In this document: positions 1 to 64,000 of the stretch, piece after piece
Layout: each line of letters opens with the position of its first letter
How positions within the stretch are numbered: position 1 is the first letter of the stretch
IMG/VR virus record: IMGVR_UViG_3300014208_000024
Location: 32,001 to 96,000 of that record
DNA length: 64,000 bases
Origin: a virus
Taxonomy: Duplodnaviria; Caudoviricetes
Strand: one strand, 5' to 3'
Translations under genes and position numbers: made by a program
The notes under the pieces: model-generated
The model's input: only the letters and a program-made list of their open reading frames with translations
The model's database searches: none
What the model was told of the DNA's origin: nothing

Positions 1-282
1 AAGCATTATTAATAGTAAAAGTTTTCATATTACTTATATCATATGAAACTGTGCTACCAATACTACATCCTGCAATAAGATGCATTCCAAAGCTTTTTTC
101 TTCATCTGTTTGTGGCACAACTTCATTTTCACTCTTTGAGAATTTTTTTGACAATTCAATAAATCTCAAAACTTTTTCAATTTTCTTTTCCATAATTTTT
201 TATTTAAATTTTATAAAATATAAACAAATCAATTATAGAAATCAAATATTTTTTCACACTTAATCAAAGAACGTTTTCTTGC

Positions 283-367
283 TGCTGAAGGTGGATTCGA
301 ACCACATTTTAACCGTACTAAGCCGTACTCTGAAGTGACCTTGCAAGGAAAACACCTCTGCTTCAAC
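283..367 (-). ncRNA. Atypical tRNA-like RNA (acceptor stem and T-arm, non-canonical inner arms)
   Basis: GTTGAAG/CTTCAGC acceptor, GTGG-TTCGAAT-CCAC T-arm; no canonical D or anticodon arm. Confidence 0.45.
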
Positions 368-373
368 AATTTG

Positions 374-1042
374 TTAATAACTTTTACCTTCTTTGTATCT
401 TTGTTTTCTTTTTTGCCTACCATTTCCATTATTTAAAAATTTATATGTTGAGGTTAAAGAATGGCAACTTGGACACAACAATTTCAAATTTTCTAATTTA
501 TTATTCTCACTATTTCCATCTATATGTTCTAATTCTATTGGAATTTTATTACTATATTCATTTGTTTTATTCCATCCGCACTCCATACATTTTTCTCCGT
601 ATTTATAAATTAAATAATTTTTATAATTTTTTTCTGGCAAAGAAAAATCTCCATTTTCAATTTTTTTAAATATTGTTTTTCTTTTATATAAATTTCCGCA
701 TATATTGCTACAAAATTTTTTTTGTTTACAATTTAATTCTTGACCACAGTTTATGCATAATCTTATTTTTTTCCTTTTATGATTATTATATTTTGCTGCA
801 CAAGAACTATTGCAAAATTTTTTTTTATTTTTTTTTGATATTTCAAATTCTTTACTACAAGTTAAACAAGTTCTTTTTTCTTTTTGTTCTATAAGATAAG
901 AATATCCTTTTTTGTTTAAAAAAACTTTTGTCGCTTTTGATGTTCTCTTTATTTCTTCTGCAATTTCATTAAAATTTTTTCCAAGTTTTAATAATTTTAT
1001 TGATTTTTTTATCTCTTCATCATTCCATTTTTTGTTTTTCAT
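374..1042 (-). CDS. HNH homing endonuclease with HTH and Zn-ribbon
   Basis: CxxC repeats, ELEHIDG...N...CPSCH; start moved to MKNKKW at 1042. Confidence 0.85.
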   Translation of the reverse strand: MKNKKWNDEEIKKSIKLLKLGKNFNEIAEEIKRTSKATKVFLNKKGYSYLIEQKEKRTCLTCSKEFEISKKNKKKFCNSSCAAKYNNHKRKKIRLCINCGQELNCKQKKFCSNICGNLYKRKTIFKKIENGDFSLPEKNYKNYLIYKYGEKCMECGWNKTNEYSNKIPIELEHIDGNSENNKLENLKLLCPSCHSLTSTYKFLNNGNGRQKRKQRYKEGKSY

Positions 1043-1084
1043 ACTTTTATATTTTATTATAAATAGTATAAAAAAGTCGAAAAT

Positions 1085-1138
1085 GAATTTCGAAACGATA
1101 TTAATACAAAAAAATTTTTTTATATCGTTTCGAAATTC
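1085..1138. repeat. Perfect 17-bp inverted repeat hairpin
   Basis: GAATTTCGAAACGATAT...ATATCGTTTCGAAATTC. Confidence 0.8.
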
Positions 1139-1139
1139 G

Positions 1140-1225
1140 AGCCGATGGAGGGATTCGAACCCCCGATTAAACCTCACGGAACTTGATTACAAGTCAAGTG
1201 GAGTAGACCACTGTCCCACATCGGC
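1140..1225 (-). tRNA. tRNA-Thr(UGU) with extended variable region
   Basis: Cloverleaf, CTTGA-CTTGTAA-TCAAG. Confidence 0.85.
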
Positions 1226-1293
1226 ATATAGGGCTTTTCACCCCGTTTGGCAATGCTTGATTTCATTGAGTCGGCATTTGCTGAAACGACCAG

Positions 1294-1365
1294 AGCCAGT
1301 AGAGGGAATCGAACCCCCGAAATTCTCTTTACGAAAGAGACGCAATCCCCCTATGCGATACTGGC
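1294..1365 (-). tRNA. tRNA-Thr(CGU)
   Basis: TCTCT-TTCGTAA-AGAGA, TTCGA T-loop. Confidence 0.85.
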
Positions 1366-1450
1366 ATTAAATGTTATGACCTCCAAGTTCCGAGTTTAGC
1401 TAAGGCTCGAACTTATGCTTGCCAGCTGCTTGAATACCCATAACACTTTG

Positions 1451-1521
1451 AGCCGTAGGAGAGACTTGAACTCTCGACCCTTCCTTACCAAGGAAGTATT
1501 CTACCTCTGAACTACTACGGC
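1451..1521 (-). tRNA. tRNA-Thr(GGU)
   Basis: TTCC-TTGGTAA-GGAA. Confidence 0.9.
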
Positions 1522-1523
1522 AT

Positions 1524-1599
1524 TGGGGTGTCTGGAGAATTTTGAAATCTCGACCTTCGGCTTCACAAACCGCCACTCTGCCTCTGAGCTACAGACACC
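1524..1599 (-). tRNA. tRNA-His(GUG)
   Basis: 8-bp acceptor, TTGTGAA loop, encoded CCA. Confidence 0.9.
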
Positions 1600-1605
1600 A
1601 TATAA

Positions 1606-1732
1606 AAAGGGGTATAGAATAAACAGGTTGTCTTGGTTGCAAATCCTGGAGTTTAACCAGGACCCATTGAACTAAAGTCAATTGCTCTACACAGAGCTAA
1701 TTTGCGAAGTAACTGTCTAAATTGCCACCTTT
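1606..1732 (-). ncRNA. Y-RNA-like element Y1 enclosing an intact tRNA-like body with UUA anticodon
   Basis: Family stem GGTGGCAAT...AGTTACTTCG; inner cloverleaf ending ACCA. Confidence 0.7.
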
Positions 1733-1864
1733 TAAATTTTAAATATTTTAAAGAACGTTATGGTATGGGCTCCGATGTGGTGTTACCCACATCGAGACTA
1801 CTGCCCCCATCTTTGCAGATCATACATTAACCAGTAGTTTGGTTGTAAATGTACATCAGCCATT

Positions 1865-1939
1865 TGGGTGTTAGAGGGAAATCGAATCCCCGTCAAGGAG
1901 GGTCACAACCTCCACGGACAACCAACAGTCCACTAACAC
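1865..1939 (-). tRNA. tRNA-His(GUG)
   Basis: GGAGG-TTGTGAC-CCTCC. Confidence 0.8.
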
Positions 1940-1941
1940 AG

Positions 1942-2013
1942 CGGGGAAGGAGGGATTTGAACCCCCGACCTCAAAGTTAACAGCTTTTTGCTCTACCACT
2001 GAGCTACATCCCC
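1942..2013 (-). tRNA. tRNA-Asn(GUU)
   Basis: AAAG-CTGTTAA-CTTT. Confidence 0.9.
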
Positions 2014-2016
2014 ATT

Positions 2017-2586
2017 TTATAGTTTATAATTTTCATTTAATCCAGCATGAATTTCTCCATGACAATTTCTACACACCAAAATACATTTATCAACTTCTTT
2101 TTTTAACATTTCTAAACTACAAGATTTTCCAGATATTGTAAAATCTTTTTCTTCTGGATTTAAGTGATGAAATTCTAAAGATTGAGAACATTTTTTATAA
2201 CCACATTCAACACATTCCCCTCCCTTATATTCTATTAATTTTTGTTTTACTTTTTGTCTCCAACTAATAACATTATTAGAGCGTCTTTTTTTAATAGTTT
2301 CTTCATCCATTTTTTTTCTATCTATGGTTATAATATATTTTAAAACAGTAGATTTACTATATTCAAACTCTTTTGCTGTTTTTATACAAGATTTACATTT
2401 ATCATAAAACTCTTGCATTTGAATAATTTTTTCTTCCGTCGGTTTTTTAAACACTTTGAATTTAGATTCTTTTCTACAATGAAAAGAAACTGTTGATTTA
2501 GCACAACCAAGTGCTGTTGCAATTTCGTTATAACTCAAACCTTGAGTTCTTAACTTTAAAATTTCAGTTTTCATACTTTTTACCAT
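2017..2586 (-). CDS. HNH endonuclease with N-terminal HTH repeats
   Basis: CVECGY...LEFHH...CILVCRNCHGEIH. Confidence 0.9.
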   Translation of the reverse strand: MVKSMKTEILKLRTQGLSYNEIATALGCAKSTVSFHCRKESKFKVFKKPTEEKIIQMQEFYDKCKSCIKTAKEFEYSKSTVLKYIITIDRKKMDEETIKKRRSNNVISWRQKVKQKLIEYKGGECVECGYKKCSQSLEFHHLNPEEKDFTISGKSCSLEMLKKEVDKCILVCRNCHGEIHAGLNENYKL

Positions 2587-2660
2587 TTTATTAACATTTT
2601 ATGTTAATAAATAGGTAAAAATTTAAAAATTATAAACACTATTTCAAAGAACTTAAAAAA

Positions 2661-2808
2661 ATCCAGGGAAAATTTGCAAGGGTATAAATTACGTGCTCTA
2701 CCAACTGAGCTATCTCTCCAATTTTGTTTCTATTGCGGAGAGAGCAGGACTCGAACCTGCGACAACGGCATTAACAGTGCGAAGTAACCCTAACGATGGC
2801 CACTGGAA
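2661..2808 (-). ncRNA. Y-RNA-like element Y2 (permuted tRNA, Asn GUU loop)
   Basis: Family stem; order anticodon hairpin, T-arm, acceptor, D-arm. Confidence 0.75.
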
Positions 2809-2839
2809 TTATTTTCAATATTTTAAAGAACATATTTTG

Positions 2840-2913
2840 CGGGTATCAAGGGATTCGAACCCCCATGGTCTTGGTTAACGGCCAAGTGCTTCATCCAGTT
2901 CAGCCAAATACCC
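2840..2913 (-). tRNA. tRNA-Asn(GUU)
   Basis: CTTGG-CCGTTAA-CCAAG. Confidence 0.85.
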
Positions 2914-2917
2914 ATAA

Positions 2918-3138
2918 GAAAATTTCGGGGAAAAGCAGCAAAAGTGTTTTTTCTATTCTCTACCACTGAGCTACATCCCCCATGTTTTGTATGATATTTC
3001 ATACATTAATGCCGTTTTTTGTACATAATGTAGTACATATCCAACATTATTTGGAGGGATGGTGGGATTCGAACCCACGACCTTTTGAATCATAGTCAAA
3101 TGCGAAGTAACTCTTGCAATTGCCACCGAAAAATTTTC
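2918..3138 (-). ncRNA. Y-RNA-like element Y3 (permuted tRNA, AUG/His loop, long acceptor linker)
   Basis: Family stem; TTTGA-CTATGAT-TCAAA; T-arm precedes D-arm. Confidence 0.75.
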
Positions 3139-3140
3139 AA

Positions 3141-3153
3141 TATTTTAAAGAAC
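3141..3153 (-). promoter_or_regulatory. boxA-like antitermination element (representative of about 13 copies)
   Basis: GTTCTTTAAAATA; related copies near 264, 1744, 2641, 2819, 5217, 10263, 10465, 19513, 40571, 40697, 45084, 53024, all in or before RNA-gene blocks. Confidence 0.7.
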
Positions 3154-3158
3154 GTTGT

Positions 3159-3194
3159 AAAACAAAAAACCCAGACTCTTTCGAAATCTGGGTG
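3159..3194 (-). terminator. Attenuator terminator of Thr/His/Asn tRNA operon
   Basis: ACCCAGATT-TCGAAAG-AGTCTGGGT followed by TTTTTGTTTT. Confidence 0.85.
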
Positions 3195-3215
3195 CTTGTT
3201 TTTGTTTTATATGAT

Positions 3216-3305
3216 TTAACTCATAATAGACATATCACACCCAGATAAACATGTGGTATTATGTTTATGTGTATTCGTATTAATATGTATATTACTTGTT
3301 CTCAT
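3216..3305 (-). CDS. Leader peptide MRTSNIHINTNTHKHNTTCLSGCDMSIMS (Thr/His/Asn-rich)
   Basis: 29-aa ORF between promoter and terminator; 5 Thr, 4 Asn, 3 His; contains antiterminator TCTGGGTG. Confidence 0.8.
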   Translation of the reverse strand: MRTSNIHINTNTHKHNTTCLSGCDMSIMS

Positions 3306-3354
3306 TTCTTACTTTATTTTAAATAGTTAAAAAAATTGTTTATTTACCAATTTC

Positions 3355-3392
3355 TACGCAAATATATAAAAAAAGTTACATTAAAAGCAAGT
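3355..3392 (-). promoter_or_regulatory. Class I (probably early, host-RNAP) promoter TGTAAC-N-TAnnTTTGCGTA (representative of about 18 copies)
   Basis: Related motif near 5275, 7773, 10300, 10520, 19770, 23670, 25510, 27265, 27777, 30490, 32392, 33670, 38075, 40988, 42338, 45633, 48740; core resembles the Bacteroidota -7 element. Confidence 0.7.
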
Positions 3393-3443
3393 TTTTTTAT
3401 ATATTTTTTTAAATTATTTTTTTATTAATTGATTTCCAGTGTT

Positions 3444-4136
3444 TTATATTAAGCTCAAAATTGTCCTCTCAACAATTTTTTTCATATAATGCATATCTGT
3501 TTTATTTAAATTATAGTTTGGTGAAATAAAAGGAGCATGTGAATCCCATTTTCCACCCGTATTTCCATCTGTGGATTTTAATATTGTTTGTTTTCCCTCT
3601 CCCCTAAATGCTTTATAAGCGCCATCCTTTTCAGCTGATATTTCTAAAACAACATCTTCATAAAGCACTTCAACATCAACTCTTCCTGGTGCCCCAAACA
3701 TTATTTTATAATCTTCTGTGATTAAATCAAAAACTACAATTAAATTTCCTTTTTCATTAACACTTATATCTTTAATATTAATTGATTTTGGTTTTTCTTC
3801 AGCGCACATTTTACTTATAACCCACTTTATTTCTGAATCAATTTCTTTTTCTGTTTTTTCTGGGATCGGTATAATATTAAATGGATTTGTCAAAACTCTA
3901 TTTCCGCCTGTAAAAAGTAAATATTCTGCTCTTTCTGGAAACCATTTCAAAACTTTATGTTCGCCATATACTGGTTTAATATTATACACTGTTCTTCCAA
4001 CTAAATCTTCAAATTTTTCTATTCCCAATTTTTCTAATTGTTGTTCATATTCTTCTTTTGAGAAATCTCTAAAATTTGTAACATCAATTGTTGCAAGTTC
4101 TTGCAGTCTTTTTTTATATGATTCTGATAAATTCAT
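3444..4136 (-). CDS. Hypothetical protein with N-terminal LSESYKKRLQELA motif (probable virion protein)
   Basis: ORF; start moved to MNLSES; motif shared with 5308..5688. Confidence 0.7.
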   Translation of the reverse strand: MNLSESYKKRLQELATIDVTNFRDFSKEEYEQQLEKLGIEKFEDLVGRTVYNIKPVYGEHKVLKWFPERAEYLLFTGGNRVLTNPFNIIPIPEKTEKEIDSEIKWVISKMCAEEKPKSINIKDISVNEKGNLIVVFDLITEDYKIMFGAPGRVDVEVLYEDVVLEISAEKDGAYKAFRGEGKQTILKSTDGNTGGKWDSHAPFISPNYNLNKTDMHYMKKIVERTILSLI

Positions 4137-4137
4137 T

Positions 4138-4836
4138 TTAATAAGCGTAATTATATTTTGATTTTTTAGCTTTTTCCTTTCTCCATGTGTCATATTCTGA
4201 AGATGTGTTTTCGTCAAACCCAAAGTCAACCACAACAATTTTTGGAACTCCATCTCTTAAAACTTCTCCATAAGAAGATGTTCTTCCAAAATCTCCAGGA
4301 ACTGGATATTGATAATCGCTTATAAAATCTTGCATATCTATTGCAAATTCGTTTTCACTTAAGTCTGGAGCATTACTTCCCCAAAGTCTATCTCCACGCA
4401 TACTTGCCAACCACCTTACAAGATCTTCTGGAGTTGTTTTTGTTAATTCTTTAAATCTTCTTGGACTTACTTTCTTTGCAATTTCCATTTCTATCCACAT
4501 ATCATCTTGATCAACGTCAAACACTCTTGCTAAAACATCATAATTTTGTTTATATCCTTCTGATTCTGCACTATTTTGAGATATTCCCCTATCGTTTAAA
4601 GCAACCTTTAATACCTTCTCATCATCAATTTTGAACACTGCTCTAGATGAGCCAATTCCAACTTTTCCGAGCAAACGTTCTTTTGCATATTTTTGTTTTC
4701 CAGAAAAAGATCTTATATTTTTAAATTCATCGAAATTAAAGCTTGTTGGATAAGCCATTTCGTCAATGTGAAAATCTTTGTTTTCAGCAAACATTTCTTC
4801 AACACATTCTCTTATAATTTTTCTAACAAAATTCAT
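4138..4836 (-). CDS. Protein-kinase-like fold protein
   Basis: GIGSSRAVF Gly loop, VLKVA Lys, IVVVDFG. Confidence 0.65.
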   Translation of the reverse strand: MNFVRKIIRECVEEMFAENKDFHIDEMAYPTSFNFDEFKNIRSFSGKQKYAKERLLGKVGIGSSRAVFKIDDEKVLKVALNDRGISQNSAESEGYKQNYDVLARVFDVDQDDMWIEMEIAKKVSPRRFKELTKTTPEDLVRWLASMRGDRLWGSNAPDLSENEFAIDMQDFISDYQYPVPGDFGRTSSYGEVLRDGVPKIVVVDFGFDENTSSEYDTWRKEKAKKSKYNYAY

Positions 4837-4909
4837 TTAATAATTTTTATATAAATAGTTATAAAATGGAAAAACCCTCACGTTACTTATGCAAGGGTTT
4901 TTTAATATA

Positions 4910-5218
4910 AAGCAATTTTCTGGGAATTCTAGAGTGAGCGGTCACCTCGTATATCTCTGTTCAATTTCCATTATGGAACATCACCTAGTGAGGAACAAAG
5001 TTTAAGGCCAAATGTTTTAAGGTGTTCATTTTTCAACCCATAAACCTTAAGGGTTCATGTAATCTACTCTTTGCCTATCAATTCACCCAACACTTAAGTC
5101 GCAGCTTTAATATTGATTAACGTAAGGCTATGACATCTGAGCCGTTAGTCATTCTTTTTTTTAATGGTACTTAATCGTTGTCGAAGTATCTCAACATCTT
5201 TACCACAAAAAATTGCTT
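4910..5218 (-). ncRNA. Y-RNA-like element Y0 with about 250-nt non-tRNA cargo
   Basis: GTGGTAA...AGATACTTCG 5' arm, TTCCCAG 3' arm, terminal IR AAGCAATTTT; boxA upstream. Confidence 0.6.
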
Positions 5219-5307
5219 CAAAGAACTTATTAACTTATATAAATATAAAAAAAATTTTCATTTTCTATAAGCCTATACGAAAAATTATAAAAAAAGTTTC
5301 AAAAAAA

Positions 5308-5688
5308 TTATTTAAAATATCTAAATCCCTGAAACCCCTTCATAGGAATAGGTTCTATTTTGTGAAAAGGACCAGATCTCTCAATAAATTTTCCACTCCA
5401 ATTCTTTCCAGTGGTTGTACAATTAAAATTTTTTTCGGACATACCAACAATTTTCATCCAACCGATTATCGCTCCATTATATAATAAATAACATTTATTT
5501 CCAGGTTTAGTTTTAGGAAAGTTGTTTACTTTAAAATTCATTACCTGTTTATAATTTTCTACAGCCTTTAATTCCTTTTCATAATCTTTCCATTGAATTG
5601 ATTTTGGAATAGTGACAATAATATCCATTACATTGTCATTTATTCCAGCCAATTCTTGTAACCTGTTTTTATAATTTTCTGTTATCAT
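5308..5688 (-). CDS. Small beta-rich (ASCH/PUA-like) protein with virion-type N-terminal motif
   Basis: TENYKNRLQELAG start; KPGNKCYLLYNGAIIGWMKI. Confidence 0.5.
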   Translation of the reverse strand: MITENYKNRLQELAGINDNVMDIIVTIPKSIQWKDYEKELKAVENYKQVMNFKVNNFPKTKPGNKCYLLYNGAIIGWMKIVGMSEKNFNCTTTGKNWSGKFIERSGPFHKIEPIPMKGFQGFRYFK

Positions 5689-5693
5689 AAAAA

Positions 5694-5894
5694 CTAAGCT
5701 TTTTTATAATTATATTTTGATTTAATCATTGTATCAAAATAATTACCTGGAGAATCTGACTTTATTATTCCATTATATATTGTTTCTGGAACTGAAAAGT
5801 ATTTATATTTTCCGCCTTTAACAAAATCTATTGTTAAAATTTCGGTGGAGTTATTATATTCCACCGATCTTATTCTTGATGAATTTAACTGCAT
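5694..5894 (-). CDS. KTSC domain protein
   Basis: SSRIRSVEY...LTIDF..G.KYKYFSVP...Y....SDSPGNYF. Confidence 0.9.
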   Translation of the reverse strand: MQLNSSRIRSVEYNNSTEILTIDFVKGGKYKYFSVPETIYNGIIKSDSPGNYFDTMIKSKYNYKKA

Positions 5895-5983
5895 ATTCTT
5901 TTTATTTTAAATATACAACAATTTTAAAATAAATTCAATTGAATTATCTATAAAAAATTATTATATTTATTTAAAAAAGACAT

Positions 5984-6142
5984 ATGGAAAGAAATAAACC
6001 CAGGTTGGCCATAACAATTTCTCCTGAAATTGCAGAGAAATTAGAAAAACATAAATACAACAAATCAAAACTTGTAGACTCATTGTTAACAGATTATTTC
6101 AAAAAACTAGATGAAGATGTTGTGAAACATAAAAAAAATTAA
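5984..6142 (+). CDS. Small ribbon-helix-helix-like protein (52 aa, not in ORF track)
   Basis: MERNKPRLAITISPEIAEKLEKHKYNKSKLVDSLLTDYFKK; paralog at 28710..28853. Confidence 0.7.
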   Translation: MERNKPRLAITISPEIAEKLEKHKYNKSKLVDSLLTDYFKKLDEDVVKHKKN

Positions 6143-6204
6143 TTTCACAAGTGCTATTTTTATTTTTCTGCATATTTATAATAAACAATTAAATATTATA
6201 AATT

Positions 6205-6369
6205 ATGGCACGTAAAAAAATTAACCCAGAAAACAAAAAACAACATCTCTCTATTGTTGTTTCTTCAGAAAACTTTAACAGATTAAAAGAATTAGATTTA
6301 AACGAATCTAAATTCATCGACTGGTTATTAAAAGAACATTTCTTTAAATTAGAAAATGGAGGAAGGTAA
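6205..6369 (+). CDS. Small ribbon-helix-helix-like protein (54 aa, not in ORF track)
   Basis: KKQHLSIVVSSENF...NESKFIDWLLKEHF; paralog at 28490..28660. Confidence 0.7.
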   Translation: MARKKINPENKKQHLSIVVSSENFNRLKELDLNESKFIDWLLKEHFFKLENGGR

Positions 6370-6371
6370 TT

Positions 6372-7100
6372 ATGGAAACTAAAATATGCTCTAAATGCCA
6401 TGTTGAAAAACCTAATGATGAAGATTATTTTCCTAAAAGGAATAATAAGCTTGAATATAGATGTAAATCATGTCGTAAAGAATATTACGATATATGGAAA
6501 TTTAATAATGCAGAAGCTAAAAAACAATATGATAAAGATTATAGAGCTAAAAATTATGATAAACTTAAAAAATACACAAACGAATATAATGAAAATTTTC
6601 TATATAAGAACGGTGTAAAACGCCATACAAAATACTGGCAAAACAACAAAGAAAAAATAAAAACAAGAAGAGAGAAAAACAGAAATAATGAAAATATATT
6701 AAGGAACAAAAAAAGGAATGAGAGGCGAAAAGTTGACCCATTATTTAATCTACAAGAAAAAATAAGAACAAAACTTAACAAATTGTTTAAAAACAATGGA
6801 TATAAGAAAAACAAAAAAACAATTGATGTTATTGGATGTTCGTTTAAAAATCTAAAACTATATATAGAATCTAAATTTGAATCTTGGATGAATTGGGAAA
6901 ATCACGGATTATATAATGGACAGTTATATTATGGTTGGGACATAGACCATGTTATTCCATTGTGTACTGCTAAAACAGAAGAAGAATCTTTAAAATTATG
7001 GTATTATACAAATCTCCAACCTCTTTGCAGTAAAATAAATAGAGATATTAAAAAGGATAAAATTAATTTTAACTGTGCAGCAATTTTAAATTTCCCTTAA
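6372..7100 (+). CDS. HNH-like homing endonuclease
   Basis: CSKC...CKSC; WDIDHVIPL...YYTNLQPL. Confidence 0.8.
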   Translation: METKICSKCHVEKPNDEDYFPKRNNKLEYRCKSCRKEYYDIWKFNNAEAKKQYDKDYRAKNYDKLKKYTNEYNENFLYKNGVKRHTKYWQNNKEKIKTRREKNRNNENILRNKKRNERRKVDPLFNLQEKIRTKLNKLFKNNGYKKNKKTIDVIGCSFKNLKLYIESKFESWMNWENHGLYNGQLYYGWDIDHVIPLCTAKTEEESLKLWYYTNLQPLCSKINRDIKKDKINFNCAAILNFP

Positions 7101-7753
7101 ACACCTGTTTAAGGCTTGCTTTTTTCCCTGTTATATGGTCATGTACCAAATCGCTTTTAAAAGTATACATTCTTCTTTTATCTCCCCTAAATCCAGTTCC
7201 AATCTGTTCTTTTCTTTCTCTATGCTCTTTTTCTTTTTTATTAGAATCATATAGTTTTTGTACCCTTCTTGTCAATTCTTTTAGGGCAATTTCTTTGTTT
7301 TTTAGTTGACTTCTATCTTCATCACATCTTACTACCAGTCCAGTGGGAACATGCTTTAAATTCACACAAGAATAGGTGCGATTTCTTGCTTGTCCACCTG
7401 GACCTGTCCCATTTGTGATTTTAATTTCCACATCACTATCCTTTAGTTGGATTTTTACTTGTTGCCCAGGCTCCATTACAGCCACAGTGACTGAACTAGT
7501 GTGAACTCTGCCTTTTGATTCTGTTGGTGGAACACGACTAAACGTATGACCTCCAGCTTCATTTGAAAAGAATTTTTTTACGCCAGCACCGCTAAAGACA
7601 TAAAGAAATACATCCATCTTTCTCTTCTAAAGTAGAGATGGAAAAATTTTCAACCCTGGCCGCTTTTCTATAAACATCAGCCAAATCTTTTGCAAGAAGT
7701 TTTGAATCCATTCCTCCTTCTGCTGCACGAATTTCACAAATAATTGTTTCCAT
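7069..7753 (-). CDS. prfA: RF1-type peptide chain release factor (no domain 1), two ORFs joined by a +1 frameshift at CUU-UAG-C (7597..7591)
   Basis: EIRAAEGG (frame 0); VPPTES PxT motif and GPGGQ motif (frame +1). Confidence 0.85.
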
Positions 7754-7810
7754 AAGTTTTGGTTTTTGATAAATATACGAAAATTTTTCTTAAAAGATAC
7801 AGTTTTTTCA

Positions 7811-7820
7811 ACTATTTATT
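7811..7820 (+). promoter_or_regulatory. Class II (probably late) promoter motif TATTTAT(A/T) (representative)
   Basis: Found 10-30 nt upstream of nearly all virion-motif genes and homing endonuclease genes. Confidence 0.55.
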
Positions 7821-7834
7821 AAAAATATTTATAT

Positions 7835-8992
7835 ATGGAAAAAATTGAACTTACTTTTTTACGCCCAGATGAAGATACTGGGAACTTTATTTATAAAGGT
7901 ACAGATGGAAAAATATACATTAGTATTGATGGAATAATTCATGATGTAACACAAGAAAGAGAGCCTCTCGGTCCTGTTTACAACACATTTGTAAAACCAG
8001 GAGAACCTGTTTATAATCCAGAAGATAGATTTGGTAGAAATCCAGGTAGTAAAATTCAAACAGAAAACCATAAAAAATTAAAAAACTTTATTCAGGAAGA
8101 ATTAATAAAACTTCACAAAATAACACTTCTTGAAGAAGAAAAAAGACAAATCAATAAAGAACTAAGACTTTTAAAAGAAGGAAAAGAAGATTTGGTGGAT
8201 TATGATGTTCCAGAATGGGCAATGTCTGCTTTAATTAATGGAGATTTAAGTGGATTAGAAGATGAAGATATACAAAAAATAAATTCATTTACCGAATCTG
8301 TTGCAAAAGCTCATGGAAATGCTCATTTTATGCTTGGCGATATTGATGGTGAAGATAATCTTGGATTTAAACACTATAATGATATTGATAATTTAGGAAG
8401 CAATGTTTATAGGTTATATATTAATCCAGACAAAGAAACAAGTTTTAAAGATATACCATTTAACAAAAGATTACAAGGTGGAGAATATTTTGTTAAAGAA
8501 ACAAAAGATGTAGATGCAATGTATAAAAAAGCTGGAATGGAACCCCCACATCCTGGAAAAGGAATACATACTAAAAAATTTCACAAATGTGTTACTTCAG
8601 TTGGTGAAAAAGGTGGAAAAAACCCTTATGCTATCTGTATGTCCTCTTTAGGAAAAAATAAAGCTGTAAAAGCAGATCATAGAACAGAAGAAGGAAGTTC
8701 TCCAATGGTAGATGAAATCAAAAAACCAATTGTTCCAATATCCGAAAAAACAAAGGCTGTATTAAATAAATGGATTCAAGAAAAAGGATCAAAAGAAGCT
8801 GCAGTACAATTGATAAATAGATTAAGCGAAACAGGTATGGTTTCTGATCTTCCTGATAGTATGGAATATGGACAAGGAGTTAACAAAATTGAAGCTTTGT
8901 TAAAAAGTGGAAATTTAGATCAAGCATTTCATCTTGCAAAATCTCTAGCAAAAAAATTAGAGAGAAAAGCAATGAAAGACTTTGGATTTTAA
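7835..8992 (+). CDS. Multi-domain hypothetical protein (probable virion protein)
   Basis: ORF; internal KLKNFIQEELIKLHK motif similar to 49260 and 36985. Confidence 0.65.
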   Translation: MEKIELTFLRPDEDTGNFIYKGTDGKIYISIDGIIHDVTQEREPLGPVYNTFVKPGEPVYNPEDRFGRNPGSKIQTENHKKLKNFIQEELIKLHKITLLEEEKRQINKELRLLKEGKEDLVDYDVPEWAMSALINGDLSGLEDEDIQKINSFTESVAKAHGNAHFMLGDIDGEDNLGFKHYNDIDNLGSNVYRLYINPDKETSFKDIPFNKRLQGGEYFVKETKDVDAMYKKAGMEPPHPGKGIHTKKFHKCVTSVGEKGGKNPYAICMSSLGKNKAVKADHRTEEGSSPMVDEIKKPIVPISEKTKAVLNKWIQEKGSKEAAVQLINRLSETGMVSDLPDSMEYGQGVNKIEALLKSGNLDQAFHLAKSLAKKLERKAMKDFGF

Positions 8993-9031
8993 AAAGAAAA
9001 CAAAAAAGCCCCATCTCTGGGGCTTTTCCTT

Positions 9032-9289
9032 TTAAACATTTGGATTAACCAATTTCTGATCAACCCATTTTCCATTTTGTAAAACTTTGTTGACTTTTTC
9101 AACTCTTATTTCCCAAGAATTTGGAAAATCAGCCAACCTCGTTCTTTTTTTAGCTTCTTTGAGTGCCTCAATCTGAGCTTCGTGATATCTTTCACGTTTC
9201 TTAGATTCAGTTTCCACAAAGAAGTGTGGAGCCTCGTAACCCATTCTATGGATTGAACGTACCTTCCACAACCTGATTGTTTGATACAT
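9032..9289 (-). CDS. Hypothetical protein
   Basis: ORF ending at bidirectional terminator. Confidence 0.65.
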   Translation of the reverse strand: MYQTIRLWKVRSIHRMGYEAPHFFVETESKKRERYHEAQIEALKEAKKRTRLADFPNSWEIRVEKVNKVLQNGKWVDQKLVNPNV

Positions 9290-9519
9290 AAAAATTATGT
9301 AGATTTGATCCTAACATAAATTTTCTAATCAGGTTGAATTAAAGAATGTAGAGTTTTTTGTTTTTTTAATCATAGGAATTTTTTTTCAAACAAATTTCTT
9401 AAGTGGATTTTTCCACCTTTGTCTTAAAAGACTCTTTAAAATAGATATAAATATCTTCCTACTATAATAAATAGTAAAAAAAAATCTCAACCCTTTCGAA
9501 TTGAGATTTTTATAAAACC

Positions 9520-10250
9520 CTGAGATTATAGGTTTAGTGAGTCAACTTTCGGGGGATTATTGGTTCCCCACCTTATCCACATACCTTGCGGCATGTACCA
9601 ACTCAATCTCGATTGGTTAGACCAATCACCTCTTTCGTCATAAACTACTCTACTGCTACTACCGCCATAACAAGAGTGCCCCCCTGCCATAACATTTCAC
9701 AATAATCCGTTAAACCTTGCGAGTCAAACGTCCCCAGTTCAACCGAAGTTGCCAGGATCTGAGAGACCTTTCGCCTATAACGCCAGCGGAACTTTTGCTT
9801 GCTTGAATTTTTTTCATAAAATTGAAGTTGTGCTTTTAATTGAAGATGTGCCGCTGGAACAGCTTCGTTCCTTTTGGGAACGAAATACTATACACCCTCT
9901 GCGCCCTTTTGCATCGGTACGCTCTCACCTTCGCCGCCCTGTAACTCTTACGAGAACGAGAACTCCAAAGATAAATGGAACACGCTCTAAAGCTTGCTAA
10001 ACCTTGAACATTATTCCTCGGCTTTTCCTATTGCCCCTTTCGGAGATCAACCGCCTCAAGCACTTCAGAGACGATATTTCACTCAGCAGTTGCCCTTGTG
10101 AAATGTACTAACCTATTGTATGCTCGACTTCTTTTCAAAAGCGACAAGATATTAACCTCGCCTTTATCCTGGTCACCCAGTTTATTTTCCTGACCCTTTC
10201 GGATCAGGCTTGACCACCAGTAGGTTGTCAACGACAGCACACTGCCATAA
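9520..10250 (-). ncRNA. Large structured ncRNA, GOLLD-like (about 730 nt)
   Basis: GC-rich non-coding island with many GNRA/UUCG hairpins, own promoter, boxA and terminator; size and tRNA-proximal phage context fit GOLLD. Confidence 0.6.
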
Positions 10251-10370
10251 ATTTTTTATCAATATTTTAAAGAACGTATCTTACTTAATTTTCTACTCTA
10301 TACGCAAAGATAAGAAAAAAGTTTCAAAAAAACAAGTTTTTTTTATTTTTTTTTTAAAAAACTTTTTTTA

Positions 10371-10454
10371 AGAGACGTAACCAGGCTGCTCAACCACTAC
10401 CCTTGCTTTCTTCCGAACCTGGGGGAGTTCGTAGGAGCCTGCCTGTTACGCTTT
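10371..10454 (-). ncRNA. ffs: Small SRP (4.5S) RNA
   Basis: Long hairpin with CAGGTTC-GGAA-GAAAGCA domain IV motif; boxA and promoter upstream. Confidence 0.85.
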
Positions 10455-10592
10455 ATCTTAACTATATAAAGAACCTTTGTGAATGTAAATATTTAAAAAA
10501 ATCTTATTTACACACATCTATACGGAAAAAATTTAAAAAGGTTACAAGAAACAAACATTTTTTTTAATATTTATTATAAATACATTTATATA

Positions 10593-10982
10593 ATGAAAGA
10601 AAATCTAAGAAGCCTTATTAGAGAAGAAGTATCAAAACTATTTGAAAATTGGGAAGATGATTATATAAGCTCATTTGAATATGAAGATATTCCAGATATG
10701 CAACCAGGAGGAGAAGCTCATAAATCATTTTTAAGAGATCTAGAAAAAGAACCAGAAATGGGAACTTATAAAGAACCAACTGAACAGGAATTGGAAAATA
10801 TAATTCAAGGATTACAACAAGCAAATTTAGAATTACCAAGCGATCAAGAATTAATTAATCAAGCAGAAGAAGATATGCAAAGAAAATTAAACAATTCCGA
10901 AATAGAAAAAATAAAAAGAACTAAAAAAAGAATGGAAAAAATTGCTGGAGCAGGAACATTTAATGAATCTCAAACAATATAA
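10593..10982 (+). CDS. Hypothetical acidic protein, N-terminal LRSLIREEV motif
   Basis: ORF. Confidence 0.7.
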   Translation: MKENLRSLIREEVSKLFENWEDDYISSFEYEDIPDMQPGGEAHKSFLRDLEKEPEMGTYKEPTEQELENIIQGLQQANLELPSDQELINQAEEDMQRKLNNSEIEKIKRTKKRMEKIAGAGTFNESQTI

Positions 10983-10984
10983 TT

Positions 10985-11680
10985 ATGAAAAATTTTATCA
11001 GAAAAATTATAAAAAAACAAATAAACATTTTATTTGAAAACTCCTTAGAAGAACTAAACTCTGGACTCACAAGAGATCAAAAACAAATTGATATGGCAAG
11101 GAGACTTATGGGAGATGATTCAATTATTGTTTTAAACAAATTAGACTTTGGAGAAGAATTAACTTTCAGTGAAATGGAAGAAGCAAGAGACAAATATCTT
11201 GCAGATTATATATTCGCAAAGGCAAAATTAAACGGAAAAAGAAAAGTTGTTAATCCAATAAACCTAGAAGACTTAGAAGCTATATTTAATGTAAAAGGAA
11301 ACGTTTTAGATGGATATATGAATATATTAGTTAATAAATTTTCAAACGTCGAACAAATAAGCGATCTGGAAAGAAGCGCTTTGTTAAACATTGGAGGAGT
11401 AGATACCCCAACTAATGCAAGCAATGAAATAGCAAAAAAATATATCATTAAAATGCTTTTAAACTTAGATGTTCCTCAAGCTGGAGACAATAAGTGGACA
11501 AGAAATGATAGCATAGAAGCACACAAAGCTTACCAAATTGCAATGACAGATGAAGAATTTAGAAATATTGTTGAGAAAGTTCTGCAAAGAAGTGGAAAAC
11601 AAAATTCTAGATTATATAGAAAATTGAAAAAACTTTCAATTCCTCCAGTACCAGAAAAACCACTGGAAGAAATAAATTAA
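10985..11680 (+). CDS. Hypothetical protein, N-terminal IRKIIKKQI motif
   Basis: ORF. Confidence 0.7.
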   Translation: MKNFIRKIIKKQINILFENSLEELNSGLTRDQKQIDMARRLMGDDSIIVLNKLDFGEELTFSEMEEARDKYLADYIFAKAKLNGKRKVVNPINLEDLEAIFNVKGNVLDGYMNILVNKFSNVEQISDLERSALLNIGGVDTPTNASNEIAKKYIIKMLLNLDVPQAGDNKWTRNDSIEAHKAYQIAMTDEEFRNIVEKVLQRSGKQNSRLYRKLKKLSIPPVPEKPLEEIN

Positions 11681-11715
11681 CAAAAAACCCCCAAATTTCT
11701 CTGGGGGTTTTCTTT

Positions 11716-12099
11716 TTATAAACCGTATTTTCTGAAATAAGCCGTATTTGACATACTGGCATGTTCACTAGAACCACCCTTATCAAGAATGTAAAGTTTA
11801 AATTCTTCTGTGTCTAATTCAATTTCAGACTCAACTTCCATTTCAAACATCTTAATAAAGTCATCAAACATACCAACTCTATCAATTGGTTCAACTAAAC
11901 TTAAATGAAGTCCATTTTTCCCTTCTTCTAAGTCTTTTTTAATCTGCTCTAACTGTGATAAACCCTCAAGTTTATAAGCCTTTTTTGCTTTTGCATACTC
12001 AACAATGTGATTTTCTTTGTTTTGTAACAAGGCAGCAATAACCTCTTTCGTTTTTACTTTGATTTTTCTTTGCATAATTCTAGAAATTGGTGTTCCCAT
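11716..12099 (-). CDS. Hypothetical protein
   Basis: ORF; start moved to MGTPIS. Confidence 0.7.
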   Translation of the reverse strand: MGTPISRIMQRKIKVKTKEVIAALLQNKENHIVEYAKAKKAYKLEGLSQLEQIKKDLEEGKNGLHLSLVEPIDRVGMFDDFIKMFEMEVESEIELDTEEFKLYILDKGGSSEHASMSNTAYFRKYGL

Positions 12100-12220
12100 A
12101 ATTTTATTTTTAATTATATGCAAATATATAAAATAATTATTATAATACAAAATAAATAGCAAACTTTTTAAGTTCAACTTCAATTATCGTTTTTTATAAT
12201 ATTTATATAAAAAATAAATT

Positions 12221-13027
12221 ATGAATAAATGTTTAAATTGTGAAAAAGAAACAAAAAATGAAAAATTTTGTTCTATAAGTTGCCAAAATAAATTTCAAAA
12301 ATCAAAACAAATTGATAAAAGACTGGGATTATTTATTGAGTTTACAATTAAGTGTTTTAAATGTGGAGGTTCGCTCGTTGTTAGAGAAAGAGAAAAATTA
12401 TTCCCACAAAAAGAAAAATACTATTGTAGTAGAAATTGTGCTAATTCAAAACCTCATAGTGATAATACAAAAAATAAAATTAGAAAAAAAGTCAAAGATT
12501 TTATAAGAAAAAATCCAGATAAATATGGGAAGGGCGTTGTGAAAATAATTTGTAAAAAATGTCTTAAAGAGTTCGTTGTTCCTTATGGACAAAGAGATAG
12601 ACAGTTTTGTTGTAAAAAATGTGCTTCTGAATGGATGAAAAATTCTCCTTTATCACAAACAACTGGGTTGTTATCTTCACAAATACAAAAAAAATCAAGA
12701 AGAAGTAAAAACGAAATGTATTTTGCTGAATTATGTAAATCTTATTTTAATAAAGTTTTAACCAACGAACCAATGTTTAATGGTTGGGATGCAGATGTAA
12801 TAATTGAAGATATAAAAACTGCAGTTCTTTGGAATGGAAAATGGCACTATGAAAAAATAACAAAAAACCATTCTGTTAAACAGGTTCAAAATAGAGATAA
12901 AATAAGAATTAAGGAAATAGAGTTAAAAAACTACAAATATTATATAATAAAAGATATGGGAAGATATGATTTAAAATTTGTTAATAAAGAATTTGAAAAA
13001 TTTATAAAACATGTTGGAAAAATATAG
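12221..13027 (+). CDS. Zn-ribbon plus PD-(D/E)XK (Vsr-like) endonuclease
   Basis: CxxC/CSxxC repeats; SKNE...WDADVII...WNGKWHY. Confidence 0.75.
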   Translation: MNKCLNCEKETKNEKFCSISCQNKFQKSKQIDKRLGLFIEFTIKCFKCGGSLVVREREKLFPQKEKYYCSRNCANSKPHSDNTKNKIRKKVKDFIRKNPDKYGKGVVKIICKKCLKEFVVPYGQRDRQFCCKKCASEWMKNSPLSQTTGLLSSQIQKKSRRSKNEMYFAELCKSYFNKVLTNEPMFNGWDADVIIEDIKTAVLWNGKWHYEKITKNHSVKQVQNRDKIRIKEIELKNYKYYIIKDMGRYDLKFVNKEFEKFIKHVGKI

Positions 13028-13035
13028 TAACAGTG

Positions 13036-13112
13036 TAGCAACAGTGGGATTCGAACCCACAAAAATCCTCCGCCTTATGAGAGCGTTGCGCTACCAATTG
13101 CGCCATGTTGCC
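13036..13112 (-). tRNA. tRNA-Met or Ile2 (CAU)
   Basis: CGCT-CTCATAA-GGCG. Confidence 0.8.
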
Positions 13113-13120
13113 ATTAAAAT

Positions 13121-13329
13121 AATGATGTGTGAAAGCCTCCTACTTTCATAATCTCACTGACTTACACAGTTAGAGAGTCTCGGAATTTCACAACAAAGAC
13201 AATTACAATCAAACAAATGCTAATTCTTTACGAAATGAGCACCTTGCTTTAACCGTGTTGCCAAACACATCGCCTTTGTTGATCTACTGCTGAACTCTTA
13301 ATTACAGCTCTTATGCAAACACATCACTT
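13121..13329 (-). ncRNA. Rod-shaped ncRNA with central bubble, 6S-like candidate
   Basis: Closing helix GTGATGTGT/ACACATCAT, 13-bp CAACAAAGGCGAT/ATTGTCTTTGTTG, symmetric 11-nt bubble. Confidence 0.5.
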
Positions 13330-13408
13330 GCTTAAAAACAATTCATGCATTAATTGTTAGAAAGCGGGGGAAACACTCTCTCCTTTGCAAGTAAAGATTG
13401 TGAATCCT

Positions 13409-14311
13409 TTATCTTATAATATTTAATTCCTTTTCAGTCCATACCTCAAATGGTATGTTATTTTTTTTACAATATTTTTTAACAGCTTTAATTTTTTCTT
13501 TATTATTCCATCTATTTAACAATCTTTTTGGCTTAACTTCAACTATTTTTTTTAGTTCTTCTTTGTAAAAAATTTCAAAATCTATAATTGTACTTCTTTT
13601 TCCATTCCTATATTTTATATTGTATGGCTCGTAATTATAATAAAGAACATTATCATCTTTTTCTAATATTTCCATAGCTATTAACTCATAAGAACTTCTG
13701 TATTTTATTTCTTTTTTATTTTTATTACTATAATAAATTCCACCTTTATATTTTTTATGTGATGGAGAAATCCCAAACATTCCATTGCTTTTTCCGCTAT
13801 TTTTTCCTTTTATAGAATTTGATATTTTCTTTTTCACATCCTCGCTTTGTGATGCACATTTTTTAGAACAATAAATGTTTTCATGCTTATTAACTTCTTT
13901 TCCACAAAATTTACATCTTGGTTTTTCTTTTATATTTTTTTTCTTACCTGCTTCAATACGCTCTATTAAAAATCCAAACGCACCATTTTCTCTAATGCGT
14001 TTTTTTATAGAATCTCCTATGTTTTTTTTCGTTTTTTCTGATTGAATTCTTTTGTTTGCACAACTTCTAGAACAAAACATAGAATATTTTTTTTTCTCAA
14101 AATCTGTTTTTTTTAAAATAATCTCATATTTTTTTCCACATCTCAAACATCCAAACTCATACTCTAATCTTTCTATTTTTCTACTATTAGATGCTTTTTG
14201 TATCATGTTTTTTTTGTTTGGGTTTTTTTTACAATTAATTATATGACCACCAAGTTGTTGTTGCTTGTCATATTTTATTAATTGTCCACAATATTTACAT
14301 TTTTTTTCCAT
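13409..14311 (-). CDS. Homing endonuclease, Zn-ribbons plus TnsA-like PD-(D/E)XK domain
   Basis: YRSSYE...YEPYNIKY...IDF...IVEVKP. Confidence 0.8.
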   Translation of the reverse strand: MEKKCKYCGQLIKYDKQQQLGGHIINCKKNPNKKNMIQKASNSRKIERLEYEFGCLRCGKKYEIILKKTDFEKKKYSMFCSRSCANKRIQSEKTKKNIGDSIKKRIRENGAFGFLIERIEAGKKKNIKEKPRCKFCGKEVNKHENIYCSKKCASQSEDVKKKISNSIKGKNSGKSNGMFGISPSHKKYKGGIYYSNKNKKEIKYRSSYELIAMEILEKDDNVLYYNYEPYNIKYRNGKRSTIIDFEIFYKEELKKIVEVKPKRLLNRWNNKEKIKAVKKYCKKNNIPFEVWTEKELNIIR

Positions 14312-14365
14312 TTTTTTGTATTTATTTTACTATAAATATCAGCAAAAAATAAAAATTGAACTCTG

Positions 14366-14437
14366 AGCGGTATACTGGATTTAAACCAGCGACCTTCACA
14401 TTGGCAATGTGACATTCTATCACTGAACTAATACCGC
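14366..14437 (-). tRNA. tRNA-Gly(GCC)
   Basis: TCACA-TTGCCAA-TGTGA. Confidence 0.9.
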
Positions 14438-14440
14438 ATA

Positions 14441-14607
14441 AAATTAGGGAAATTTCGAACTAAGCATTTTTCTTTTTCTGCCCCATTTAACCACTCTGGA
14501 ACCCCCCCGAATTACTCCTTATTTGTCGAGGGGGATGGATTCGAACCACCGAAGGCTTACGCCAGCAGATTCCTTATCGAAGTAACTTAATTTGTTACCA
14601 CTAATTT
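14441..14607 (-). ncRNA. Y-RNA-like element Y4 (permuted tRNA-Tyr-type body, no anticodon loop)
   Basis: Family stem; long variable arm, T-arm, acceptor, D-arm CAGAGTGGTTAAA. Confidence 0.75.
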
Positions 14608-15387
14608 ATATTTTTTATTCCAATTTTCTATTTTGTTTTTTAAATCATCTAATGAAATAGAACATTTTTTATTTTTACTTGAATTATTTGAATGAACCAT
14701 TAATTTGCAATTTGCTGGATGAGAAATAATATTTGAATCAATTTTTTGTTTAAAACCTTCCGAAATTGAAAACATGTGATCTCTACTAATTCCATTTAAG
14801 TTATTCCCTTTATTCTTTGCACAATACCATCCAAATTTTTTAATCAACTCAAAGTCAAATTCTTCTACGAAATCTTTTAGATTAAAATTAAATCGACACT
14901 CTGATTTATATATATTAAATTCAGTCATCTTTTTTTTATCAAAAATTTTTCTACAATTTATCCCACAAAATTTATTTTTTCTTTTTTTAAATGGCAAAAT
15001 AGCATTACACTCTAAACAAAAATTTGGATTTTCATAATATTTGTCAATACCATTTTTTTTAATATTAGCATTTTTAATGTTTTCTTTTGCTTTGTCACTA
15101 AAAACAACTTTTCTGCCAGTATTTTTCTTATTGTTAAATGATGTAGAACAACTTAAAGAACAAAAAGTATTAAACCTTTTTTCGTATGAAATTAAATTAC
15201 CACAATGTTTACATTTTTTAATATCAATTTTAGGTTTATGAAATTCATTATAACAAGTTAAGGAACAAAAATGTTTTCTTCCCATTTTTTCACTTCTTTT
15301 AAATTCTGTTTTTGTTTTTTCAAACTCATTTTTACAATTTTCGCAAATTATTAAAATTGTTTTTCTATTATTCTTAAAAATTTTCAT
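14587..15387 (-). CDS. Zn-ribbon HNH-like homing endonuclease
   Basis: CxxC repeats; ISRDHMFSI...HPANCKL. Confidence 0.75.
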   Translation of the reverse strand: MKIFKNNRKTILIICENCKNEFEKTKTEFKRSEKMGRKHFCSLTCYNEFHKPKIDIKKCKHCGNLISYEKRFNTFCSLSCSTSFNNKKNTGRKVVFSDKAKENIKNANIKKNGIDKYYENPNFCLECNAILPFKKRKNKFCGINCRKIFDKKKMTEFNIYKSECRFNFNLKDFVEEFDFELIKKFGWYCAKNKGNNLNGISRDHMFSISEGFKQKIDSNIISHPANCKLMVHSNNSSKNKKCSISLDDLKNKIENWNKKYKLVVTN

Positions 15388-15459
15388 ACTTTTATTTTTC
15401 TTATAAATATTAAAAAAAAATAAAAGTGGAGTTTTTTTGAGTCGAACTTGTATGCTTAG

Positions 15460-15533
15460 TGGAAGTGAAGGGTTTCGAACCCTCATACCTTATGCTTGCA
15501 AAGCATCTGCTCAGCCAATTGAGCTACACCCCC
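15460..15533 (-). tRNA. tRNA-Ala(UGC)
   Basis: TTTGCAA loop, G3:U70. Confidence 0.9.
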
Positions 15534-15615
15534 AGATTTCCTATTAACTCTTCCATTCACCCTAAAGTGGGTGGGTTTACAGAACTTCGGAAAGACTTTC
15601 GTCTTGTTCAATTAG

Positions 15616-15689
<74 letters not shown>

Positions 15690-15780
15690 AAATGATAGTC
15701 TTTCCCATCTGTCACCCTTAGATGTGATTATTAAAAATAATCAGTGTATTGCGGGTTGTCTACACCATCCTTTTTCAAAA

Positions 15781-15927
15781 AACAGGGAAAATTTATAAGA
15801 GTTTGTTTTACGTGCTCTAACCGACTGAGCTATCCCGCCATTTTCCTTTTATTTGTGGCGGGAGCAGGATTCGAACCTACGGCGACGGCATTATGATTGC
15901 GAAGTAACTCTCATTGTTGCCACTGTT
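15781..15927 (-). ncRNA. Y-RNA-like element Y5 (permuted tRNA, Met CAU loop)
   Basis: Family stem; GCA-ATCATAA-TGC. Confidence 0.75.
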
Positions 15928-15945
15928 TTATCTTAAATATGTTAA

Positions 15946-16098
15946 AAATTAGGGAATTCTTCGCAGAATCTGTTTTTAAGCGCTCTAACCAACTGAGCTA
16001 TCCCCGCATTATTTTTTATTTAGAGCGGGGAACAGGATTCGAACCTATGGCCTCTGTCTTGGAAGGACGATGAAATTCTACATTTTGCCACTAATTTT
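15946..16098 (-). ncRNA. Y-RNA-like element Y6 (permuted tRNA, Gly UCC loop)
   Basis: AGTGGCAA/TTCCCT stem; GTC-CTTCCAA-GAC. Confidence 0.72.
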
Positions 16099-16102
16099 AT
16101 TG

Positions 16103-16177
16103 TCGGGGTAACTGGATTTGAACCAGCGAACACTTGCATCCCATGCAAGCCCATATAGCCATCTGTGGAACACCCCG
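16103..16177 (-). tRNA. tRNA-Pro(GGG)
   Basis: CTTGC-ATGGGAT-GCAAG. Confidence 0.85.
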
Positions 16178-16245
16178 TAAGGTGCGGAATTTAAAGTCGT
16201 GGAGTCACAATGCTCAACGGCACAAACCTTCCGCTGTTTGTTTTG

Positions 16246-16320
16246 TCTGGGTAAAGGGATTCGAACCCCCGAACACGTGCTTCCAAAGCACGCCCGTATA
16301 GCCATCTGCGGAACACCCAG
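16246..16320 (-). tRNA. tRNA-Pro(UGG)
   Basis: CGTGC-TTTGGAA-GCACG. Confidence 0.85.
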
Positions 16321-16426
16321 AAATAAAAGAGAGAACATCTTATGAGATGCTGTCCTAACCATCACCGTTCACGTTTCAGGTCAGTAACTCAAGTCTTGTG
16401 AACCTCCCAAGACCCTTTTCTTTTTG

Positions 16427-16501
16427 TCGGGTAAGCAGGATTCGAACCTGCGAACATCTGTCTCCGAAACAGACCCATATAGCCATCTGTGGAACTACCC
16501 G
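16427..16501 (-). tRNA. tRNA-Pro(CGG)
   Basis: TCTGT-TTCGGAG-ACAGA. Confidence 0.85.
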
Positions 16502-16521
16502 AATTTTAATTTCATTTTCAC

Positions 16522-16610
16522 TGGTAGCGGGTGAGGGACTCGAACCCCCGCTTCCCTTTTGGAGAAGTCCAGCTTATGAGACTGGCAAGATACCACTTCT
16601 CTAACCCGCA
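16522..16610 (-). tRNA. tRNA-Met(CAU) with long variable arm
   Basis: CCAGT-CTCATAA-GCTGG; CTTCTC/GGGAAG arm; 1:72 mismatch; CCA. Confidence 0.8.
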
Positions 16611-16617
16611 ATATTTG

Positions 16618-16699
16618 TCGAAAGGGAGGGAGTTGAACCCCCATAGCCGAAGGCGACGGTTTTACAGACCGCTGATTTAGCCGATTTACCATCCTTTCG
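16618..16699 (-). tRNA. tRNA-Tyr(GUA)
   Basis: CGGT-CTGTAAA-ACCG, class II arm. Confidence 0.85.
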
Positions 16700-16817
16700 A
16701 AAACTTTGGCTCATGGGTCAGTTACTATCCCATTTTTATTTAACGCTATTCCAAGGCGACTAACTTGTGTCCAACAACGCATCCACTATGCAGCCAAAGG
16801 GAGATTTTTAAAATTTG

Positions 16818-16902
16818 TGAGAGTAGAAGGATTCGAACCTCCAACGCCCCGAAGGGCAACAGGGTTACAGCCTGTCAGACATCCTGGTTGTCTAATACTC
16901 CC
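16818..16902 (-). tRNA. tRNA-Tyr(GUA)
   Basis: ACAGG-CTGTAAC-CCTGT, class II arm. Confidence 0.85.
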
Positions 16903-16906
16903 ATTT

Positions 16907-17058
16907 AAATCAGGGTAAAAGCGAATAAGCTTTTTTGTTTTTGAATTTTTCCCCATAGTTTAAAATTTAATTGGTGGGGAAAGCAGGATTCGAACCTACA
17001 ATGTTTAGTTTTACAGACTATTTTCTTCCGAAGTAACTCATTCTGTTGCCACTGATTT
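16907..17058 (-). ncRNA. Y-RNA-like element Y7 (Tyr GUA loop, T-arm, acceptor with ACCA, no D-arm)
   Basis: Family stem; TAGT-CTGTAAA-ACTA. Confidence 0.7.
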
Positions 17059-17059
17059 G

Positions 17060-17131
17060 TGGAGGATAACGATACCGATTCGTTGGTCTGTTGCTTGCAA
17101 AACAACCGCTTTACCATTAAGCTAAGCCCCC
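17060..17131 (-). tRNA. tRNA-Ala(UGC), atypical T-loop
   Basis: GTTGT-TTTGCAA-GCAAC; G3:U70; T-loop ATCGGTA. Confidence 0.7.
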
Positions 17132-17811
17132 AATTTATAATAAGAGAAAATGTGATTTTTATGAGATTTATTAACACCTCTACAAACCTTAGAAACACAA
17201 TTCCAATCAAACCCATCTTCTATAACTTGCCTTCCAAAATTATAAATTTTTATCAAATTATTTTCTAAATTATAACAAAAAACTTTTTTACAATTCTTAC
17301 TATTTATTCCACTATTTTTTTCTTTTGTTTTTTCACTCCATTTTAATCCAACTCTTTTAGCAGACATTTTTTCTTTACTTTCTTTAGAATGATTTTTTCC
17401 ATAAAATCCATTTTTATCTCCAAGACAACTTGTTTTTCTTGTTTTTGACATCTTTATTTTTGATTCTTCCGAGTGTTTGAAAATTCCTTTTTTACCTTTG
17501 TTCCAAGGAACAACACTGAATGAACCATCTCCACCATTTGTCATATTTGTAAGCTCAAACCCCCAAGTTTTAATTTGAGAAATCCAATATTTTTCCCAAA
17601 AATCACAACTTAACTCATCAGTTTCTTCTATGATAAAAAGTTCTGGTAACAATCCATTTTTTTTTAATTTTTTAACCCAAGCAGTTTTTTTTGTATTTTT
17701 ACTTTCATTTAAATGGTCTCTAAATCTTCTTTCTACCCTATATGTTTTTCCAACATATTTTATACTTTTATTTCTTGGGTCAGAAAGTAAATAAATATAA
17801 ACTTTTTTCAT
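17122..17811 (-). CDS. GIY-YIG homing endonuclease with NUMOD3/NUMOD1 motifs
   Basis: YIYLL...KYVGKT...R; GFYGKNHSKESKEKMS. Confidence 0.9.
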   Translation of the reverse strand: MKKVYIYLLSDPRNKSIKYVGKTYRVERRFRDHLNESKNTKKTAWVKKLKKNGLLPELFIIEETDELSCDFWEKYWISQIKTWGFELTNMTNGGDGSFSVVPWNKGKKGIFKHSEESKIKMSKTRKTSCLGDKNGFYGKNHSKESKEKMSAKRVGLKWSEKTKEKNSGINSKNCKKVFCYNLENNLIKIYNFGRQVIEDGFDWNCVSKVCRGVNKSHKNHIFSYYKLGA

Positions 17812-17846
17812 ACTTTTTTATTATAAATATAATAAAAAAAAATGAA

Positions 17847-18206
17847 TTATGGATTAATTAATGGATTTATTTTTTGTTTTGTTAATTTATATACCCTATT
17901 ATTAAAATCTTCTAATAAAGATTTGGGTATTTTTATTTTTTTATCTTCAAATTGTTTAAGTATTTCATACTTAGAAAAACACCCTTCAACAATACCCTCT
18001 GACCACATATTAATATGCAACCCCCAAGATTTTTTTCCCATAATTACAGTTTTCAAAATGTTTGGGTGACAACTTTTAAGATTATTAATTTTTATTTCAC
18101 CATTTTCAAATTTTCTGAATCCAAATTTTCCATCATCAGAATCCAGATCAAATTCCACTTTAACATCTGAACCGCAGAAAGTAAGTATTCCACATCTATA
18201 AGACAT
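17847..18206 (-). CDS. Hypothetical protein
   Basis: ORF. Confidence 0.6.
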   Translation of the reverse strand: MSYRCGILTFCGSDVKVEFDLDSDDGKFGFRKFENGEIKINNLKSCHPNILKTVIMGKKSWGLHINMWSEGIVEGCFSKYEILKQFEDKKIKIPKSLLEDFNNRVYKLTKQKINPLINP

Positions 18207-18435
18207 TAAAAAAAACGTGAAGATTTCGTTAAACTTTTCAGAATACTTTTGTAATCTTTTATGATTTCTTGTACCAGAGATTTGTTTTTTTTCTTCAATT
18301 TTTCTTAACCTCTCTTTAATTGATTCGCTTTTCGCATGGCTGTTCCCTCCAAAGTTTTAATTATTAATATGATAAAGTTGATTTTGCTCAATATCATTGT
18401 TAGCTTTATCGTTCAAAAACTATGATATTATATTG

Positions 18436-18509
18436 TAAATCAGGGAATAGTTACCGAGGGAGTTTTTTGATTTGCAGTCGAAGTATCCCTACTGATTGCC
18501 ACTGACTTT
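18436..18509 (-). ncRNA. Minimal Y-RNA-like element Y8 (Cys GCA loop only)
   Basis: Family stem closing GA-CTGCAAA-TC. Confidence 0.65.
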
Positions 18510-18510
18510 G

Positions 18511-18583
18511 AGCGGGTAAAGAGGTTCAAACTCTCGACTTTCAGATTGGAAATCTGACGCTCTATCAGCTGAGCTATACCCGC
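18511..18583 (-). tRNA. tRNA-Gly(UCC)
   Basis: TCAGA-TTTCCAA-TCTGA. Confidence 0.9.
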
Positions 18584-18688
18584 ATTATTTTAGTTTATAA
18601 AAAATAATATAATTTAAATTTTTTTTCACAATTTGTTAAAGAAAATAGATTTTCTAAAATTTTGTGATATTTATATGAAAAATATTAT

Positions 18689-19369
18689 ATGACACCACTT
18701 TATACACAAGAAGAATTTGACAACGCTAAAGGTTGCGACAAATTGCCATGTAAATGTAAATATTGTAAAGAAACATTCTTTAGATATAAGTATATAATTA
18801 AAGCAGCATTAAACCCAAAAAACAAGCAAACTAATGATTATTGTTCAAGAAATTGTCAATATCAATCTCAGTTTAAGCATGAAACTATAAGATGTGACAA
18901 TTGCAATATTGAAATTAAAAAATTAATTTCTACTACAAAAAGACATAAAAATCATTTTTGTTCGCACTCATGTTCTACTAAATATTTTAACGCTCACAAA
19001 ACAACTGGAATTAGACGATCTAAATTAGAAATATGGCTTGAATCACAACTCACTTTTCTTTATCCAAGTCTTGAAATTCATTATAATAAAAAGGATGCCA
19101 TTGGATCAGAATTAGATATATATGTACCCTCTTTAAAAATTGCATTCGAATTAAATGGAATATTCCATTATGAGCCAATTTATGGTAATAATAAATTAGA
19201 TCAAATAAAAAATAATGATTCAAGAAAATATAAATCTTGTATTGATTTAAACATATCTTTGTGTATAATAGATTCATCTCAATTAAAATATTTTAAAGAG
19301 AAAAATTGTAAAAAATATTTAGATATTATTATTAATATTATAAACAACACAATGAATACTGGACAATAA
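18689..19369 (+). CDS. Zn-ribbon plus PD-(D/E)XK endonuclease (paralog of 39934..40587)
   Basis: RSKLEIW...ELDIYVP...FELNGIFHY. Confidence 0.8.
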   Translation: MTPLYTQEEFDNAKGCDKLPCKCKYCKETFFRYKYIIKAALNPKNKQTNDYCSRNCQYQSQFKHETIRCDNCNIEIKKLISTTKRHKNHFCSHSCSTKYFNAHKTTGIRRSKLEIWLESQLTFLYPSLEIHYNKKDAIGSELDIYVPSLKIAFELNGIFHYEPIYGNNKLDQIKNNDSRKYKSCIDLNISLCIIDSSQLKYFKEKNCKKYLDIIINIINNTMNTGQ

Positions 19370-19426
19370 TAACCAGCATTCATTATGTGTTTTAAATTCA
19401 CCAACATGTCAAAGACCATTATACTG

Positions 19427-19498
19427 CGGAATGTGTGGGATTCGAACCCCTCCTTCGCCGTGACGGGGCGATACTACTACCATTATACGACACACTCC
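19427..19498 (-). tRNA. tRNA-Asp(GUC)
   Basis: TCGCC-CCGTCAC-GGCGA. Confidence 0.85.
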
Positions 19499-19527
19499 AA
19501 TTTTCATTTATTTATAAAGAACGTATT

Positions 19528-19569
19528 AAAACAAAAAACCCGAATCTTTTTTTGGGATTCGGGTTGTTT
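19528..19569 (-). terminator. Attenuator terminator of Asp/Gly/Ala/Tyr/Met/Pro operon
   Basis: ACCCGAATC...GATTCGGGT followed by TTTTTGTTTT. Confidence 0.85.
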
Positions 19570-19599
19570 GTTCACCTTTTAAGTTTTATAAAAACTTCA

Positions 19600-19713
19600 T
19601 TAAGGTTTTGAGTTAAACATACCCGTCCCACATCCATAATCAGCATCCGCTGCACATGGATAACCGCCCATTGGGGAAGTTTCTGGTTGACGATATGTAA
19701 AATTTTGTTTCAC
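19600..19713 (-). CDS. Leader peptide (M)KQNFTYRQPETSPMGGYPCAADADYGCGTGMFNSKP
   Basis: 37-aa GTG-start ORF (internal ATG possible); 16 consecutive codons from P,M,G,Y,C,A,D; antiterminator GGGACGGGTATGTTT. Confidence 0.78.
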   Translation of the reverse strand: MKQNFTYRQPETSPMGGYPCAADADYGCGTGMFNSKP

Positions 19714-19862
19714 CTTTATTATGTTTTTATATTATTAAATATCTCAAAAAAAATTGTTTTCACAGATTCATACGCAAAGTTACAAAAAAAGTTACATAAA
19801 AAACAAGTTTTTTTCAAAGTTTTTTTAAAATATTTTACAACTTGTTGATTATTAAACTATTA

Positions 19863-20321
19863 TTATTTTGCTTTATCATCTAATTTTTGAAACATTCTTA
19901 AATCTTTTTGAAAAGAAACTGGAAAAGAGTTGTGTTTTTGAATCATTTGATCTATTTTTTCCTGGGTAATTGGATCTCCATTTGATGAATTGATTCCTTT
20001 TTTAAGCTTTATTGCATCTTTTTCCATTCTTCTTCTTATATAATGATATCTAACCAGGTTTTTTGTATAATCAGATATAAATGGCCAGTTTTTAATTATT
20101 TGATAAGACTTTTCTTCGTGATTTGTAAAGGAATAATTATATCCATCTTTTTTTAATGTAGCAACAAATGGTTTTCCTATATCATGAAGCAGCGCTGCAG
20201 TAGCAAATCTTTTTTTAGAAGAAAATAGTGAATACCAAAAAACTATTAATGTATGTACCAGCACAGAATGTTTGTGATGTTTATTTTGTCTTAAAAATAA
20301 TGTGATAATAAAATGTTTCAC
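19863..20321 (-). CDS. HD-domain phosphohydrolase
   Basis: HT...AALLHDIGKP...HE...H...DD. Confidence 0.85.
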   Translation of the reverse strand: MKHFIITLFLRQNKHHKHSVLVHTLIVFWYSLFSSKKRFATAALLHDIGKPFVATLKKDGYNYSFTNHEEKSYQIIKNWPFISDYTKNLVRYHYIRRRMEKDAIKLKKGINSSNGDPITQEKIDQMIQKHNSFPVSFQKDLRMFQKLDDKAK

Positions 20322-20851
20322 TATGAAAGTTGTTTCAATATTTTATCTACTATAACTTTTGTATTTTCTGGCACTCCGAGTATTTCTTCGTATACAATAT
20401 TATAAGAATCAAGCATGTCTTTAATTTCTTTATCTAAAGATTTGGCACCTTCTTCTGTTTGAAGTCTTCCCTTTGTATGATATGGTTTGGCTCTTTTTAT
20501 GAAAAAATTCATATTTTCATATTTGTGATGTTCATTAATAATGACTGTTCTGAAATGTTCATCATTTTTCACATCATATATAATAGAATTTAGCAAAGGG
20601 GAGTCGGTCACAATAACATCAACTTTTCCTTTTAACCTAAACATTCTGTGTTGTTGTTTTCCAAAAACATACAATTGGTTTTCTAAGACGTTGTTTGAAC
20701 CTTCCCAAACTCTGTCTTTAGCATATTCCAAAGCCATTTCACATTCAACACCTTCCCATTTTAATTGTGCAAATATACTAGCACAAAAAGTACTTTTACC
20801 AGCTCCAGGGCCAGCAAACAAATTGATTACGATAGTTTTTTTAGTTTCCAT
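20321..20851 (-). CDS. P-loop kinase (AAA_28 / NadR-like)
   Basis: GPGAGKST; IVTDSPLL; GRLQTEE. Confidence 0.8.
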   Translation of the reverse strand: METKKTIVINLFAGPGAGKSTFCASIFAQLKWEGVECEMALEYAKDRVWEGSNNVLENQLYVFGKQQHRMFRLKGKVDVIVTDSPLLNSIIYDVKNDEHFRTVIINEHHKYENMNFFIKRAKPYHTKGRLQTEEGAKSLDKEIKDMLDSYNIVYEEILGVPENTKVIVDKILKQLS

Positions 20852-20909
20852 ATTTTAAATTTAATAGTTTCAAAAAATAAAAAAGGGGAAAAATTTTCCA
20901 CATTTTTTT

Positions 20910-22370
20910 TTACACTGTTCCTACTTCTTGTAAATATTTTTCATCAAATTTTGAAAAATCATCCTGTTCCCCTTCAAATCCAACAGATTTTCTTTTTGAC
21001 ATTGAAGATTGTTCAGATGCGTATTTGGATATGTTTCGAATGTCTTCTTTCATTCTTTTTTTAACTGACTGTATAAGTTCCACACTAACATCTTCTCCTA
21101 CGCTAACAGCAAATGATGCAGTTGCTTGTGCAAGTTCTTTTATTTCAGCCCCAGACATTCCATTTATATGCTGATATAATTCTTCTCTTAATTTTTTCCC
21201 AATTTTGGTTGTTGGTCGATTTTTATCATTAAATAGAATTTCTTCAAAGTAAATTTCGGCACATTTAATTGCATATCCTCCAGTGAGAACTCCAAATTCA
21301 ACAATTCTATCAACTCTACCAGGTCTTTTAAGAATTCTTGGTTCAATTCTGTCTGGATGATTTGTTGTCATTATTATATATGAACCAAGAAGATTTTTTG
21401 GTTGATCAACTCCATCTAAAAAGTTTAACAAAGCAGAATTTGCATTTGAAAGAGTTGATTCGGCATCTTCAAGAACAACAAGTGTACTAACTTTGTGTGT
21501 AGCACATTTTACTAAATGCTGTGCCACGTCTACAATATTCATTGAGAACACTACACATTTGTCTGTTGAGAATTTTTTAGAAATTTTTACAGCCAAACTT
21601 GTTTTCCCTGTTCCAGGAGGTCCAACTAACAGAGATTTTCTTACTCCAGACATTCCAAATCTTGTAAACAATGGAACATTGTTATAGTAATAATTAATAT
21701 CTTGCAAAAGGACTTCTGTTGATGGGTGTACTATTGGAGTTTCTTGTAAGTCTTCAAGTTTTTTATATTCAATTCCACCTATTCCGTTGTTATAAATTCT
21801 GAATATCCCATTTTTTGGTTTTGCATTCTTTTTCTTTTCTTGCTTAATCATTTTCAAAAAATTAAGCCATATTTTTTTTTCGGCAGCATACATTCCTTCA
21901 ACAGATCTGGTCTTTCCTCCTCCACTTATCCATTTTGCATAATACATATATGTACCATCAGAAAATATTACCTTAAACAAACCAGTTGTATCTGAAACAC
22001 TGATGCTATATTCCTTTTTTTTCACCAATGAAACACCAAATGAATAATTTGTTATTAAATCTGATTGTATCCTTTCAATTTCAACAATATGAAAAGATTT
22101 TCTACCATATCTTTTGGCTTCATATTTCAATTTATTTAACATTGAAATATCATATGTGTCAGAATATTCTACAATAACAAATTCACATATTTCTTTTAAC
22201 AACTCTGGGTTTTTTAAGTTATCTTTCCACAACTCTTCAACTTTTGTTTCAATGTTTTGTTTTTTTGCAATAGTTAAATTTTTTTCTTTTGAATAAAGAT
22301 AATCTCTTATCTTATTTTTTCTGTATCTAATTAACAGTTCTTTGTAGATAACTTCCCTTAATGTTCCCAT
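20910..22370 (-). CDS. AAA+ ATPase
   Basis: GPPGTGKT, VLEDAE, TTNHPDRIEPRILKRPGRVD. Confidence 0.9.
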   Translation of the reverse strand: MGTLREVIYKELLIRYRKNKIRDYLYSKEKNLTIAKKQNIETKVEELWKDNLKNPELLKEICEFVIVEYSDTYDISMLNKLKYEAKRYGRKSFHIVEIERIQSDLITNYSFGVSLVKKKEYSISVSDTTGLFKVIFSDGTYMYYAKWISGGGKTRSVEGMYAAEKKIWLNFLKMIKQEKKKNAKPKNGIFRIYNNGIGGIEYKKLEDLQETPIVHPSTEVLLQDINYYYNNVPLFTRFGMSGVRKSLLVGPPGTGKTSLAVKISKKFSTDKCVVFSMNIVDVAQHLVKCATHKVSTLVVLEDAESTLSNANSALLNFLDGVDQPKNLLGSYIIMTTNHPDRIEPRILKRPGRVDRIVEFGVLTGGYAIKCAEIYFEEILFNDKNRPTTKIGKKLREELYQHINGMSGAEIKELAQATASFAVSVGEDVSVELIQSVKKRMKEDIRNISKYASEQSSMSKRKSVGFEGEQDDFSKFDEKYLQEVGTV

Positions 22371-22380
22371 TTTTTAAAAT

Positions 22381-22656
22381 TTATTTGTTTATATAAATAT
22401 TCCTTTGTACTTTAAAAAGTTTTGAAAGTAAAATTTCATGATCATCATATAATCCGACAGCCCAATTTGTTATTTTACCATCTGGCAAGATATCAATTTT
22501 TTCTCCATTAAATATTAAATGATATCCAATTGCTTTGTTTTCGGCTATTTGCCTTCGTAGATCTATGTTTTCAAAATCATTGAGAAACCCAAGAGATTTT
22601 CCTTCTGGGTCAAAGTGTTCAACAGTTTGAACTTCAATCTTTATTGGCTTAATCAT
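22381..22656 (-). CDS. Small protein, DUF3696-like C-terminus
   Basis: IDILPDGKITNWAVGLYD. Confidence 0.45.
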   Translation of the reverse strand: MIKPIKIEVQTVEHFDPEGKSLGFLNDFENIDLRRQIAENKAIGYHLIFNGEKIDILPDGKITNWAVGLYDDHEILLSKLFKVQRNIYINK

Positions 22657-23159
22657 TATACTGTGCTATGAAAATTAAATAGAGACAATCTATACCCTTG
22701 AATATTGGATATTCTACAATACATTCTTCCGTTTTCTTTGTCCATAACTGTATAAAGCTCTGTTTGGGTCGCAGACATAAAACATTCTACTCCCTGGTTA
22801 ATAGCTTTTTTAACTTTTTCTCCTTCATCATTATTTAAGATAATTAACCTTCCACAAATAGCTCTTCTATCTCTATCCCAATATATAGATAGAATCATAA
22901 AGGCTGGTTCTTTATCTTCTTCAGCAACTTGCTCTGCACTTACAGACTTTCCGTTATATTCCACTATTGTTGGCATAACCAAAAAACCCTCATTAAGTTC
23001 CCCTAATGCGAGTCCTTGGTCAACAAAATCCACTTTAAATTGTTCTACTGCTGCGAGTATATTTTCCTCATCGAGAAATGTGTGTTCTGGGGCTCTCAAT
23101 CTTTCAAATTCACCTTCAAGAACATATTCCTCTGGATCAATTACTACTAATTTTGACAT
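22656..23159 (-). CDS. Hypothetical protein
   Basis: ORF. Confidence 0.65.
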   Translation of the reverse strand: MSKLVVIDPEEYVLEGEFERLRAPEHTFLDEENILAAVEQFKVDFVDQGLALGELNEGFLVMPTIVEYNGKSVSAEQVAEEDKEPAFMILSIYWDRDRRAICGRLIILNNDEGEKVKKAINQGVECFMSATQTELYTVMDKENGRMYCRISNIQGYRLSLFNFHSTV

Positions 23160-23166
23160 ATTTTTT

Positions 23167-23634
23167 TTAGTTTAAAATTTTTTCTTTCAAATCAGTAGGA
23201 AGAACAAGTTTGCAAGTATCATTTTCCACTACAACTATTACAGAAGCTGCAGACTTAGTGGCAACGCTAGTGTTTACATAATTCAAAGTTTTTGTTCCGT
23301 CTGAGTTACAAGTTACACTTTGTAATTTTAACTTAGACATATTAGTAAACTTTTTTTTATAATATTGTTTAACTTTTTGCTTTCCGTATTTTTTAATACT
23401 TTCAGAAGAAGTAAACTGCAACATCATGTCATAGTTACCAATCTTTCTCAAAGACTGCATGAAAGACATAAAATCTGAGCCGTAAAATACAGCGGGATTT
23501 GAATACGGTTTTTCAACACTTTCAACTTCTGCTACACTATTTTTTTCAACAGATTCCACCATCTTTTTTTCTTGAACTGTGCATCCCACAATTGCAAAGA
23601 TAGAAATAAAAATAATAAAAACAAATTTTTTCAT
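23167..23634 (-). CDS. Putative lipoprotein
   Basis: Signal peptide with AIVG-C lipobox. Confidence 0.65.
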   Translation of the reverse strand: MKKFVFIIFISIFAIVGCTVQEKKMVESVEKNSVAEVESVEKPYSNPAVFYGSDFMSFMQSLRKIGNYDMMLQFTSSESIKKYGKQKVKQYYKKKFTNMSKLKLQSVTCNSDGTKTLNYVNTSVATKSAASVIVVVENDTCKLVLPTDLKEKILN

Positions 23635-23917
23635 AACTTTTCTTTTTTTTAATTTTTCGTTTCTACCAATATATACGTAAAAACTTCAAAAAAGTTACAC
23701 AAAATTAAAACTTATATATTTAACCTAAATTACATTTGAACATTTTATTCTTCTCTTCTTTTTTAAAATAAGCAACAAGTATTGTTTCAATCATATTGTT
23801 TGTTGATGGTCTATTTTGTTCAATTCTTGCTTTTTCGATTGCTTCAATTAACCAATCATTTTTATCCGTCAATTTTAAACTAATTCTTTTTGCCATATCA
23901 TTTAATTTTTATACTGT

Positions 23918-25486
23918 TTATAATCCAAATTTATTTCTAAGCAAGTCAATCTTACTTAATTTAGCATGTTTTTCTGCTTCCAATTCTACTTGTAATTCTT
24001 CAATGGTCTGACCAATATCGGGAAGATTTCTTCTTAATTCATTTAACCCATCAGGTTGTTCTATTTCTGGAAGACCATGTATTCTATCTGCGCCAACAAT
24101 ATCTTCATTGGGATTAAATCCATAATCTCTTAACTCAGTAATTAATTGAATTACATTTTCCTTATCATCCTCATTCCCACTATAAACACTTGGAATCATA
24201 ATGTAAGCGTATGGTTTGTTCATTGATTTTAAATCATTAACACTAATTTCTTTGTTATCAACTTTTTTTCTATCAATGTTATCTGGTCTTGCTGCTCTAC
24301 CATAAGTTTGCAAAAATTTACTCTTTGATAATGTTCTTAATGGCATTATACCAGAAAACCCACTAATATCAATTCCTTCTGCCAATATATCATAATGGAG
24401 AACAATTAGTTTTTTTGTTGCATTGCTACCATCAACTTTTAATCTTCTCAAAAAATCCTGTCTACTAACTTGTTCTCCATTAATATTATTTCCAACTTCA
24501 CCATTTGATGCGACTGCATAAATATCAACACCATCTTGTGTTAGTTGTGCATATTCTCTACTTCTAAGGAAATTTATAATATCCTGTGTTCCTTTTGCGG
24601 AAACCAATACCTTTGGAAAAGTCTTTGTTAATATTTTACCATGCTGTTCAAAAGTATCTTTAATGATTTTATTTATTGATTTATTATAATCTTCAGTATT
24701 ATAAACGCCTTCTGTAATAACAAAATGTAATCTTGGTCTAACCATTTTACCCAAATCAATAGCTTGTCTTGGTGTCATACTATATAGAATTTCACCATAA
24801 GATTCCACATTATTCATTCCCCTACCAGTATCAGAAGGAGTTGAAATAGTTGTTGCGGTAAAGAAATAACAACGATTTGATTTTAGAATATGTAAAATAT
24901 CGTGAAATTGTTCTTGAACCAAGTAATGTGCTTCATCATTAAGAATTATTGACATTGGTTCAAAACCGTCTCTTGCTTCTTCAATTCTTTCTGCTGAGTT
25001 ATATGTACTGAAAAATATCAAAGGTAAATTTTGAGCCTTTGCCTTACCTATCATTTCACGTATATCTCTTACACTGGTTCCTGAACCAATTTCAGAGAAT
25101 GGTATATTAGCACCATCAAGATTTGCTTTAATGCGAATATCTTCCAATTCTTTTTCGTTTATTTTACCACCACTATGAACAAACATATATCTTGCCTCAA
25201 TCTTTGCATCAACAAGAAAACCATAAACTTCTTTTAATAATTGGTATGTCAATACTATTCTTGGTGCATTAACAACATACATTTGAAAATCGCCATTTTT
25301 AATAATATCATCGGCAATTATTGCTGATTGACAAAAACTCTTTCCAACTCCTGTTGGCATACAAACAATACCTTTATCACTTGCAATTGCACTTGATACT
25401 GCATCTTTTTGATATGGGTAAAGTCTATCAAAAATTTTAACATCGCTTGTTTGTTTCTTTTCGAATATTTTATCTAAGATTTTCAT
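23918..25486 (-). CDS. Superfamily II helicase/ATPase (restriction Res-subunit-like)
   Basis: MPTGVGKS, NDEAH, FTAT, LAEGIDI, QTYGRAAR. Confidence 0.88.
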   Translation of the reverse strand: MKILDKIFEKKQTSDVKIFDRLYPYQKDAVSSAIASDKGIVCMPTGVGKSFCQSAIIADDIIKNGDFQMYVVNAPRIVLTYQLLKEVYGFLVDAKIEARYMFVHSGGKINEKELEDIRIKANLDGANIPFSEIGSGTSVRDIREMIGKAKAQNLPLIFFSTYNSAERIEEARDGFEPMSIILNDEAHYLVQEQFHDILHILKSNRCYFFTATTISTPSDTGRGMNNVESYGEILYSMTPRQAIDLGKMVRPRLHFVITEGVYNTEDYNKSINKIIKDTFEQHGKILTKTFPKVLVSAKGTQDIINFLRSREYAQLTQDGVDIYAVASNGEVGNNINGEQVSRQDFLRRLKVDGSNATKKLIVLHYDILAEGIDISGFSGIMPLRTLSKSKFLQTYGRAARPDNIDRKKVDNKEISVNDLKSMNKPYAYIMIPSVYSGNEDDKENVIQLITELRDYGFNPNEDIVGADRIHGLPEIEQPDGLNELRRNLPDIGQTIEELQVELEAEKHAKLSKIDLLRNKFGL

Positions 25487-25571
25487 AATATATCGTTTTT
25501 TATTACTTTATACGGAAAAGGTAATACTTTTGTTACACATAAAAAATAAAATCACAATTATTTTTACTTTA

Positions 25572-26156
25572 TTATAAAGAATTTATTATTTCTCTTACTT
25601 TGTTCCAGAAAATCAGATTGTTATCTAATAAACATCTGAAATCTTTATATCCAAAACATTTAACTTTTCCTTTGAACATTTCGCCATCGGTATAAAAGTT
25701 CAACCCGTCAGCAGTTGTAAATACGAAATGTCTGAAGTTTTTAGGATTTTCCATATCAGCAACAACATTATGTGATAACATGCCGTCTGTAATAAGATTT
25801 CCTAAACTATCTTTATTTGATGATAATTCGGTTAATACATTTGACCTAAATTTTACTTGTACAACAGTTTTTTCATTTCTTATGTTTACGCCAACACCGT
25901 CCACACCATTATCATTCTCCTGGTTCGGCTTATAGTTATAAACACCTACTCTATTATCTGTTGGATGCAGTGCCAAAAAAAGCTCTACAAAGAACTCAAA
26001 TGCATCACCCTTATATTTATCGGCATCATACCTTAAAGTATCTAAAATCGCTTCTGATTCAATTCTACGTATAAGCGTTGACATCTTGTTAACTCCTTCG
26101 AATAATCTTGGAAGTGAATGTGCTTTTGTTTTGAAATTGTGTTCTAAGTGTATCAT
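25572..26156 (-). CDS. Mrr-like PD-(D/E)XK restriction endonuclease
   Basis: GDAFEFF...DNGVDG...VVQVKF. Confidence 0.7.
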   Translation of the reverse strand: MIHLEHNFKTKAHSLPRLFEGVNKMSTLIRRIESEAILDTLRYDADKYKGDAFEFFVELFLALHPTDNRVGVYNYKPNQENDNGVDGVGVNIRNEKTVVQVKFRSNVLTELSSNKDSLGNLITDGMLSHNVVADMENPKNFRHFVFTTADGLNFYTDGEMFKGKVKCFGYKDFRCLLDNNLIFWNKVREIINSL

Positions 26157-26172
26157 GTTATTAAAAGTTTAA

Positions 26173-26925
26173 TTAAATATCTAAATATTCTATATTTATT
26201 ATAGTAGATGGTGGTATGTTTTCTTTTGTATAATATCCATCAAAAAAATTGGGGTCTTTAAAAAATCTTGTCGTTACTCTTCCCCAATTTGGTTTTATGG
26301 TTAGTATTATAAACCTTCCAGCCTCTTCCAATTCAAAATCTTTTTGTTTTTTTGATTTATAACTTCCCTTTTCTTCTTTTTCAACAATTTTATTTAACTC
26401 AATGTGTTTTTTTTGTAAAGCTAAATCTTTTAAAGATTCTTTGTTAATTGAAAAATAAATTCTATCATTAAAATTAAAAAAATCAACTGAACTTCTTGGT
26501 GTTAATCCATTTTTTTTTATTTTATCAATTCTATTTTGTTTAGTTAAATGATATATATTATCTGGTACACCAATTTCTATATCATGTTTTGGTTCATATT
26601 GTAAAATAACAGTCCCATTAGTGACTTTAATAAAATCAAGCTTATTTTTTAATGGTGAACCAGCAATGCTTACACCATGAAACCAACCGCCTACATTATC
26701 CATAATACGATTTAATTCTAAATATCTTTTTTCATTATTATCATTTAAATCGAAATGAATAATTATTTTATTGTTGTGAAACTGAAACTTATTTCTTTTA
26801 AATCCTAAATTATATAATTCGGGTAATAGCTTTTCTAATGAATACGTATATATTAATCCCTCATATAGAATTTTTCGTTCCAATTCTTCTCTTATTAAAA
26901 TTCTTAAAAAATCGTGTTGGTCCAT
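26173..26925 (-). CDS. Probable virion protein with ADP-ribosyltransferase-fold (Tpt1/KptA-like) domain
   Basis: IYHLT...IKKNGLTPR...RIYFS; N-terminal LRILIREEL motif. Confidence 0.6.
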   Translation of the reverse strand: MDQHDFLRILIREELERKILYEGLIYTYSLEKLLPELYNLGFKRNKFQFHNNKIIIHFDLNDNNEKRYLELNRIMDNVGGWFHGVSIAGSPLKNKLDFIKVTNGTVILQYEPKHDIEIGVPDNIYHLTKQNRIDKIKKNGLTPRSSVDFFNFNDRIYFSINKESLKDLALQKKHIELNKIVEKEEKGSYKSKKQKDFELEEAGRFIILTIKPNWGRVTTRFFKDPNFFDGYYTKENIPPSTIINIEYLDI

Positions 26926-26956
26926 TGCTTTTTATAATAAATATGGGTTAAATGTT

Positions 26957-27244
26957 TTAACAATGAATCGAATTACTTTTTTCTTGAGTTTTGGTTAATG
27001 AGCTTATAAATTCCATACACGCTTCAGCAAACGTATCTATGCAATAGAAAATCTCTTCAAGTTCTTCATTTAAGATAAATTCCTTTGCTTGTAAAAACAA
27101 TTCTTCTTTTGATAATACCAGTTCATTTCTTATTACTGCATCAGCAAAACTTGCCATTACTGGAGCTGAAATTTCACAGGGAAGAATATTGTATTCTCCA
27201 TTTCTACTAATAAAACTTTCTGCTTTTTTAATTAATTCTTGCAT
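26957..27244 (-). CDS. Hypothetical protein
   Basis: ORF with class I promoter. Confidence 0.55.
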   Translation of the reverse strand: MQELIKKAESFISRNGEYNILPCEISAPVMASFADAVIRNELVLSKEELFLQAKEFILNEELEEIFYCIDTFAEACMEFISSLTKTQEKSNSIHC

Positions 27245-27439
27245 AACTTTATCTTTTTATTAATTTATACGTAAAAGGTATTACTTTTGTTTCAGTTTTT
27301 ACAAATGTTTTGATGAATATTTTAATTAAAAATAGTAAACTTTAATTTTTATTATCAAAAGCGCAGGGGGAAATAAAAATACCCCAAAGAGAATTATTCC
27401 TTGAGGTACTTTAAATACAATAATTAAATTTCACTGTTC

Positions 27440-27739
27440 TTATTCAGTATAAGTTGGTAGGTTATCTATGTTATCTCCTTCACTTTCGTTTAATACTGAC
27501 CTTAAATATTTAGGATTTGCCTTAACAACTTCAATCAATGTTTTTGAGTTTCCAACATAATAAGTATAATCGTTTGATTCGATGTTGGTAATTATTTTTT
27601 CAACAGTCTCTTTAATAATTTCTTTTTCTGTTTTATTATTTATGGCAACATTTCTTTCCACTTTAAATTCGATGTTTTTACCATCTTTTTCTTTTCTCTC
27701 TTTTAATTTTCTTTCATATTTTGACATAACTTTATACAC
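27440..27739 (-). CDS. Hypothetical protein
   Basis: ORF. Confidence 0.55.
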   Translation of the reverse strand: MYKVMSKYERKLKERKEKDGKNIEFKVERNVAINNKTEKEIIKETVEKIITNIESNDYTYYVGNSKTLIEVVKANPKYLRSVLNESEGDNIDNLPTYTE

Positions 27740-27816
27740 TTATCTACACAGTGTGAGATTTTAAAATTTAATATATCTACGCAAAGATACTAAAAAATTT
27801 CGCTAAATGCAAATTT

Positions 27817-28497
27817 TTATTTATTATTTTTAAACTTATTTTTATTAAGGTTAAGTTTAGTTAATTGTCGTTGGACACTTTTATATGTTGAATTATATAG
27901 TTTAGCGATTTCATTAATTTTATATTTTTTATCAATATATAAAATAAACAATTCATCATATGTAAATTGTTTGTATTTAGCATTTTTTTGTTTTAAAATT
28001 TCTTTTGTTTGAGAAGAATGATGTTTTCCAAAGAAATGGTTTTTGTCACCATTGGTTTTATTACCAAGATTTTTATTCCTTTCTTTCTTTTGTTCTTCTG
28101 TTAATTTATATTTTCTACCTAAATTATAGTGTTTATTTTTTTTAAAATATTCTTTCGTTTTTTTAGATAATTTTTCTATAACTTCTTTTGAAAAAACTTT
28201 AGATTCTTCGCCACCATTAGTAGAATTAACCAATGTATCAAATATAGGTTCAATATATTTTCTCTCCAAAATTAAAATTTCTTCAATTAACTCTGTTTCT
28301 TCTATTAAAAATATTTTAACTTCAAATCCATTATTTATTACATTACCAATCCAGTTAACTTTATGTGATTTACATTTTTTATATTTCCAGTCACGAATAT
28401 GACCTTTAAGTCTATCTTCTAAGTTTTTAGATGTATAACCTATATACTTTGGTTTCATTCCATCTAATTCAGATGTTAAATAGTAAAGTTTATACAT
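27817..28497 (-). CDS. GIY-YIG homing endonuclease with NUMOD3
   Basis: LYYL...KYIGYT...RL.GH; FFGKHHSSQTKE. Confidence 0.88.
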   Translation of the reverse strand: MYKLYYLTSELDGMKPKYIGYTSKNLEDRLKGHIRDWKYKKCKSHKVNWIGNVINNGFEVKIFLIEETELIEEILILERKYIEPIFDTLVNSTNGGEESKVFSKEVIEKLSKKTKEYFKKNKHYNLGRKYKLTEEQKKERNKNLGNKTNGDKNHFFGKHHSSQTKEILKQKNAKYKQFTYDELFILYIDKKYKINEIAKLYNSTYKSVQRQLTKLNLNKNKFKNNK

Positions 28498-28660
28498 GAC
28501 TATTAGATTTTAAGTTGTTAAAATGATTATCTAAAAGCCACTGTATTAACTTTGATTTATTCTTTACATCGAAATATTCAAAATCTTTAAAATTTTGTTC
28601 TGTAATTGTAACAGATAGCCTGTCTTTTTTCTTTTCTAATTCTACTCTAATTCTTCCCAT
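28490..28660 (-). CDS. Small RHH-like protein (56 aa, not in ORF track)
   Basis: KKDRLSVTITEQNF...NKSKLIQWLLDNHF. Confidence 0.7.
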   Translation of the reverse strand: MGRIRVELEKKKDRLSVTITEQNFKDFEYFDVKNKSKLIQWLLDNHFNNLKSNSHV

Positions 28661-28709
28661 AATATTTGTTTATTATAAATAGTAAGAAAAAATAAAATTA
28701 GCTTCAAAG

Positions 28710-28853
28710 CTAATTGTTTTTTCGTTTTTCTTTAAAATATTCTGATAATAAATTATCTATTAACTTTGACTTATTGTACCTACCAGATTCTAATTGCTTT
28801 AAAACTTTTGGAGTTAGCGCTATACTTATTTTTTTATATTTTATTTTTTCCAT
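28710..28853 (-). CDS. Small RHH-like protein (47 aa, not in ORF track)
   Basis: KISIALTPKVLKQLESGRYNKSKLIDNLLSEYFK. Confidence 0.7.
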   Translation of the reverse strand: MEKIKYKKISIALTPKVLKQLESGRYNKSKLIDNLLSEYFKEKRKNN

Positions 28854-28965
28854 TGTTAAATTGTTGTTTTATAAATATATTAAATTTTATATTAAAAATA
28901 AATAGAAAAGCACCATAGAAATTAATCTATGATGCTTTTGTTTTGAAAAAATTGCTTACAATTAA

Positions 28966-30459
28966 TTATTTTAAAAACTCTTTCCAGAAGTCTTTGCGAA
29001 ATAATGATATAACTTTCCTATCGTATCTATGGCCAAATTTACCACCATTGCCATCTCTAAAATTCATCAATTTTATAAAGTCAGAATGCAACATTGCTTT
29101 TTGAATAAAAGGAAGATTATTCGGTTCATCAATAATTGCATATGCAAATTCAGTAATGGCATACTCACCAACTTCATCAATAATTGGCTTACTTGCAGTT
29201 CCATTAGTCCATATTACTTTAGGCACGCCAAAATGTCCCATTTTATTTGTTTTTGAATATCGAAACTTTACAACATCTGTGCTCAATGACATATAAACAC
29301 ATGGATATTTAAATTCTTCACTTTGTTCTTTAGAAACATATTCCTTTTGTGTGTGATATTTACAACTTCTTAATACATTAACTTTTTCTTCACCTTTTTT
29401 AGCCATTAATTTATTAAATTCGTTAAACATGCCATTGGGTATAAATTCCATTTTAGATATATCAACTCTCTGAGTTGTGCCATCCATACACTTAATTTTA
29501 GTAAACATTGTATTTGGCACATTATGTAAACAATAAAAATCATAAGTAGTTTTAACCCCAAAAGTTTTTAATCCATCTGAATAGTCATGTATTTCTAATG
29601 AAAGAATTTGTTTTGATTTTAATAGATTTTTTACCTTACTAAAACCATCTCCCAACCCTCTCCAACCGTCTGGGTGGATAGCACACATATAGCCACCGTC
29701 TATAAGTTGTGATATAGTCTTTGTAACAAATTTATCCCAAAGAACATGAGCTGAACCTTTATTGTCACTTGCTGAATTATATGGTGGATTTTGTACAATT
29801 ATATTCCACTTTTCTATCCCCCAAAATTCTTTCATATATACATCAAATTCTTCAGTTAAATAACTGCCATTATAGATATTCAACGCATATTCATCTTTTG
29901 GGTCAAAGGCATATAAAAATAAGAATAAATTTTTCGCCTGTAACTCACAAGCATAAATCATATTTTCAACAATGTGTTTGTATCTTAATTTTTCATCTGG
30001 CTGAAATGAAACCAAACCTTTCATCAATCTCTCAATAACAACTGAAAAGAATGTCCCAACTCCCGCACATGAATCAAACCATTTTAAGTCTGGATTGCTC
30101 CATACTTCATAAGGCAATAAATCTAATATATTTTCTGTAAGTTCTATAGGAGTCATAACTTCACCCATAGTTTTAACTTCGGTAGCAGATACTTTAACAT
30201 AATCACGAAGCATAGTAACCACATCTTTAATGTGATTCATTTCACTATGGTTTTCAGTATCAACTATTTTCTGTATTCTACCACACATTAATCTGTGTTC
30301 AACATTATTTTCTTCCAGTATGGTTAAAATCATTGACCTACGTTTTTCAACTGGTGCTGATAAAATCATTTCTTTCATTTCTGGCGTCATACCATTAATA
30401 CCATCAACAATCATATCTTGGATAAGATTTTCGTAAGTGTTTTTCAATTCTGCTTTCAT
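28966..30459 (-). CDS. N6-adenine DNA methyltransferase (Eco57I-like)
   Basis: GEVMTP, FDSCAGVGTF, IVQNPPY. Confidence 0.9.
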   Translation of the reverse strand: MKAELKNTYENLIQDMIVDGINGMTPEMKEMILSAPVEKRRSMILTILEENNVEHRLMCGRIQKIVDTENHSEMNHIKDVVTMLRDYVKVSATEVKTMGEVMTPIELTENILDLLPYEVWSNPDLKWFDSCAGVGTFFSVVIERLMKGLVSFQPDEKLRYKHIVENMIYACELQAKNLFLFLYAFDPKDEYALNIYNGSYLTEEFDVYMKEFWGIEKWNIIVQNPPYNSASDNKGSAHVLWDKFVTKTISQLIDGGYMCAIHPDGWRGLGDGFSKVKNLLKSKQILSLEIHDYSDGLKTFGVKTTYDFYCLHNVPNTMFTKIKCMDGTTQRVDISKMEFIPNGMFNEFNKLMAKKGEEKVNVLRSCKYHTQKEYVSKEQSEEFKYPCVYMSLSTDVVKFRYSKTNKMGHFGVPKVIWTNGTASKPIIDEVGEYAITEFAYAIIDEPNNLPFIQKAMLHSDFIKLMNFRDGNGGKFGHRYDRKVISLFRKDFWKEFLK

Positions 30460-30591
30460 ATTATTAATTTTTATGTGTTTCTTACTAACTTATACGGTAA
30501 AGGTAATACTTTTGTTGCAAAAAACTAAATAAATTTAAATTTTTAATATAATTGAAAATGTTTTATGTTTTTAATATATTTATAAATAAAA

Positions 30592-31671
30592 ATGGAAAAA
30601 GAAATAAAAAATTATATTAAAAACATAATTTTAGAAATTATAAACAACAATATAATTGAAGAAGAATATGGTGTTCCAGAAGATGCACTAAAAGCTTCTA
30701 ATGTTTTAGAAAAAGAAATTAAAAAAACTTTTGAAAGTGGAGGGCGATGGAGTGTGGTTTATGACTCAAAAAACAATTTAATAAATAATGTACAAAAAAT
30801 GAACAAAATCATCCATATAGATGGTTTTGAAAAAGGTTTGTTTTTCGAAGATTTAAATGTTCATATCTCTTTTATACAAATTAATGATGAAAATATAAGC
30901 AACGAAATTATTGAAAAATCAAATAGAGGTGAAGAAATTAACCAAGAAGTAAAAATAAATCCGCAAACCAAAAAATTAGAATATGCAGATATAAAACTAA
31001 ACGTTTGCTTTAGACACAATGATGTTCTTAATGAAAATGTTAAAAATTTAATCTTACATGAACTAACTCATATTTATGAAACATATCAAAGAAAATTACA
31101 TAATAAAATAAGAAAAACCAAAGATGATGTTTACAATTCAATAAACATAAATTCATTATCAAATGAAACTATAAAAAAAATCAATTTTTTAATTTATTGC
31201 ACACTCTACTTTGAAAGAAATGCAAATATATCAGCACTATACAAAAATTTAATGCATACTTCTTCATTATCATTAGAAAACATAAAACAAGATTTTTTAA
31301 AATCAATATATTATAAAAACTTTTTATTATATTTAAAAGAACCAGAATTTTATATCACGCAAAAAGAAATAGACGCATTAAACGATAAAGATTTTATTGA
31401 CCTTAATAATCAGATAAAAGATTTAATAAAAAACTACAGTTTTGAAAATACAAATAATTTTTTATTTTATTATAGGGTAAATAAAAAACAATACTTTGAT
31501 AAAATATTTAATTATTCAAAAAATATATATGAAAAAATATATAAAAAATGCCAAAGAGTAATTTTTAAAGTTTATAAAGATAAAAACCCAACTTTTATTC
31601 AGGAAGGATATAAGCCTGGCAGACAACATATAAAAATATATCCAGATTTTAATAATGATTTTTTATTTTAA
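30592..31671 (+). CDS. Hypothetical protein with HExxH zincin motif (probable virion protein)
   Basis: LILHELTHIYE...E. Confidence 0.6.
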   Translation: MEKEIKNYIKNIILEIINNNIIEEEYGVPEDALKASNVLEKEIKKTFESGGRWSVVYDSKNNLINNVQKMNKIIHIDGFEKGLFFEDLNVHISFIQINDENISNEIIEKSNRGEEINQEVKINPQTKKLEYADIKLNVCFRHNDVLNENVKNLILHELTHIYETYQRKLHNKIRKTKDDVYNSININSLSNETIKKINFLIYCTLYFERNANISALYKNLMHTSSLSLENIKQDFLKSIYYKNFLLYLKEPEFYITQKEIDALNDKDFIDLNNQIKDLIKNYSFENTNNFLFYYRVNKKQYFDKIFNYSKNIYEKIYKKCQRVIFKVYKDKNPTFIQEGYKPGRQHIKIYPDFNNDFLF

Positions 31672-31760
31672 ATACCAAGCCGAAGGCAATAAATAAAACA
31701 AAAAAGTAATATTATATGAATAACAATATTACTTTAATTGTGATTGATTCGGTAAATATA

Positions 31761-32375
31761 TCATTTAACTATAGCATGATGTTCCCAATATTCAACGCTT
31801 TTTTCATATCTATCTTTGTCAATAGGCATCCCAGACCCTCCGTGTTCTATCCCCAAAGCATTTCTCATTATTGTAATTGGTGTTTGAGGAATTTCAACAT
31901 TTACTTCTTGTCCGAGAATAGCAACAATTCCCCAATCTGCATCAAACCCAAAAATTTCCGTTGTATTATCCTTTGCCATTGCTACTGCTTCTTTTTCAAT
32001 TTGTTCTTTTGAATAAAGGACAAGCATAAGCCACTCAGCTTTTGGTTTTCCAAGTGGTAACTCAAGCCAACGTGAAAGAATTGACAATTCTTTCTCTGTT
32101 CTTGCGGAATATCCACTTCTCAAGTATTGGTAATTTTCCAAGGTTATAGGTAACGATCCAACTCTGGCATCAGTAAAGTTTTTAATAGGCCAAAGTTTGC
32201 AAAAATCAGCATATCCAGGTAATAGTTTTTCTCCTATTGCCACATTATCATCTTCCCAATCAATAAGTTGTTGAATGTATGTTTCAAACTCTTCTATGGT
32301 TTTGTTAAGTATCTTTGTTCCTCCAAATTTTGGATCAAAGTGTCTGGCACCGAATTCTGTTACTTTAATTTTCAT
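31761..32375 (-). CDS. DUF3228 family protein
   Basis: LRSGYSARTEKEL.ILSRW; PITIMRNALG.EHGGSG. Confidence 0.85.
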   Translation of the reverse strand: MKIKVTEFGARHFDPKFGGTKILNKTIEEFETYIQQLIDWEDDNVAIGEKLLPGYADFCKLWPIKNFTDARVGSLPITLENYQYLRSGYSARTEKELSILSRWLELPLGKPKAEWLMLVLYSKEQIEKEAVAMAKDNTTEIFGFDADWGIVAILGQEVNVEIPQTPITIMRNALGIEHGGSGMPIDKDRYEKSVEYWEHHAIVK

Positions 32376-32452
32376 AAATTGTTTTTTTAATCTATACGAA
32401 AAAACAACGATTTTGTTACAATAAAAGACCCCGCTTTTTTTGCGGGTCTCTT

Positions 32453-32770
32453 TTATTCTATCACATAAACTAATTCCTTGTTTATTTCAGTTAGATATTG
32501 CGGTTCTCTAAATAGATTTGGAGCTGGATACAAAGTAAAATCTGAATAAAAAATTTCCCCAATATCACCTTCGTCATTTTGTACTACTACAAAAAACCCA
32601 TCAGATATTCTTCTTGCAGATGTTAATGCTAATAACTTATGATTTTCCCCTTTAATACATTCAAAAAAAATTTCTCCTTTTCTTATGTTTTTTATTTCTA
32701 AATAAACATCTGACCAATCTTCTCCCAAGTTAAAGTCTTTTGGTCTTAAAAATTTAATTCCGTTTTCCAT
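32453..32770 (-). CDS. Hypothetical protein
   Basis: ORF. Confidence 0.6.
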   Translation of the reverse strand: MENGIKFLRPKDFNLGEDWSDVYLEIKNIRKGEIFFECIKGENHKLLALTSARRISDGFFVVVQNDEGDIGEIFYSDFTLYPAPNLFREPQYLTEINKELVYVIE

Positions 32771-32861
32771 AACTAATAAAGTTTAATTTACTATAAATAG
32801 TTACAGATTTAAGAAAACAATAGATTTTTTAAAGAAAAATTTATTAAAAAACCTTTTATAA

Positions 32862-33644
32862 CTAATTGACTTTCAACATCCTTACTGGTCTATCAACAAT
32901 TCTGTGAACATCCCAGTATTTTGGCATATATTTTGGCTTCATATTATTCAAAAAATCCAATCTCCACATCTCCACAAATTTTTGAATATCTTCTACTTTT
33001 GACATTACTTCTTTTCCATGATTACTGTGAAATTCATTGTAATCTTTTTGATTTATTTTGGAAAGTTTTTCTATTTCTACCATAGGGGCGAAATCTTCTT
33101 CATATCCCAATATAGAAGATATTGTTATAAGAAGCTCTTCTCTTCTTTCTTCTGGCATCATTTCGTAGTTCAAAATAAAAGCTTTGGATAATTTTATTGC
33201 TTTAACAAAATCTGAATGAGAATTACAAAGGGGAACACTATATTGTTCTGATATACTTTCTTTTAGTTTTGAGGCATATACATTTTCATATTCATCATGA
33301 CATTCCCTGCAAATACAAACAACATCATGACTTGTTGCAACCTTAAGTTTTTTTGGGAAATGTTTTTTATACAATGCAGGAACTATGTGGTGTTTAGTAA
33401 GCCTTTCTAATTCTTCTGTTCCACATACTACACAAATATTTTTCTTTTGAGTTAAAGCAAATTGGTCATCTCTACTCCCATGCCCAGCAGGTTCAAAGTT
33501 TAATTTTATAACAAAAGGATTGTCAGAAATAATATTTGCAAGATTTTTTGACAAATACCAATTTGATCTTTTTGTGTCACACCAAAACATTTCAAATCCT
33601 TGTGGATGCAAAACTAAACAATTTCCATATATAACTTTTTTCAT
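32862..33644 (-). CDS. HNH-like protein similar to the EXD2 C-terminal domain
   Basis: YGNC...CD.KR.NWYL.K.LA; CVVCG...HHIVP..Y...SHDVVCICRECH. Confidence 0.75.
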   Translation of the reverse strand: MKKVIYGNCLVLHPQGFEMFWCDTKRSNWYLSKNLANIISDNPFVIKLNFEPAGHGSRDDQFALTQKKNICVVCGTEELERLTKHHIVPALYKKHFPKKLKVATSHDVVCICRECHDEYENVYASKLKESISEQYSVPLCNSHSDFVKAIKLSKAFILNYEMMPEERREELLITISSILGYEEDFAPMVEIEKLSKINQKDYNEFHSNHGKEVMSKVEDIQKFVEMWRLDFLNNMKPKYMPKYWDVHRIVDRPVRMLKVN

Positions 33645-33769
33645 TTCACATTATAACTTTAATTACAAAATATACGAAAAAAAATAATAAAAGTTTCACT
33701 TTTTAGCTTAATATTTATGACTACATTCAAATAAGCTTTTTTGTTACTATTTATATAAAAATAATAAAT

Positions 33770-34615
33770 ATGGGAATTATATTAAAAGAAAAAACAAAAG
33801 AAAATTTTGGATATTATCCACAAGACTTAAAACCAAGCAGTAGTAAAATGGTTGTTTGGAAATGTGAAAATTGTGGCATTGAATTATATAAAAAATTTCA
33901 ATCTGCAAAAAAAATAAAATTATGTTTTAAATGCTCTGCAAAAGTAAATGCAAAAAACAATAAAGAAAAAATAAGCAAAACATTAATTGAGTATTTTAAA
34001 ACACACGAAAGCCACTCTAAAGGTATAAAAATGCCAGATCACGTCAAAGAAGCTCTTAAAAAATCACACGAAGGGAAAACTTTTTCTGAAGAAAGAAAAA
34101 AAGAAATAAGCATAAGAAACACTGGGAAAAACAATCCATTTTATGGTAAAAAACACTCAGAAGAATCTTTGCAAAAAATGAGAGAAAAAAATAAAAAAGA
34201 AGGAAATCCAATGTATGGAAAAAAATACTCTGAGGAAGAGTTAGAAAAAAGAAGAGGTAAAAATAATTTTTTTTATGGGAAAAAACCTTTTCATGGACGA
34301 GGAGAGTGGTATATTTGTAAAGACGGTTCAAAAGTGTGGATGCGAAGTTCTTGGGAAATTAAGTTTGCAAAATATCTTGACGTTAAAAATATTGAATGGT
34401 TATATGAATCAAAAACTTTTCCAATAATATATGATAATAAAGAGGGAACATATACGCCAGATTTTTATCTAATAAAAGAAAATGAGTATATTGAAATTAA
34501 GGGCTGGTGGAGGGATAATTCTTTGCTTAAATTCAATAGTTTTTTGGAAAGTTATCCAAAAATTAAAATAGAAGTATATGAGAAAAACAAGTTAAAAGAA
34601 TTAAAAATATTATAA
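33770..34615 (+). CDS. NUMOD3 plus PD-(D/E)XK homing endonuclease
   Basis: NPFYGKKHSEE repeats; MRSSWE...YTPDFYL...IEIKGW. Confidence 0.85.
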   Translation: MGIILKEKTKENFGYYPQDLKPSSSKMVVWKCENCGIELYKKFQSAKKIKLCFKCSAKVNAKNNKEKISKTLIEYFKTHESHSKGIKMPDHVKEALKKSHEGKTFSEERKKEISIRNTGKNNPFYGKKHSEESLQKMREKNKKEGNPMYGKKYSEEELEKRRGKNNFFYGKKPFHGRGEWYICKDGSKVWMRSSWEIKFAKYLDVKNIEWLYESKTFPIIYDNKEGTYTPDFYLIKENEYIEIKGWWRDNSLLKFNSFLESYPKIKIEVYEKNKLKELKIL

Positions 34616-36085
34616 TTTTTTTTCTTGTGGAAACATACTTCCTTTTCCAAGCGGAACTGCTTGTGCTTGAAAATTACCTACTTGAATTTGATTTGCTTCA
34701 TCAATTGGAGTATCAAAAACTCCTCTTTTTATAATCTTTTTATTAGAATCAAACTCTCTGATTATTCCAGTAATAGAAAATGGTTTGTGTAACGGAATCC
34801 AAGTTTCAATTTCTTTTGAATCTTTAGGAAGATCTTTAAAAGCAACAGTTATATGTTGATAATCATTTTCTGAGAAATAATCTCCAGAAATCCCAAGCGC
34901 TATGGCTTTATCGGAAATTCCTAAAGAATTTATATTTAACACAACCTCTTTGTTTAAATCTTTTTTAAAATTCAACGGCAACTCTCCCAGTGTAATTGTC
35001 ATATGATAATCTAAAGTTCCATCTTTAAATTGCGGTCTTATAAAACTTTCTGGAATTTTTCCTTTTTCTTTTAATAAATTGAATATTTTCTCAATTTTGT
35101 TTTTTTCGCTTTCTTCTTCAACTGAAACTGCAGTAAAAGAAATTGAAGGAAATTCTTGTTTTAAATCAATTTCTTTTAATTCTGTTTTTTTCATTTTATC
35201 GAAAAAATCTCTATGAAATTCATCATATCCTTTATCTGATAATTTCGCTATTGGATTTGCTTTTATTTCCAGAGAAACATTTAGAGGCTTTCCAAGAATT
35301 TTTGCTGCGTAATATCTGTGATGTCCATCCTCAATATAGAACTTTTTTCCATCAAAACTCACATCAATTGGCTCTGACAAATTAACCTTGTTGGCCCATT
35401 CTGTTTTTGACAACCCACTTTTTTCTTGTTGATATATTGCATTACCCAAATCATCTTTCCATTTAATAGACAATTGCCCAGGCATTATTTTTTTTAAATT
35501 ATCTTCTGTAAAACCAAATGCCGCTAAATCAAGAGCTTTTGTAGAAAACCCGCCACTCCTTAATAACTCTTCTGATGTTTTAAATTTATTTGCCTCTTTT
35601 TCAAGCATTTTAAACCCAATCATTTGTGAGGTATCTGCTTTTTTTTTATATATTAATTTATCTATTGCCTCTCTAATAACTTTTCTTACAATATTATATG
35701 ATTCTTGGAACGATCCGTAATTTTCAATAGCTTTTAATATAGTTTTGTTTGAAAACAAATTAATTACAAAATTAATTTTCCTTGTTTCTTTATAAACTCC
35801 TCCTCCTCCTGGAAGTTGTGTATAAGGTTTCCCCTTTGGAAAATCTTCATATTTAACTTTGTTTAAATAATAATCTCCTATGAAAATATAATGTTTTGTT
35901 TTTTCATCCTGTCTATAGTCGTGAGTTTTCAACCATTCTTTTTGTTCTGGATTTAGTTTGTTAATTTTAAACACATCTCCTTTTTCATCAAAACCAACAA
36001 ATCTAGAGTCCTCATATTCATAAGCAACACTGAATATATATAAATTTTTTCCTTCTTTATAAAGAGCAAAACCTTTATTTGCCAT
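34610..36085 (-). CDS. ParB-like domain plus C-terminal 2H phosphodiesterase
   Basis: IEDGHHRYYAA; YHMTITLG...YQHITVA. Confidence 0.7.
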   Translation of the reverse strand: MANKGFALYKEGKNLYIFSVAYEYEDSRFVGFDEKGDVFKINKLNPEQKEWLKTHDYRQDEKTKHYIFIGDYYLNKVKYEDFPKGKPYTQLPGGGGVYKETRKINFVINLFSNKTILKAIENYGSFQESYNIVRKVIREAIDKLIYKKKADTSQMIGFKMLEKEANKFKTSEELLRSGGFSTKALDLAAFGFTEDNLKKIMPGQLSIKWKDDLGNAIYQQEKSGLSKTEWANKVNLSEPIDVSFDGKKFYIEDGHHRYYAAKILGKPLNVSLEIKANPIAKLSDKGYDEFHRDFFDKMKKTELKEIDLKQEFPSISFTAVSVEEESEKNKIEKIFNLLKEKGKIPESFIRPQFKDGTLDYHMTITLGELPLNFKKDLNKEVVLNINSLGISDKAIALGISGDYFSENDYQHITVAFKDLPKDSKEIETWIPLHKPFSITGIIREFDSNKKIIKRGVFDTPIDEANQIQVGNFQAQAVPLGKGSMFPQEKKL

Positions 36086-36174
36086 AATTTTAATTTACTA
36101 TAAATATAAAAAAAAAAGGAGATTTTCATCTCCGTTAACATTACATTATATACAATTATAAAATTAATGTATTT

Positions 36175-36423
36175 TTATTTTTTACCTATAGTTTTACTTG
36201 TTTTAAAACTAAAAATTGATCTTAATCCACCAAACACCATTCTAAATGGGACCCAAATTGGTGCTGTAAGTACAATCCATTTTATTATGAAAAATATAAA
36301 ATAGAAAACAGCTGGAATTAAAAGCCAAGCATATATCCATATTTGACTAAACACGTCAATATCATATTGAAATGAATCCCATAATAACTGCAAATAATTG
36401 CTAAAAATTTCCTGTAGTGCCAT
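36175..36423 (-). CDS. Small membrane protein
   Basis: Hydrophobic segments. Confidence 0.6.
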   Translation of the reverse strand: MALQEIFSNYLQLLWDSFQYDIDVFSQIWIYAWLLIPAVFYFIFFIIKWIVLTAPIWVPFRMVFGGLRSIFSFKTSKTIGKK

Positions 36424-36469
36424 ATTTTTGTTTTTAAATAGTTTGTGCAAATATATATAAAAAATTCAA

Positions 36470-36778
36470 TTAATCATATTTATCCATGAAAAATTTTAAA
36501 AGAAGATAAGAGGAATAACAAACAAAACTGCTTGCAAACCCATAAATCACATTATATAAATCACTCAATTGAATATTAGAAAACTCCCCTCCATGCCACA
36601 TAAACAGCACTCGAATTACCAATCCAACCCAGAATCCTATACATTGTGGACATTTTAAAAACTTACCAAGATGCGGATTAAACATAGAAGCCTTTTCTCT
36701 AATTGGTTTAAAAACATATGAAATGTTAATAATAAAAGTGGCACCTATACAGGATAATATAAAAAGAAAAAGTTCCAT
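36470..36778 (-). CDS. DUF1360-like membrane protein
   Basis: FLKCPQCIGFWVG, three hydrophobic helices. Confidence 0.6.
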   Translation of the reverse strand: MELFLFILSCIGATFIINISYVFKPIREKASMFNPHLGKFLKCPQCIGFWVGLVIRVLFMWHGGEFSNIQLSDLYNVIYGFASSFVCYSSYLLLKFFMDKYD

Positions 36779-36984
36779 AGTATAATTTAAAAGCTGGAGT
36801 CCCTCCAGCTTCACTTACTTACCACCACAACAGTGCGTAATTGGTCTTAAAAAATATTTAACAGTTGCTACCATATAAAATTTATTTACTATAAATATAA
36901 TTAAAAATAAAAAGAAAGTAAACATTAAAATTCTTTAATTTTAAAAAAAACAACTATTTATATTAAACAAAAATACTCAATGCT

Positions 36985-37332
36985 ATGAAAAAAGAAGAAT
37001 TAAAAAAAATAATTTTAGAAGAAGCTCTTCATATTAAAAGTCTTGTAGAAGAAAAAGCACAAATAGAAGAAGAATTAAAAAAACTCGAAGAAGAAGATAT
37101 GGACGAAACTACTGGATTAGGTAAATCTGGAGAAAAATTAAAAAAAGAAGAAGGATTAGAAGAAATGCAAAGTGTAGGACTTTCATCTTCACATCAATCT
37201 GGAGCAGGAACTACAAATCCACAATTCCAAAGTAGAGAAAAAAAGGGATATGTTAAAGAGGAACAAACTATAAGAAAATTTGTTAGAAATCAACTATATG
37301 AATCTTATGGAATAAACAAAAACAACTTATAA
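36985..37332 (+). CDS. Acidic probable virion protein
   Basis: LKKIILEEA N-terminal and IRKFVRNQLYE C-terminal motifs. Confidence 0.65.
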   Translation: MKKEELKKIILEEALHIKSLVEEKAQIEEELKKLEEEDMDETTGLGKSGEKLKKEEGLEEMQSVGLSSSHQSGAGTTNPQFQSREKKGYVKEEQTIRKFVRNQLYESYGINKNNL

Positions 37333-37361
37333 AAAAGAAACCCCCAATTACGGGGGTTTTT

Positions 37362-38057
37362 TTATGCCATTAGTTTATCAAAAAGAAATTTCATTCCGAC
37401 AGTAGCTTTTTCAACAATAAAAGTTCTTCCCTCTCCTGGTGCCAACTGAACAAAATTTGGATCAATAACATAAATTTGTTCTCCTTGAAAATATTTAATT
37501 AACCCAGCAGCTGGATAAACCTGAAGTGATGTACCTATTACAATAAGAATATCTGCTTCATCAATTGCTTTTACAGCTGCAACAAATTCTGTATGTGGAA
37601 GTGGGTCTCCAAAAAGAACAGTTCCATGTCTTAGTTGAGAGCCTTTATCACATTTATCTCCAATTTTTAAATCCTGATCTTCTGCCAAATCAGAAAAATA
37701 TTCATTTGTTAAGCTACTTTTTGATTTATCGATACTTCCATGAATATGTAAAACTTTTTTAGAACCCCCTTTTTCATGTAGCGAATCTATATTTTGCGTC
37801 ACAATAATGACATCATATTTTTCTTCTAATTGCGCAATTAATTTATGTGCATCATTTGGTTGGCAATCTTTCATTTGTTTTCTTACTTGATTGTGAAAAT
37901 CCAAAACAGATTCTCTATCCTTTTTCCAACCAGCAACATTAGCAACCAAATCAACATCAAATTTTGTCCACAATCCATCATTTTTATCTCTAAATGTTGG
38001 AATTCCACTTTCTGCGGATATTCCAGCTCCCGTAAAAACTGCAATCTTTTTTTTCAT
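37362..38057 (-). CDS. cobB: Sir2/CobB NAD-dependent deacylase
   Basis: TGAGISAESGIPTFR, TQNIDSLHE, HIHG, GTSLQVYPAA. Confidence 0.93.
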   Translation of the reverse strand: MKKKIAVFTGAGISAESGIPTFRDKNDGLWTKFDVDLVANVAGWKKDRESVLDFHNQVRKQMKDCQPNDAHKLIAQLEEKYDVIIVTQNIDSLHEKGGSKKVLHIHGSIDKSKSSLTNEYFSDLAEDQDLKIGDKCDKGSQLRHGTVLFGDPLPHTEFVAAVKAIDEADILIVIGTSLQVYPAAGLIKYFQGEQIYVIDPNFVQLAPGEGRTFIVEKATVGMKFLFDKLMA

Positions 38058-38184
38058 ATATTTTTTTTATTTATTATACGTATTAAAAAATAAAAAGTTA
38101 AAAAATTATAATTAAATTGAAAATCAAACAATTATAATGTTGGCATGTTTATTGAAAGATTAATGTAAACTTAAAAATAAAAAT

Positions 38185-38976
38185 ATGAAAACACTATTAT
38201 TTACAATCAGTTTCATCTTGTTTTCTTTAATTTCATTCTCTCAAGATGATATTTATTATTCTCCAAGTCACGACACTGTTACACAGGAAGGAAATACGTA
38301 TATAACCAATAATTATTACTCAGACGAATATGAGTTTGATGATTATTTTTACACAAAAAGACTTTATAGATTTCACAGCAATAGTACATATGGATATTAC
38401 TCCAATTACTATTCTGATTGTTTATTTTTATTTTCTATTGGAGGAGTAGATTTGTATTTGACAAATTATTATTATCCATATTATTACTATAATTATTCCC
38501 CATATTACTACGGATATTATGATCATTCATATTATAACTGGGGACATTCATATTATAACTGGGGACATTCATATAATCACAATAATCATGGATGGAACCA
38601 TAATAATTGGGAAAATCATCATGGAAATGGACATCATAGTTCAAATAATAAACCTACTTATTATGGACATAGAGAAAGTATATCACAAAAAACCACAAAC
38701 AATTCTAGACCATCTTATGTTAAACCGTCTGTTAATTCTAAACCAGAATATAACAAACCAAATACATTTGAATATACAAGGCCACAAAAATATCAAAAAC
38801 CAGTTTTTAATGATTCTAAACCAAATTATTCAAAACCGCAAGTTTATTTTAACAAACCAATAAACACAAAACCAAATAATTATTCGAAACCAAGTAATTA
38901 CTCTAGACCATCTATAAATGTAAGACAGAGTGGGGGAACAATTTCAAAACCATCAAACTCATTTAAGAGAAAATAA
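38185..38976 (+). CDS. Secreted Tyr/His/Asn-rich low-complexity protein (Bacteroidota type)
   Basis: Signal peptide, DDIYYSP, YNWGHS and KPxY repeats. Confidence 0.65.
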   Translation: MKTLLFTISFILFSLISFSQDDIYYSPSHDTVTQEGNTYITNNYYSDEYEFDDYFYTKRLYRFHSNSTYGYYSNYYSDCLFLFSIGGVDLYLTNYYYPYYYYNYSPYYYGYYDHSYYNWGHSYYNWGHSYNHNNHGWNHNNWENHHGNGHHSSNNKPTYYGHRESISQKTTNNSRPSYVKPSVNSKPEYNKPNTFEYTRPQKYQKPVFNDSKPNYSKPQVYFNKPINTKPNNYSKPSNYSRPSINVRQSGGTISKPSNSFKRK

Positions 38977-39001
38977 AAAAAGGGGGGCTTATTCCTCCTT
39001 T

Positions 39002-39076
39002 TGGTACCCCCACCGTGACTCGAACACGAAATTAAAGTTTAGGAAACTTTCGGTATATCCCTTTACCTATGGGGGC
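39002..39076 (-). tRNA. tRNA-Arg(CCU)
   Basis: AAAGT-TTCCTAA-ACTTT; CCA. Confidence 0.85.
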
Positions 39077-39080
39077 ATGA

Positions 39081-39263
39081 TTATTTAATTAATCCAAGTT
39101 TTAATTTTAACCTGGCCTTACTAAGCTTTTCAACAGTTTTATTATATTCTTCTTCTGAAACATTATCTTTAAAGTTTTTGCTCTTAATACGTTTCTCTAA
39201 AAAAGAAATATAATCATTATGCTGAGCTATTGCTGATTTTTTATTTTCTTGTTTGTTTTTCAT
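39081..39263 (-). CDS. Small basic hypothetical protein
   Basis: ORF from MKNKQ. Confidence 0.55.
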   Translation of the reverse strand: MKNKQENKKSAIAQHNDYISFLEKRIKSKNFKDNVSEEEYNKTVEKLSKARLKLKLGLIK

Positions 39264-39275
39264 ATAATAATTTTG

Positions 39276-39349
39276 CAGGCACGGAGGGACTCGAACCCCC
39301 AAATCTTCGCTTTTGGAGAGCGTTATTCTACCAATTGAACTACGCACCT
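39276..39349 (-). tRNA. tRNA-Trp(CCA)
   Basis: CGCT-CTCCAAA-AGCG. Confidence 0.9.
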
Positions 39350-39358
39350 GTATGTTTG

Positions 39359-39430
39359 CGCCAGTGAAGCGACTCGAACACTTAAATCACGGGTTTGGAA
39401 TCCGCTTACCTCTCTCTTGTGGGCACTGAC
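39359..39430 (-). tRNA. tRNA-Trp(CCA), divergent
   Basis: TTCCAAA loop; weak D-arm. Confidence 0.65.
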
Positions 39431-39441
39431 ATTTATTTTTG

Positions 39442-39515
39442 TATCTCAGGAGGGACTCGAACCCCCAACTTTCAGCTTAGAAGGCTGAATTTCTGGTCCA
39501 TTGAATTACTGAGAC
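39442..39515 (-). tRNA. tRNA-Arg(UCU)
   Basis: TCAGC-CTTCTAA-GCTGA. Confidence 0.88.
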
Positions 39516-39521
39516 ATTTTG

Positions 39522-39593
39522 TCTCCCCAGAAGGACTCGAACCTTCACTCGTCAGTTTAGAAAACTGATGCTTATCCATTAAGCTATGGGGAG
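39522..39593 (-). tRNA. tRNA-Arg(UCU)
   Basis: TCAGT-TTTCTAA-ACTGA. Confidence 0.88.
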
Positions 39594-39596
39594 AAA

Positions 39597-39684
39597 TGGC
39601 GGAGAATAAGGGATTCGAACCCCTGGCACCTTTCGGTGCACATGCTTTCCAAGCATGCACCTTAAACCACTCGGTCAACTCTCC
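39597..39684 (-). tRNA. tRNA-Ser(GGA)
   Basis: CATGC-TTGGAAA-GCATG, class II arm. Confidence 0.92.
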
Positions 39685-39689
39685 AAAAC

Positions 39690-39766
39690 AGGACTGCATA
39701 TCTCCAACATCATGCTCCTACTGGTAACTATTTCCAGCGACGAGATTTGAACTCGTTTACATCCTT
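39690..39766 (-). ncRNA. Circularly permuted tRNA-like core without Y stem
   Basis: AGGA/TCCT closing; T-arm ACGAG-TTCAAAT-CTCGT first, then CTGG/CCAG, then D-like arm. Confidence 0.5.
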
Positions 39767-39852
39767 GGCGGAGAGTGCGAGTACCGACCTCGCTTGGCCT
39801 TAAGCCATCCTAAGTTTAGCAAACTTGACTCTTACCTTTCGAGCAACTCTCC
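39766..39852 (-). tRNA. tRNA-Ser(GCU)
   Basis: AAGT-TTGCTAA-ACTT, class II arm, atypical T-loop. Confidence 0.8.
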
Positions 39853-39933
39853 ATTACGTAAAGAATAAATTGTGAAAACTGTTTTTTGTTTTTATTATTT
39901 CCGCATATTTATTATTATATCATTAAATATTTT

Positions 39934-40587
39934 ATGATTCCTTTATATACTCAAGAAGAATTTATTTTAGCAAAATCATCTGATAAATTACCATTACAGT
40001 GTGAACATTGTGGAAAAACTTTTTACACACAAAAAAGAATAATAAAAGACAAAAGGGGTGTTAAAAAGTTTTGTTCTTTTTCTTGTCTTGGAAAATCTAC
40101 ATTACAAAAAACCACAATTAATTGTAAACTATGTAATAAAGAATTTTTAATAAAAAAGTCACAACTAAAAAAAGGAAAAAATCATTTTTGCAGCATTTCA
40201 TGTAATGCACAATATAACAACTCACACAAAACTCACGGTACTAATCGTTCTAAATTAGAAATATGGATTGAAAAAAAACTTTCTGAATTATACCCAAATC
40301 TAAAAATTTTATACAATGATACCACAGCAATAAATTCTGAGCTAGACATTTATATTCCAAAAATAAAATTGGCATTTGAATTAAATGGAATTTTTCATTT
40401 TGAACCCATTTTTGGAAATGAAAAATTAGAAAAATCGAAAAACAATGACAACAAAAAGTTTCAAAAATGTATAAAAAGCAAAATTTCATTATGTATCATA
40501 GACACATCTACTCAAAAATATTTCAAAGAAAACTCTTCTAAAAAATACCTTGATATAATAACAAACATCATTTCAAAGAACATTTAA
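39934..40587 (+). CDS. Zn-ribbon plus PD-(D/E)XK endonuclease
   Basis: Paralog of 18689..19369. Confidence 0.8.
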   Translation: MIPLYTQEEFILAKSSDKLPLQCEHCGKTFYTQKRIIKDKRGVKKFCSFSCLGKSTLQKTTINCKLCNKEFLIKKSQLKKGKNHFCSISCNAQYNNSHKTHGTNRSKLEIWIEKKLSELYPNLKILYNDTTAINSELDIYIPKIKLAFELNGIFHFEPIFGNEKLEKSKNNDNKKFQKCIKSKISLCIIDTSTQKYFKENSSKKYLDIITNIISKNI

Positions 40588-40611
40588 TTGTGTGTAACTC
40601 ATACACTCAAG

Positions 40612-40694
40612 AGGAAGGTAAACGAATCGAACGCTCATCCCGAAGGATGGCCCAGGGTTCAAGCCTGGTTACTCACCACTGAGTGCTACCTTCC
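40612..40694 (-). tRNA. tRNA-Ser(UGA)
   Basis: CCAGG-CTTGAAC-CCTGG. Confidence 0.82.
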
Positions 40695-40713
40695 ATTATT
40701 TTAAAGAACATTT

Positions 40714-40803
40714 TGGCGGAGAAGAAGGGATTCGAACCCCTGGAGCCCTCACGGGCTCAACGGTTTTCAAGACCGCCGCATTCAACCACTCTGCCACTTC
40801 TCC
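40714..40803 (-). tRNA. tRNA-Ser(UGA)
   Basis: CGGT-CTTGAAA-ACCG; CCA. Confidence 0.92.
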
Positions 40804-40839
40804 AAAAAAAACCCCCGATTCATTTCTGACCGAGGGTTT
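40804..40839 (-). terminator. Attenuator terminator of Ser/Arg/Trp tRNA operon
   Basis: CCCTCGGT...ATCGGGGG followed by T8. Confidence 0.85.
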
Positions 40840-40862
40840 CTCTAAAAATATTTTTAACAAAT

Positions 40863-40949
40863 TTAGATAATATGCGGCCAGGAACAAGTAAATCTACTTG
40901 AGCTTCTTCTCCTGGATGACCAATTCATATTTTCAACTTTGTTTTTCAT
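40863..40949 (-). CDS. Leader peptide MKNKVENMNWSSRRRSSSRFTCSWPHII
   Basis: 28-aa ORF with 6 Ser, 4 Arg (AGA/AGG only), 2 Trp; antiterminator CTGGCCG. Confidence 0.85.
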   Translation of the reverse strand: MKNKVENMNWSSRRRSSSRFTCSWPHII

Positions 40950-41033
40950 AACATTAATAAATATACAAAAAAATTCTTTTTTCAATCTATACGGCAAATA
41001 TATAAAAAAGTTACATAAAAACCAAATTATTTT

Positions 41034-41390
41034 TTAAGAATATAAGTTTTCTTCAAAATCTATTGCCATAAAAGCAATTTTTAACGCATCATTATATTGT
41101 TTAAAAGTTCTACAATCTTCTGGGTTATATTCATCCACTTTTAATCTATTTTTACCAAATTTAAGAAAATCATAATATTCAAAAGTAGTAGAATACAACT
41201 CATTACATTCTTCTTCTGATAAAAACTCCACTTGTTCTCTCAATTCATTTATAGATTGCTGATCGAATTCTAATAAACATTTCTCTATAAAAGAATTTAA
41301 TTTATCAATAAATTTTTGTCTTTTAAATCTTTTTGAAACCAAAAGCATAAACTTTGTATAAAACAATTTTTTTAAGATGTCATCTTTCAT
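41034..41390 (-). CDS. Hypothetical protein
   Basis: ORF. Confidence 0.6.
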   Translation of the reverse strand: MKDDILKKLFYTKFMLLVSKRFKRQKFIDKLNSFIEKCLLEFDQQSINELREQVEFLSEEECNELYSTTFEYYDFLKFGKNRLKVDEYNPEDCRTFKQYNDALKIAFMAIDFEENLYS

Positions 41391-41408
41391 TTTTATTTTC
41401 CTCCTTTT

Positions 41409-41783
41409 TTATATTATTCCACGTTTTTTTAAATCATTTACGTAATTTTTGCAATATTCAGACAGAAATTCTGCTTCAGCATCTATTGTTGGACTTGCAA
41501 ATAAATCTCCATTTTTATTTTTAAAATTAACGAGTGTTTCTTTTAAATCCCAGAATAAATTGACACTGTTAACAACAAGAGAAAATTTTCCAGGTTTATT
41601 TATTCCAGCAAATATTCTATATAATGCAGGAAAAATAAAAACGGCTGCAGGTTCTTCTTTTTTTAAAGAAATTAAATACAATGCTATTTCCTCAAAAACT
41701 TTTGCAAGTTCATTTGATTGATCATCGGTTAAATGTTCCAATAACCCTGATTCTTTCCAAGGTTTTGTTATATCGTTTAACAT
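41409..41783 (-). CDS. Small protein resembling the N-terminus of gp23-type major capsid proteins
   Basis: WKESGLLEHL...LAKVFE...FPALYRIF. Confidence 0.5.
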   Translation of the reverse strand: MLNDITKPWKESGLLEHLTDDQSNELAKVFEEIALYLISLKKEEPAAVFIFPALYRIFAGINKPGKFSLVVNSVNLFWDLKETLVNFKNKNGDLFASPTIDAEAEFLSEYCKNYVNDLKKRGII

Positions 41784-42073
41784 TTTTTCTGTTTTTCTAT
41801 TTTTTCAATATAATCAAAAATTTCATTAACATGTTCGAGATACTCAATGTTTCTATTTATTAAATTTCTATTTGCTTCTATTTTTTCTTTTGCATTACTT
41901 GAATTTAAAATTGTGGAAAGATCTCCTATTGGAGTTTTAAATGCAAATGAATTATTTGGATAACTTACTATTCCGCTATCACAAACAACATACGAAGTTG
42001 AGGTTCCACAATTAGTGGAAACATTATAATTTACAACATCTTCAGGAGTATTTCTGATGGAGTAAATGTTCAT
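41777..42073 (-). CDS. Hypothetical protein
   Basis: ORF. Confidence 0.55.
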   Translation of the reverse strand: MNIYSIRNTPEDVVNYNVSTNCGTSTSYVVCDSGIVSYPNNSFAFKTPIGDLSTILNSSNAKEKIEANRNLINRNIEYLEHVNEIFDYIEKIEKQKKC

Positions 42074-42251
42074 TTTTCATATTCTTTTATTTGCAAGAAC
42101 AAAACTTGGTTTTCCCAGGCAAACTGAATTGTTTTTGTGTTAATTCTTTCTGTAATTTGTGCACTCATATTATATTTTTAAAACAATATAAAAAAAAATC
42201 CCCCCAAAATCAAGAGATTTCAGAGGAATTTTAGAAACGAAACGAAACGAG

Positions 42252-42324
42252 CCCGACCAGAGGGATTCGAACCCACAACCATCTGTTTTAGGGACAGTTG
42301 CTCTGCCAATTGAGCTATGGAAGG
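42252..42324 (-). tRNA. tRNA-like gene with CUA (amber) anticodon, degenerate acceptor
   Basis: CTGT-CCCTAAA-ACAG; two acceptor mismatches, C33. Confidence 0.55.
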
Positions 42325-42426
42325 TTTTCTACCAATATATACGCAAAAAATAAAAAAAAGTTACAAAATATAATAACAAATCAAAAAAATTACGTATATT
42401 TGCAATATAATCAAACTTAAATTCAT

Positions 42427-42837
42427 ATGAAAAACTTTATTTTTTCTTTACTATGCATGGTGTTTTGTATGTTTTCATACGGACAAAATTCACAAATAAA
42501 AATATTAGATTTTTATCAAGAAAATGGAGTTGTTTATGTTAAATATGACATCAAACAAGAGTTTTCAGAATATGCTACTCTTCAAATTTATACTTTTCAA
42601 GAAAAATTTTCTGTGTTATATGAAGAAAACATAGATTTAAAATGCGTTGGCATTCACGAAATTATCATCCCATCTTTTGTATTACAATTTAATACTAATA
42701 TAACTTGTCATTTTCAATACTGCGCAACATATCCAGATCGTTGTGTAAATATCCTTGCATCATCAATAAAACCAAAACTTATAGAAAAAAACAAAGAACC
42801 TATTTATAATAAAGAAGGAGTAATAACAAGTTTATAA
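42427..42837 (+). CDS. Secreted hypothetical protein
   Basis: Signal peptide. Confidence 0.6.
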   Translation: MKNFIFSLLCMVFCMFSYGQNSQIKILDFYQENGVVYVKYDIKQEFSEYATLQIYTFQEKFSVLYEENIDLKCVGIHEIIIPSFVLQFNTNITCHFQYCATYPDRCVNILASSIKPKLIEKNKEPIYNKEGVITSL

Positions 42838-42852
42838 AAAAAAGAAAGAGGG

Positions 42853-43290
42853 TTATTCCTCTTTCTTTTTAACTGTTAAACCTACAAGTGTTTTTTCAAC
42901 TTCTTTTGTAACAACAGATCTATTGTTTTCATCCAATTTTTCTTCAATCATTTTTTTAACTTCTTTTACCTTTTCCTTCATTGCTTTGAAGTTGGATATA
43001 GACGTTCTATTTTTACCATGAGGGGGAAATAAAATGTTTGAAATTACATTCTTTGCATTATTCCCATAGTTTTTAATGTAGTAATCTACATTAGAAATAC
43101 GAACAATGTTTGATTCAACACCATCAAACTCTAGTGTTACACAATACAATTTGTCTTTGATCTTCATTGGAAAAGCCTTTATAAACTTCCCATCTTCTGT
43201 TAGAAACAAGTGTTTTGACACTGATTCTAAATACTTTTCAACCTTCTGAAAGTTTACTTCGTCTACTTTTTCTACTGTTAATGTTTCCAT
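42853..43290 (-). CDS. Hypothetical protein
   Basis: ORF. Confidence 0.65.
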   Translation of the reverse strand: METLTVEKVDEVNFQKVEKYLESVSKHLFLTEDGKFIKAFPMKIKDKLYCVTLEFDGVESNIVRISNVDYYIKNYGNNAKNVISNILFPPHGKNRTSISNFKAMKEKVKEVKKMIEEKLDENNRSVVTKEVEKTLVGLTVKKKEE

Positions 43291-43335
43291 AATAAAATTT
43301 TAATTTAAGTTATAACCGCACAACATGTGCAATCG

Positions 43336-43409
43336 AAGGAAAGACAGGACTCGAACCTGCGACCAAATCGGTTCTAGAAACCGTTGCTCTGCCACTGAGC
43401 TACATTCCC
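43336..43409 (-). tRNA. tRNA with CUA (amber) anticodon
   Basis: CGGT-TTCTAGA-ACCG; canonical D and T arms. Confidence 0.7.
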
Positions 43410-43417
43410 TTATTAAT

Positions 43418-43548
43418 TAATCGAGACATAATCGAGACATTAATCGAGACATTGTGTCCCGATTATGTCCAGATAAACCATTTTTTAACACTAATCCAGA
43501 CATATTCTGGACAAGTTGTCCAGAAAAATGTCCAGATTATATTGTCCC
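43418..43548. repeat. Cluster of about 9 direct and inverted TGTCYNGATTA-like repeats
   Basis: TAATCGAGACA x3 tandem, then TGTCCCGATTA, TGTCCAGATAA, TAATCCAGACA, TCTGGACA, TGTCCAGA x2. Confidence 0.75.
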
Positions 43549-43753
43549 CCCAGCCGTGAATCGAACACTCGACCTCCTGCACGTTAATAAAACACTCCTG
43601 TTCAAAACAATTTCATTCAGACTTTACATTAACAGCTTCTTAATGCTCCACCCTCTTTACTTTTGAATCTCCCACTTGTATCCCACCTATTCAACTTGTA
43701 TAGCTAACACAAATCTTTCGGTGACAGGCGCTCTGCCACTGAGCTATGGGGGG
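43545..43753 (-). ncRNA. tRNA body with about 130-nt insertion replacing the anticodon loop
   Basis: CCCCCCA/TGGGGGG acceptor, D and T arms, CCTG/CAGG stem enclosing insert. Confidence 0.65.
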
Positions 43754-43759
43754 TTATTT

Positions 43760-44209
43760 TTATTCGTTTATCATTCCAAACTTATCAAAGTACTTTAAAG
43801 GTCTCATTTTTTTACCTTTCACATAGAATCCCCATTTATGATAAGGTCTTCCACAAAACAATATTGTCCAGGCACCTTCTTTTGGTATTTCCAAATAGTG
43901 TTTTTTCTTTGCATCTGCAAACCATAGCCTCCATGCAGTTGCTTTTATTTTTCTACAATTATTCACATCTGGATTATCTGGATCATTTGGTACAACATTA
44001 TAATACCAACCCTTCAATATCATTGAAATAAGATTACAAGAATGATCATGAAAAAATCTTTTATCATCTGATCTTATCCATTTATGAATCCTTATAGAAT
44101 AATTAAAGAAAATAAATGACCACCTAATAAGGTATGGGTTATTTTTATCTTCACCCATTTTTTCAGCCCATCTTATTTGAAAGGTTTTTAATTTATTGTA
44201 CGGTTTCAT
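43760..44209 (-). CDS. Cupin-like phage protein
   Basis: FHDHSCNLISMILKGWY...KKHYL...WTILFCG. Confidence 0.6.
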   Translation of the reverse strand: MKPYNKLKTFQIRWAEKMGEDKNNPYLIRWSFIFFNYSIRIHKWIRSDDKRFFHDHSCNLISMILKGWYYNVVPNDPDNPDVNNCRKIKATAWRLWFADAKKKHYLEIPKEGAWTILFCGRPYHKWGFYVKGKKMRPLKYFDKFGMINE

Positions 44210-44636
44210 CTTTTATTGCTATTAATTCCATTTCTACTAATAAATCACTTCTACAAAGTTTTGCTTCTACACAAACTGAAGCTGGATAAGCTTTTAAACC
44301 CATTTCTTCATAAAATTTCTTTCTTATTATATTAAATTCTTCATAATCACGATCAATATCTCGAAGATATATTGTTGTTTTTATCACATTCTTCCAACTT
44401 ATCCCTTCGTTTTCTAAAATTCCAGTGATATTTTTAAACATTCTTTCAGTTTGTTTTTTAAAATCTCCTTTATATAATGTGGACCCATTTTCTCCAATAC
44501 TTGCTGTTCCAGATATAAAAAACATTTCTGTATCATGTTTAATTTTTACAGACATTCCTCTACTGAAAGCTGAAGGTTTCTCATAATTATAAGCCTCTAG
44601 CATTGTTGAACTTTTTAACTGTTTCATAATATACAT
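44193..44636 (-). CDS. RidA/YjgF/Rut family protein
   Basis: FISGTASI...VIKTTIYLRD...PASVCVEAKLCR.DLLVEMELIA. Confidence 0.88.
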   Translation of the reverse strand: MYIMKQLKSSTMLEAYNYEKPSAFSRGMSVKIKHDTEMFFISGTASIGENGSTLYKGDFKKQTERMFKNITGILENEGISWKNVIKTTIYLRDIDRDYEEFNIIRKKFYEEMGLKAYPASVCVEAKLCRSDLLVEMELIAIKDETVQ

Positions 44637-44654
44637 TTATTTGATTAATAATTG

Positions 44655-44800
44655 TGGCTTGAGTTGATTATGAATCAACATCTTGCATTGTAGTCGGAAC
44701 TCATTAATAATGCGTTTTACAAACGATTTGCGTTTCAGTGGCCTTTTTACTCCGTCCTCTTTAACGATACAATGTTATTTTAACATTAAACTACCAAGCC
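44655..44800 (-). ncRNA. tRNA body with 75-nt insertion in the anticodon loop
   Basis: GGCTTGG/TCAAGCC acceptor, ATTGTA/TACAAT stem, GTTGA-TTCATAA-TCAAC T-arm. Confidence 0.6.
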
Positions 44801-44808
44801 TTATTTTG

Positions 44809-44880
44809 TAGCTGCTGGAGGAATCGAACCTACAACCCTGGATAACTATTTCCAGAATTTAACTCCATCATTTCGCAATG
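44809..44880 (-). pseudogene. Degenerate tRNA-like sequence (8-nt loop AATAGTTA)
   Basis: T-arm intact; CTGGA/TCCAG stem; 5' acceptor unclear. Confidence 0.35.
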
Positions 44881-44998
44881 TGTGCTACACATTGTTTTTT
44901 TACATGTTTTGCAAACTTTACTCACAAACAACTACAGCTGATTGTTGTTTGCTTTCATCATTCACTCCACAATCTGAAACGTGTTAAGCAGCCATTTG

Positions 44999-45067
44999 TA
45001 GGCGGAGATGGATACGAACCACCAATCTTCTATTCGAAGATAGACGCTTTACTTAAGCTACCCGCCT
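44999..45067 (-). tRNA. tRNA-like gene, 6-nt anticodon loop CTTCGA (Arg UCG-like)
   Basis: AGGCGGG/TCCGCCT acceptor; TCTAT/ATAGA stem. Confidence 0.55.
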
Positions 45068-45103
45068 GGGCTTTTCCAATACGTCAAAGAACTTTTTCTT
45101 TTG

Positions 45104-45156
45104 TCGGGGAGAAAGGACTCGAACCTCTCGCTGCAACCATTATTTGCATTTCCCCG
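45104..45156 (-). ncRNA. Anticodon-arm-less tRNA-like RNA
   Basis: CGGGGA/TCCCCG acceptor, single TGCAA/TTGCA arm, T-arm. Confidence 0.6.
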
Positions 45157-45204
45157 TGGTGCTGAGAAGGGGATTTAAACCCCCTGCATCACTAAAGACT
45201 CAGC
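45157..45204 (-). ncRNA. Acceptor/T-arm minihelix ending ACCA, overlapping the Pth2-like stop codon
   Basis: GCTGAG/CTCAGC-ACCA; GGGG-TTTAAAT-CCCC. Confidence 0.6.
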
Positions 45205-45588
45205 GTTTTTATAACTATTTTTATCTATTAAACCATTTAAATTATTTTCTTTTAGGGCACAAGGTAAATTCCTACACACCCTTTTTGATTCATCGGATGG
45301 TTCTAAAGCAATAGCCGTAACTTGATTGTCAATATCAGGCTCTCTAAAGATGGAAATAGTAATTCCCCTTGAGTGAGCTTTTTCAATCAAGAACAACATT
45401 TCTTTTTCGTCTTTTACAGACAAATACGCTAAATAATTGGAATTTTTGTGCCAGGAGTTGGCGATGTTATTGTGTTCTAAACAAAATTCAGCTAAAGCGT
45501 GGCCGCCTTGTACAGCTTGATAAGCAGTGGTCAAATCTCTTCTGACAACCACTATTAATTTTGCATTATTCTCAACAATCTATAACAT
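45175..45588 (-). CDS. Pth2-like peptidyl-tRNA hydrolase with in-frame UAG at codon 3
   Basis: VVRRDL...QAVQGGHA...FREPDIDNQVTAIAL; upstream in-frame ATG TTA TAG ATT GTT. Confidence 0.8.
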
Positions 45589-45736
45589 AACTTCTTTTTT
45601 AATAAATATTCAAAAATTTTGTTTTCTACCAATCTATACGCAAAGATATAAAAAAAGTTACATAAAAAGCAAGAAAAAATAGTTTTATTTTACAACTTTT
45701 TATGTAACTCTTTGATTTTCAAATATAAAAATTTAT

Positions 45737-46285
45737 TTAAATTTTTTCAATTTTTTTAGATTCATATTTGACCACAACTTTTGCTTTACATAATTCATTT
45801 GATTCGTAGCTTCCAAATTGAAATGCTTCTATTTCTACGACTTTAATATCTTCCAGAATAATTTTTCTATTTATTCCTCCATTTGAATATAATAATATTT
45901 CAATATTTTCTTTTTCTGAATTTTCATTAATTATATGAAAATGATTTTTACTTTTAAGAACCTCATAAACGTCACTTTCATCTCCTCCTCCTAAAATAAT
46001 TTCCAATTCAACTTTGTCTTCTCTTAAAAAATAATAAGCTTGAATTAATCTGGGTGGTATATCTTTCATTTTCACTGAAAAACTTGATTCATGATAAATA
46101 TATATATTTCCAACTTGTTCTCCAAATTCTATTGGTTTTTTATTTTCTTGTTGATATTCTAATTCTTCTCTATAATATACCGCAGACTGCTTTGCTTGAT
46201 TAAGATAATTTTGTAGTTCAATTTCTTTAAGTTGTTTTTCACTCATTTTGTATTCAACATGAGTTTTTTTACTAAGTTTTTTCAT
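45737..46285 (-). CDS. Hypothetical protein
   Basis: ORF. Confidence 0.6.
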   Translation of the reverse strand: MKKLSKKTHVEYKMSEKQLKEIELQNYLNQAKQSAVYYREELEYQQENKKPIEFGEQVGNIYIYHESSFSVKMKDIPPRLIQAYYFLREDKVELEIILGGGDESDVYEVLKSKNHFHIINENSEKENIEILLYSNGGINRKIILEDIKVVEIEAFQFGSYESNELCKAKVVVKYESKKIEKI

Positions 46286-46329
46286 AATTTTGTTATTTAG
46301 TTTATTCTAAATATTTATAAATAAAAAAT

Positions 46330-46692
46330 ATGAAATCAAATTTATTTAAAGACATATTAAAAACAAAAACTGAAGGAAATGGAATGAAATTCTCTCAAGG
46401 AAGAGTTTATCTATTTGTTTTTGTTGTATGTTACATAGCTTCCTTGGCCTATTTTATGTTTTTTCCAAACAAAGACTCTATGTCAGAAACAACTGATGCA
46501 ATTCAATGGGCAATTTTATTATTTGCCACATATGTTTTTGGAGGAAAAGGTGTAACGGCTACAAAAGATATATTTTCTACAATAAAAGGAAAAACTACAA
46601 ATGGAACACAAACAACACAAACCTCATCAACAAGTACTACTACAACTGGAAATATACCCCCTGGTAAAAAAGAAGAAGATATGTGTACATAG
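46330..46692 (+). CDS. Two-TM membrane protein (holin-like)
   Basis: FSQGR followed by two hydrophobic helices. Confidence 0.5.
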   Translation: MKSNLFKDILKTKTEGNGMKFSQGRVYLFVFVVCYIASLAYFMFFPNKDSMSETTDAIQWAILLFATYVFGGKGVTATKDIFSTIKGKTTNGTQTTQTSSTSTTTTGNIPPGKKEEDMCT

Positions 46693-46738
46693 ATCTATTT
46701 TAATTTGTGCCAATATATAATATTTGTCTTAATAAAAA

Positions 46739-47512
46739 CTATTCAACAAACTTAAACATATATCCCTTTGCCTTTTTTTGACGGTTATGTAACTGTGATT
46801 GAATTATTCCTTTACCAATATTCAATTGTCTTGCTGCTTCGGATATTGATTTATATATAATTCCATTGTTTAAACAAATTATTTTTTTGCTATTTTTTTT
46901 AGAATTTCTCATGTTTTCAATAACATTTTTATCTTTGAATTTTTCACGACAAATGTTTTTCATGAGCTCTATTGTTTCTTTAGAGTGATGCTTTCCAAAA
47001 AACGAATTTTCTTTTCCTTTATTAGTTTCCTTCCTGTCTATTGACCATTTCTTTTTTTGCTCCTCAGAGTGGCGCTTCCCAAAAAAAGGATTATTTTCAC
47101 CTTTCAAATTTCTTTCAATTGCTTTTTTGGATATTTTAAACTTAACCTCATCGTTAAAATAACTTTGTTCTCCACCAGTTGTTAAATTATAACCAAATTC
47201 TCTGTTATTACTTTTAAATAATTTAATAAAATATGATTCTTTCTCCTTTAATTTTTTAATAAATTCGCTCTCAAATAAAATAAACCAATTAAAACACTCT
47301 TTGTCATACTTCATTAATGCACTATGAAAATAATTTTTAGATTCATTTTTCCATTTCGATATATGATAATGAGACTGTATTCTTTTACCTAATGTTGTCT
47401 GAGTATATCCAATATAAACTTTCTTATTGACAACATTAAATGCGCAATATACACAATTTCCTTTATTTTTGTTCGCCAAACTTATGTTTTTTAAATATTC
47501 ATTTATATCCAT
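46739..47512 (-). CDS. GIY-YIG homing endonuclease with NUMOD3/NUMOD1
   Basis: CVY...KVYIGYT...GYN; NPFFGKRHSEE. Confidence 0.9.
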   Translation of the reverse strand: MDINEYLKNISLANKNKGNCVYCAFNVVNKKVYIGYTQTTLGKRIQSHYHISKWKNESKNYFHSALMKYDKECFNWFILFESEFIKKLKEKESYFIKLFKSNNREFGYNLTTGGEQSYFNDEVKFKISKKAIERNLKGENNPFFGKRHSEEQKKKWSIDRKETNKGKENSFFGKHHSKETIELMKNICREKFKDKNVIENMRNSKKNSKKIICLNNGIIYKSISEAARQLNIGKGIIQSQLHNRQKKAKGYMFKFVE

Positions 47513-47552
47513 GATTAATGTTTACAAATAAATAGTCAGATAAACCGCATTC

Positions 47553-47960
47553 TTACAATTTTCTTAAAAAAACTTTTGGCAAGTACACATTTTCTAAAAA
47601 AACAGCATTTTTAAACAGTGGGGCAATTTGCTTTGGTTTATATCCAGCTAGTCCAGTCCCTATTGGTGTGACTAAAAAAGTTAATTGTGTATTTGTTTTT
47701 GCAAACTCAACAAATTCATCAACATAAGGTTTAATTTCATTAATTGTTAAAACCCTTCTTATTGAAGCATCTTTTGTTGGAATTCCATAAGTTTTTCCTT
47801 GTAACCCAGCTGCTTGTCCCCACTTTGCACCCCAACCCAGTGCTGTTTTTGCCGCACCCTTACCGTGCCGTCCGCTCAAATTTGATCCAAAAACAAAGAC
47901 TTCATTGTCTTTTAGTTTAGAAATATTATCTGGAGTTATTCTTTCTATATTATTCTTCAT
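47553..47960 (-). CDS. A1S_2505-family macro-like phage protein
   Basis: VFVFGSNLSGRHGKGAA...GLQGKTYGIPT...VTPIGTGLAG. Confidence 0.8.
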   Translation of the reverse strand: MKNNIERITPDNISKLKDNEVFVFGSNLSGRHGKGAAKTALGWGAKWGQAAGLQGKTYGIPTKDASIRRVLTINEIKPYVDEFVEFAKTNTQLTFLVTPIGTGLAGYKPKQIAPLFKNAVFLENVYLPKVFLRKL

Positions 47961-48744
47961 CTCTTTCAGCTTTTATTTCATAAACCTCTCCAATATCAAG
48001 TAATTTAAATTTTGTAAAATTATACAGTTGAAACTTGCTTTGATGGAAGTGGGCGTAAATCCACCATTTAATTACGTTTATTTCATCCAGTTTTTTATAA
48101 ATCTTTCCAACTAATTCTCTTTCAGCAATAAGTTCTTCTTTAAGTTCTGGGTCACACTCAATCCACTTAAAAACAGTTCCCCCTAAAACTGGAGGGTATA
48201 CAAAATCTGGTGCCGTGTGAGTTACAACAATATCTATTCCAGCTATTGTTTTTAATTTTTCTTCGTCATAAATTACTTTTTCTGCACCTGGCCACCAATC
48301 TATTCCCTCTTTTCTTCCAGGGTAATTGTGTCCCCTATAGTCCTTAAAATTGTGATTCGGTTTTCTATCAACACATGTAGCGCCTCCTATTCCTAAAACA
48401 GCACGTTCTCCTATTTCAACAATATCATAATCTTGCATAAATACAATGTTTGTAAAATTATGGTTTCCATCAAAGAAAATAGGGTTGTCATGATTCCCTC
48501 TTACAACATAAAGGAAAATTTTTCTTTTCTTTAAAAAAATATTAATTTCTTCTAACCTTCTCTTTTCTTTTTCTGGCTGTCTTGGATCATTATATCTAAA
48601 ACCAACACCCAAATCACCAGCTTGAAACAATATCATATTTTCTAAATTGTAATATTTCACTTTTTCTCTTATAACATCAAATTCTCCGTGTATATCACCG
48701 ATCACTCCAATGGCAAGATTTTTATGTTGTCTGATTACATTCAT
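47950..48744 (-). CDS. Calcineurin-like metallophosphoesterase
   Basis: GDIHG, GDLG, RGNHD, THTAP, HFH. Confidence 0.9.
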   Translation of the reverse strand: MNVIRQHKNLAIGVIGDIHGEFDVIREKVKYYNLENMILFQAGDLGVGFRYNDPRQPEKEKRRLEEINIFLKKRKIFLYVVRGNHDNPIFFDGNHNFTNIVFMQDYDIVEIGERAVLGIGGATCVDRKPNHNFKDYRGHNYPGRKEGIDWWPGAEKVIYDEEKLKTIAGIDIVVTHTAPDFVYPPVLGGTVFKWIECDPELKEELIAERELVGKIYKKLDEINVIKWWIYAHFHQSKFQLYNFTKFKLLDIGEVYEIKAERDEE

Positions 48745-48843
48745 ACTTATTATACGTTTTTTTTTGTTTTTTTGTTACACATTTATTATAAATATCAAAA
48801 ACTATGGAAAAGAAGAAGTAGATGAGTAACTTTTATAAAAAAA

Positions 48844-49191
48844 CTATAAACAATTTTTCAAATCCAAAGTAGAATGTTTCTTTAAAAAATCAATGGAGTC
48901 TTCTATTTTTTTACAGTTTGATTTAAAATTGGAAACATCTTCTTGAGATAGCAAAAACCATTCTCCTAATAAATTTTCAAAGTCTTCTGGGATATATTTT
49001 TTGTGTTTTAAACTTCGATGTATTATAGTTTCTATTTTTTGATATTTTTCACTTTCATATCCATCTATAATAATTAATTTTAAAGGATTTCCAGTCTGTA
49101 GAGACTTTAATCTTTCATTTATTGTATTTTTAGTTATTCCAACTTTATACAAGTCTGTTTTTTCTATATTTATTAAATATACAAATCCCAT
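48844..49191 (-). CDS. T5orf172/GIY-YIG-like protein
   Basis: GFVYLI...YKVGIT...RLKSLQTGNP...GEWF. Confidence 0.85.
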   Translation of the reverse strand: MGFVYLINIEKTDLYKVGITKNTINERLKSLQTGNPLKLIIIDGYESEKYQKIETIIHRSLKHKKYIPEDFENLLGEWFLLSQEDVSNFKSNCKKIEDSIDFLKKHSTLDLKNCL

Positions 49192-49259
49192 GTAAAAAAT
49201 ATAAACATAATATTTTAATAAATCAAATTTTTATCTATTTATATGAAAACCGTAAAACT

Positions 49260-49634
49260 ATGGACTTAAAGAAATATGTCAATGAAGAAGTGTCTAAATT
49301 GCACAAACAAGTTATGCTGGAATCTGAATTAAAAAAAGTTAATGAAGATTTAAATCTTTTAAAAGAAGGAGAAGAAGGCGGAGAAAAAACATACGAAAGT
49401 AATGTTTATGAATCTTATAAAAAAGATCTAGAAGAAGTAGTTAGAAATCTGGCGGATGCTTGTAACAAACTAGAATCGGCTACTTTAAAACAAGATCAGC
49501 ATATGAAAAACATTCCAGAAGTTGCCGAAAGAAAAAGTTCTGGCAGTGCTTCAAAACAAGTTATATTAGACATCTTTAAAGAAGTTAAAAAAGCAAAAAT
49601 CGCTGCAGAAAGAAAATTATACGAAATGAGATAA
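49260..49634 (+). CDS. Coiled-coil probable virion protein
   Basis: LKKYVNEEVSKLHK motif. Confidence 0.65.
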   Translation: MDLKKYVNEEVSKLHKQVMLESELKKVNEDLNLLKEGEEGGEKTYESNVYESYKKDLEEVVRNLADACNKLESATLKQDQHMKNIPEVAERKSSGSASKQVILDIFKEVKKAKIAAERKLYEMR

Positions 49635-49702
49635 ATGGGAGACATTAAATAAAAAAGGGGGTTTTTGCCCCCTTTTTTTATTCTTCATTATTGATTTGTA
49701 AA

Positions 49703-49939
49703 TTAGACCATAAATGGATATAGTTCATCATCCACTCTAATGTCAACTAATCCTTGATCAATTTTTTCTGGGGTTGTATAGAGATTGATTGTTTGATAAT
49801 CTATGTTCTCTTTTTCTAAAAAACATTTTAATAGATATGCTATTTTTTGCCTTGTTTCATTGTCGTTTGGTTCAGCAATAAAAGCGTTGAGAATTTTTAT
49901 AATCTCTTCATTTACTTTTGTTTTGTGTCTTATGTCCAT
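49703..49939 (-). CDS. Hypothetical protein
   Basis: ORF. Confidence 0.55.
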   Translation of the reverse strand: MDIRHKTKVNEEIIKILNAFIAEPNDNETRQKIAYLLKCFLEKENIDYQTINLYTTPEKIDQGLVDIRVDDELYPFMV

Positions 49940-49977
49940 TTTGTCTTTGTTTTATTTAGTCAAATATAAAAAAAATA

Positions 49978-51162
49978 TTAAAGAAAACAAAATTTATTAT
50001 TAACAAATCTTAATATATTTTCTAAAACAATTCCTGGTGTTTTTTTATATTCCTTTTCCCATGCAACAAAAACATCATATCCTTTATTTTTTAAAAACTC
50101 TATTTTTCTATCATCATTTTTCCATATTTCAATAGCAGTTTTTCCAACAATTTTGTTTTCATAATTTTCACTATATTTTTTTGGGTTACAATGCCAATAA
50201 TCTCCATTAAATTCTACACACATTTTTATATTAGATATAACAAAATCGTATAAATAATGTATTTTGTTTTCACCATCTTCAATGTCAAATTCTTTGTTTA
50301 ATTCAGAAAAATAGCATTTATTTTTCAATTCATCTGGCAATTTTTCATAAATTGACCAAAAAAGTTTTTGAGACATTTTAGACACTCTATTATTGTTAAT
50401 AAAAATTGGATTTTTAATTCCATATATTTTTGTCCAAGTGTTTTCTCTGTTTTTTAAAGTTTCTTTACGATAGGAATTATGTCTCACGCCATATGTTTCA
50501 ATCATGGTGTTTTCCATTTTATCCATAATCAAACTACTTTGAAGTGGGTATAAAACTCCATAATTAGAAAATGTTGTAGCAGTTTTTTGCGCTTTTACAA
50601 CATTAGACTTTGAAACATTATCTACTCCATATGTTAATGCAACCGTTTCTTTTATTTTATTCTTTATAGTCTCATTTTGAAGGGGGGTTTTAAATCCATA
50701 TTTTTCAATATTAGTTTTTTCTATCCTTTCACGCATTTTTTTGTCTTGTAAAATATATTTTGTACCGTATTTTTTAAAATTAGTATCTTCAACTTTTTTC
50801 ATTACTTCTTTATTTTGCAATGGATGCTCAACTCCATATTTTTCCATGCAAGTTTTTTTCCTTTTTTCTTTTATATTTTTCGAGTTATGAGAACACTTTA
50901 AAGAACATCCTGTATTATATCCTTTAGAAAAATCTAAAAAATTCACCTTTTTTATCCCACAATATTTACATTTTTTTATAGAAGTTATATTATTAACAAT
51001 ACAATAAATCCTTTCTGACATTTTTGGATTATATTCATTTAAGAATAATGTATCTTGAATTATTTCTTCTTTTATTTTTTTTTCTCTAGAAAACGAACTC
51101 AAAATAGATTTAATTCCTCTTTTTTTTATTTCTTTTGTTATAAAATCAAACAATTCACTCAT
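49978..51162 (-). CDS. Homing endonuclease with KYGV repeats and Vsr-like C-terminus
   Basis: Repeats (E/K)KYGV.HP.Q; YLYDF...EFNGDYWH...WE. Confidence 0.8.
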   Translation of the reverse strand: MSELFDFITKEIKKRGIKSILSSFSREKKIKEEIIQDTLFLNEYNPKMSERIYCIVNNITSIKKCKYCGIKKVNFLDFSKGYNTGCSLKCSHNSKNIKEKRKKTCMEKYGVEHPLQNKEVMKKVEDTNFKKYGTKYILQDKKMRERIEKTNIEKYGFKTPLQNETIKNKIKETVALTYGVDNVSKSNVVKAQKTATTFSNYGVLYPLQSSLIMDKMENTMIETYGVRHNSYRKETLKNRENTWTKIYGIKNPIFINNNRVSKMSQKLFWSIYEKLPDELKNKCYFSELNKEFDIEDGENKIHYLYDFVISNIKMCVEFNGDYWHCNPKKYSENYENKIVGKTAIEIWKNDDRKIEFLKNKGYDVFVAWEKEYKKTPGIVLENILRFVNNKFCFL

Positions 51163-51254
51163 ATCAAATAGTATTAAAATTCTATTATAAATATGATAAA
51201 AAAATAAAACCCCAGAAAAATTCCGAGGTTTTATACAAAATTAATAAAAAATTG

Positions 51255-52852
51255 TTAAAACTCAATATAATTCTTTATTGTATCAACAAGTGCATTTTTA
51301 TCTTGTTCAAGAATTTTCATCAAGTCAAATATTTTATCACTCCAACCCGCCAGTGCACATACTTGTGATTCTGGAAATTGCATAGTTCCATACCCATTTA
51401 AATCAAAAGAATATACATAAGGATTACATTTATATCTTTCTTTATACGCTTTAAAATCTGATGTTGGTGCGTGATTTCCAATCCAACCCTGTAGGTCTGA
51501 AAGAATTATTAGCCTTTCATATTTCTTATTAATAGCTCTGAAGATAGAGTGAAAATCTGTTCCACCATCAGTAAATCTGATATTCTTAGCAATAGTCAAA
51601 ACACTATCTGAAGGATTCAAGTTTTGGTATCTTGCATTGCTATCGAAAGTCATAAAATCTGAGTTATTGCTCTTTACTATGATAGCCGAGAACAATCCTC
51701 CTATTTGTGCAGGTTTTCCTTGCATAGAACCAGATACGTCAAGTATAACTAATGTATCTCCTTCAAATATTGGAACGTTAGAACAAGAAATATCAACTGC
51801 ATTGTTTAAAGCTACCATAACTTGTCTAACTTCTTTTGAAGAATTACTAGACATAGCTTCAATTTCTTTCATTGCTGTATCATATCTGAAAGGCAACACC
51901 AATGAATTTTTGATAGCTCTTTCGTTAACAAGCAATCCGCATGCTGTTTTAACTTCACCAGGAGCTTGTTCAATTATGTTTCTCAAGTTTCTTAACAAGT
52001 TGAAGTATGGCATTTTTCCACTATTAAGCATTTCTTTCCATACATCAGCTTTAAGTTGTGCTTTTTCGTTTGCACTTGAAGCTTCTTGCCCAGCTTTTGA
52101 CATTTTTGCTTCAGTGGTTTCGGTGTTTTTCAACATACCTGCCATTAAAGCATCCAATGCTGGTAATTGAACTGTTCCCGTTTTTTGTCTTTTAACAGGA
52201 GACAATATTTCTTTTACTTTTGCAATTTTTGCAGCATTTTTCTTAGAATTCTTGTTCAAACTTTTTAATTTTGCTTCAAGCAAAGAAATGTAATCTTCCT
52301 TTGAAACTTCAACAAAACCATTTTTTTCGGTTGGAACAGGGTGTACAAGATTAACAACGTCAATTAATGTAACTTCCTTGTTTTCCATTTTGTACTTAGC
52401 CAATTGGTAAGCATCAAATTTTCCAAAAGCTTCAGAAAACCCTTTTTGCATTGATTTTGACAAAGATTTGTTTTTTTGACCAAAGTAGTATGCAATAGTT
52501 TCTACCATGTCGTCAGGTCTACGAACAATAGCCTTGTAAAAATTCTTAGCCCATGATTCTCCAGACAATTTCTTTGCAAGTTCTGCAGCCAATACGTGAG
52601 TAATGGAACGCATACCGAATTCTTGTCTTGCATAAACAGCTGCTTTAGCTGCAAACAAAGGATTAACACGATCTAATACACTTTTAAGTCTAGAAAGACC
52701 ATCAGTTGCTTTTTCGTAGAATTTATCTTCAACGAAAGAAGTTAAAAGAATAGACACCAATTCTAACTCTGCTGATTGTTTGTAGCTTCGCCACCAGCTA
52801 AGTTAACAGTTTTGGTAACTGCTTTTGGGGTTGTTTTGCTAAATTTTGACAT
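51255..52852 (-). CDS. rsr: Ro60/TROVE-vWA RNA-binding protein, one base short of continuity near 52786
   Basis: NLAGGEA|YKQSAELELVS, FDAYQLAKY, NLLRNLRN, DVSGSM, ILSD; frame break after codon 23. Confidence 0.85.
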
Positions 52853-52890
52853 AGCGTTTTGGTTTTTGGTTAATAATAAAAAAATTAAAA

Positions 52891-53014
52891 AAAAAGGGAA
52901 AGTTTTGAAGAGTGTGATTCTCCCGTTTCCAGGAGAAATAACGTCCACATTTCTGAGGGCATTATTGGAGTCGAACCAATTTTAACCGAAGTAACTCTAT
53001 CAATTACCACTTTA
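52891..53014 (-). ncRNA. Y-RNA-like element Y9 directly upstream of Ro60
   Basis: AGTGGTAA...AGAGTTACTTCG / ACTCT...TTTCCCT; T-arm ATTGG-TTCGACT-CCAAT. Confidence 0.75.
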
Positions 53015-53184
53015 TATTTTAAATATTTTTTAAGAACCTTGTTAATCAGTTTCCTGTTTAACATTATAAATATGCACAAAAATATTAAATTCTAAAACAA
53101 AAACCAAGTTTTTTTCAATTTATTTTTAAAAAATCTTATATCTATTTGATTTTCAACTATAAAAAAATTAAAATTTTTCAAAAA

Positions 53185-53700
53185 TTAAATTAAAATATTA
53201 TCTTTTTTTATAGAATATAATAAATCTTCATATAAAACTTCTATAATTTCGAGCAAAGAAAAATCTGATTTAACTTCAACACCCTCTCTTAAAACTTCAT
53301 CTTCATCAACAATTTTTGTATCAATTACAAATTTTAGATTACAAATGCTCTGTGTTTTACCAACTTCATCATAAGAACACATTTCTGTCTGGGTATTTAT
53401 CTTTAAAACCCCATCTGTTGTAACTTCTGCGGTTTTAAATATTCTTATATAATCACATGCTTCCGAAAGCTTGCCTGCACTAAAAAGAGCTCTTCCAACT
53501 TCATATTGTTCGCTACAATATAAATTAATAAACTCTCTAATATCATACAACACATGAACAAAATCCCCAAGCGTTAAACTCTTATCCAATACAATTGGGC
53601 ACCCCAATGAAGATATTAAAAAATCACGCATTGAGTTTTCTCCAATATCTATTTTTTCTCCATCAAAATAAATAGATTTATTCGCTTTTACTTCGAGCAT
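53185..53700 (-). CDS. Hypothetical protein
   Basis: ORF. Confidence 0.65.
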   Translation of the reverse strand: MLEVKANKSIYFDGEKIDIGENSMRDFLISSLGCPIVLDKSLTLGDFVHVLYDIREFINLYCSEQYEVGRALFSAGKLSEACDYIRIFKTAEVTTDGVLKINTQTEMCSYDEVGKTQSICNLKFVIDTKIVDEDEVLREGVEVKSDFSLLEIIEVLYEDLLYSIKKDNILI

Positions 53701-55738
53701 TTTTCTTTGTTTTTTTTAATTCAACATTATTAACAATAGAAATTTTTATTTCATCACCATCAAGAATGAGATTATATTTTTGATTTACTACAACTTGTCC
53801 TTTTAACACAGCCTTTGAAATAAGGTTTCCAATTCTTTCTTGAATAGCTCTTTTAATTGGTCTGGCTCCATATTTTTTATCGTATCCAACCAAAGCTATG
53901 TTTTTAATAACATCTTCAGTTGCTGTTATGTTGTAGTTTTTTTCCTTAATTCTTAATAACATCTCATTCATTTCTATTTTAGTAATAGTTTCTATTTGTT
54001 CTCTTCCGAGAGCATTAAATACTATTTTTTCATCTATTCTATTTAAAAACTCTGGTTTAAATTGTTTTTCCAACTCTTTAAATACAAGTTTTTTATCATT
54101 TTTAAGAGTGTCAGATTGCGCACCAAATCCAAGAGTGTTTTCCTCTAATATGTTTCTTGTTCCAATATTAGATGTCATTATAATAATTGTATTCTTGAAG
54201 TTTACTTCAGATCCAGAAGAATCAGTTAATTTACCTTCATCAAGAACTTGTAAAAAAACGTTAAAAACATCTGGATGTGCTTTCTCAATTTCATCAAACA
54301 AAATAAGAGAATATGGCCTGTTTTTAATTTTTTCTGTTAATTGACCTTTATCTTCATGTCCAATATATCCAGGAGGAGATCCTATAAGTTTTGAAACAGA
54401 ATGCTTTTCTCCATATTCGGACATATCAATTCTTATAAAAGAGTCGTTTGTGTGAAATAAATGAGATGCAAGAAACTTGGCCATTAAAGTCTTTCCAACA
54501 CCAGTGGGGCCTAAGAACAGAAAAGATGCCAATGGTTTAAATGGGTCTTGAAGACCTAATCTTGAACGCTGTATTGCATCTTCAACTTTTTGTACTGCCT
54601 CATCCTGTCCAATAATTTTCTCCTTCAAGTATTCACAAATACTTAATAATTTTTTATTTTCTGAATCGGTTAGTTTATTAACTGGTATTCCAGTGTGAGA
54701 AGATATTATATAAGCAACATCTTCTATTTTTACTTTTATTTTATTTTTTCTAACTTCACTTTGCCACCTTATTTTTTCATCTTCTAATTCGTGAAGTATT
54801 CTTTTTTCTTCATCCCTAAATCTTGCAGCCTCTTCGAAATTTTGATTATTTGAAGCTTCTAATTTCTTTTTGCCAGCTTCTTCGAGTGCCACTTCCATCT
54901 CTTTAAAACTTTCTGGTAGAGATGTGTTTTTAAGCTTCACCCTAGATCCAACTTCATCAAGCAAATCAATTGCTTTATCTGGAAATTTTCTGTATGTTAT
55001 ATATTTGTCTGCATAATTTATACACTCACCAATCATTTCTTTTGAATATTCTACTCCATGATAATCTTCGTATTTGCCTTTGATATTGTTTAATAAAATT
55101 TCAGTTTCTTCTTTGGTTGGTTCATTAATATAAACCTTTTGAAATCTTCTTTCAAAAGCGCCTTCACTTTCAATATGCTTTTTATATTCTTCCAAAGTGG
55201 TTGCTCCTATACATTTCATAACCCCCCTAGATAAAGCTGGTTTTATTATATTTGCAGCATCCATAGAACCAGAAGCACCTCCAGCACCAATAACATTGTG
55301 TATTTCATCAACGAATGTAATAATATCTGGATTTTCTTCTATTTCTTTTATTAAATCTTCCATTCTTTGTTCAAACTCACCTCTGTATTTTGTACCAGAA
55401 ACCATTGAAGTCATATTAATTTCAACTATTCTCTTGTTTAAGAGCCAAACTTCTGTTTCTTTTTTGTGAATTTTAATAGCAAGTCCTTCGACAACAGCAG
55501 TTTTTCCAACTCCTGGTTCACCAACTAAAAGGGGATTGTTTTTTTTTCTTTTATTTAATATTTGGACTATTTCCTCTATTTCTTTTTCTCTTCCAAATAC
55601 TGGATCTAGTTTTGACTCTGCAGCCAATTTTGTTAAATCTCTACCAAAATAATCCAATAAAGGAGTTGAGCTTTTGCTCTTTTTATTTACAGACCCAAGG
55701 TTTTTTTCTTCTCTTTCTGCATCAAAAGTTTTTGACAT
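53678..55738 (-). CDS. clpC: ClpB/ClpC-type AAA+ chaperone lacking the N-terminal repeat domain
   Basis: GEPGVGKT, DEIH, GPTGVGKT, DMSEY, LFDEIEKAH; UVR-like QNFEEAARFRD. Confidence 0.92.
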   Translation of the reverse strand: MSKTFDAEREEKNLGSVNKKSKSSTPLLDYFGRDLTKLAAESKLDPVFGREKEIEEIVQILNKRKKNNPLLVGEPGVGKTAVVEGLAIKIHKKETEVWLLNKRIVEINMTSMVSGTKYRGEFEQRMEDLIKEIEENPDIITFVDEIHNVIGAGGASGSMDAANIIKPALSRGVMKCIGATTLEEYKKHIESEGAFERRFQKVYINEPTKEETEILLNNIKGKYEDYHGVEYSKEMIGECINYADKYITYRKFPDKAIDLLDEVGSRVKLKNTSLPESFKEMEVALEEAGKKKLEASNNQNFEEAARFRDEEKRILHELEDEKIRWQSEVRKNKIKVKIEDVAYIISSHTGIPVNKLTDSENKKLLSICEYLKEKIIGQDEAVQKVEDAIQRSRLGLQDPFKPLASFLFLGPTGVGKTLMAKFLASHLFHTNDSFIRIDMSEYGEKHSVSKLIGSPPGYIGHEDKGQLTEKIKNRPYSLILFDEIEKAHPDVFNVFLQVLDEGKLTDSSGSEVNFKNTIIIMTSNIGTRNILEENTLGFGAQSDTLKNDKKLVFKELEKQFKPEFLNRIDEKIVFNALGREQIETITKIEMNEMLLRIKEKNYNITATEDVIKNIALVGYDKKYGARPIKRAIQERIGNLISKAVLKGQVVVNQKYNLILDGDEIKISIVNNVELKKTKKNARSKSE

Positions 55739-55781
55739 ATATTTTAATTTTTTTTACAAATATAGCACTTTTTATTGTAAA

Positions 55782-55997
55782 TTACAAACTCTTTTGAAGT
55801 TCTTTTTCTTTTAATGGAACAAGCTCTATATAAATTAAAGTTTTAGTTTTATTTTTCTCAATATTAAAAATTTCATACTTATCTATTTTATATACATTTC
55901 TAATTTTATCCCACAAATAATCAAATCCATCAATTTCCACCTCTTTTGTGTGAACTTCTATGACGACTTTTTGCATAGTTTTTAGTATTAATCTCAT
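55782..55997 (-). CDS. Hypothetical protein
   Basis: ORF. Confidence 0.5.
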   Translation of the reverse strand: MRLILKTMQKVVIEVHTKEVEIDGFDYLWDKIRNVYKIDKYEIFNIEKNKTKTLIYIELVPLKEKELQKSL

Positions 55998-56126
55998 AAT
56001 AACAAATTTACTTTACTATAAATAAAGAAAAATAATTACTATTAATACGAAAACGAACAAATATTTTTGAATGGCTCCGAAAACAAAGAAGAGAATGTGG
56101 CTGGGGAAAAATATATGATAATGTAA

Positions 56127-57512
56127 TTAAATTTTTGATATCAAATATGTTGCCTCTTCGTAATTCTTTACAAAATATCCAGAATTTTCTTTAAATTCTG
56201 TTATTTTAAATAAATTGCATATTATGAGAAAATCTTTTATTTCTTTATCATTTATTTCGGTTAATTTATTATCTATTGTTTTTTTAAATTCTGAATAAAC
56301 AGGAATTTCATCGCCAGTTTTATTTATTCCAGAATTATATAAAATATCTAACAGTTTTAAATATAAGCTTTGTTTTTTTAATACATCTTCATCAATTTTT
56401 TCTATTTTATTATTAGAAGTTGTTGCCGTAAATATTCCATCAGCAACCGTATCTTGTTTTATATTAAAAATTGCGTTTTTTTCTGGTATTTCAACGATTG
56501 TTTCATTATTTTTTTCTTCTTCTACAACGACCTCTTTTGTAGAAACAATTTCTTCCACTTTTGTATCAACAACGTTTTCTTCTGTGGATATATTTTCTTC
56601 TTTTGTTTCACTTTTTTGTTCTTCTAATTTAAAATTTCCATGTTCATCAGATATATACTGCACTTTCTTTTTGAACGCCTCTTTTTTTTCTTCAATTTCT
56701 TTTAATTTTTTTTCTTCTTTTACTAATTTAACCATACCACTTGTAGCAACAATAAGTGCAATTGACAAAGGATCAAACACTATAATCAAAAGTAAAGTTA
56801 ACCAATTTACAACCGTATCCATACTAGCTCCAGTTAACTTTGAAATATATTTAAGGGGGCCAACCTCTGCTGCAACATCGCTATTTCCAATTCCTAATTT
56901 AGAAGTCTCATATTTAGCAATAGAATCATTCAAATTTTCTATTTTAGTACTTATGTTATTAACATCTATATTAAGTTTTGAAATATTTTCATCCGCTTGA
57001 CTTATTATTGTTTCTGTTTTCTTGGCAGCATTTGTCCAACCTCTTTCATATAAAGAATCAAGCCTGGCTTCTTGTCCTTTTCTAAGGTTTGTTAAAGAAA
57101 CAATTCTTTCATTTTTTGTAGTTATTTGTTCATCAAGTCTTTCCTTTTCTTCTTTCTTGATTTCTATTCTTTTGTCTAACAATTCTACGTTTCCTCCCAT
57201 TTTTTCCAAGTCTATTGAAACTTTTGAATAAGCATTAGATAAAAAACCATAAATACCCATACTTGTTATAATCATCAAAACTATAATTCCGAACAACAAA
57301 TATGCTTTTAGACCTTTTGATATTTTTTTCCAATACTGGTGAAGAAATGAGACAGTCACCACTTTTGCAAACTCTAATGTTGCTGCCATTACAATAACAG
57401 ATATTGTAGCTCCAACAAAAAGCTTTGATAATCCAAACACAGAAAAATAAGCTGCTGTAATTGCAAGCAAAGCAGCTGTAAATGCTAAAATTATTGCATA
57501 AAATTTTTTCAT
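56127..57512 (-). CDS. Membrane-anchored coiled-coil protein
   Basis: Three N-terminal TM helices, coiled coil, IVFDPLSIAL helix. Confidence 0.8.
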   Translation of the reverse strand: MKKFYAIILAFTAALLAITAAYFSVFGLSKLFVGATISVIVMAATLEFAKVVTVSFLHQYWKKISKGLKAYLLFGIIVLMIITSMGIYGFLSNAYSKVSIDLEKMGGNVELLDKRIEIKKEEKERLDEQITTKNERIVSLTNLRKGQEARLDSLYERGWTNAAKKTETIISQADENISKLNIDVNNISTKIENLNDSIAKYETSKLGIGNSDVAAEVGPLKYISKLTGASMDTVVNWLTLLLIIVFDPLSIALIVATSGMVKLVKEEKKLKEIEEKKEAFKKKVQYISDEHGNFKLEEQKSETKEENISTEENVVDTKVEEIVSTKEVVVEEEKNNETIVEIPEKNAIFNIKQDTVADGIFTATTSNNKIEKIDEDVLKKQSLYLKLLDILYNSGINKTGDEIPVYSEFKKTIDNKLTEINDKEIKDFLIICNLFKITEFKENSGYFVKNYEEATYLISKI

Positions 57513-57560
57513 AAATACAAAATTAAGAAAAAACTATTATATTATAAAACAAATAGTTAA

Positions 57561-58145
57561 TTATTTTTCTCCTGGTTTAAGATCGGTGTGGGTATTTGTG
57601 CCTATTTTATATTTTATTTTAAAGTCATTGATTAACTTTTTTAAATAAATAGAGTCCCTGGCTTGGGTTTTTTCATTTGGCTTAAGATTTTCTAAATGTT
57701 TATATGTCCACTTATTTGGCTTTAATCTTCCTTTTTTATCTCTAACATAATATGGTTTTTCATTGTAAAACCAAGGTCCTTGTTTATAACTCAAATCATG
57801 TTCCTCTTTGTCTTCAATCTTTTCGTGTTCTATTTCATCACTGTATAAATGTGCATGTGGTTTACCATCATCTTCACCTTCTGTTAAATCTTTTGCTTCA
57901 TATGGCCTAAGCTCTTTAAACTCTTGTTTGTCAACCCAAACAAACAAAGGATGTTGTTCTCCATAAGAATATGCAACATACATTTTATCTAAATCTCCAA
58001 TATTTTCTCCATAAGTATGAGAACCAAGAAAATTTTCTTTTTTATTAACAAATTCATCTGCCTCTGGATTCGAAATTCTTTCTTCATCAAATTTTTGATT
58101 TATCGATTCACGTATCAACAAACGTATTTTATTTTCTATTTTCAT
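57561..58145 (-). CDS. Probable virion protein
   Basis: IRLLIRESI motif. Confidence 0.65.
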   Translation of the reverse strand: MKIENKIRLLIRESINQKFDEERISNPEADEFVNKKENFLGSHTYGENIGDLDKMYVAYSYGEQHPLFVWVDKQEFKELRPYEAKDLTEGEDDGKPHAHLYSDEIEHEKIEDKEEHDLSYKQGPWFYNEKPYYVRDKKGRLKPNKWTYKHLENLKPNEKTQARDSIYLKKLINDFKIKYKIGTNTHTDLKPGEK

Positions 58146-58252
58146 AATAATTTTCAGTTTATAAATATAAATATTAAAAAAATATTACTTTCATAGATTT
58201 TTAAAACAAAAAAGCCCCACAAATGCAGGGCTTTTTATTTATTTACAACGAT

Positions 58253-59080
58253 TTAGAAAGGTAAATCATCGGGAGAACCCATGTTGTTTATAAATTGTTC
58301 ATCAGACATATAGTTTCCAACTTGCTGTTGTGCTTGCTGAGCAGGTTGTTGAACAGGTTGCTGAACAGGTTGCTGAACAGGTTGCCGAACAGGTTGCCGA
58401 ACAGGTCTTTGCTGGATTGGTTTTTGATTATAAGTAGATGTTGGTTGAACAGGTTGCTGAACTGGTTGTTGGTAAACTGGTTGCTGATAAACTGGTTGTT
58501 GTTGAACAGGTTGTTGATAAACTGGTTGTTGATAAACTGGTTGTTGTTGAACAGGTTGTTGAACAGGTTGTTGAACAGGTTGTTGAACTGGTTGTTGAAC
58601 TGGTTGTTGAACTGGTTGCTGATAAACTGGCTGTTGAACAGGTTGCTGAACTGGCTGCTGATAAACAGGCTGTTGATAAACAGGTTGATTCTGAACAGGT
58701 GGTTGATAATTAGGATGTTGTCCGTTTTGTTCTTCTGCTTTTTTTCCGCCTGGCAAAAAGTGAATTTCATTCGTTACAATTTTTGTTCTGTAAACTTTTT
58801 TTCCAGCAACATCTTTATCATCATAAGATTCTGTTTTAATCTTTCCTTTGATAATAAGATGAGTTCCTTTTCTCACATAGTTAGCTATTGTATCAGAAAC
58901 TAAGTTCCAAGCTTCAATACTGTGCCACTCTGTTACTTCTTTTTTAACACCTGTTTTATCGGTGTAGTTTTCATTTGTCGCTAAACGAAATGTGCTTACT
59001 CTTGCATTTTCGTTAAAAATCTTGGTTTCTGGATCAGAACCCACTGTACCAAGTAACAATACTTCATTAATTCCATTCAT
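58253..59080 (-). CDS. ssb: Single-stranded DNA-binding protein with long QQPV(Y) repeat linker
   Basis: NEVLLLG.VG.DPE...TEWH...KG; C-terminal DDLPF. Confidence 0.93.
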   Translation of the reverse strand: MNGINEVLLLGTVGSDPETKIFNENARVSTFRLATNENYTDKTGVKKEVTEWHSIEAWNLVSDTIANYVRKGTHLIIKGKIKTESYDDKDVAGKKVYRTKIVTNEIHFLPGGKKAEEQNGQHPNYQPPVQNQPVYQQPVYQQPVQQPVQQPVYQQPVQQPVQQPVQQPVQQPVQQPVQQQPVYQQPVYQQPVQQQPVYQQPVYQQPVQQPVQPTSTYNQKPIQQRPVRQPVRQPVQQPVQQPVQQPAQQAQQQVGNYMSDEQFINNMGSPDDLPF

Positions 59081-59230
59081 AAAAAAATGTTTTTTATTAT
59101 TAATAATTAAAATTCTGAGCAAATATATAACCTTTTAACGAGAAAACAAAATTTTATTACCTTTTTTTTATTTATCTTTAAAAATAACTTTTTTATATTT
59201 TCTAAATATTTATATTAAAAGTGTTTCAAT

Positions 59231-61876
59231 ATGGAAAAAAAAGAAAAATTGACAAAGGAAATAGACAAAATATTGTTTTTAGCTGGCGTAAATAATATTA
59301 TAAGTGAATCAAAACACAATGACGTTATGGTTGCTGATAATGATGACATAGAAGTTGTGGATAAAGAAAAAAAACAATCTGTTGAATCAGATTCTGAAAA
59401 ATTATCTCATAGTTTTGATGATTACTTAAAAACCAAAGAGGAAGATTATTTAAATTTTCCCATGAAATATGCTATGGTTTCTGGAAATGCGGATCAATAT
59501 ATAGAAGATGTTTCTTATTTATTTATGGCACTTAAAAAACAGAACAAAACTTTTGAATATATTATAAATACAATATCGCCAGATAAAGTCAACCACATAC
59601 CAGATTTGAGAAAACTCAATCTTTCTACATCTGAATTTATAAAACTATTGGAAAACAATTTTAAAAAATCCCCACAAGGAGAATTGGATAAGATTTTTAA
59701 ATTAAACGTTGGCGATGAATTAAAACAATATCAAGACACAGAGCTTAAACAAAAAGTGTTGGCACAACACGGAGTTGAAAATGATGCAATTTATGAGAAG
59801 AAAATTGAAGAGATTAAAAGAGATTTCGCAACAGTAAGGGGAGATGAAAAAGCTATTATATCTTATAAATTCTCTTCGCCGTTAAACAATTTCAAACTAT
59901 CTCCACTTGGATTTTGGCAAATCCAATTTTTATCCAGGATAATCTCTGGAAAACCAAAAGATAAAATAGAAGCAGTAATTTTTGACAACAAATCTTACTA
60001 TACATTTTACAATAAAGCATATAGTATATTAAGAAACTTTTATTGGGCTGTTATTTTTCCATCAGCTGCTATATTAACTGGAAGACAATTTAATATAAAC
60101 CCAAACGATCACGAATTTCTAATAATGTTGGAAGTTGCACTTGATAAAGTTTTAGATAAAGTGAAAACCAGTTACGATGTAAAAGCTCAAAATTTTGGCG
60201 CCTGGGCTTTAACTGTTGCAAGAAATGCAATAATCGATCAAATCAAAAAAATGACAGATTATAATTTTCAATCAAATCATTCAACATTAGAAGCACTAAA
60301 CATGTCAAATGTAAGTTCTATATATTTTACAAAAGATATGAGCGACAGAATTCCTCAAGAGGATTTAAAAAAACAAGAAGTTGTAAAAGAAGGAGAATTA
60401 TATTTATATGAATTTAATTCACCAATTGATCTTTTTAATTTCCTACGTGATAATGAAAAAAATCAAACTGTTTTAAAATCAATTGCAAAACAAAGTAAAA
60501 GATTTTTAAATGGTATAGGTGCTTTACATTCAACAAAAAAATTTGCAGATGTATGGCCAGAAGATAAAGGCGAAGAAAGTTACGATATATATGCAAAGAA
60601 AGCAGAAGGATCAGAAAGAGATAGGATGTTTTCAGAATTATTTGATTTTTATAAAGGAATATCAAAATTTTCATTTTCAAAAGACGGATTAGAGGAAACA
60701 GAAGAATATAAATCTATAAAAGGAACAGAAGATGATGGAAGTATGTATGAAATATATTCAGACGAAGAACTTCAAGAGGCATTTGAAAGAGATATGGGAA
60801 AAGCTATTTATTATTACCAAGCAGAATTTGCAAAATCTTTTCCTTTTTTAAGTCAAAAAATTCCACAAGAAGCTATAGATAATTTTACTAAAAAATACAT
60901 TGACGTTCTACCAGAAACAACAGATGTTGAAATATCTAAAAAAAATGAAGCAAAAAAAGAACTTGAATCTTTAAAAACAAAAAACCGTGGAGATTTAGTA
61001 ACATATGCTATGTTTTTTAAAGATAAAAATATCAACAAAGGAGTTGTTGATGTTTTAGAGCCATATGTAAATTACAAATACAAAGAAGCAAGAGACCTTG
61101 AAAAAGGTGTTCCTGGTGCCATAAAATCCGAATTTACAAAATCTCAACAAGATTTAAAAACAAAAATGGAAAAAGATGCAGAAGCAAAAAATATGTATCC
61201 AAAACCAATTTATACTTTTAAAGGAAAGGATTCTGAGGTTTGGCAACAAATAGGAGTTGCTGTTTCCGCATTTAACATTCATGGTGTAGAAAAAGAGAAA
61301 AAGAAAAAGCAAATGACATATTCTCAAAGTAGAGTAGATCAATTAAAAGAAGATTTTGTTAATTATATTTCAGATTTTTATTTTAACATAAAACTATATG
61401 AGCGTACAGCAAAAGAAAAAACAAATAAACAAGTTTTTAAATTAAAAAACATTGAAAAAATTCCATTCTCAGTAAGAAAAGCTTTAATAGAAACACAACA
61501 GGGAAAAATGAATTCAGAAATGATTACTAAATTCCTTACAATAAAAAACCCTGGTGAAGATGTAATAAATTATTTAAATTATCCTGGAGGAAAAGACGAA
61601 AAGGGGAAAGAATTAAAACCAACTATAAAAGTTGACTATATTTTAAATAAATCAAAATATTTAAAAGATGAAATAGCAAAAGCTTATGATGTAGACAGAA
61701 AGGTTCAAGAATTACTATCAAAAAGAAGACCGCAAGAATTAAGAAGATTGTCTAGAATATTTTCTGGAATATCTGGAATAAATATTCAATTTGAAAACAA
61801 AGAAGTCCAATTAGACAAAATTGATGCATATTTATTGGAAATTAAACAAAACTTTATAACAAAAACCTTAATATAA
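59231..61876 (+). CDS. Large hypothetical protein with sigma region 2-like segment
   Basis: FGAWALTVARNAIIDQIKK. Confidence 0.55.
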   Translation: MEKKEKLTKEIDKILFLAGVNNIISESKHNDVMVADNDDIEVVDKEKKQSVESDSEKLSHSFDDYLKTKEEDYLNFPMKYAMVSGNADQYIEDVSYLFMALKKQNKTFEYIINTISPDKVNHIPDLRKLNLSTSEFIKLLENNFKKSPQGELDKIFKLNVGDELKQYQDTELKQKVLAQHGVENDAIYEKKIEEIKRDFATVRGDEKAIISYKFSSPLNNFKLSPLGFWQIQFLSRIISGKPKDKIEAVIFDNKSYYTFYNKAYSILRNFYWAVIFPSAAILTGRQFNINPNDHEFLIMLEVALDKVLDKVKTSYDVKAQNFGAWALTVARNAIIDQIKKMTDYNFQSNHSTLEALNMSNVSSIYFTKDMSDRIPQEDLKKQEVVKEGELYLYEFNSPIDLFNFLRDNEKNQTVLKSIAKQSKRFLNGIGALHSTKKFADVWPEDKGEESYDIYAKKAEGSERDRMFSELFDFYKGISKFSFSKDGLEETEEYKSIKGTEDDGSMYEIYSDEELQEAFERDMGKAIYYYQAEFAKSFPFLSQKIPQEAIDNFTKKYIDVLPETTDVEISKKNEAKKELESLKTKNRGDLVTYAMFFKDKNINKGVVDVLEPYVNYKYKEARDLEKGVPGAIKSEFTKSQQDLKTKMEKDAEAKNMYPKPIYTFKGKDSEVWQQIGVAVSAFNIHGVEKEKKKKQMTYSQSRVDQLKEDFVNYISDFYFNIKLYERTAKEKTNKQVFKLKNIEKIPFSVRKALIETQQGKMNSEMITKFLTIKNPGEDVINYLNYPGGKDEKGKELKPTIKVDYILNKSKYLKDEIAKAYDVDRKVQELLSKRRPQELRRLSRIFSGISGINIQFENKEVQLDKIDAYLLEIKQNFITKTLI

Positions 61877-61880
61877 TTTT

Positions 61881-63749
61881 ATGGAACAAATTAGAAAAAT
61901 AATAAGAAAAACTTTACTTGAAAGCTATCTTTCTTCTTTAAACGAAAATCTACAAAAAGTTACTCCAGATGAAAACGATTCGTGGGGTAAGAAAACTAGA
62001 ATAGAAGGAGAAAATTGGGCTAAGTCTATGATGGAAAAAGGATCTGGTTCCACGATAACCATTAAACAAGATTTGGGAAAAAAACTAAAAACAATTGCTT
62101 ATGCAATAGAACTACTTCTTGATGCATATAAACAAGGTAGCGGAGATTATGTTTTACCAACCATCAACGAAACAATTCAAATAAACAAAATAAATATTAT
62201 AGATTCTATTACAAATGCATTTCAAGGTGTAACAGATGATGTTCTTAGAATTTTTTTAGCTGATATGGGATTAAAATATAAAGATTATGTTTGGAATGAT
62301 ATAGAAATTGAAGATGTTAGAAGAAGACCTTTTTCTGGATTTTTGAAAGATTTTGGAGCAAAATCAAGATATGCTTCATATAAAGGAATGGAATTGCCAG
62401 ATGAAGAAATAAAACAACTTTCTATTCCAAAAATGGAATATCTTATAGAAAAATATGTTAGAGATGAAATGGATAAACCAGATAGTTTCTTCTTTTCTTT
62501 TTTAGGCTTAAGGGTTAATGATGCAATTAAAAGAATTTTGTCAAATACGTCCTCTACTGAAAAAATTGATAAAGAATTAGGAAAATATGGTTTAACAAGA
62601 AATGTAAAAAAGAAAAAAGGAGATATTGGACAAGAACCAAAAACTGTTTCCTATGATAAGCCATTTGGAGATAAAGGTCAAACATTCGCAAGTACATATC
62701 AAGCTGGAACAGAAGAACAGCCAGAATTTGAACTTCCATCAGCAAGAGAAAAATCCGAAGAAGAAAAAATGGCTTCTTTAGATTTTGCAAATAAAAAAGT
62801 TTATGAACTAATAAAGTCTAAAAATCCAGTAAGAGGAGAACTTTTTATGTTAAGAGTCGTTGGGGAAAATGCCACTGATGAATTTGCTGGGACAACGAAA
62901 AACAACAAAGAAATAGCACAAATGTTTATTGATGGGAAATTATCTGAAGAAACTACAAAATTTATTAAGGATTATTTAATGGATAAAATTCAAAAACAAC
63001 AAATTTCACAAGAATATACTCCAGAAATAGCACAACAAAACAGAAGTATTATACTTGATAAAATTAAATATACATTTAATGATATTAAAAAATCTTTGTT
63101 AACTAATTTTGCAAATCCAATTACTGAAATATTATCTCAATCTTTATCTATTCCAATAGAGGAAGCAAAAATTAGACTTTCAAGTTATGCTGCAAGAATA
63201 ATGGGAGAAAAAAGTGGTGAAAAAGGCCAAATTTCAAACAAATTGAAAGAACAAAAAAGAGCTGCAAGGAAATTAAAGGCTACAATAACTTTTCTTATTA
63301 GAAAAAAACAAAAAATACAGGATTATAAAAAAGCAACAAAATTAATTAATCCAGAAACTTTTAGACAATTCTTCGCAGGAGATACTTATTACGAAAAACT
63401 TCAAAATACACATAGTGGTTTTACAGAAAATTTAATGGATTACATAACTGACAAAAAAAACATACAAGATGCAGCTCAACAACTTGCTTATTTTAATGAC
63501 CAATTAAAAGATTTAGGAGACCCAGATGCGCTTGAATTTGCTAATTTTTCTGGAGGTTATGATGAAGAAAAATATGGAAAAGAAGATTTATATGAAGGAA
63601 TAATGTTAGAGGAAACGGATGATGATAATTTTAAATTTAACACATACGAGTTAAAAAAATTAGCAAATGATCTTTTTTTTGAATCTCAAATCCATGAAGC
63701 TAGGAAGATTATAAGAAACACCTTGATTTCAGAATATCTTAAAAAATAG
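61881..63749 (+). CDS. Large probable virion protein with sigma-like segments
   Basis: IRKIIRKTLLE at both termini; TVSYDKPFGDKGQTF; NNKEIAQMF. Confidence 0.55.
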   Translation: MEQIRKIIRKTLLESYLSSLNENLQKVTPDENDSWGKKTRIEGENWAKSMMEKGSGSTITIKQDLGKKLKTIAYAIELLLDAYKQGSGDYVLPTINETIQINKINIIDSITNAFQGVTDDVLRIFLADMGLKYKDYVWNDIEIEDVRRRPFSGFLKDFGAKSRYASYKGMELPDEEIKQLSIPKMEYLIEKYVRDEMDKPDSFFFSFLGLRVNDAIKRILSNTSSTEKIDKELGKYGLTRNVKKKKGDIGQEPKTVSYDKPFGDKGQTFASTYQAGTEEQPEFELPSAREKSEEEKMASLDFANKKVYELIKSKNPVRGELFMLRVVGENATDEFAGTTKNNKEIAQMFIDGKLSEETTKFIKDYLMDKIQKQQISQEYTPEIAQQNRSIILDKIKYTFNDIKKSLLTNFANPITEILSQSLSIPIEEAKIRLSSYAARIMGEKSGEKGQISNKLKEQKRAARKLKATITFLIRKKQKIQDYKKATKLINPETFRQFFAGDTYYEKLQNTHSGFTENLMDYITDKKNIQDAAQQLAYFNDQLKDLGDPDALEFANFSGGYDEEKYGKEDLYEGIMLEETDDDNFKFNTYELKKLANDLFFESQIHEARKIIRNTLISEYLKK

Positions 63750-63794
63750 AAACTTTTTGTAAAATATTTCGTATAGTATAAAAAACACAATATT

Positions 63795-63977
63795 ATGGCA
63801 GATTTATTTGACAACAAAAATTTACAAAAGGGTTATTTAGACAACATTAATGACGTTGTTTTCTTATTAAAAAGAGGATATTCTCCAAATCGTTTATTGG
63901 TATTCTATAAAGTGTCTGATAACATCTTAACTTATCTACTTGCTTTAATGGCTACGTCTCCACTAAGAAGTAATTAA
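63795..63977 (+). CDS. Small hypothetical protein
   Basis: ORF after class I-like promoter on + strand. Confidence 0.4.
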   Translation: MADLFDNKNLQKGYLDNINDVVFLLKRGYSPNRLLVFYKVSDNILTYLLALMATSPLRSN

Positions 63978-64000
63978 TAAAAAACCCCCATGTTAAAGTG

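Follow-up and report, generated by a model that had tools for sequence, protein, structure and literature searches.

Y RNAs of the YrlA and Yrn1 kinds act on Ro60 as tether and gate and bring in enzymes that recognise tRNAs, and a bulged terminal helix forms the Ro60 site in metazoan Y RNAs and D. radiodurans Yrn1. Permuted tRNAs of Cyanidioschyzon merolae mature by another route, in which a splicing endonuclease and a BHB motif are involved and the intermediate is circular. In YrlA, a YUAY junction links the closing stem to the V region and a 5′ GNCGAA(N)G motif is the presumed Ro60 contact (Chen et al. 2014, PMC4201824); the acceptor stem of M. smegmatis YrlA is 7 bp long, and this RNA is cut in vivo at its RNase P site and gains CCA (PMC4201824). 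The Ro60 of Thermus phage phiLo binds two Y-like RNAs, Yrl1 and Yrl2, as established by EMSA and cryo-EM (PMC12135203; PDB 9KOP, 9L5Y). Here we describe 12 small RNA genes in a 372-kb groundwater phage genome that combine one common conserved closing stem (the "handle") with differing tRNA look-alikes, and whose handle is genomically linked to Ro60. We consider it probable that they belong to a family of Y-RNA-like RNAs, specific to phages, that partner the phage Ro60 (TROVE) protein.

Ten of the 12 copies fall inside the window, the whole 64-kb stretch of DNA that was analysed, all on the minus strand; two more (E0 and E11) lie beyond it, at G000:24124(-) and 338514(+). The first-pass annotation had claimed ten loci, and all are present: GTGGYMA-N6-12-WTACTTCG matches nine times in the window against 0.00 expected (100 shuffles), and the tenth copy (5′ G at 16091) carries UUUCAUCG in place of the TACTTCG-type junction. 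Because the elements are on the minus strand, however, the positions it gave are their 3′ (low) ends. The covariance model it had suggested building, R1, draws on 12 cargo-less members from other viral contigs and a single window copy, and recovers exactly these ten (10/10, minus strand), the next match having E=3. Its sequence motifs hold as well, since every copy begins with GUGGYMA and ends in (U/A)(U/C/A)CCC, and nine of the ten window copies share the UACUUCG junction. The features are as follows, the higher coordinate of each element being the 5′ G of its GUGG:

1610..1728, minus strand: E1, scaffold with a normal-order tRNA-like domain, called tRNA-Stop UUA by ARAGORN
1736..1756, minus strand: promoter-like box GTTCTTTAAAATATT(T/G)AAAAT, 7-9 nt upstream of G1 of E1
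2666..2803, minus strand: E2, scaffold with a permuted tRNA (Asn GUU), break 28/29, YrlA score 44.9 bits
2811..2831, minus strand: promoter-like box GTTCTTTAAAATATT(T/G)AAAAT, upstream of E2
2928..3126, minus strand: E3, scaffold with a permuted tRNA, His-like AUG anticodon loop, a 70-nt linker joining the acceptor strands
3133..3153, minus strand: promoter-like box GTTCTTTAAAATATT(T/G)AAAAT, upstream of E3, after an intrinsic-terminator-like hairpin
4922..5206, minus strand: E4, scaffold with a cargo of ~250 nt, its 3′ end the least certain among the ten
14447..14601, minus strand: E5, scaffold with a permuted tRNA that is class-II-like, having a variable arm and a Ser-like GGA loop
15785..15923, minus strand: E6, scaffold with a permuted tRNA (CAU anticodon loop), break 28/29, YrlA score 36.7 bits
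15952..16091, minus strand: E7, scaffold with the variant junction UUUCAUCG and a permuted tRNA (Gly UCC loop), YrlA score 30.8 bits
16913..17052, minus strand: E8, scaffold with an anticodon hairpin resembling that of tRNA-Tyr (CUGUAAA), a T arm and a linker-closed 7-bp acceptor
18443..18502, minus strand: E9, 60-nt cargo-less scaffold directly after tRNA-Gly, top R1 match (57.3 bits)
51255..52852, minus strand: Ro60 (TROVE) gene, TROVE domain at Pfam E=1.6e-19
52896..53010, minus strand: E10, scaffold with a T arm plus two hairpins; a U9 run comes next
53011..53038, minus strand: variant of the promoter-like box (GTTCTTAAAAAATATTTAAAAT), upstream of E10

From 5′ to 3′ the scaffold consists of GUGGYMA, helix P2, UACUUCG, the variable cargo, the P2 partner, ~10 nt and UUCCC. 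The terminal helix P1 pairs G1-C, G3-C and G4-C around a bulged U2, and P2 is 5-9 bp long, free in sequence with its pairing kept; an asymmetric internal loop has a conserved YAA on its 5′ side and CAA..UU on its 3′ side, and the P2 apex is an invariant single-stranded UACUUC followed by G. Across 47 distinct sequences, 97.5% of cells are paired versus 81.7% in shuffles, double changes occur at 8/8 pairs, and slid controls are only 41-71% paired. Compensatory changes occur in the terminal helix, G-(bulged U)-GG/CCC, as well as in P2. Four flanking helices had been quoted as covarying between copies (AGGG/CCCU, AGAG/CUCU, GAAUGAG/CUUAUUC and AGACAG/CUGUUU) and all can be verified in the sequence, while the bulged-U terminal helix proposed at the same time is backed by compensatory variants for all three pairs: GUAG..CUC (six in alignment A2 and one in LR745206), GUGU..ACC and AUGG..CCU as raw variants, each sharing genomes with GUGG..CCC copies. 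P1 is too weak a helix to appear in thermodynamic folds. Cargo-less, covarying members are present in many phages, and judged by such members the handle appears to work without cargo.

What the handle encloses differs from copy to copy. The cargo is a permuted tRNA in five copies and a partial tRNA mimic in three (E8, E10 and, beyond the window, E0); one has a normal-order tRNA-like domain (E1), one a ~250-nt insert with no Rfam match and an MFE z-score of -0.86 (E4), and one is cargo-less (E9). That five copies enclose a circularly permuted tRNA, as first read, is borne out by rotating their cargos, which yields ARAGORN cloverleaves for the copies at 2803 (Asn GUU), 3126 (His-like AUG), 14601 (Ser-like GGA), 15923 (Met CAU) and 16091 (Gly UCC). 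The E2 cargo, for example, opens with an anticodon hairpin, continues with the T arm and a 7-bp acceptor that a 16-nt linker closes, and finishes with the D arm; E8 lacks a D arm. The break points are at tRNA positions 28/29, about 26/27 and 31/32, with 28/29, just ahead of a conserved G, shared by E2, E6 and E7. E7 starts 11 nt past tRNA-Pro, E8 directly follows a tRNA, and the 5′ end of E5 overlaps the final codons of the ORF at 14587-15486.

Comparison with Rfam YrlA (RF02553), also suggested beforehand, gave sub-threshold matches for four copies with YrlA-like anatomy, at 25 bits for E3 and up to 44.9 bits for the others (scores above); no copy reached the gathering score of 69 bits, and the other window copies had no match. 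These matches are non-random and take in three arms: T, acceptor and D. E2, E3, E5, E6 and E7 show the YrlA succession of domains, (V), T arm, acceptor-like stem-loop, D arm, which is partial in E8, E10 and E0 and absent from E1, E4, E9 and E11. As in YrlA, the two RNA ends come together in a stem of two helices around an internal loop, with a YUAY-type junction (UUAC or AUAC in 11/12 copies, its first base being the last, covarying P2 pair), five copies have the arms in the same order, and some of the genes adjoin Ro60, often in several copies; some phage copies share the 7-bp acceptor of M. smegmatis YrlA. What sets the phage handle apart from YrlA is its invariant helix GUGGYAA/UUCCC, in which a U is bulged, together with UACUUCG, and the motif GNCGAAN0-1G (CGAA) occurs in no copy's 5′ strand, where GUGGYMA stands instead. 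Many phage members, moreover, have a full anticodon hairpin, a normal-order mimic or no cargo, and copies are scattered over tRNA operons that lie tens of kb away from Ro60.

The other known systems resemble the family in part. The phiLo genes for Y-like RNAs likewise lie a short way upstream of phage Ro60, but these RNAs were chosen for a large bulge containing CGAA, and neither tRNA-like cargo nor a GUGG/UACUUCG handle is described there (PMC12135203). Metazoan Y RNAs and Yrn1 share an end-to-end terminal helix with a single bulged pyrimidine beside G-C pairs, whereas the phage bulge is U, not C, in a helix of only three pairs, and the phage RNAs have neither the GGUCCGA motif nor La-type oligo-U logic. 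Also similar in layout are the CAGCAA/UACAGCAA and CAGTAAA handles of Felix O1-type and jumbo phages, likened here by description, with a conserved closing stem, a single-stranded motif starting UAC, variable tRNA-derived cargo and a tRNA-array location beside a Ro60-like gene; there, however, UAC is followed by AGCAA rather than UUCG, and the GUGG handle adds a second, terminal bulged helix of invariant sequence. C. merolae permuted tRNA genes also place the 3′ half upstream of the 5′ half with a linker between the acceptor ends, yet no BHB motif is visible in the phage copies, their break points vary, and the same phage flanks surround normal-order cargo or no cargo.

The window protein is, by its sequence matches, a Ro60: its nearest solved structure is that of phiLo Ro60 (E=6e-19). 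The first 23 codons of the gene (ATG at 52852) are out of frame with the 501-codon body, one base being missing near 52784, and this gap may reflect either faulty sequencing or a genuine lesion. As the first reading had it, one copy sits immediately upstream of this gene: E10 ends 43 nt before the ATG and has an ortholog upstream of TROVE in the relative G002 (L113:2804-2917). The remaining nine window copies are 34-51 kb off, and one genome copy is ~253 kb off, where a distance of ~4 kb or less from a Ro60 ortholog was taken as the mark of YrlA. TROVE is rare, the query matching 73 of 50,697 phage records, and is found in 17/17 other viral records with complete elements versus 0/4 control records with only a chance 5′ motif; because the records may be phylogenetically related, 17/17 overstates the independent events. 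Some of the handle-bearing records are just 10.8 kb long, or only 7-20% complete. At least one copy lies within ~2.5 kb upstream of TROVE on the same strand in 16/17 of the other records. The handle is also directly upstream of TROVE, on the same strand, in LR745206 and in csAssE-Sib, a gut phage with a Ro60 of only 29.5% identity; in a published gut phage with this arrangement the cargo is annotated as tRNA-Tyr and tRNA-Lys. The synteny is kept in records that span 10.8 to 635 kb in size and range in habitat from groundwater to the human gut, and at TROVE identities down to ~30%; the handle was not found in TROVE-containing Vibrio, Halogranum and Xanthomonas phages. The co-occurrence check that had been proposed shows a handle genomically linked to Ro60, and together with the YrlA-like architecture and the compensatory P1 variants it supports the original Y-RNA reading. 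Because the same stem adjoins the Ro60 gene in many other phages, the RNAs are most likely an undescribed branch of Ro60-partner Y RNAs.

E0 to E4 and E10 each have their own promoter-like box ending 7-9 nt ahead of G1, those of E4 and E10 being divergent, and in copies without a following tRNA (E2, E6, E10 and E11) a U tract comes straight after CCC, features consistent with discrete small RNAs. We propose that transcription from the minus strand would start at these boxes, the other copies being made as pieces of a tRNA polycistron. The constant module (P1, internal loop, P2 and UACUUC apex) would dock Ro60, and the variable module would hang between the G after UACUUC and the A-rich 3′ linker, as nothing at all, a tRNA mimic attached through its anticodon stem, a mimic attached through its acceptor end in normal topology, or an unrelated RNA. 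Mimics joined through the anticodon stem would adopt the permuted YrlA topology, their 7-bp acceptor closed by a tRNA-trailer-like linker. Since M. smegmatis YrlA is cleaved at its RNase P site and gains CCA, the permuted phage copies are probably cut in the same way and kept together on Ro60 as two-piece RNAs; Ro60 binding, processing and, by analogy, function are inferred here.

Most copies in this genome lie within tRNA arrays distant from Ro60 and the canonical Ro60-binding motif is missing, which, with the U tracts after CCC, would suit a generic end-clamp, a GUGG..CCC/P2 stem that shields RNAs from exonucleases or marks processing or termination in tRNA operons, its link to Ro60 reflecting common ancestry or co-regulation instead of binding. 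A clamp has no need, however, of an invariant single-stranded UACUUC, an invariant bulged U or conserved internal-loop bases, and TROVE accompanies the handle in all records, even the least complete, and across the full span of sizes, habitats and identities given above; we regard this explanation as quite unlikely. Very improbable in our view is a cassette for maturing permuted tRNAs, in which the flanks join the ends so that the insert is cut out by a nuclease and closed into a circle by a ligase, after which RNase P and 3′ processing would reopen it at the acceptor end and release working tRNAs, as in Cyanidioschyzon. Although the five cargos are complete permuted tRNAs with 7-bp acceptors, canonical anticodon loops and tRNA-like CAAA trailers, three of them with an identical break, and the phage also encodes RtcB and an Rnl2-like ligase, RtcB is present in only 1/17 handle-bearing records and 0/5 complete ones, against 17/17 for TROVE, which is evidence against a splicing or circularisation cassette. 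The variable break points, the absence of U33 from the E5 anticodon loop and the conservation of cargo-less members point the same way, as does the commonest cargo form in relatives, a normal-order tRNA-like domain that needs no rejoining and whose U5/A5 acceptor stem lacks CCA. The cargos, besides, are not copies of the phage's own tRNAs, which already include canonical Asn, Met, Gly, Ser and Tyr species.

E1 is called a tRNA by both ARAGORN and Rfam (54.7 bits), encodes ACCA and shares its genome with two CUA suppressor tRNAs, so that some copies might be working tRNAs with an odd leader and trailer, chiefly E1 as an ochre suppressor whose release the handle regulates. That idea is hardly credible given a C1/A72 mismatch, a D loop (UGUGUA) without GG and a T loop of UUAAACU, which leave E1 without G18/G19 and C56; its ortholog in the relative L058 retains the odd D and T arms under a different anticodon loop (UUC), and the standard code reads the window ORFs well. 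A further and doubtful proposition is that the handle is a portable Ro60-docking tag displaying tRNA mimics, their anticodon stem-loops intact, in a panel that changes and that here and in relatives covers Asn, Tyr, His-like, Lys, Gln, Glu, Met, Gly and Ser. If true, Ro60-loaded mimics would counter host anticodon nucleases and other defences aimed at tRNAs, acting as decoys, sensors or templates for repair, and the homing-endonuclease-rich tRNA arrays would offer a means of cargo swapping.

For the Y-RNA-like family itself, the repertoire had been called greatly expanded. This stands only in relative terms: relatives carry 3-9 copies each, so the 12 found here mark the upper end of a range and no singular event. 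Only two runs contain the phage sequence, both of groundwater DNA.

The window carries ten copies of a Y-RNA-like element (E1–E10), and two further copies (E0 and E11) lie outside it, at whole-record positions 24124 (-) and 338514 (+). All ten loci proposed by the first-pass annotation exist, but they lie on the minus strand, and the coordinates first assigned to them mark their 3′ ends. Read 5′ to 3′, the element comprises GUGGYMA, ~5 nt, the 5′ strand of a helix (P2), (U/A)UACUUCG, a variable insert (the cargo), an A-rich linker that frequently ends in ACA, the 3′ strand of P2, and ~10 nt leading to UUCCC. Nine matches to the composite 5′ pattern GTGGYMA-N6-12-WTACTTCG are present in the window, where zero would be expected; the tenth copy has UUUCAUCG in its place. 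Most copies had been said to end in TT(T)CCC; CCC is indeed terminal in every copy, preceded more loosely than claimed, in the broader form (U/A)NCCC.

Because a regular-expression script for detecting 3′ partners accepted a chance partner in ~12% of shuffles, we relied on a covariance model of the constant part, or handle (R1), and on controls for the Ro60 (TROVE) gene. Thirteen short members that lack cargo formed the seed alignment of R1, and other viral contigs supplied 12 of these. The model retrieved all ten window copies, every one on the minus strand, with the next match at E=3. Across 52 sources it returned 60 matches, 47 of them distinct. At gathering thresholds, Rfam reported only tRNAs, GOLLD and SRP RNA in the window, with no family over the handle and no ribozyme family match. 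The element family and its structure are solid.

Two helices define the handle. The covarying flanking helix postulated as common to the copies is P2, in which RNAalifold detected compensatory changes at all five pairs among the 13 cargo-less members; one of these pairs involves the initial base of WUAC. In the 47 distinct sequences, whose alignment was fitted to the model, 97.5% of cells were paired, versus 81.7% in shuffles and 41–71% with slid partners, and double changes occurred at 8/8 pairs; variants of the terminal helix (P1) are nevertheless visible in the raw ends. P1 consists of G1-C, G3-C and G4-C flanking a bulged U2, and its compensatory variants among the R1 matches (GUAG..CUC, n=6; GUGU..ACC, n=1; AUGG..CCU, n=1) share genomes with GUGG..CCC copies, with more in the phage records LR745206 and csAssE-Sib. 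Thermodynamic folding did not reproduce P1, whereas it did reproduce P2 and the tRNA arms of the cargo; judged from covariation alone, the bulged-U helix is real.

The handle encloses very different cargos:

Cargo of the twelve copies
E1: tRNA-like domain, normal order
E2: complete circularly permuted tRNA, Asn GUU
E3: complete circularly permuted tRNA, His-like AUG
E4: ~250 nt
E5: complete circularly permuted tRNA, Ser-like GGA
E6: complete circularly permuted tRNA, Met CAU
E7: complete circularly permuted tRNA, Gly UCC
E8, E10 and E0 (outside the window): tRNA parts only, chiefly a T arm and an acceptor-like hairpin
E9 and E11 (outside the window): none

As had been noticed by eye, five copies enclose a permuted tRNA: the inserts of E2, E3, E5, E6 and E7 give ARAGORN cloverleaves once rotated. 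In all five, a linker of 14–70 nt closes the 7-bp acceptor, and its start resembles the CAAA trailers on the true tRNAs of the phage. The permutation break falls at 28/29 in E2, E6 and E7, at ~26/27 in E3 and at 31/32 in E5. E1, called a UUA suppressor by ARAGORN, is without G18/G19 and C56; in a relative, the anticodon loop of the E1 ortholog differs. The E4 insert matched nothing in Rfam, and its predicted fold was not significant. A recent origin of the cargos by copying of tRNAs that the phage itself encodes was considered and rejected.

Viral contigs were scanned for the pattern, and scripts and R1 were then applied; ~18 other records proved to have complete elements, with 1–9 copies of the 5′ module per record, almost all on one strand. 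In these relatives the cargo is most often a tRNA mimic in normal order, with a U5/A5 stem as its 'acceptor'; the anticodon loops belong to the Gln UUG, Lys CUU and Glu UUC types, among others, and permuted and cargo-less members accompany such mimics. Loop sequences of the cargo-less members of other phages are unrelated, which does not favour reading the E9 loop as a Cys anticodon loop. A scan of a genome collection returned three MAG contigs, all viral-looking.

The Ro60 gene of the window is identified by a domain match:

51255–52852, minus strand: TROVE-domain (Ro60) gene

A TROVE gene accompanies the complete element in 17/17 records, fragments of 10.8–50 kb included, versus 0/4 control records with only a chance 5′ motif, the 17 records not being phylogenetically independent; the co-occurrence expected of Y RNAs is thus present. 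By comparison, tblastn with this Ro60 as query found a TROVE gene in 73 of 50,697 phage records. In 16 of the 17 records, the TROVE gene has one or more elements on its own strand no further than ~2.5 kb upstream. In LR745206, the closest database homolog of this Ro60 (49% identity), a member lies 0.46 kb upstream. The TROVE genes of a Vibrio phage, Halogranum virus HGTV-1 and a Xanthomonas phage have no R1 match in their vicinity, and crAss-like cr111_1 gave only a weak, partial one, which makes the handle clade-specific. Other phages are reported to have analogous families that pair Ro60 with a different handle (UACAGCAA, CAGTAAA), and a 'stem then UAC' order in both would be a suggestive likeness. 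The best-supported reading, and on these sequence associations a likely one, is that the elements are Y RNAs, partners of Ro60.

In the human-gut phage csAssE-Sib, whose Ro60 is 29.5% identical, the 500 nt ahead of the 'Ro sixty-related protein' contain three elements; the annotated tRNA-Tyr and tRNA-Lys lie inside two of them:

L144:3409–3816 (OR575929.1 72592–72999): handle-bearing elements with tRNA-Tyr and tRNA-Lys, directly upstream of the Ro60 gene

Because the acceptor stems of both are A/U-only, the two are probably cargo of Y RNAs and not tRNAs for translation.

The suggested comparison with the bacterial Y RNA family YrlA in Rfam held in part: four copies have matches that take in the arms (T, acceptor and D) together with the stems on either side, but at 44.9 (E2), 36.7 (E6), 30.8 (E7) and 25 (E3) bits all fall below the 69-bit threshold. 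A two-helix closing stem, a YUAY junction and a permuted topology are common to both, and the 7-bp acceptor stem of Mycobacterium smegmatis YrlA, which in vivo is cut at the RNase P site and acquires CCA, is a precedent for the permuted phage copies (PMC4201824). In contrast, the GNCGAA(N)G of YrlA is absent from the phage elements, which have GUGGYAA/UUCCC and UACUUCG instead. The closest solved relative of the window's Ro60 protein is that of Thermus phage phiLo, a binder of two Y-like RNAs whose genes lie upstream of its own (PMC12135203). Our literature search found no paper on this handle, nor one on Y RNAs from huge phages or from phages of crAss type.

Ro60 and its Y RNAs have been well studied in animals and also in a few bacteria. 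The phage family offers natural variation that bears on the role of the Y RNAs' tRNA-like part: one constant handle, in up to 12 versions within a single genome, carries no cargo, a tRNA mimic joined via its anticodon stem, a tRNA mimic joined via its acceptor end, or an unrelated RNA. With it, the known range of Ro60 and Y RNAs would come to include huge phages from the environment as well as a crAss-type gut phage. For annotation, some phage 'tRNA genes', such as the two of csAssE-Sib, are framed by a Ro60-type handle, and their role may not be in translation. With a 60-nt minimal RNA and the covariance model now at hand, binding tests are straightforward.

The Ro60 gene of this record runs out of frame past codon 23:

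52760–52852, minus strand: frameshift region; the ATG frame reads MSKFSKTTPKAVTKTVNLAGGEA, then a stop, and the body (YKQSAELELV..) is in another frame

The ortholog in LR745206 (MSKF..NLAGGESYSQS..) reads without interruption. In a second groundwater study, a related contig has an additional base at 52783 that gives GCT TAC and restores the frame. This identifies the lesion as the lack of a single T, be it genuine or introduced in assembly. The virus record (372,283 bp, of which the window is bases 32001–96000) comes from a groundwater metagenome assembly, and among sequencing runs only two, both of groundwater DNA and none of RNA, contain its sequence.

Around the elements, the window has ~30 tRNA genes on the minus strand, one GOLLD RNA and one small SRP RNA, with homing-endonuclease-type genes interspersed among the tRNAs and Y-like RNAs:

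2017–2586, minus strand: HTH protein with Cys-rich C-terminal part
9517–9900, minus strand: GOLLD RNA, full-length Rfam match (226.6 bits) between tRNA arrays
10370–10453, minus strand: small SRP (4.5S-like) RNA, Rfam 42.3 bits, barely over the 40-bit threshold
13409–14311, minus strand: TnsA-like endonuclease
17060–17131, minus strand: tRNA, UGC anticodon, Rfam 50.8 bits, missed by ARAGORN
17122–17811, minus strand: GIY-YIG and NUMOD3
42251–42324 and 43335–43409, minus strand: CUA (amber suppressor) tRNAs (ARAGORN)
44998–45067, minus strand: tRNA-like gene with two-base anticodon (ARAGORN)
Whole record 10068–11324, minus strand, outside the window: RtcB, E=7.8e-54
Whole record 21794–22264, minus strand, outside the window: Rnl2-type RNA ligase, E=1.1e-11

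The homing-endonuclease-type genes are a plausible engine of cargo shuffling. ORFs of the window appear intact with the standard code. The RtcB and Rnl2-type ligase genes lie upstream of the tRNA/Y-RNA region; a link between the handle and RtcB, present in this genome, was rejected, with RtcB in 1/17 handle-bearing records.

Two kinds of transcription context recur. A box, GTTCTTTAAAATATTGAAAAT, ends 7–9 nt ahead of G1 in E0, E1, E2 and E3, and divergent forms of it precede E4 and E10. E7, E8 and E9 start 5–11 nt past a tRNA, E8 lying directly downstream of the UGC tRNA at 17060–17131, whose T arm is aberrant. Copies without a following tRNA continue into a U tract. The promoter-like box of the Y-like RNAs also occurs at 10255–10275 (-), before the stretch between the SRP RNA and GOLLD.

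Follow-up and report, generated by a model that had tools for sequence, protein, structure and literature searches.

Ten Ro60-type Y RNAs are dispersed among the tRNA gene clusters of a 372-kb groundwater phage, and several of them display small hairpins with the appearance of anticodon arms. What are these hairpins, and what might they do? A preliminary description took them to display anticodons for the amino acids of their own operon, exposed as decoys for anticodon nucleases or as substrates or guides for Ro60-linked tRNA repair. Nine of the Y-like RNAs lie within the stretch of 64,000 nt that was analyzed (the window) and the tenth (Y0) is 7.9 kb upstream of it; all ten are on the minus strand.

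The ten RNAs have in common the 5′ motif (N)NG-UGGCAA-N7-(A/G)GUUACUUC(G) and its 3′ partner CC-C-N′N′. The outer Y stem covaries among the copies (CAG/CUG, UAG/CUA, CGG/CCG, AGG/CCU and AAG/CUU). Matches to YrlA in Rfam were obtained, every score being below the gathering score. Eight copies lie within tRNA arrays, 33–61 kb from the gene for Ro60. Since most copies are inside arrays and adjoin tRNA ends, their co-transcription with the neighboring tRNAs is plausible. The tRNA array also contains an ORF resembling GIY-YIG/NUMOD3 homing endonucleases, which might promote exchange of sequence there.

Table 1. Positions of the Y RNAs, their anticodon arms and associated genes, numbered from the first nucleotide of the window.
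Feature	Position	Strand	Description	Further evidence
Y1	1608..1730	-	Y stem around unpermuted tRNA-like module	orthologs in G001, G002, G004
Y2	2664..2805	-	YrlA-type; tRNA permuted at nt 26/27; loop CUGUUAA (GUU); G73	Rfam YrlA, 44.9 bits
Y2 anticodon arm	2766..2782	-	UCGCA-CUGUUAA-UGCCG	
Y3	2926..3128	-	permuted at nt 26/27 like Y2; loop CUAUGAU	Rfam YrlA match, geometry, ARAGORN
Y3 anticodon arm	3084..3100	-	UUUGA-CUAUGAU-UCAAA, 5 bp	
Y4	14445..14603	-	class II-like tRNA module, opened at anticodon loop	
Y5	15783..15925	-	permuted tRNA module; loop AUCAUAA (CAU); A73	Rfam YrlA, 36.7 bits
Y5 anticodon arm	15886..15902	-	UCGCA-AUCAUAA-UGCCG	
Y6	15950..16093	-	permuted tRNA module; loop CUUCCAA (UCC); U73; acceptor stem begins G1:C72, C2:G71, G3:C70	Rfam YrlA, 30.8 bits
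Y6 anticodon arm	16054..16070	-	UCGUC-CUUCCAA-GACAG	
Y7	16911..17054	-	anticodon arm (CUGUAAA), T arm, 7-bp acceptor stem, A73-CCA; no D arm	weak match to permuted tmRNA
Y7 anticodon arm	17005..17021	-	AUAGU-CUGUAAA-ACUAA	
tRNA-Ala(UGC)	17060..17131	-	loop UUUGCAA; G3:U70	G001 ortholog called tRNA-Ala
Y8	18441..18504	-	minimal Y RNA without tRNA-like domain	doubtful hairpin GA-CUGCAAA-UC
Ro60 ortholog	51255..52760	-	TROVE domain, 501 aa	directly downstream of Y9
Y9	52894..53012	-	T arm, no anticodon arm	directly upstream of Ro60

In Y2, Y3, Y5, Y6 and Y7 the RNA 3′ of a conserved UUACUUC motif has exact tRNA geometry. After the motif come the anticodon arm (17 nt), the variable loop (5 nt), the T arm (17 nt), one strand of the acceptor stem (7 nt) and the discriminator; the 5′ strand of the acceptor stem comes next and then the D arm, which is missing in Y7. 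The 7-nt hairpin loop of all five ends exactly 10 nt 5′ of the T stem, and the register of the arm is that of tRNA nt 27–43 plus a 5-nt variable loop. This exact register, together with the anticodon-type loop, indicates that the module represents an entire tRNA with its permutation at nt 26/27. When the sequences were joined in silico at that point, ARAGORN called tRNA-Asn, His(AUG), Met and Gly from four of the five modules. The hairpins noted previously in these copies are thus confirmed, and the view that these are Ro60-type Y RNAs made of tRNA parts is supported. By contrast, the tRNAs are not opened at the anticodon as had been suggested; the break falls between nt 26 and 27, and opening at the anticodon loop is found in Y4 only. 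There the anticodon stem (GCAGA/UCUGC) is continuous with the Y stem, a long variable arm is present and the anticodon loop is absent.

The strength of the arms varies. A mismatch at 28:42 is conserved in the Y2/Y5 and Y6 lineages, so that only 3 bp of these arms are secure. In minimum-energy folds calculated by RNAfold the hairpin is present in Y5 and Y7, takes a shifted form in Y2 and is absent in Y6. In Y3 a compensatory change at 31:39 is seen in the related genome G001; the acceptor part of Y3 has a 73-nt loop and an 8-bp stem (G-1:C73). The CCA said to follow the acceptor half is present in Y7, but Y3 has C73 followed by CAA. A perfect 7-bp acceptor stem is found in all 19 arm-bearing members analyzed, with C74 in 16 of them. 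The hairpin of Y8, previously read as Cys GCA, is doubtful; it is closed by 2 bp only, is not in the RNAfold prediction, and of three further minimal Y RNAs of its type, two have no anticodon-like loop. Its origin by chance is possible.

Other features of the modules often fit the anticodon displayed. Four of five UCC-bearing members have U73 with G1:C72, C2:G71 and G3:C70, which we take to be the glycine identity set of E. coli. In the UAG-bearing member the D arm is of leucine type and is accompanied by A73 and G37. Apart from the Y3 lineage, G37 is present in both loops that end in G36 (CAG and UAG). The Y3 lineage is at odds with this; its triplets (AUG, AUU and UGA) do not agree with its His-like acceptor end.

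The YrlA RNAs (Rfam RF02553) of Salmonella Typhimurium, Mycobacterium smegmatis and Ro60-encoding phages were described by Chen et al. 2014 (PMC4201824), including a V stem-loop preceded by a conserved YUAY and read as a variable arm. The phage ‘anticodon’ hairpin is this V stem-loop. Like YrlA, the phage RNAs are linked to Ro60, have a 5′/3′ stem and the YUAY sequence (UUAC in the phage), and run from T arm through an acceptor-like stem-loop to D arm with an optional fourth stem-loop upstream of the T arm. The 7-bp acceptor stem is also that of M. smegmatis YrlA, an RNA that RNase P cleaves and that acquires CCA (PMC4201824). Unlike YrlA as described, the fourth stem-loop of the phage RNAs is in exact anticodon-arm register with an anticodon-type loop, GUGGCAA takes the place of GNCGAA as the 5′ motif, and there are ten copies per genome, mostly far from Ro60. 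The 2014 survey kept only matches within 4 kb (≤4 kb) of Ro60 and dropped those overlapping tandem tRNAs (PMC4201824). Y1 and Y0 have instead the topology of Yrn1 of Deinococcus radiodurans, where the tRNA-like part is unpermuted with a possible ‘anticodon arm’ of 5 bp (PMC4201824). Yrn1 has a 6-nt loop and no clear D arm, whereas Y1 forms a full cloverleaf, called by ARAGORN as a suppressor, tRNA-Stop(UUA), at 1634–1706.

Could the hairpins be accidents of AT-rich spacers? Their stems are short, and that of Y8 especially so. Yet an arm in tRNA register is present in 18 of 25 distinct permuted-type relatives, compared with a mean of 3.7 and a maximum of 11 in 2000 shuffles. U33 is found in 16 of the 18 arms and a purine at 37 in 17; both occur together in 15, where shuffles average 0.5. 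Covariation is seen in the stems (UUUGA/UCAAA, UUUGU/ACAAA, UAGU/ACUA, GUC/GAC and UUCGG/CCGAG), and the same hairpin recurs 3′ of UUACUUC in the distant phages Bacillus phage G, CcrColossus, Xanthomonas MET23-P3, Gordonia Neville, Streptomyces BRock and Rhizobium TM21B. With the exact register in five copies, these results refute a chance origin for Y2, Y3, Y5, Y6 and Y7, and chance as a general explanation is negligible.

The triplet itself behaves differently. In four of five lineages the orthologs display different triplets (GCA/UCC, GUA/GAA, CAU/CAG/GGG and AUG/UGA/AUU). Random variation of the loop among homologs had been named as part of the grounds for rejecting the decoy idea; the triplets do differ, but the drift is not random because loop size, U33 and purine 37 are kept. 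Departures are seen among the relatives as a 6-nt loop (L148), an 8-nt loop, and G33 or A33 in two others. The Y6 lineage is the exception, its 13-nt UCC hairpin being the same in four phages, with 0 of 13 columns variable against 54 of 138 (39%) elsewhere (P = 0.0016). We conclude that what is retained is a folded arm with the shape of an anticodon loop, while the displayed triplet is loosely constrained in most lineages.

The proposal that the triplets mirror the operon holds in part. The Y anticodon is an exact match to the surrounding cluster in four of six cases here (P = 0.037 against the phage's own repertoire and 0.003 against random triplets); each natural anticodon of the five modules (GUU, CAU, UCC and GUA) is also carried by an ordinary tRNA gene of its cluster. 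The AUG of Y3, taken before as His, is not a natural anticodon, and its four homologs read UGA in three, with shifted registers, and AUU in the fourth. Nor does the operon around Y5–Y8 contain a tRNA-Cys; the gene so assigned at 17060–17131 is tRNA-Ala(UGC) because of its loop and G3:U70 pair, and the only tRNA-Cys of the phage is ~26 kb away. In the relatives an exact match is found in about 8 of 16 lineages. A 43-kb Xanthomonas phage has the hairpin with no tRNA gene within the 9-kb stretch around its Ro60, so matching the operon is not a general rule. Overall the hairpin observation is partly confirmed, and its interpretation partly supported.

In the permuted tRNA genes of Cyanidioschyzon merolae and in two-piece permuted tmRNA, as in the phage modules, the 3′ part of the tRNA fold precedes the 5′ part, the acceptor strands are connected through a loop and a cut in this loop is needed to free the CCA end. 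If the modules were such genes, the Y stem would serve as a signal for processing, the ends at nt 26 and 27 would be cut and then ligated by RtcB, and working tRNAs would arise once the acceptor loop was removed. The calls by ARAGORN after un-permuting would agree with this, as would an RtcB and a CCA-adding-type enzyme in the phage. Nevertheless we regard it as very improbable. The Y RNAs have neither a bulge-helix-bulge motif nor an mRNA-like part, and both cuts, as read from the sequence, would be opposite each other at one helix end. The break is filled by a Ro60-type stem bearing the conserved Y-RNA motif, and one copy adjoins Ro60. A splicing endonuclease was looked for in the phage and was not found. 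The mismatch at 28:42 is conserved, ordinary tRNA genes of the cluster already supply the four natural anticodons, and Y4, Y7, Y8 and Y9 have the Y stem yet could not yield a tRNA.

Phage tRNAs have been proposed or shown to counter tRNA-targeting defenses (PMC10264068; PMC11555353). The phage Y RNAs resemble these in their location in phage tRNA arrays, with anticodon-loop sequence again the variable of interest, but the former are functional tRNAs taking the place of host tRNAs that have been cleaved, whereas the Y RNAs are Ro60-type non-coding RNAs. Exposed loops might instead absorb host anticodon nucleases, or their cleavage might report attack to Ro60 and RtcB while phage tRNAs sustain translation. 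Switching of triplets with loop rules intact would suit an arms race, repair enzymes are encoded by the phage, and GUU- and UCC-type loops recur in unrelated phages. Several real tRNAs have the rare C33 (Asn at 2839–2913, Asp at 19426–19498 and CUA at 42251–42324), recalling nuclease-evading anticodon-loop mutations proposed in PMC10264068; the Y2 loop has the canonical CUGUUAA. However, an anticodon stem has 5 bp and is poorly imitated by one of 3 bp, the Y3-lineage triplets are not natural anticodons, the triplet is missing from the surrounding array in half of the lineages, and the variability of the loop in the Y5 lineage does not significantly exceed that of the acceptor stem (4 of 7 columns, compared with 42 of 138). 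Taken together, the two forms of this explanation seem rather unlikely. We give still less credence to the arm being a pure relic of the source tRNA genes, occasionally refreshed by gene conversion and with no role of its own. The dimeric-tRNA origin model of YrlA, the functional Salmonella YrlA without an anticodon loop (both 10.1101/312249), the enrichment of neighbors' anticodons, the decayed arms and the armless Y4 and Y9 in the same genome are all in its favor. But the hairpin has kept one position in these jumbo phages and in those of Bacillus, Streptomyces, Gordonia, Caulobacter, Xanthomonas and Rhizobium, the Y6 hairpin is invariant, and U33 and purine 37 are retained.

On balance we favor the view that these are YrlA-class Y RNAs, partners of Ro60, in which the effector module is a whole permuted tRNA rather than a partial mimic and the arm is the true anticodon arm of its source tRNA. 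The Y stem would be a clamp, predicted to bind Ro60, placed on this tRNA. The modules would derive from tRNA genes, with which sequence exchange probably continues, in keeping with the dimeric-tRNA origin model (10.1101/312249); coherence of anticodon, discriminator and acceptor or D-arm features for one amino acid would follow from this, as would enrichment for the anticodons of neighboring tRNA genes. The Y RNAs would be excised from polycistronic tRNA transcripts, the 7-bp acceptor stem-loop opened by RNase P and the 3′ end completed to CCA, as in M. smegmatis YrlA. The Ro60-tethered look-alike could then offer tRNA-handling proteins an elbow, an acceptor end and an anticodon loop. The phage encodes an RNA-repair set comprising Ro60, RtcB, an Rnl-type ligase and a CCA-adding-type enzyme; this gene content is consistent with a role of the Y RNAs in tRNA surveillance or repair, and it is this set that the look-alike may serve.

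A fuzzy search of the genome with the shared 5′ motif located ten copies, all on the minus strand; nine lie in the window (Y1 to Y9) and the tenth (Y0) is 7.9 kb upstream of it. The motif reads NNG-UGGCAA, followed by seven bases and then (A/G)GUUACUUC(G), and the last bases of each copy are CC plus a triplet exactly complementary to its first three. Five different triplet pairings occur among the ten copies, and thus the outer stem covaries. Of seven copies folded with RNAfold, six share one outer stem, comprising 5 bp, a bulged U, GG paired with CC, an internal loop and a stem of 7-10 bp. Y9 ends 134 nt before the TROVE open reading frame of the Ro60 ortholog, while the other copies are 33-61 kb from it. 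All ten read G-U-G-G-C-(A/C)-A (i.e. GGC-AA), compared with GNCGAAN0-1G in YrlA RNAs, which is thought to contact Ro60; relatives in cultured phages carry GGCGUAG or GCGAA at this motif.

YrlA RNAs occur in more than 250 bacteria and phages, and have T, acceptor-like and D stem-loops (Chen et al. 2014, PMC4201824). This order, together with the conserved nucleotides of the T and D loops, is present in Y2, Y3, Y4, Y5 and Y6, while Y8 lacks the entire tRNA-like domain. The YUAY sequence preceding the V region in that survey is UUAC or AUAC in nine of the ten copies, and UUUC in Y6. Four YrlA matches were obtained from Rfam at a relaxed threshold, where the best (44.9 bits) is below the RF02553 gathering score of 69 bits that no copy reached. 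Under the same test YrlA-type RNAs beside Ro60 in cultured phages scored 52.3 (MET23-P3), 44.1 (Neville) and 36.2 bits (phage G), so the gathering cut-off does not separate the phage members. From their sequences we accept the ten copies as Y RNAs of the YrlA kind.

Features of the window, bases 32001-96000 of the 372,283-bp groundwater metagenome virus record (window coordinates; all on the minus strand)
Feature	Position	Remarks
Y1	1608-1730	
ARAGORN tRNA-Stop(UUA)	1634-1706	inside Y1
Y2	2664-2805	YrlA match 2669-2784, 44.9 bits
Y3	2926-3128	YrlA match 2932-3106, 25.0 bits
Y4	14445-14603	
Y5	15783-15925	YrlA match 15789-15897, 36.7 bits
Y6	15950-16093	YrlA match 15974-16057, 30.8 bits
Rfam tRNA match	15856-16007	artefact; Y6 D arm joined to Y5 T arm
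Y7	16911-17054	
Y8	18441-18504	
Y9	52894-53012	directly upstream of Ro60 gene
Ro60 ortholog	51255-52760	TROVE domain, 501 aa
ClpB-like double AAA+ ATPase	53678-55738	686 aa; just upstream of Y9 and Ro60
tRNA arrays	1139-2913; 13035-19498; 39002-45067	ARAGORN and Rfam
tRNA-Asn(GUU)	2839-2913	C33; loop CCGUUAA
tRNA-Asp(GUC)	19426-19498	C33; loop CCGUCAC
CUA tRNA	42251-42324	C33; loop CCCUAAA
tRNA-Ala(UGC)	17060-17131	missed by ARAGORN, found by Rfam
GOLLD RNA and SRP RNA		ARAGORN/Rfam scan
ORFs within tRNA arrays	374-1177; 2017-2586; 17122-17811	
GTTCTTTAAAATATTGAAAAT motif	1736-1756; 2811-2831; 3133-3153; 10255-10275	21 nt
Bacteroidota-type promoter elements	about 3350-3395 and 10300-10345	TTG ... 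TAnnTTTG
Unassigned tRNA-like element	281-442	T loop at 293-303 is perfect; DUF2693 RNA matched weakly
Orphan T loops	44820-44830; 45115-45125	

Five copies (Y2, Y3, Y5, Y6 and Y7) can be read without gaps after UUACUUC. A 17-nt anticodon-type arm (5 + 7 + 5) is followed by a 5-nt variable loop, a 17-nt T arm, the 7-nt 3′ strand of an acceptor stem and the discriminator, and then by a loop, a perfectly complementary 7-nt 5′ acceptor strand, UA and a D arm, the last being absent from Y7. The loop between the acceptor strands is exactly 16 nt in Y2, Y5 and Y6, and the arm loops of the five are CUGUUAA, CUAUGAU, AUCAUAA, CUUCCAA and CUGUAAA respectively. When nucleotide 26 is joined to nucleotide 27 in silico, ARAGORN calls tRNA-Asn(GUU), His(AUG), Met(CAU) and Gly(UCC). 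The gap-free reading and these calls indicate that each module is an entire tRNA in circular permutation, broken at 26/27 where the Y stem is attached. None is the contiguous cloverleaf of a functional tRNA, since the order is permuted and ARAGORN passes them only after the 26-27 joining. The preliminary description likened these RNAs to tRNAs opened at the anticodon. That holds for Y4 alone, where the Y stem continues the anticodon stem GCAGA/UCUGC and the variable arm is of class II. It also placed CCA after the acceptor half of Y3 and Y7; Y7 has a true A73-CCA, but Y3 has C73 followed by CAA. Pairing of CUUC in the Y6 loop with GAAG in its 3′ strand, as a possible pseudoknot, was considered and dropped, as the partner is not conserved in the related record L204.

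Y1 and Y0 have a third topology, in which the Y stem surrounds an unpermuted tRNA-like fold. The tRNA-Stop(UUA) called by ARAGORN is enclosed in this way by the Y stem of Y1. In orthologs from related phage contigs the corresponding cargo has an 8-nt loop (G001), CUUUAAC (G002) or AUUUCCA (G004), and the apparent ochre suppressor may be Y RNA cargo and not a translating tRNA.

Relatives were collected by pattern scans of IMG/VR and of metagenome contigs, the closest being a 229-kb contig (G001) with at least ten Y copies. With the T arm as anchor, 25 distinct Y RNAs of the permuted type were recognized. In 18 of these an arm lies in tRNA register and has its three inner pairs complete, with U33 in 16 and a purine at position 37 in 17 of the 18. 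By comparison, 2000 shuffles of the upstream segments gave a mean of 3.7 arms and a largest value of 11, or a mean of 0.5 and a largest value of 4 when both U33 and the purine at 37 were required; orthologs are not independent, so that the arm counts overstate the number of events, yet the effect is still far outside the null. The arm stems covary between paralogs and between orthologs. That the hairpins arose by chance is excluded for five copies, and the earlier observation of anticodon-type hairpins is largely right and more general than was claimed. The hairpins of Y2, Y3, Y5, Y6 and Y7 are in exact register, and such hairpins recur in cultured phages.

Several individual assignments need correction. 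The supposed Cys GCA hairpin of Y8, GA-CUGCAAA-UC, is closed by 2 bp and is absent from the RNAfold prediction, and the ortholog in G001 reads CUUCCAA. RNAs of the Y8 type were also sought by a loop-masked scan; of the three further minimal Y RNAs that it yielded, two have no anticodon-like loop, which weakens the case for Y8. The tRNA taken for Cys in the operon is tRNA-Ala(UGC), with stem GUUGU/GCAAC, loop UUUGCAA, G3:U70 and an odd T loop (AUCGGUA); its counterpart in G001 is also called Ala. The phage has a single tRNA-Cys, which belongs to the Leu cluster some 26 kb distant, so Y8 does not match its operon. The AUG of Y3, read as His, is not a natural anticodon, and homologs read CUUGAUA, CAUGAAA, CUUGAAC and CUAUUAA; UGA is common to Y3 and three of these four, in shifted registers. 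The claim that the anticodons match their own operon is half right. Four of six match exactly (GUU, CAU, UCC and GUA; P = 0.037 if drawn from the 32 anticodons of the phage, 0.003 for random triplets), but this is not a rule; among relatives about 8 of 16 lineages match the surrounding cluster, compared with an expected 20-30% (P = 0.007 to 0.07).

The Y6 hairpin is identical in four phages, with none of 13 columns variable compared with 54 of 138 elsewhere (39%; P = 0.0016), some of the latter being compensated changes in the stems of the T, acceptor and D arms. A loop-masked scan for further Y6 orthologs returned only that of G001, plus chance matches in coding DNA. In the Y5 lineage the scaffold GCA-N7-UGC-CG is invariant and the loop differs, being AUCAUAA in two phages, AUCAGGA in one (i.e. 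CAG with G37) and AUGGGA in one. The last adjoins a tRNA-Pro(GGG), a tRNA whose loop in this phage, AUGGGAU, has six letters in common with it. The same scaffold carries CUGUUAA in the paralog Y2, and CUCCUAA and CUAUGGA in more distant phages. The Y5-lineage loop is not significantly more variable than the remainder (4 of 7 compared with 42 of 138 columns), so we make no claim of diversifying selection. The Y7 triplet is GUA in two phages and GAA in two. Overall the triplets switch, mostly between loops that obey anticodon-loop rules, and a few copies have decayed.

Four of the five members bearing UCC have U73 with G1:C72, C2:G71 and G3:C70, which we take to be the glycine identity set of E. 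coli. The member bearing UAG has a leucine-type D arm, A73 and G37, and the discriminators of Y2 and Y5 are G73 and A73. Such coherence fits modules taken from real tRNA genes of the same isotype. Of the ORFs interspersed in the arrays one is GIY-YIG and NUMOD3 homing-endonuclease-like, one is HTH and the third, judged by eye, is Cys-rich and HNH-like. These could drive gene conversion among the tRNA and Y RNA genes, and we infer that the GIY-YIG/NUMOD3 ORF, together with T- and D-loop homology across tRNAs, would favor sequence exchange.

Bacillus phage G has an unannotated Y RNA about 2 kb upstream of its TROVE gene (found by blastn with Y5), comprising UUACUUC, GAC-AUUAUGA-GUC, CG, a 5-nt variable loop, T arm, acceptor strand and A73-CCA. 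In other cultured phages the arrangement was found by eye, and partly by script, in the regions around the Ro60 genes. UUCGA-CUGUUAA-UCGAG, with a 5-bp stem, is present in both Xanthomonas phage MET23-P3 and CcrColossus; others are UUCGC-AUCUGGA-GCGGG (CcrColossus), UCC-AUGCUAA-GGA (Gordonia phage Neville), UUCA-AUGAUAA-UGAA (Streptomyces phage BRock) and UUCGU-AUUCCAA-ACGAG (Rhizobium phage TM21B). All the cultured-phage arms have a 7-nt loop, U33 and a purine at 37, and in several of the RNAs the 5′ side of the anticodon stem is formed by the conserved UUCG. No tRNA gene is present in the 9 kb examined around Ro60 of MET23-P3 (a 43-kb phage), so the hairpin is independent of neighboring tRNA genes. 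The surroundings of Ro60 in Lak-like LR745206, crAss-like cr111_1 and Vibrio phage SRILMA gave no YrlA match with E below 0.01, and the matches of Y5 in Vibrio phages VS1 and VS2 are ordinary tandem tRNAs.

CcrColossus (NC_019406.1) has at least six tandem Y RNAs at 2900-3900, upstream of its Ro60 gene. One of these, that with loop AUCUGGA, is overlapped in its anticodon arm, T arm and acceptor strand by the annotated tRNA-Gln D866_gt024 (3074-3141), which is therefore probably misannotated. With the Y1 suppressor, this illustrates that tRNA finders and annotations can take such RNAs for tRNAs.

The 21-nt motif GTTCTTTAAAATATTGAAAAT occurs four times (0.12 expected), just upstream of Y1, Y2 and Y3, and upstream of sequence leading into the match to GOLLD RNA. 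Y RNAs in three other phage contigs (L014, L029 and L063) are preceded by similar motifs. The motif may serve non-coding RNAs as a phage promoter or as a processing signal. Bacteroidota-type promoter elements lie upstream of the first tRNA/Y operon and of the GOLLD region, hinting at a Bacteroidota host. Only two sequencing runs match 15700-17200, both of groundwater DNA, and no RNA run is listed.

The published V stem-loop, upstream of the T arm in YrlA RNAs, is the hairpin described here, and UUAC is its YUAY (PMC4201824); this element is here reinterpreted as the anticodon arm of a permuted tRNA. The 2014 survey dropped matches overlapping tandem tRNA genes and retained only those within 4 kb of Ro60, so that copies borne in arrays would have been missed. 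Salmonella YrlA has no anticodon loop (Wang et al., 10.1101/312249). Among papers outside subscription journals, none came to light that interprets the V stem-loop in this way, as an anticodon arm, or that describes Y RNAs with a full permuted tRNA.

We rank a constrained, tRNA-mimicking recognition element first among the readings, a decoy or bait for anticodon nucleases second and a pure relic of tRNA origin third. An origin of YrlA from dimeric tRNA transcripts is a model cited in 10.1101/312249, and these sequences look like near-intact intermediates of such a process. Permuted genes that mature into working tRNAs are unlikely. ARAGORN accepts the rejoined modules, but the splicing endonuclease PF01974 was searched for in the phage and not found, the junction as read from sequence is not bulge-helix-bulge, a 28:42 mismatch is conserved in the Y2, Y5 and Y6 lineages, ordinary tRNA genes already supply the anticodons and the same Y stem is found on copies unable to make a tRNA.

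U33 is near-universal in tRNAs. Three real tRNAs of the phage have C33, and this would fit pressure from anticodon-loop nucleases, as the decoy reading supposes, although it is suggestive only. C33 recalls the nuclease-evading anticodon-loop mutations proposed for phage tRNAs (PMC10264068), and these tRNAs may be such variants. A further reading, which we offer with low confidence, is that each phage Y RNA would mimic one particular tRNA while tethered to Ro60, acting as a bait or sensor. [quoted passage not shown] Here such cleavage and CCA completion would leave an anticodon loop, discriminator and acceptor stem coherent for one amino acid. The RNA might then be recognized, and perhaps even charged, by the matching synthetase, or else be seized or cut by an anticodon-directed defense nuclease. 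The class II synthetase families PF00587 and PF00152 were searched for and are absent from the phage, so a phage-encoded enzyme of these families (including the Gly- and Asn-specific enzymes) is not the partner. The phage does encode RtcB, an Rnl-type RNA ligase and a CCA-adding-type nucleotidyltransferase. TROVE proteins of jumbo phages have been linked to RNA repair (PMC7824862), and phage Y-like RNAs and host PNPase are both binding partners of Ro60 from a Thermus phage (PMC12135203).

What binds the tRNA-like half of bacterial and phage Y RNAs has been a standing question since 2014. In phages the module can amount to a whole tRNA, having an anticodon-type loop and ends coherent in identity, and this narrows the candidates to proteins reading anticodon loops or acceptor ends, namely synthetases, anticodon-loop modification enzymes and anticodon nucleases. 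The hairpin is present in cultured phages and hence open to mutation, and these provide tractable systems for testing the reinterpretation. If the mimic proposal were true, the V arm of YrlA would function as an anticodon arm, and programmable baits or sensors would couple attacks on given tRNAs to repair by Ro60 and RtcB.

Follow-up and report, generated by a model that had tools for sequence, protein, structure and literature searches.

Codon-matched leader reading frames as candidate attenuators before the tRNA gene blocks of a groundwater phage

To our knowledge, tRNA genes are regarded as constitutively or growth-rate controlled. The locus studied here raises the question of whether a phage may instead control its tRNA genes according to the supply of the tRNAs that they encode. 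It belongs to a 372-kb phage genome from groundwater, and the window analyzed is a stretch of 64,000 nt (positions 32,001 to 96,000 of record IMGVR_UViG_3300014208_000024); coordinates are counted from the first nucleotide of the window. A preliminary description of this window proposed that three tRNA operons share one layout (promoter, short ORF, intrinsic terminator, in some cases a boxA, and tRNAs) and that the ORFs act as ribosome-mediated attenuators. As judged from sequence, each tRNA block is probably gated by such a leader-peptide attenuator, which would sense the supply of the cognate tRNAs.

Layout of the tRNA modules

All tRNA genes of the window are located on the minus strand. 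The proposed layout was confirmed for the three modules, L1, L2 and L3 (Table 1), in which a Bacteroidetes-type promoter is followed by an ORF of 28–37 codons, a GC hairpin with a T-run and the tRNAs. The genome contains six tRNA gene blocks, every one preceded by a short ORF and a putative switchable terminator. The three further modules, outside the window, stand before Gln/Phe/Arg/Val, Leu/Cys and Lys/Ile blocks; their leaders were searched for as a prediction after the first reading, and matching leaders were present in all three. The six leader ORFs (25–37 codons) have start and stop codons and lie between a promoter block common to all modules and the tRNA genes. They lack a Shine-Dalgarno sequence, and behind each of them an intrinsic terminator (GC-rich stem, T-run) is predicted at the sequence level. 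Sequencing runs containing this phage comprised groundwater metagenome DNA only. In addition, the amber-suppressor tRNA provides a natural control: given that no sense codon could report the supply of an amber tRNA, its having the promoter and no leader is evidence for supply sensing.

Table 1. Features of the three tRNA modules of the window and of the amber-suppressor tRNA.
Feature	Position	Strand	Description
L1 promoter	3359..3391	-	CTTG, ~21 nt, TATATTTG; Bacteroidetes -33/-7 type
L1 leader ORF	3216..3305	-	29 codons
L1 antiterminator 5' strand	3238..3246	-	ATCTGGGTG; complementary to terminator 5' arm 3186-3194
L1 predicted intrinsic terminator	3159..3194	-	10-bp GC-rich stem, then TTTTTTGTTTT
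L1 boxA-like box	3138..3153	-	GTTCTTTAAAATATTG; after the L1 terminator
L1 cargo	1139..3126	-	tRNA Asn x2, His x2, Thr UGU/CGU/GGU, UUA suppressor; permuted His- and Asn-type tRNA cassettes; one HTH-protein gene
L2 promoter	19775..19807	-	Bacteroidetes-type
L2 leader ORF	19600..19713	-	GTG start, 37 codons; rich in Pro, Met, Gly, Tyr, Ala, Asp
L2 antiterminator 5' strand	19615..19631	-	pairs with 19553-19569
L2 predicted intrinsic terminator	19528..19569	-	
L2 box	19509-19522	-	within the L2 box and cargo unit
L2 cargo (including box)	13035..19522	-	tRNA Asp, Gly UCC, Tyr x2, Met, Pro x4, Ala, Gly GCC, Met, Ala (17060-17131); permuted Tyr- and Gly-type cassettes; homing-endonuclease-like genes in between
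L3 promoter -7 box	40993..41002	-	TATATTTG
L3 leader ORF	40863..40949	-	28 codons; core W SS RRR SSS R
L3 hairpin, candidate anti-antiterminator	40878..40915	-	control codons on 5' strand; 3' end overlaps antiterminator strand 40875-40881
L3 predicted intrinsic terminator	40804..40839	-	
L3 cargo	39002..40803	-	tRNA Ser UGA x2, Ser GGA, Arg UCU x2, Trp, Arg CCU
Amber-suppressor tRNA (CUA), natural control	42251..42365	-	directly after the same promoter type; no leader ORF, no terminator

The box GTTCTTTAAAATA found after the terminators, previously called boxA, is real and over-represented (47 matches versus 18.7 expected), and it is kept in relatives. Its name is a matter of resemblance to bacterial boxA sequences; the literature search for a boxA consensus returned nothing usable. 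The boxA of rRNA operons is bound by NusB/NusE and confers resistance to termination on RNA polymerase. As in rRNA operons, the phage box heads stable-RNA units (the tRNA blocks and the GOLLD RNA), whereas it differs from their boxA in that it also recurs between tRNAs; because of this recurrence, a role in processing is as plausible as one in antitermination.

Match between the leaders and their tRNA cargo

The composition of the leaders follows that of the tRNAs behind them. In L1, codons 3–18 are nearly all Thr (ACA, ACG, ACC), His (CAT) or Asn (AAT), and these amino acids make up 12 of 28 residues before Asn, His and Thr tRNAs. Asp, Gly, Tyr, Met, Pro and Ala account for 19/36 residues of L2, again before tRNAs for those amino acids, and Ser, Arg and Trp for 12/27 of L3, before Ser, Arg and Trp tRNAs. 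Arg codons also track the cargo, since the L3 leader uses only AGG/AGA, matching its Arg CCU/UCU tRNAs, and a leader with CGC/CGT precedes Arg ACG. The correspondence claimed in the preliminary description therefore stood for Thr/His/Asn, Pro/Met/Gly/Tyr/Ala/Asp and Ser/Arg/Trp, but not for the Cys of L2, as no Cys tRNA was found among the tRNAs and permuted cassettes of that operon. The candidate at 17060-17131 was rejected, because it folds with anticodon UGC and G3:U70 and is therefore Ala; the permuted cassettes of this operon are of Tyr and Gly type. Both Cys codons in the L2 leader are without a tRNA partner in the operon, which counts against the design. Neither position is kept in both of two relatives (A and B, see below), the first being Ser in relative A and the second Tyr in relative B.

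When leaders were permuted against operons, as had been suggested, the own pairing ranked first of 720 permutations on amino acids (73 cognate residues versus a mean of 27) and was also best of 720 when codons or anticodon coverage were scored; of the 32 anticodon species, 31 are matched by a codon of the leader before them. The matrix of cognate residues is strongly diagonal, with 10–19 on the diagonal (L6: 5 as first scored) and 1–6 off it. Downstream of the Lys leader lie atypical Ile tRNAs (GAU and UAU), and with them the L6 count rises to 11/24. Together with canonical Ile tRNAs of relative A, they account for the Ile codons in that leader. With respect to the phage proteome background, binomial p values per leader ranged from 3e-4 to 1e-5 for L1–L3 and from 3e-3 to 1e-5 for all six.

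It must be considered that the short ORFs might have arisen by chance, or might encode small functional proteins that have nothing to do with the tRNAs. The AT-rich genome does hold 961 ORFs of 24–40 codons, and all six leaders are without database annotation. Nevertheless, each of L1, L2 and L3 reached an empirical p ≤0.002 when compared with those 961 ORFs, the combined enrichment is far above background, and each leader is complementary specifically to its own terminator; for a functional protein, the peptides vary too freely between relatives outside the control runs (the stretches of cognate codons). We consider this explanation barely credible.

A second alternative is ribosome-independent sensing, in which leader triplets would pair directly with the anticodons of free tRNAs. 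T-box riboswitches, which precede aminoacylation and amino-acid supply genes, sense tRNA status in this way through a choice between antiterminator and terminator, and the phage leaders are rich in triplets complementary to the cargo anticodons. However, the signal is frame-specific: 76 of 170 triplets are cognate in the ORF frame, and the two other frames, of 164 triplets, have 20 and 27. T-boxes bind the tRNA without an ORF and have one specifier codon, whereas the leaders have 10–19; start, frame and stop of the leaders are kept in relatives, with the GTG start of L2 replaced by ATG at the same site in relative B. Additionally, an Rfam scan of the whole window at gathering score returned only tRNA, GOLLD and SRP RNA, with no T-box or other riboswitch family, and only tRNA in the 32 kb upstream. 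Direct sensing of this kind is thus very improbable.

Pairing of the leaders with their own terminators

A stretch complementary to the 5' arm of the terminator, as had been described for the end of each leader, is clear in L1 (9-nt duplex, −17.2 kcal/mol, codon-shuffle p 0.003) and L2 (−18.1 kcal/mol, p 0.001) and weak in L3 (7 nt, p 0.14). Over the six modules, the 5' arm of the own terminator is the best pairing partner of the leaders (best of 720 permutations), and the codon-shuffle p is ≤0.005 in all leaders except L3. In a footprint model with the ribosome on the control codons, the predicted antiterminator probability was 0.8–1.0 in four of the six leaders, with a starting value of 0.73 in L5 and with L3 scored on its actual pairing strand. 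In five of the six it dropped to 0.02–0.5 exactly as the ribosome left the control run, and in L3 only to ~0.6–0.7. Two results count against the proposal. Equilibrium folding favored the antiterminator for most leaders even when untranslated. In the model, a ribosome at the stop codon of L1 or L5 no longer masks the antiterminator strand and, therefore, termination would need kinetic coupling. A strong 1:2 anti-antiterminator in every leader was also considered and was unsupported by equilibrium folding, although L3 of relative A does show one.

In this regard, the leaders might be translated and the hairpins might terminate without any sensing of supply, translation serving only to protect the nascent stable RNA (e.g., from Rho) or to fix the fraction of read-through, and the codon match being a by-product. 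That the untranslated leaders are mostly predicted to be antiterminated already, and that the boxA-like box after the terminator points to a general antitermination set-up for stable RNA, would agree with this. It gives no reason, however, why the leaders should mirror their cargo down to the isoacceptor in six of six operons, nor why the match should recur in a distant relative whose sequences are unrelated, and it leaves unexplained why the control run ends exactly where the ribosome would begin to mask the antiterminator. We regard it as unlikely.

The reading as ribosome-mediated attenuators agrees with the sequence in every prediction that could be compared with it, namely codon match, frame, own-terminator pairing, fold model and relatives. 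The remaining elements of the model, from leader translation and termination to the way the switch turns and its physiological trigger, are inferred as follows. Transcription would start at the shared phage promoter and a ribosome would begin to translate the leader. When charged tRNAs for the control codons, i.e., the species encoded just downstream, are scarce, the ribosome would stall on those codons and leave the next RNA segment free to pair with the terminator 5' arm, so that the polymerase would read into the tRNA genes. With fast decoding, the ribosome would run onto the antiterminator strand, the terminator would form and transcription would stop. The outcome would be a negative feedback, resolved by isoacceptor, that keeps each phage tRNA set at the level that decoding needs. 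Possible triggers are starvation, the cleavage of host tRNAs or, more simply, the low level of phage tRNA in the early phase of infection. It must be noted that amino-acid starvation would also trigger read-through although extra tRNA would not help then, which we count against the proposal.

Conservation in relatives and comparison with known systems

The preliminary description had asked for the conservation of the leaders in homologous loci, and the design was indeed kept in relatives. All six leaders are present in relative A (229 kb), with nearly invariant control runs and the frame kept (a 3-nt indel), and all three matrices were again best of 720. Its L1 ortholog retains the core IHINT..KHN.TC.SGC.MSI and an alignable promoter block; the antiterminator of its L3 ortholog uses a different terminator segment. 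In the Lys leader, leader segment and terminator arm have changed together between the two phages. Outside the control runs, non-synonymous changes exceed synonymous ones, which fits a leader and gives no classical coding-gene signature. Relative C is distant (its neighboring AAA protein is 46% identical) and its leader and terminator sequences are unrelated to those of this phage. Its leaders nevertheless match their own cargo (11 versus 5 and 11 versus 3) and pair better with their own terminator (−20.3 versus −7.8 and −18.1 versus −12.0 kcal/mol); before one Leu tRNA pair of this relative no leader was detectable. The examined stretch of a 540-kb relative ends before its next leader. No match was obtained by a search of viral contigs for the terminator-plus-box pattern or when the L1 region was compared with deposited phages by BLAST, and no related loci were found through two window proteins. 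A metagenome scan with the AAA alignment was swamped by Walker-A pattern matches and gave one true ortholog only.

Enterobacterial leader attenuators (thrL for Thr and Ile, ilvL for Ile/Leu/Val, trpL, hisL, leuL, pheL) have the same anatomy, in which a promoter is followed by a short translated ORF rich in control codons, by hairpins that form either an antiterminator or a terminator, and by the regulated genes; several amino acids may share one leader. They differ in their cargo, which is biosynthetic enzymes; as that of the phage is tRNA genes, the product would feed directly back on the signal. The phage control codons cover the cargo isoacceptors (31/32 anticodon species), and six units run in parallel in one phage, with a Bacteroidetes-type promoter, no Shine-Dalgarno sequence and no relation in sequence to the leader families of Rfam (no gathering-score match in the window for the Thr, His, Trp, Leu and Leu/Phe leaders or Bacteroid-trp). 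In the pheM leader attenuator of E. coli pheST, which encodes phenylalanyl-tRNA synthetase, the leader peptide senses charged tRNA, and the controlled gene likewise belongs to the translation apparatus and not to a biosynthetic pathway. pheM is, in contrast, cellular, senses one amino acid and has a protein cargo, the tRNA not being its product. The literature search, whose coverage did not extend to older subscription papers, found no description of leader peptides or attenuators before tRNA genes; multi-amino-acid attenuators on phage tRNA operons, of which the preliminary description was likewise unaware, thus appear unpublished.

More tentatively, and as a minority possibility in our view, the six attenuators could form an isoacceptor-resolved network that detects missing host tRNAs (through a mismatch in codon usage, shut-off of the host or its anticodon nucleases) and resupplies exactly those on demand, an undescribed and widespread autogenous tRNA control that would double as counter-defence. 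By their nature, the leaders would report how fast a defined set of codons is decoded, which would make them useful as sensors, and the grouping of tRNAs by leader would account for the amino-acid ordering of phage tRNA arrays. If true, codon-by-codon feedback in which a ribosome on a test ORF measures the tRNA product would be a new regulatory logic for tRNA genes. It would explain how large phages with 40–60 tRNA genes avoid wasteful or harmful over-expression, and would provide a direct and testable link of phage tRNA genes to host defences based on tRNA depletion or cleavage.

Organization of the tRNA modules

The genome of the phage, obtained from groundwater metagenomes, is a single virus record of 372,283 bases, of which positions 32001–96000 form the window, and the G+C content of the window is approximately 29%. 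ARAGORN revealed 46 tRNA genes in the whole genome, 30 of which are located in the window, all on the minus strand. The preliminary description, made from the sequence alone, had reported three tRNA operons sharing one layout, and on reading the minus strand this arrangement was present at all three sites. Each module begins with a conserved promoter block that ends in TAnnTTTG and has CTTG about 21 nt upstream, the −33/−7 pattern of Bacteroidota. It is followed by an A/U-rich 5' leader, a short leader ORF (L1, L2, and L3 in the window), a G+C-rich hairpin with a T-run behind the ORF, the box GTTCTTTAAAATA in most modules, and finally the tRNA genes that constitute the cargo. The coordinates of these and other features are provided in the table.

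Three further tRNA blocks (Gln/Phe/Arg/Val, Leu/Cys, and Lys) were found outside the window. The DNA upstream of them was inspected ahead of any statistics, and in all three cases the same promoter block, a short ORF (L4, L5, and L6, respectively) and a terminator were present. At first look the Ile codons of L6 had no partner tRNA. Two atypical Ile tRNAs without a normal D arm, missed by ARAGORN, are nevertheless encoded there: that with anticodon GAU, an Rfam match, lies just downstream of the Lys tRNA genes, and that with anticodon UAU, read by eye, directly follows it. In the same place, a related contig (relative A) carries canonical Ile GAU, GAU, and UAU genes. In addition, the stretch separating the L6 terminator from the Lys tRNAs contains a second mini-ORF of 10–12 codons, rich in Lys and Arg, with a hairpin lacking a T-run behind it; relative A retains this mini-ORF, although its sequence there is different (L090, ~2192–2160, minus strand).

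Coordinates of leader ORFs and associated features
Feature	Coordinates	Strand	Remarks
L1 leader ORF	window 3216-3305	-	ORF reading
L2 leader ORF	window 19600-19713	-	ORF reading
L3 leader ORF	window 40863-40949	-	ORF reading
L4 leader ORF	genome 4098-4193		Gln, Phe, Val, Arg rich
L5 leader ORF	genome 24225-24305		Leu and Cys rich
L6 leader ORF	genome 31657-31734		Lys and Ile rich
Second mini-ORF, L6 region	genome 31526-31564	-
Two atypical Ile tRNAs (GAU, UAU)	genome 31005-31168	-	just left of window
Amber-suppressor tRNA, leaderless	window 42251-42324	-
Other suppressor tRNAs	window 1634-1706, 43335-43409	-
Permuted-looking tRNA cassettes	window 3126-2950, 2807-2662, ~17040-16940, ~16090-16020	-
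Split tRNA gene	window 15856-16007	-	Rfam tRNA, 31.2 bits
Extra Rfam tRNA, operon 2	window 17060-17131		anticodon UGC
GOLLD RNA, full-length	window 9517-9900	-	226.6 bits
Box upstream of GOLLD RNA	window 10263-10275
Small SRP RNA	window 10370-10453	-	42.3 bits
GIY-YIG/NUMOD3 gene	window 17122-17811	-	in tRNA operon
TnsA-like endonuclease gene	window 13409-14311	-	in tRNA operon
HTH gene	window 2017-2586	-	in tRNA operon
Release-factor-1-like gene	window 7069-7617	-	RF-1 and PCRF domains
Ro60-type protein gene	window 51255-52760	-	TROVE domain, E 1.6e-19

The box GTTCTTTAAAATA, proposed earlier to be a boxA placed after the terminators, is real and conserved in relatives, its likeness to boxA being a resemblance only. 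Since it precedes the GOLLD RNA as well as the tRNA blocks, it is tied to stable-RNA units. The GOLLD and small SRP RNAs are placed between tRNA operons, and the promoter type shared by the modules also occurs, with the box, immediately ahead of the GOLLD RNA. Proteins encoded within the tRNA operons are homing-endonuclease-like, and their genes are probably mobile insertions rather than cargo.

Several tRNA-like elements of unusual structure were also observed. Four cassettes start with the motif GTGGCAA...AGAGTTAC(T/A)TCG and contain a tRNA 3' half (anticodon arm, T arm, and acceptor 3' strand), a spacer and then the 5' half, an order that makes them look like circularly permuted tRNA genes; read by eye they correspond to His, Asn, Tyr, and Gly, isotypes that are also those of the neighbouring tRNAs in their operons. 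An insert of ~80 nt, which contains the motif GTGGCAA...AGAGTTACTTCG, interrupts another tRNA gene. A Ro60-type gene, which has a syntenic TROVE counterpart in the L001 contig, is of interest beside the many tRNA-like RNAs.

Regarding suppression, the window encodes three suppressor tRNAs: one, in the L1 operon, has anticodon UUA (reading TAA), and the other two have CUA (reading TAG). The ORF map of the window looks intact under the standard code, and therefore any recoding through them would be partial or late. In both relatives (L089, 4267–4948; L094, 14430–15114), the release-factor-1-like gene is predicted as two separate ORFs, PCRF followed by RF-1, which fits a putative conserved frameshift.

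Correspondence between leaders and tRNA cargo

For every leader against every operon, the match was scored by counting the leader residues for which the operon encodes a tRNA, an operon comprising all tRNAs as far as the next leader. The resulting matrix was strongly diagonal, with 15, 10, 5, 12, 19, and 12 residues for a leader's own operon and 1–6 for all other pairs. The true assignment was the single best of 720 permutations (73 residues vs. a mean of 27), and again the best when codons were matched under simple wobble rules (69 vs. 24). This bears out the claim that the leaders are packed with the amino acids of the downstream tRNAs. The exception is Cys, which had been listed among the cargo of L2: operon 2 yielded no Cys tRNA, its extra Rfam tRNA being an Ala tRNA by its anticodon UGC and G3:U70, and its permuted cassettes corresponding to Tyr and Gly. 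Relatives do not retain the Cys codons of L2.

Once Ile was counted for L6, all six leaders were individually enriched in cognate residues over the phage proteome (binomial p 3e-3 to 1e-5) and over 961 short ORFs from the same genome (empirical p at most 0.01), the densest 12-residue stretch of the leaders holding 9–12 of them. The agreement extends to isoacceptors, given that 31 of the 32 anticodon species of the six operons are matched by a cognate codon in the leader of their operon, also the best of 720. Thus, ACA, ACG, and ACC precede Thr tRNAs UGU, CGU, and GGU; TTA, TTG, CTC, and CTA precede Leu tRNAs UAA, CAA, AAG, and UAG; and Arg is spelled AGG/AGA ahead of Arg CCU/UCU and CGC/CGT ahead of Arg ACG. 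Cognate triplets were concentrated in the frame of the ORF (76 of 170, against 20 of 164 and 27 of 164 in the two remaining frames), which argues for reading by a ribosome and not for frame-free RNA-RNA contacts. It must be noted that one amber-suppressor tRNA has the promoter and lacks both ORF and terminator, as expected if the ORFs exist to report sense-codon reading.

Predicted pairing with the terminator and conservation in relatives

When the transcript was folded to the terminator loop, the terminator 5' arm paired with a stretch within the final third of the ORF, the predicted antiterminator. Duplex energies computed for every ORF with every terminator 5' arm gave a diagonal matrix (own pairs −11.8 to −19.3 kcal/mol; best of 720). 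After codon shuffling within each ORF, five of the six duplexes were significant (p 0.001–0.005). The complementarity attributed earlier to the last codons of the three window leaders holds for L1 and L2 and does not reach significance in L3 (p 0.14).

The ribosome was modelled as a block that keeps 28 bases unpaired and is moved from codon to codon, the output being the probability that the ORF holds the terminator arm. With the ribosome on the control codons, those read by the cargo tRNAs, this probability was 0.8–1.0 in four of the six leaders, L3 being counted only when the actually pairing strand was scored; that of L5 started at 0.73. Past the end of the control run it fell to 0.02–0.5 in five leaders and only to ~0.6–0.7 in L3. 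This drop would place the last control codon where a stalled ribosome just frees the antiterminator strand, as in classical attenuators. In the model, a ribosome at the stop codon of L1 or L5 no longer covers that strand, and equilibrium folding likewise predicts the antiterminator in most untranslated leaders.

A DNA pattern search and BLAST revealed no close relative. Many homologs were found for an AAA protein encoded 1.2 kb upstream of L2, and these yielded three relatives. In relative A (228,886-base IMG/VR contig; AAA protein 78% identical), covered by successive stretches along the contig and its tRNA regions, every one of the six leaders has an ortholog. Between the two phages the control runs hardly differ, N-terminal and other codons vary freely, and indels keep the frame; the residue, codon, and duplex matrices of relative A are each the best of 720. 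In L6, leader segment and terminator arm both differ and their complementarity is retained. Relative B, a 540-kb groundwater contig, has an L2 ortholog with ATG in place of GTG and several synonymous changes. Relative C (contigs of 141 and 447 kb; AAA protein 46% identical) carries two leaders that are unrelated in sequence. The first, in which Pro, Met, Ala, and Asp are abundant, lies ahead of tRNAs for Pro, Asp, Ala, Ala, Tyr, and Tyr; the second, built around W SSS R W SS R, lies ahead of tRNAs for Ser, Ser, Arg, Trp, Arg, and Arg. Both are exactly complementary over 8–10 nt to their own, different terminators; one Leu tRNA pair of relative C has no detectable leader. This conservation of design without conservation of sequence is the strongest comparative support.

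Proposed control of tRNA supply

The leader-cargo and leader-terminator correspondence, the frame specificity and the relatives all support, at the level of sequence, the leader-peptide attenuator suggested in the preliminary description. We therefore consider it likely that the tRNA operons are gated by ribosome-mediated attenuators whose cargo is the tRNA genes themselves. Slow decoding of the control codons would leave the antiterminator free and allow transcription into the tRNA genes, and fast decoding would let the terminator form. The same mechanism operates in the trp, his, thr, and ilv leaders, of which the multivalent thr and ilv leaders are nearest in logic, the pheST leader being nearest in kind of cargo. 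An Rfam scan of the window and the 32 kb upstream of it gave no match to leader families or T-box, and in the full-text literature, where an early report is possible, we found no paper on leader peptides or attenuators ahead of phage or cellular tRNA genes. The mechanism itself is thus known, and we found no published description of tRNA genes as its cargo.

The quantity sensed would be the supply of charged cognate tRNA at the A site, with low phage tRNA early in infection, mismatch with host codon usage, host tRNA cleavage and starvation as candidate triggers. In this regard, since the leaders are spelled at isoacceptor level, the evidence favours tRNA supply, rather than amino-acid supply, as the signal that the phage may sense.

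Follow-up and report, generated by a model that had tools for sequence, protein, structure and literature searches.

The window analysed here, a stretch of 64,000 nucleotides, belongs to a single virus record of 372,283 bp with 28.7% G+C, in which 45 of the 46 tRNA genes lie on one strand within the first 77 kb. Only two public sequencing runs contain this DNA, both of them groundwater DNA and none RNA. Near the left end of the window (1139-3393, minus strand), an operon of tRNA and other small RNA genes is preceded by a promoter-like element, a short leader open reading frame (ORF) and an intrinsic terminator, the putatively regulated RNA genes spanning 1139..3126 (-). The features are as follows:

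3355..3393 (-): promoter-like element of Bacteroidota type, reading TTG, 21 nt, TATATTTG, then GCGTA
3306..3354 (-): untranslated 5' leader kept among the units, in which a conserved AACTATTTAA box and an A-rich tract lie 5' of the ATG
3216..3305 (-): leader ORF, its length kept in two close relatives, with in-frame +3/-3 indels in a second groundwater sample
3252..3299 (-): putative control codons 3-18, the Thr/Asn/His cluster
3245..3268 (-): local hairpin ATAAACAT / ATGTTTAT within the ORF (codons 13-20), core of a long hairpin able to hold the antiterminator strand
3238..3246 (-): candidate antiterminator 5' strand ATCTGGGTG, assigned by complementarity (ORF nt 60-68, codons 20-23)
3186..3194 (-): CACCCAGAT, candidate antiterminator 3' strand and terminator 5' arm (plus one base) in one
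3158..3193 (-): intrinsic terminator, a 10-pair hairpin (3193-3169) followed by a T-run
3133..3156 (-): boxA-like element AACGTTCTTTAAAATATTGAAAAT, directly 3' of the T-run
about 2932-3126 and 2669-2807 (-): Y-RNA-like RNAs, nearest to YrlA in Rfam, below threshold
2839-2913 and 1941-2013 (-): two tRNA-Asn (GTT)
2017-2586 (-): HNH-type ORF inserted among the RNA genes of the operon
1866-1939 and 1524-1598 (-): two tRNA-His (GTG)
1634-1706 (-): tRNA with a UUA anticodon
1450-1521, 1293-1365 and 1139-1225 (-): tRNA-Thr GGT, CGT and TGT, respectively

The promoter-like element, which we take to resemble the -33/-7 consensus of Bacteroides promoters, occurs in 12 copies in the genome, which lie 5' of stable-RNA units. 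Fifty nucleotides past it begins the leader ORF, with 29 codons running from an ATG to a TAA stop. The ORF has no Shine-Dalgarno sequence, and its start context matches that of 169 long phage genes, about 1% of which carry GGAG; an A-rich stretch 5' of the ATG without a Shine-Dalgarno sequence is the general arrangement of genes in this phage. The terminator hairpin starts 19 nt past the leader stop codon, and an A-rich tract 5' of the terminator is able to lengthen its stem. The boxA-like element AACGTTCTTTAAAATATTGAAAAT is found four times in the window, always on the minus strand, against 0.01 copies expected; its position is conserved in other phages, and it must be transcribed, since in another unit it follows closely on the promoter. 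Within it, GTTCTTTAAA resembles the boxA of rrn operons.

Accompanying RNA genes and neighbouring ORFs

Four RNAs on the minus strand (2669-2807, 2932-3126, 15789-15897 and 15974-16057) contain a tRNA-like part in reversed order, with the 3' half before the 5' half, and share a 5' cassette ending in GTTACTTCGCA. Their nearest Rfam family is YrlA, at 25-45 bits and below the gathering score. A permuted-tRNA identity was considered for the two RNAs 3' of the terminator and dropped in view of the YrlA likeness and of a TROVE/Ro-type protein, the usual partner of Y RNAs, encoded by the phage (51831-52688 (-), 65 bits). The window also holds a GOLLD RNA (9517-9900 (-), 227 bits) and an SRP-like small RNA (10370-10453 (-), 42 bits), both behind a copy of the promoter described above and a boxA-like element, without a leader ORF or terminator.

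Anticodons that match stop codons are found in three tRNA genes of the minus strand, one UUA (1634-1706) and two CUA (42251-42324 and 43335-43409). In the putative UUA suppressor, the T loop is odd and the D loop short; since all six leader ORFs of the genome described below end in TAA, a working suppressor made from the Asn/His/Thr operon could let ribosomes pass the stops of the leaders. An ORF with a GGQ motif, of the release-factor or peptidyl-tRNA-hydrolase type, lies at 7069-7617 (-), and the Cys-rich HNH-type ORFs between tRNA genes of the operon (374-1177 and 2017-2586, both (-)) are probably homing endonucleases.

Codon composition of the leader

The earlier note had counted five Thr, four Asn and three His codons among codons 3-18 of the leader, and this is what the sequence holds, the other four positions being two Ile, one Lys and one Ser. 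Thr occupies codons 3, 10, 12, 17 and 18 (three ACA, one ACG and one ACC), Asn codons 5, 9, 11 and 16 (each AAT) and His codons 7, 13 and 15 (each CAT). The tRNAs listed in that note (Thr GGT, CGT and TGT, two His and two Asn) are likewise all present, and every one of the 12 Thr/Asn/His codons is decodable by tRNAs of the operon itself. A density of 12 Thr/Asn/His in 16 codons was reached by just three loci among the 744,472 sixteen-codon windows in six frames of the whole genome, and 10 such codons within 12 by this leader alone among 1,517 short ORFs; on the strength of these two controls, chance or low complexity was rejected as the source of the codon bias.

Searches for known regulatory RNA families at 3159-3305 gave no match to a leader family such as Thr_leader or His_leader (cmscan, E up to 1), nor was a T-box or other riboswitch family detected, the T-box being searched over 1-20000 with E up to 1. 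Elsewhere, sub-threshold matches to His_leader and Phe_leader (27-30 bits) fall in an intergenic region at 11606-11717 (+) and probably reflect a terminator-like fold. Comparison with cultured relatives returned no DNA match for the window (megablast), nor any for the leader regions (blastn).

Six leader units in one genome

The same arrangement was found six times in the genome: a promoter, an ORF ending in TAA, a spacer of 19-34 nt, a hairpin with a T-run, a boxA-like element and tRNA genes. It follows four of the 12 copies of the promoter motif and two diverged copies, together with a conserved leader of about 50 nt. The units, numbered U1 to U6 in genome order so that the one described above is U4, are:

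U1, genome 4098-4193: leader core QSRFQVVFFVQQVQ; tRNAs Gln, Phe, Arg ACG, Val
U2, genome 24225-24305: leader core LSLCLCLLL; tRNAs Leu (five), Cys
U3, genome 31657-31734 (-): leader core IIKKSISIKIKK; tRNAs Lys (four), two Ile (GAT, TAT)
U4, window 3216-3305 (-): leader core Thr/Asn/His; tRNAs Asn, His, Thr
U5, window 19600-19713: leader core PMGGYPCAADADYGCGTGM; tRNAs Asp, Gly, Tyr, Met, Pro, Ala
U6, window 40863-40949: leader core WSSRRRSSSR; tRNAs Ser, Arg UCU/CCU, Trp

When leader composition was tabulated against the tRNA sets (6 x 6), the diagonal was maximal in each row and each column, and the true assignment of leaders to tRNA blocks ranked first among all 720. For five of the six leaders, the count in a 12-codon window was unequalled by any other of the 1,517 short ORFs of the genome. 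The two units with Arg tRNAs divide the Arg codons accordingly, CGC and CGT (together 9% of the Arg codons of the phage) in the leader before tRNA-Arg ACG, and AGA and AGG in the leader before tRNA-Arg UCU/CCU. As peptides, the six leaders are unrelated to one another. Where the same promoter stands before CUA-suppressor tRNAs, GOLLD/SRP-like RNAs or a protein gene, both leader ORF and terminator are absent, and these units serve as an internal control.

From the Ile and Lys codons of the leader, the earlier note had suspected Ile and Lys tRNAs further along the same operon, to the left of the window. Four Lys and two Ile tRNAs do lie 0.5-1 kb to the left, the two Ile genes (GAT and TAT) having been missed by ARAGORN and detected by Rfam; they belong to a separate unit, however, as they stand behind a promoter-like element, a Lys/Ile-rich leader (266-343 nt left of the window start) and a terminator of their own. 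The antiterminator of this Lys/Ile unit shows two compensatory changes relative to its orthologue in a related phage.

Antiterminator pairing and modelled folding

The complementarity pointed out in the earlier note, of TCTGGGTG to CACCCAGA, is real, the perfect match amounting to nine base pairs between ATCTGGGTG and CACCCAGAT, with a duplex energy of -17.2 kcal/mol. The antiterminators of U1 to U4 comprise 8, 7, 7 and 9 perfect pairs, at duplex energies from -13.6 down to -17.4 kcal/mol, and most pairings of one unit's strand with the terminator of another fall short of -10 kcal/mol. The antiterminators of U5 and U6 are weaker and contain wobbles. In four of the six units, the complementarity is specific to the unit's own terminator. 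In every unit, the control codons lie 5' of the antiterminator strand. The 147-nt stretch (3159-3305) folds at -38.3 kcal/mol, compared with -21.0 +/- 3.4 for shuffled sequences (z = -5.1).

The behaviour of the switch was modelled by masking 30 nt for a ribosome on the transcript as it stands just before the 3' arm of the terminator is made. With the A site at codons 2-15, the 5' arm of the terminator is paired with ORF nt 60-67, and with the A site at codons 17-27 it is free of them. A like flip occurs in U1, U3 and U5 just past the codon cluster of each, so that the pre-terminator model shows the expected behaviour in U1, U3, U4 and U5 and does not in U2 and U6. Of the alternative folds, which the earlier note had proposed to examine, the antiterminator forms in the pre-terminator model, but once the full terminator is present, equilibrium folds retain it at nearly every ribosome position, with no flip in U1, U2 and U6 and with few positions that flip in U4. 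It follows that any switch must be kinetic and that thermodynamics alone does not demonstrate one. The full fold also holds a long hairpin within the ORF, over which the pre-terminator equilibrium fold without a ribosome favours the antiterminator. Because the antiterminator of U4 forms in the pre-terminator fold without a ribosome, or with one at the stop codon, we infer that termination under fast translation rests on timing or on the hairpin within the ORF.

Conservation and covariation among homologues

In two close relatives of the unit (L001 and L297), the ORF again has 29 codons and the pairing, T-run and boxA-like element are all kept, while substitutions in the core of their leaders fall mostly inside the Thr/Asn/His/Lys set. 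The relative behind L001 has an array of two Asn, two His and Thr GGT/CGT/TGT tRNAs, next to which comes a separate Lys/Ile leader followed by four Lys, three Ile and Met. In a variant from a second groundwater sample, represented by one low-depth contig, one 3-nt insertion and one 3-nt deletion both keep the frame, and two synonymous Thr changes, an Ile replaced by Thr-Thr and a His replaced by Asn leave the pairing region unchanged.

A more diverged homologue, L318, has a different terminator, an array of Asn, His, His, Thr and Thr, and an ORF in which GTTCGGG faces CCCGAAC; it retains seven of the nine antiterminator pairs, three of them through compensatory changes. Failure of the pairing to be conserved in homologues had been named in the earlier note as evidence that would speak against an attenuator. 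The pairing is kept: in four aligned sequences, 94% of the cells of the antiterminator helix are paired, and three of its pairs have changed on both strands; sliding the partner strand by 1-3 columns left 12-44% paired. The terminator helix is paired in 100%. As all three compensatory changes come from L318 alone, their support is modest but real.

The homologues also bear on the proposal that the leader mirrors even the Thr isoacceptors. The codons ACA, ACG and ACC and their three tRNAs are indeed present, but for this leader taken singly the match is only suggestive, with a probability of about 0.06 that five draws include all three codons under the Thr usage of the phage (ACT 0.34, ACC 0.08, ACA 0.53, ACG 0.05). 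ACC occurs in four of four homologous leaders, ACG in three of four and ACT in none of the four, with ACT present in the low-depth variant; together with the division of Arg codons between two other units, this lends the isoacceptor match some suggestive support.

Leader units in other phages

The scan required a T-run with the boxA-like motif in viral contigs, and in metagenome contigs the motif alone; the matches were then screened for a hairpin and tRNAs. On unrelated contigs this gave units in which the ORF contains a complement matched to the unit's own terminator, among them the following:

leader core SHNHFNKSTFSNKS: tRNAs Phe, Ser, Asn, His, Thr, Lys
leader core KHSKHFSSSSKWF: tRNAs Arg, His, Phe, Ser, Lys, Trp
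leader core LYYLYLYLY: tRNAs Tyr and Leu
leader core NMNCNNDMD: tRNAs Asp, Asn (three), Cys, Met
leader core PRPERPTEV...EE: tRNAs Glu (four), Arg, Pro

When leaders and arrays of 14 units were reassigned at random, none of 200,000 permutations reached the observed match, and among 12 units compared across phages, the unit's own antiterminator pairing ranked first in its row for 8. On another metagenome contig (L268, Ga0208769_1057121), two tandem leaders rich in Asn, Thr, Tyr and Glu, each with a terminator, precede one boxA-like element and may constitute a double checkpoint. A bacterial origin of the arrangement was rejected, given that the terminator-boxA pattern yielded no unit of leader and array in 120 matches to bacterial or archaeal genomes, the sole tRNA-linked match among them being without an ORF.

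A cultured phage, phiCbK of Caulobacter, shows the layout too (JX100813, 49540-49769 and 51341-51502): short ORFs whose composition fits the tRNA blocks behind them are followed by annotated terminators (49745-49769 and 51465-51502), and these by the blocks. One block consists of a 32-codon ORF with the core QFVRQIQVVRNI, a terminator, and tRNAs Phe, Val, Ile, Ile, Val, Gln, Gln and Gly; in the other, gp083, a hypothetical protein rich in Ser, Leu, Pro and Lys, is followed by a terminator and by tRNAs Pro (two), Lys (two), Leu (three) and Ser (two). The phiCbK genome paper lists the tRNAs and terminators and mentions neither attenuation nor leaders.

Proposed mechanism and alternative explanations

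Taken together, the replication in six units, the occurrence in other phages and the compensatory changes in the antiterminator support the reading of the earlier note, and we consider it likely that the Asn/His/Thr tRNA operon of the phage is controlled by a multivalent leader-peptide attenuator of transcription. The ORF and its codon bias, the terminator, and the complementarity with its conservation and covariation are plain from the sequences; that the ORF is translated, which way the switch works and what the boxA-like element does are inferred. Transcription would begin at the stable-RNA promoter (3355-3393), with the 29-codon leader being translated during synthesis. Should charged Thr, Asn or His tRNAs be scarce, slow decoding of codons 3-18 would stall the ribosome upstream of ORF nt 60-68, leaving these free to pair with CACCCAGAT once it is transcribed and thereby blocking the terminator hairpin. 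The polymerase would then continue, gain Nus factors at the boxA-like element, which by analogy probably loads them on polymerases that have passed the attenuator, and transcribe the Asn/His/Thr tRNAs and the Y-like RNAs. Under fast decoding, the ribosome would cover nt 60-68, or the hairpin within the ORF would re-form behind it, and transcription would stop at the T-run. The phage thus probably makes Thr/Asn/His tRNAs only while ribosomes decode such codons slowly; since the tRNA product relieves the stall, the circuit would be a direct negative feedback on decoding capacity.

The unit might instead sense the general status of translation, for example after host shut-off, or work with the opposite polarity, stalling leading to termination. 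In the pre-terminator fold, the antiterminator is the default and is lost only with a ribosome on codons 17-27, so loss of translation could also yield read-through, and the leaders of phages with a single large array (L030 and L043) are of broad composition. A general sensor, however, needs no unit-specific set of codons tracking the tRNAs behind it, and the control codons of every unit precede its antiterminator strand, as expected if stalling induces read-through; we therefore regard this alternative as unlikely. Far less probable is a ribosome-free sensor resembling the T-box, in which the codon run would pair with anticodons of uncharged tRNAs and so stabilise the antiterminator. It would account for the complementarity of leader codons to the anticodons of downstream tRNAs and for the regulated genes being tRNAs themselves; yet the matched codons share a single reading frame, open from ATG to TAA, in each of the six units and each foreign one, the chance of an open frame of 29 codons being about 0.08 by our own estimate from base composition, and the indels of the variant are in frame, the start context is that of real genes, and no riboswitch family matches.

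It is similarly improbable that the hairpin serves as a plain terminator for a tiny peptide gene or for the upstream gene, with the tRNA promoter residing in the motif at 3133-3161 and the codon match owing to chance or low complexity. A weak sigma-70-like match (9/12) does overlap that motif, and the core of the ORF is poor in G and rich in A. The motif nevertheless occurs past the promoter in another unit, and also within operons, and hence is transcribed, and it is without the TAnnTTTG box, unlike the 12 promoter copies; a chance match is at odds with replication in six of six units and in other phages, with a bias confined to three loci of the genome and with a compensated antiterminator. 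That the ORF encodes a peptide with a function of its own, its composition unrelated to the tRNAs, is hardly to be expected. L001 and L297 do keep the C-terminal half (Cys-x-Ser-Gly-Cys-x-Met-Ser-Ile), but it overlaps the conserved RNA pairing, the N-terminal substitutions preserve composition and not sequence, and the leaders of the six units share no relatedness as peptides.

Comparison with known systems

Multivalent attenuators are known from enterobacteria, the thr leader with Thr and Ile codons and the ilvGMEDA leader with Ile, Leu and Val codons being examples. The phage unit resembles these in having a short ORF with control codons for two or more amino acids, a terminator, and an antiterminator built on the 5' arm of that terminator, and in both cases a stall at any control codon should yield read-through. 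They differ in that thr and ilv govern biosynthetic enzymes whereas the phage unit would govern tRNA genes, so that the product would act on the sensor directly; furthermore, the phage has six units, each with its own codon set and a leader that may cover as many as seven amino acids, the antiterminator strand falls within the ORF, 19 nt ahead of its stop codon, and the setting has Bacteroidota-type signals without a Shine-Dalgarno sequence. The phage leader also has no sequence or covariance-model similarity to Thr_leader or His_leader.

Decoding machinery is under leader-peptide control in E. coli pheST. A His leader has been described upstream of hisS paralogues in bacilli (PMC2965389). Both resemble the phage unit in applying attenuation to decoding genes that serve the very amino acid of the leader, but they regulate synthetases, with one amino acid each, whereas the phage unit would regulate tRNA genes. 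The attenuator survey in question (PMC2965389) makes no mention of tRNA genes or operons. T-boxes similarly sense the state of specific tRNAs through a terminator/antiterminator switch, yet they bind uncharged tRNA directly, by one specifier codon and without a ribosome, whereas the phage unit has an ORF, many in-frame codons and no T-box motif. With the boxA/Nus antitermination of rRNA operons (PMC10250234), the phage units share a boxA-like sequence early in a long untranslated stable-RNA operon. Its position directly after the attenuator means that only polymerases past the checkpoint would be modified.

The tRNAs of phages are generally held to compensate for codon usage, for host tRNA decay or for anticodon nucleases, an idea that explains the tRNA arrays and the usefulness of a supply on demand. 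We know of no regulatory sensor for phage tRNA genes in print, and full-text literature searches turned up nothing on tRNA genes controlled by a leader peptide. Attenuator-like leaders are said to have been noted in the 1980s at the E. coli tRNA-Phe genes pheU and pheV. To our knowledge, the leader-peptide attenuators described regulate only amino-acid biosynthesis and a few synthetase genes, and, as far as the literature searched shows, the tRNA-gene target sets the phage units apart from them.

Implications

Leader-peptide attenuation that gates tRNA genes would close a direct loop between decoding speed and tRNA supply, with a codon bar-code for each block. We tentatively extend this to a codon-resolved and self-correcting tRNA supply, in which each block would be on only when its isoacceptors are limiting, and in which the leaders may sense tRNA-targeting defences and trigger the exact replacement of isoacceptors removed by host anticodon nucleases or by phage-induced decay of host RNA. 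On this possible extension, the codon list of a leader would also foretell what the odd RNAs of its block decode, among them the Y-like RNAs with anticodon-type loops.

The presence of the layout in phiCbK, a cultured model phage, makes the proposal directly testable. If true, leader-peptide attenuation would explain how the tRNA arrays of large phages are regulated and would furnish a sequence rule for finding such units, the composition of the leader predicting the array. The leaders would then be natural sensors of the availability of individual tRNAs, and would link the tRNAs of phages to the tRNA-targeting defences of their hosts.
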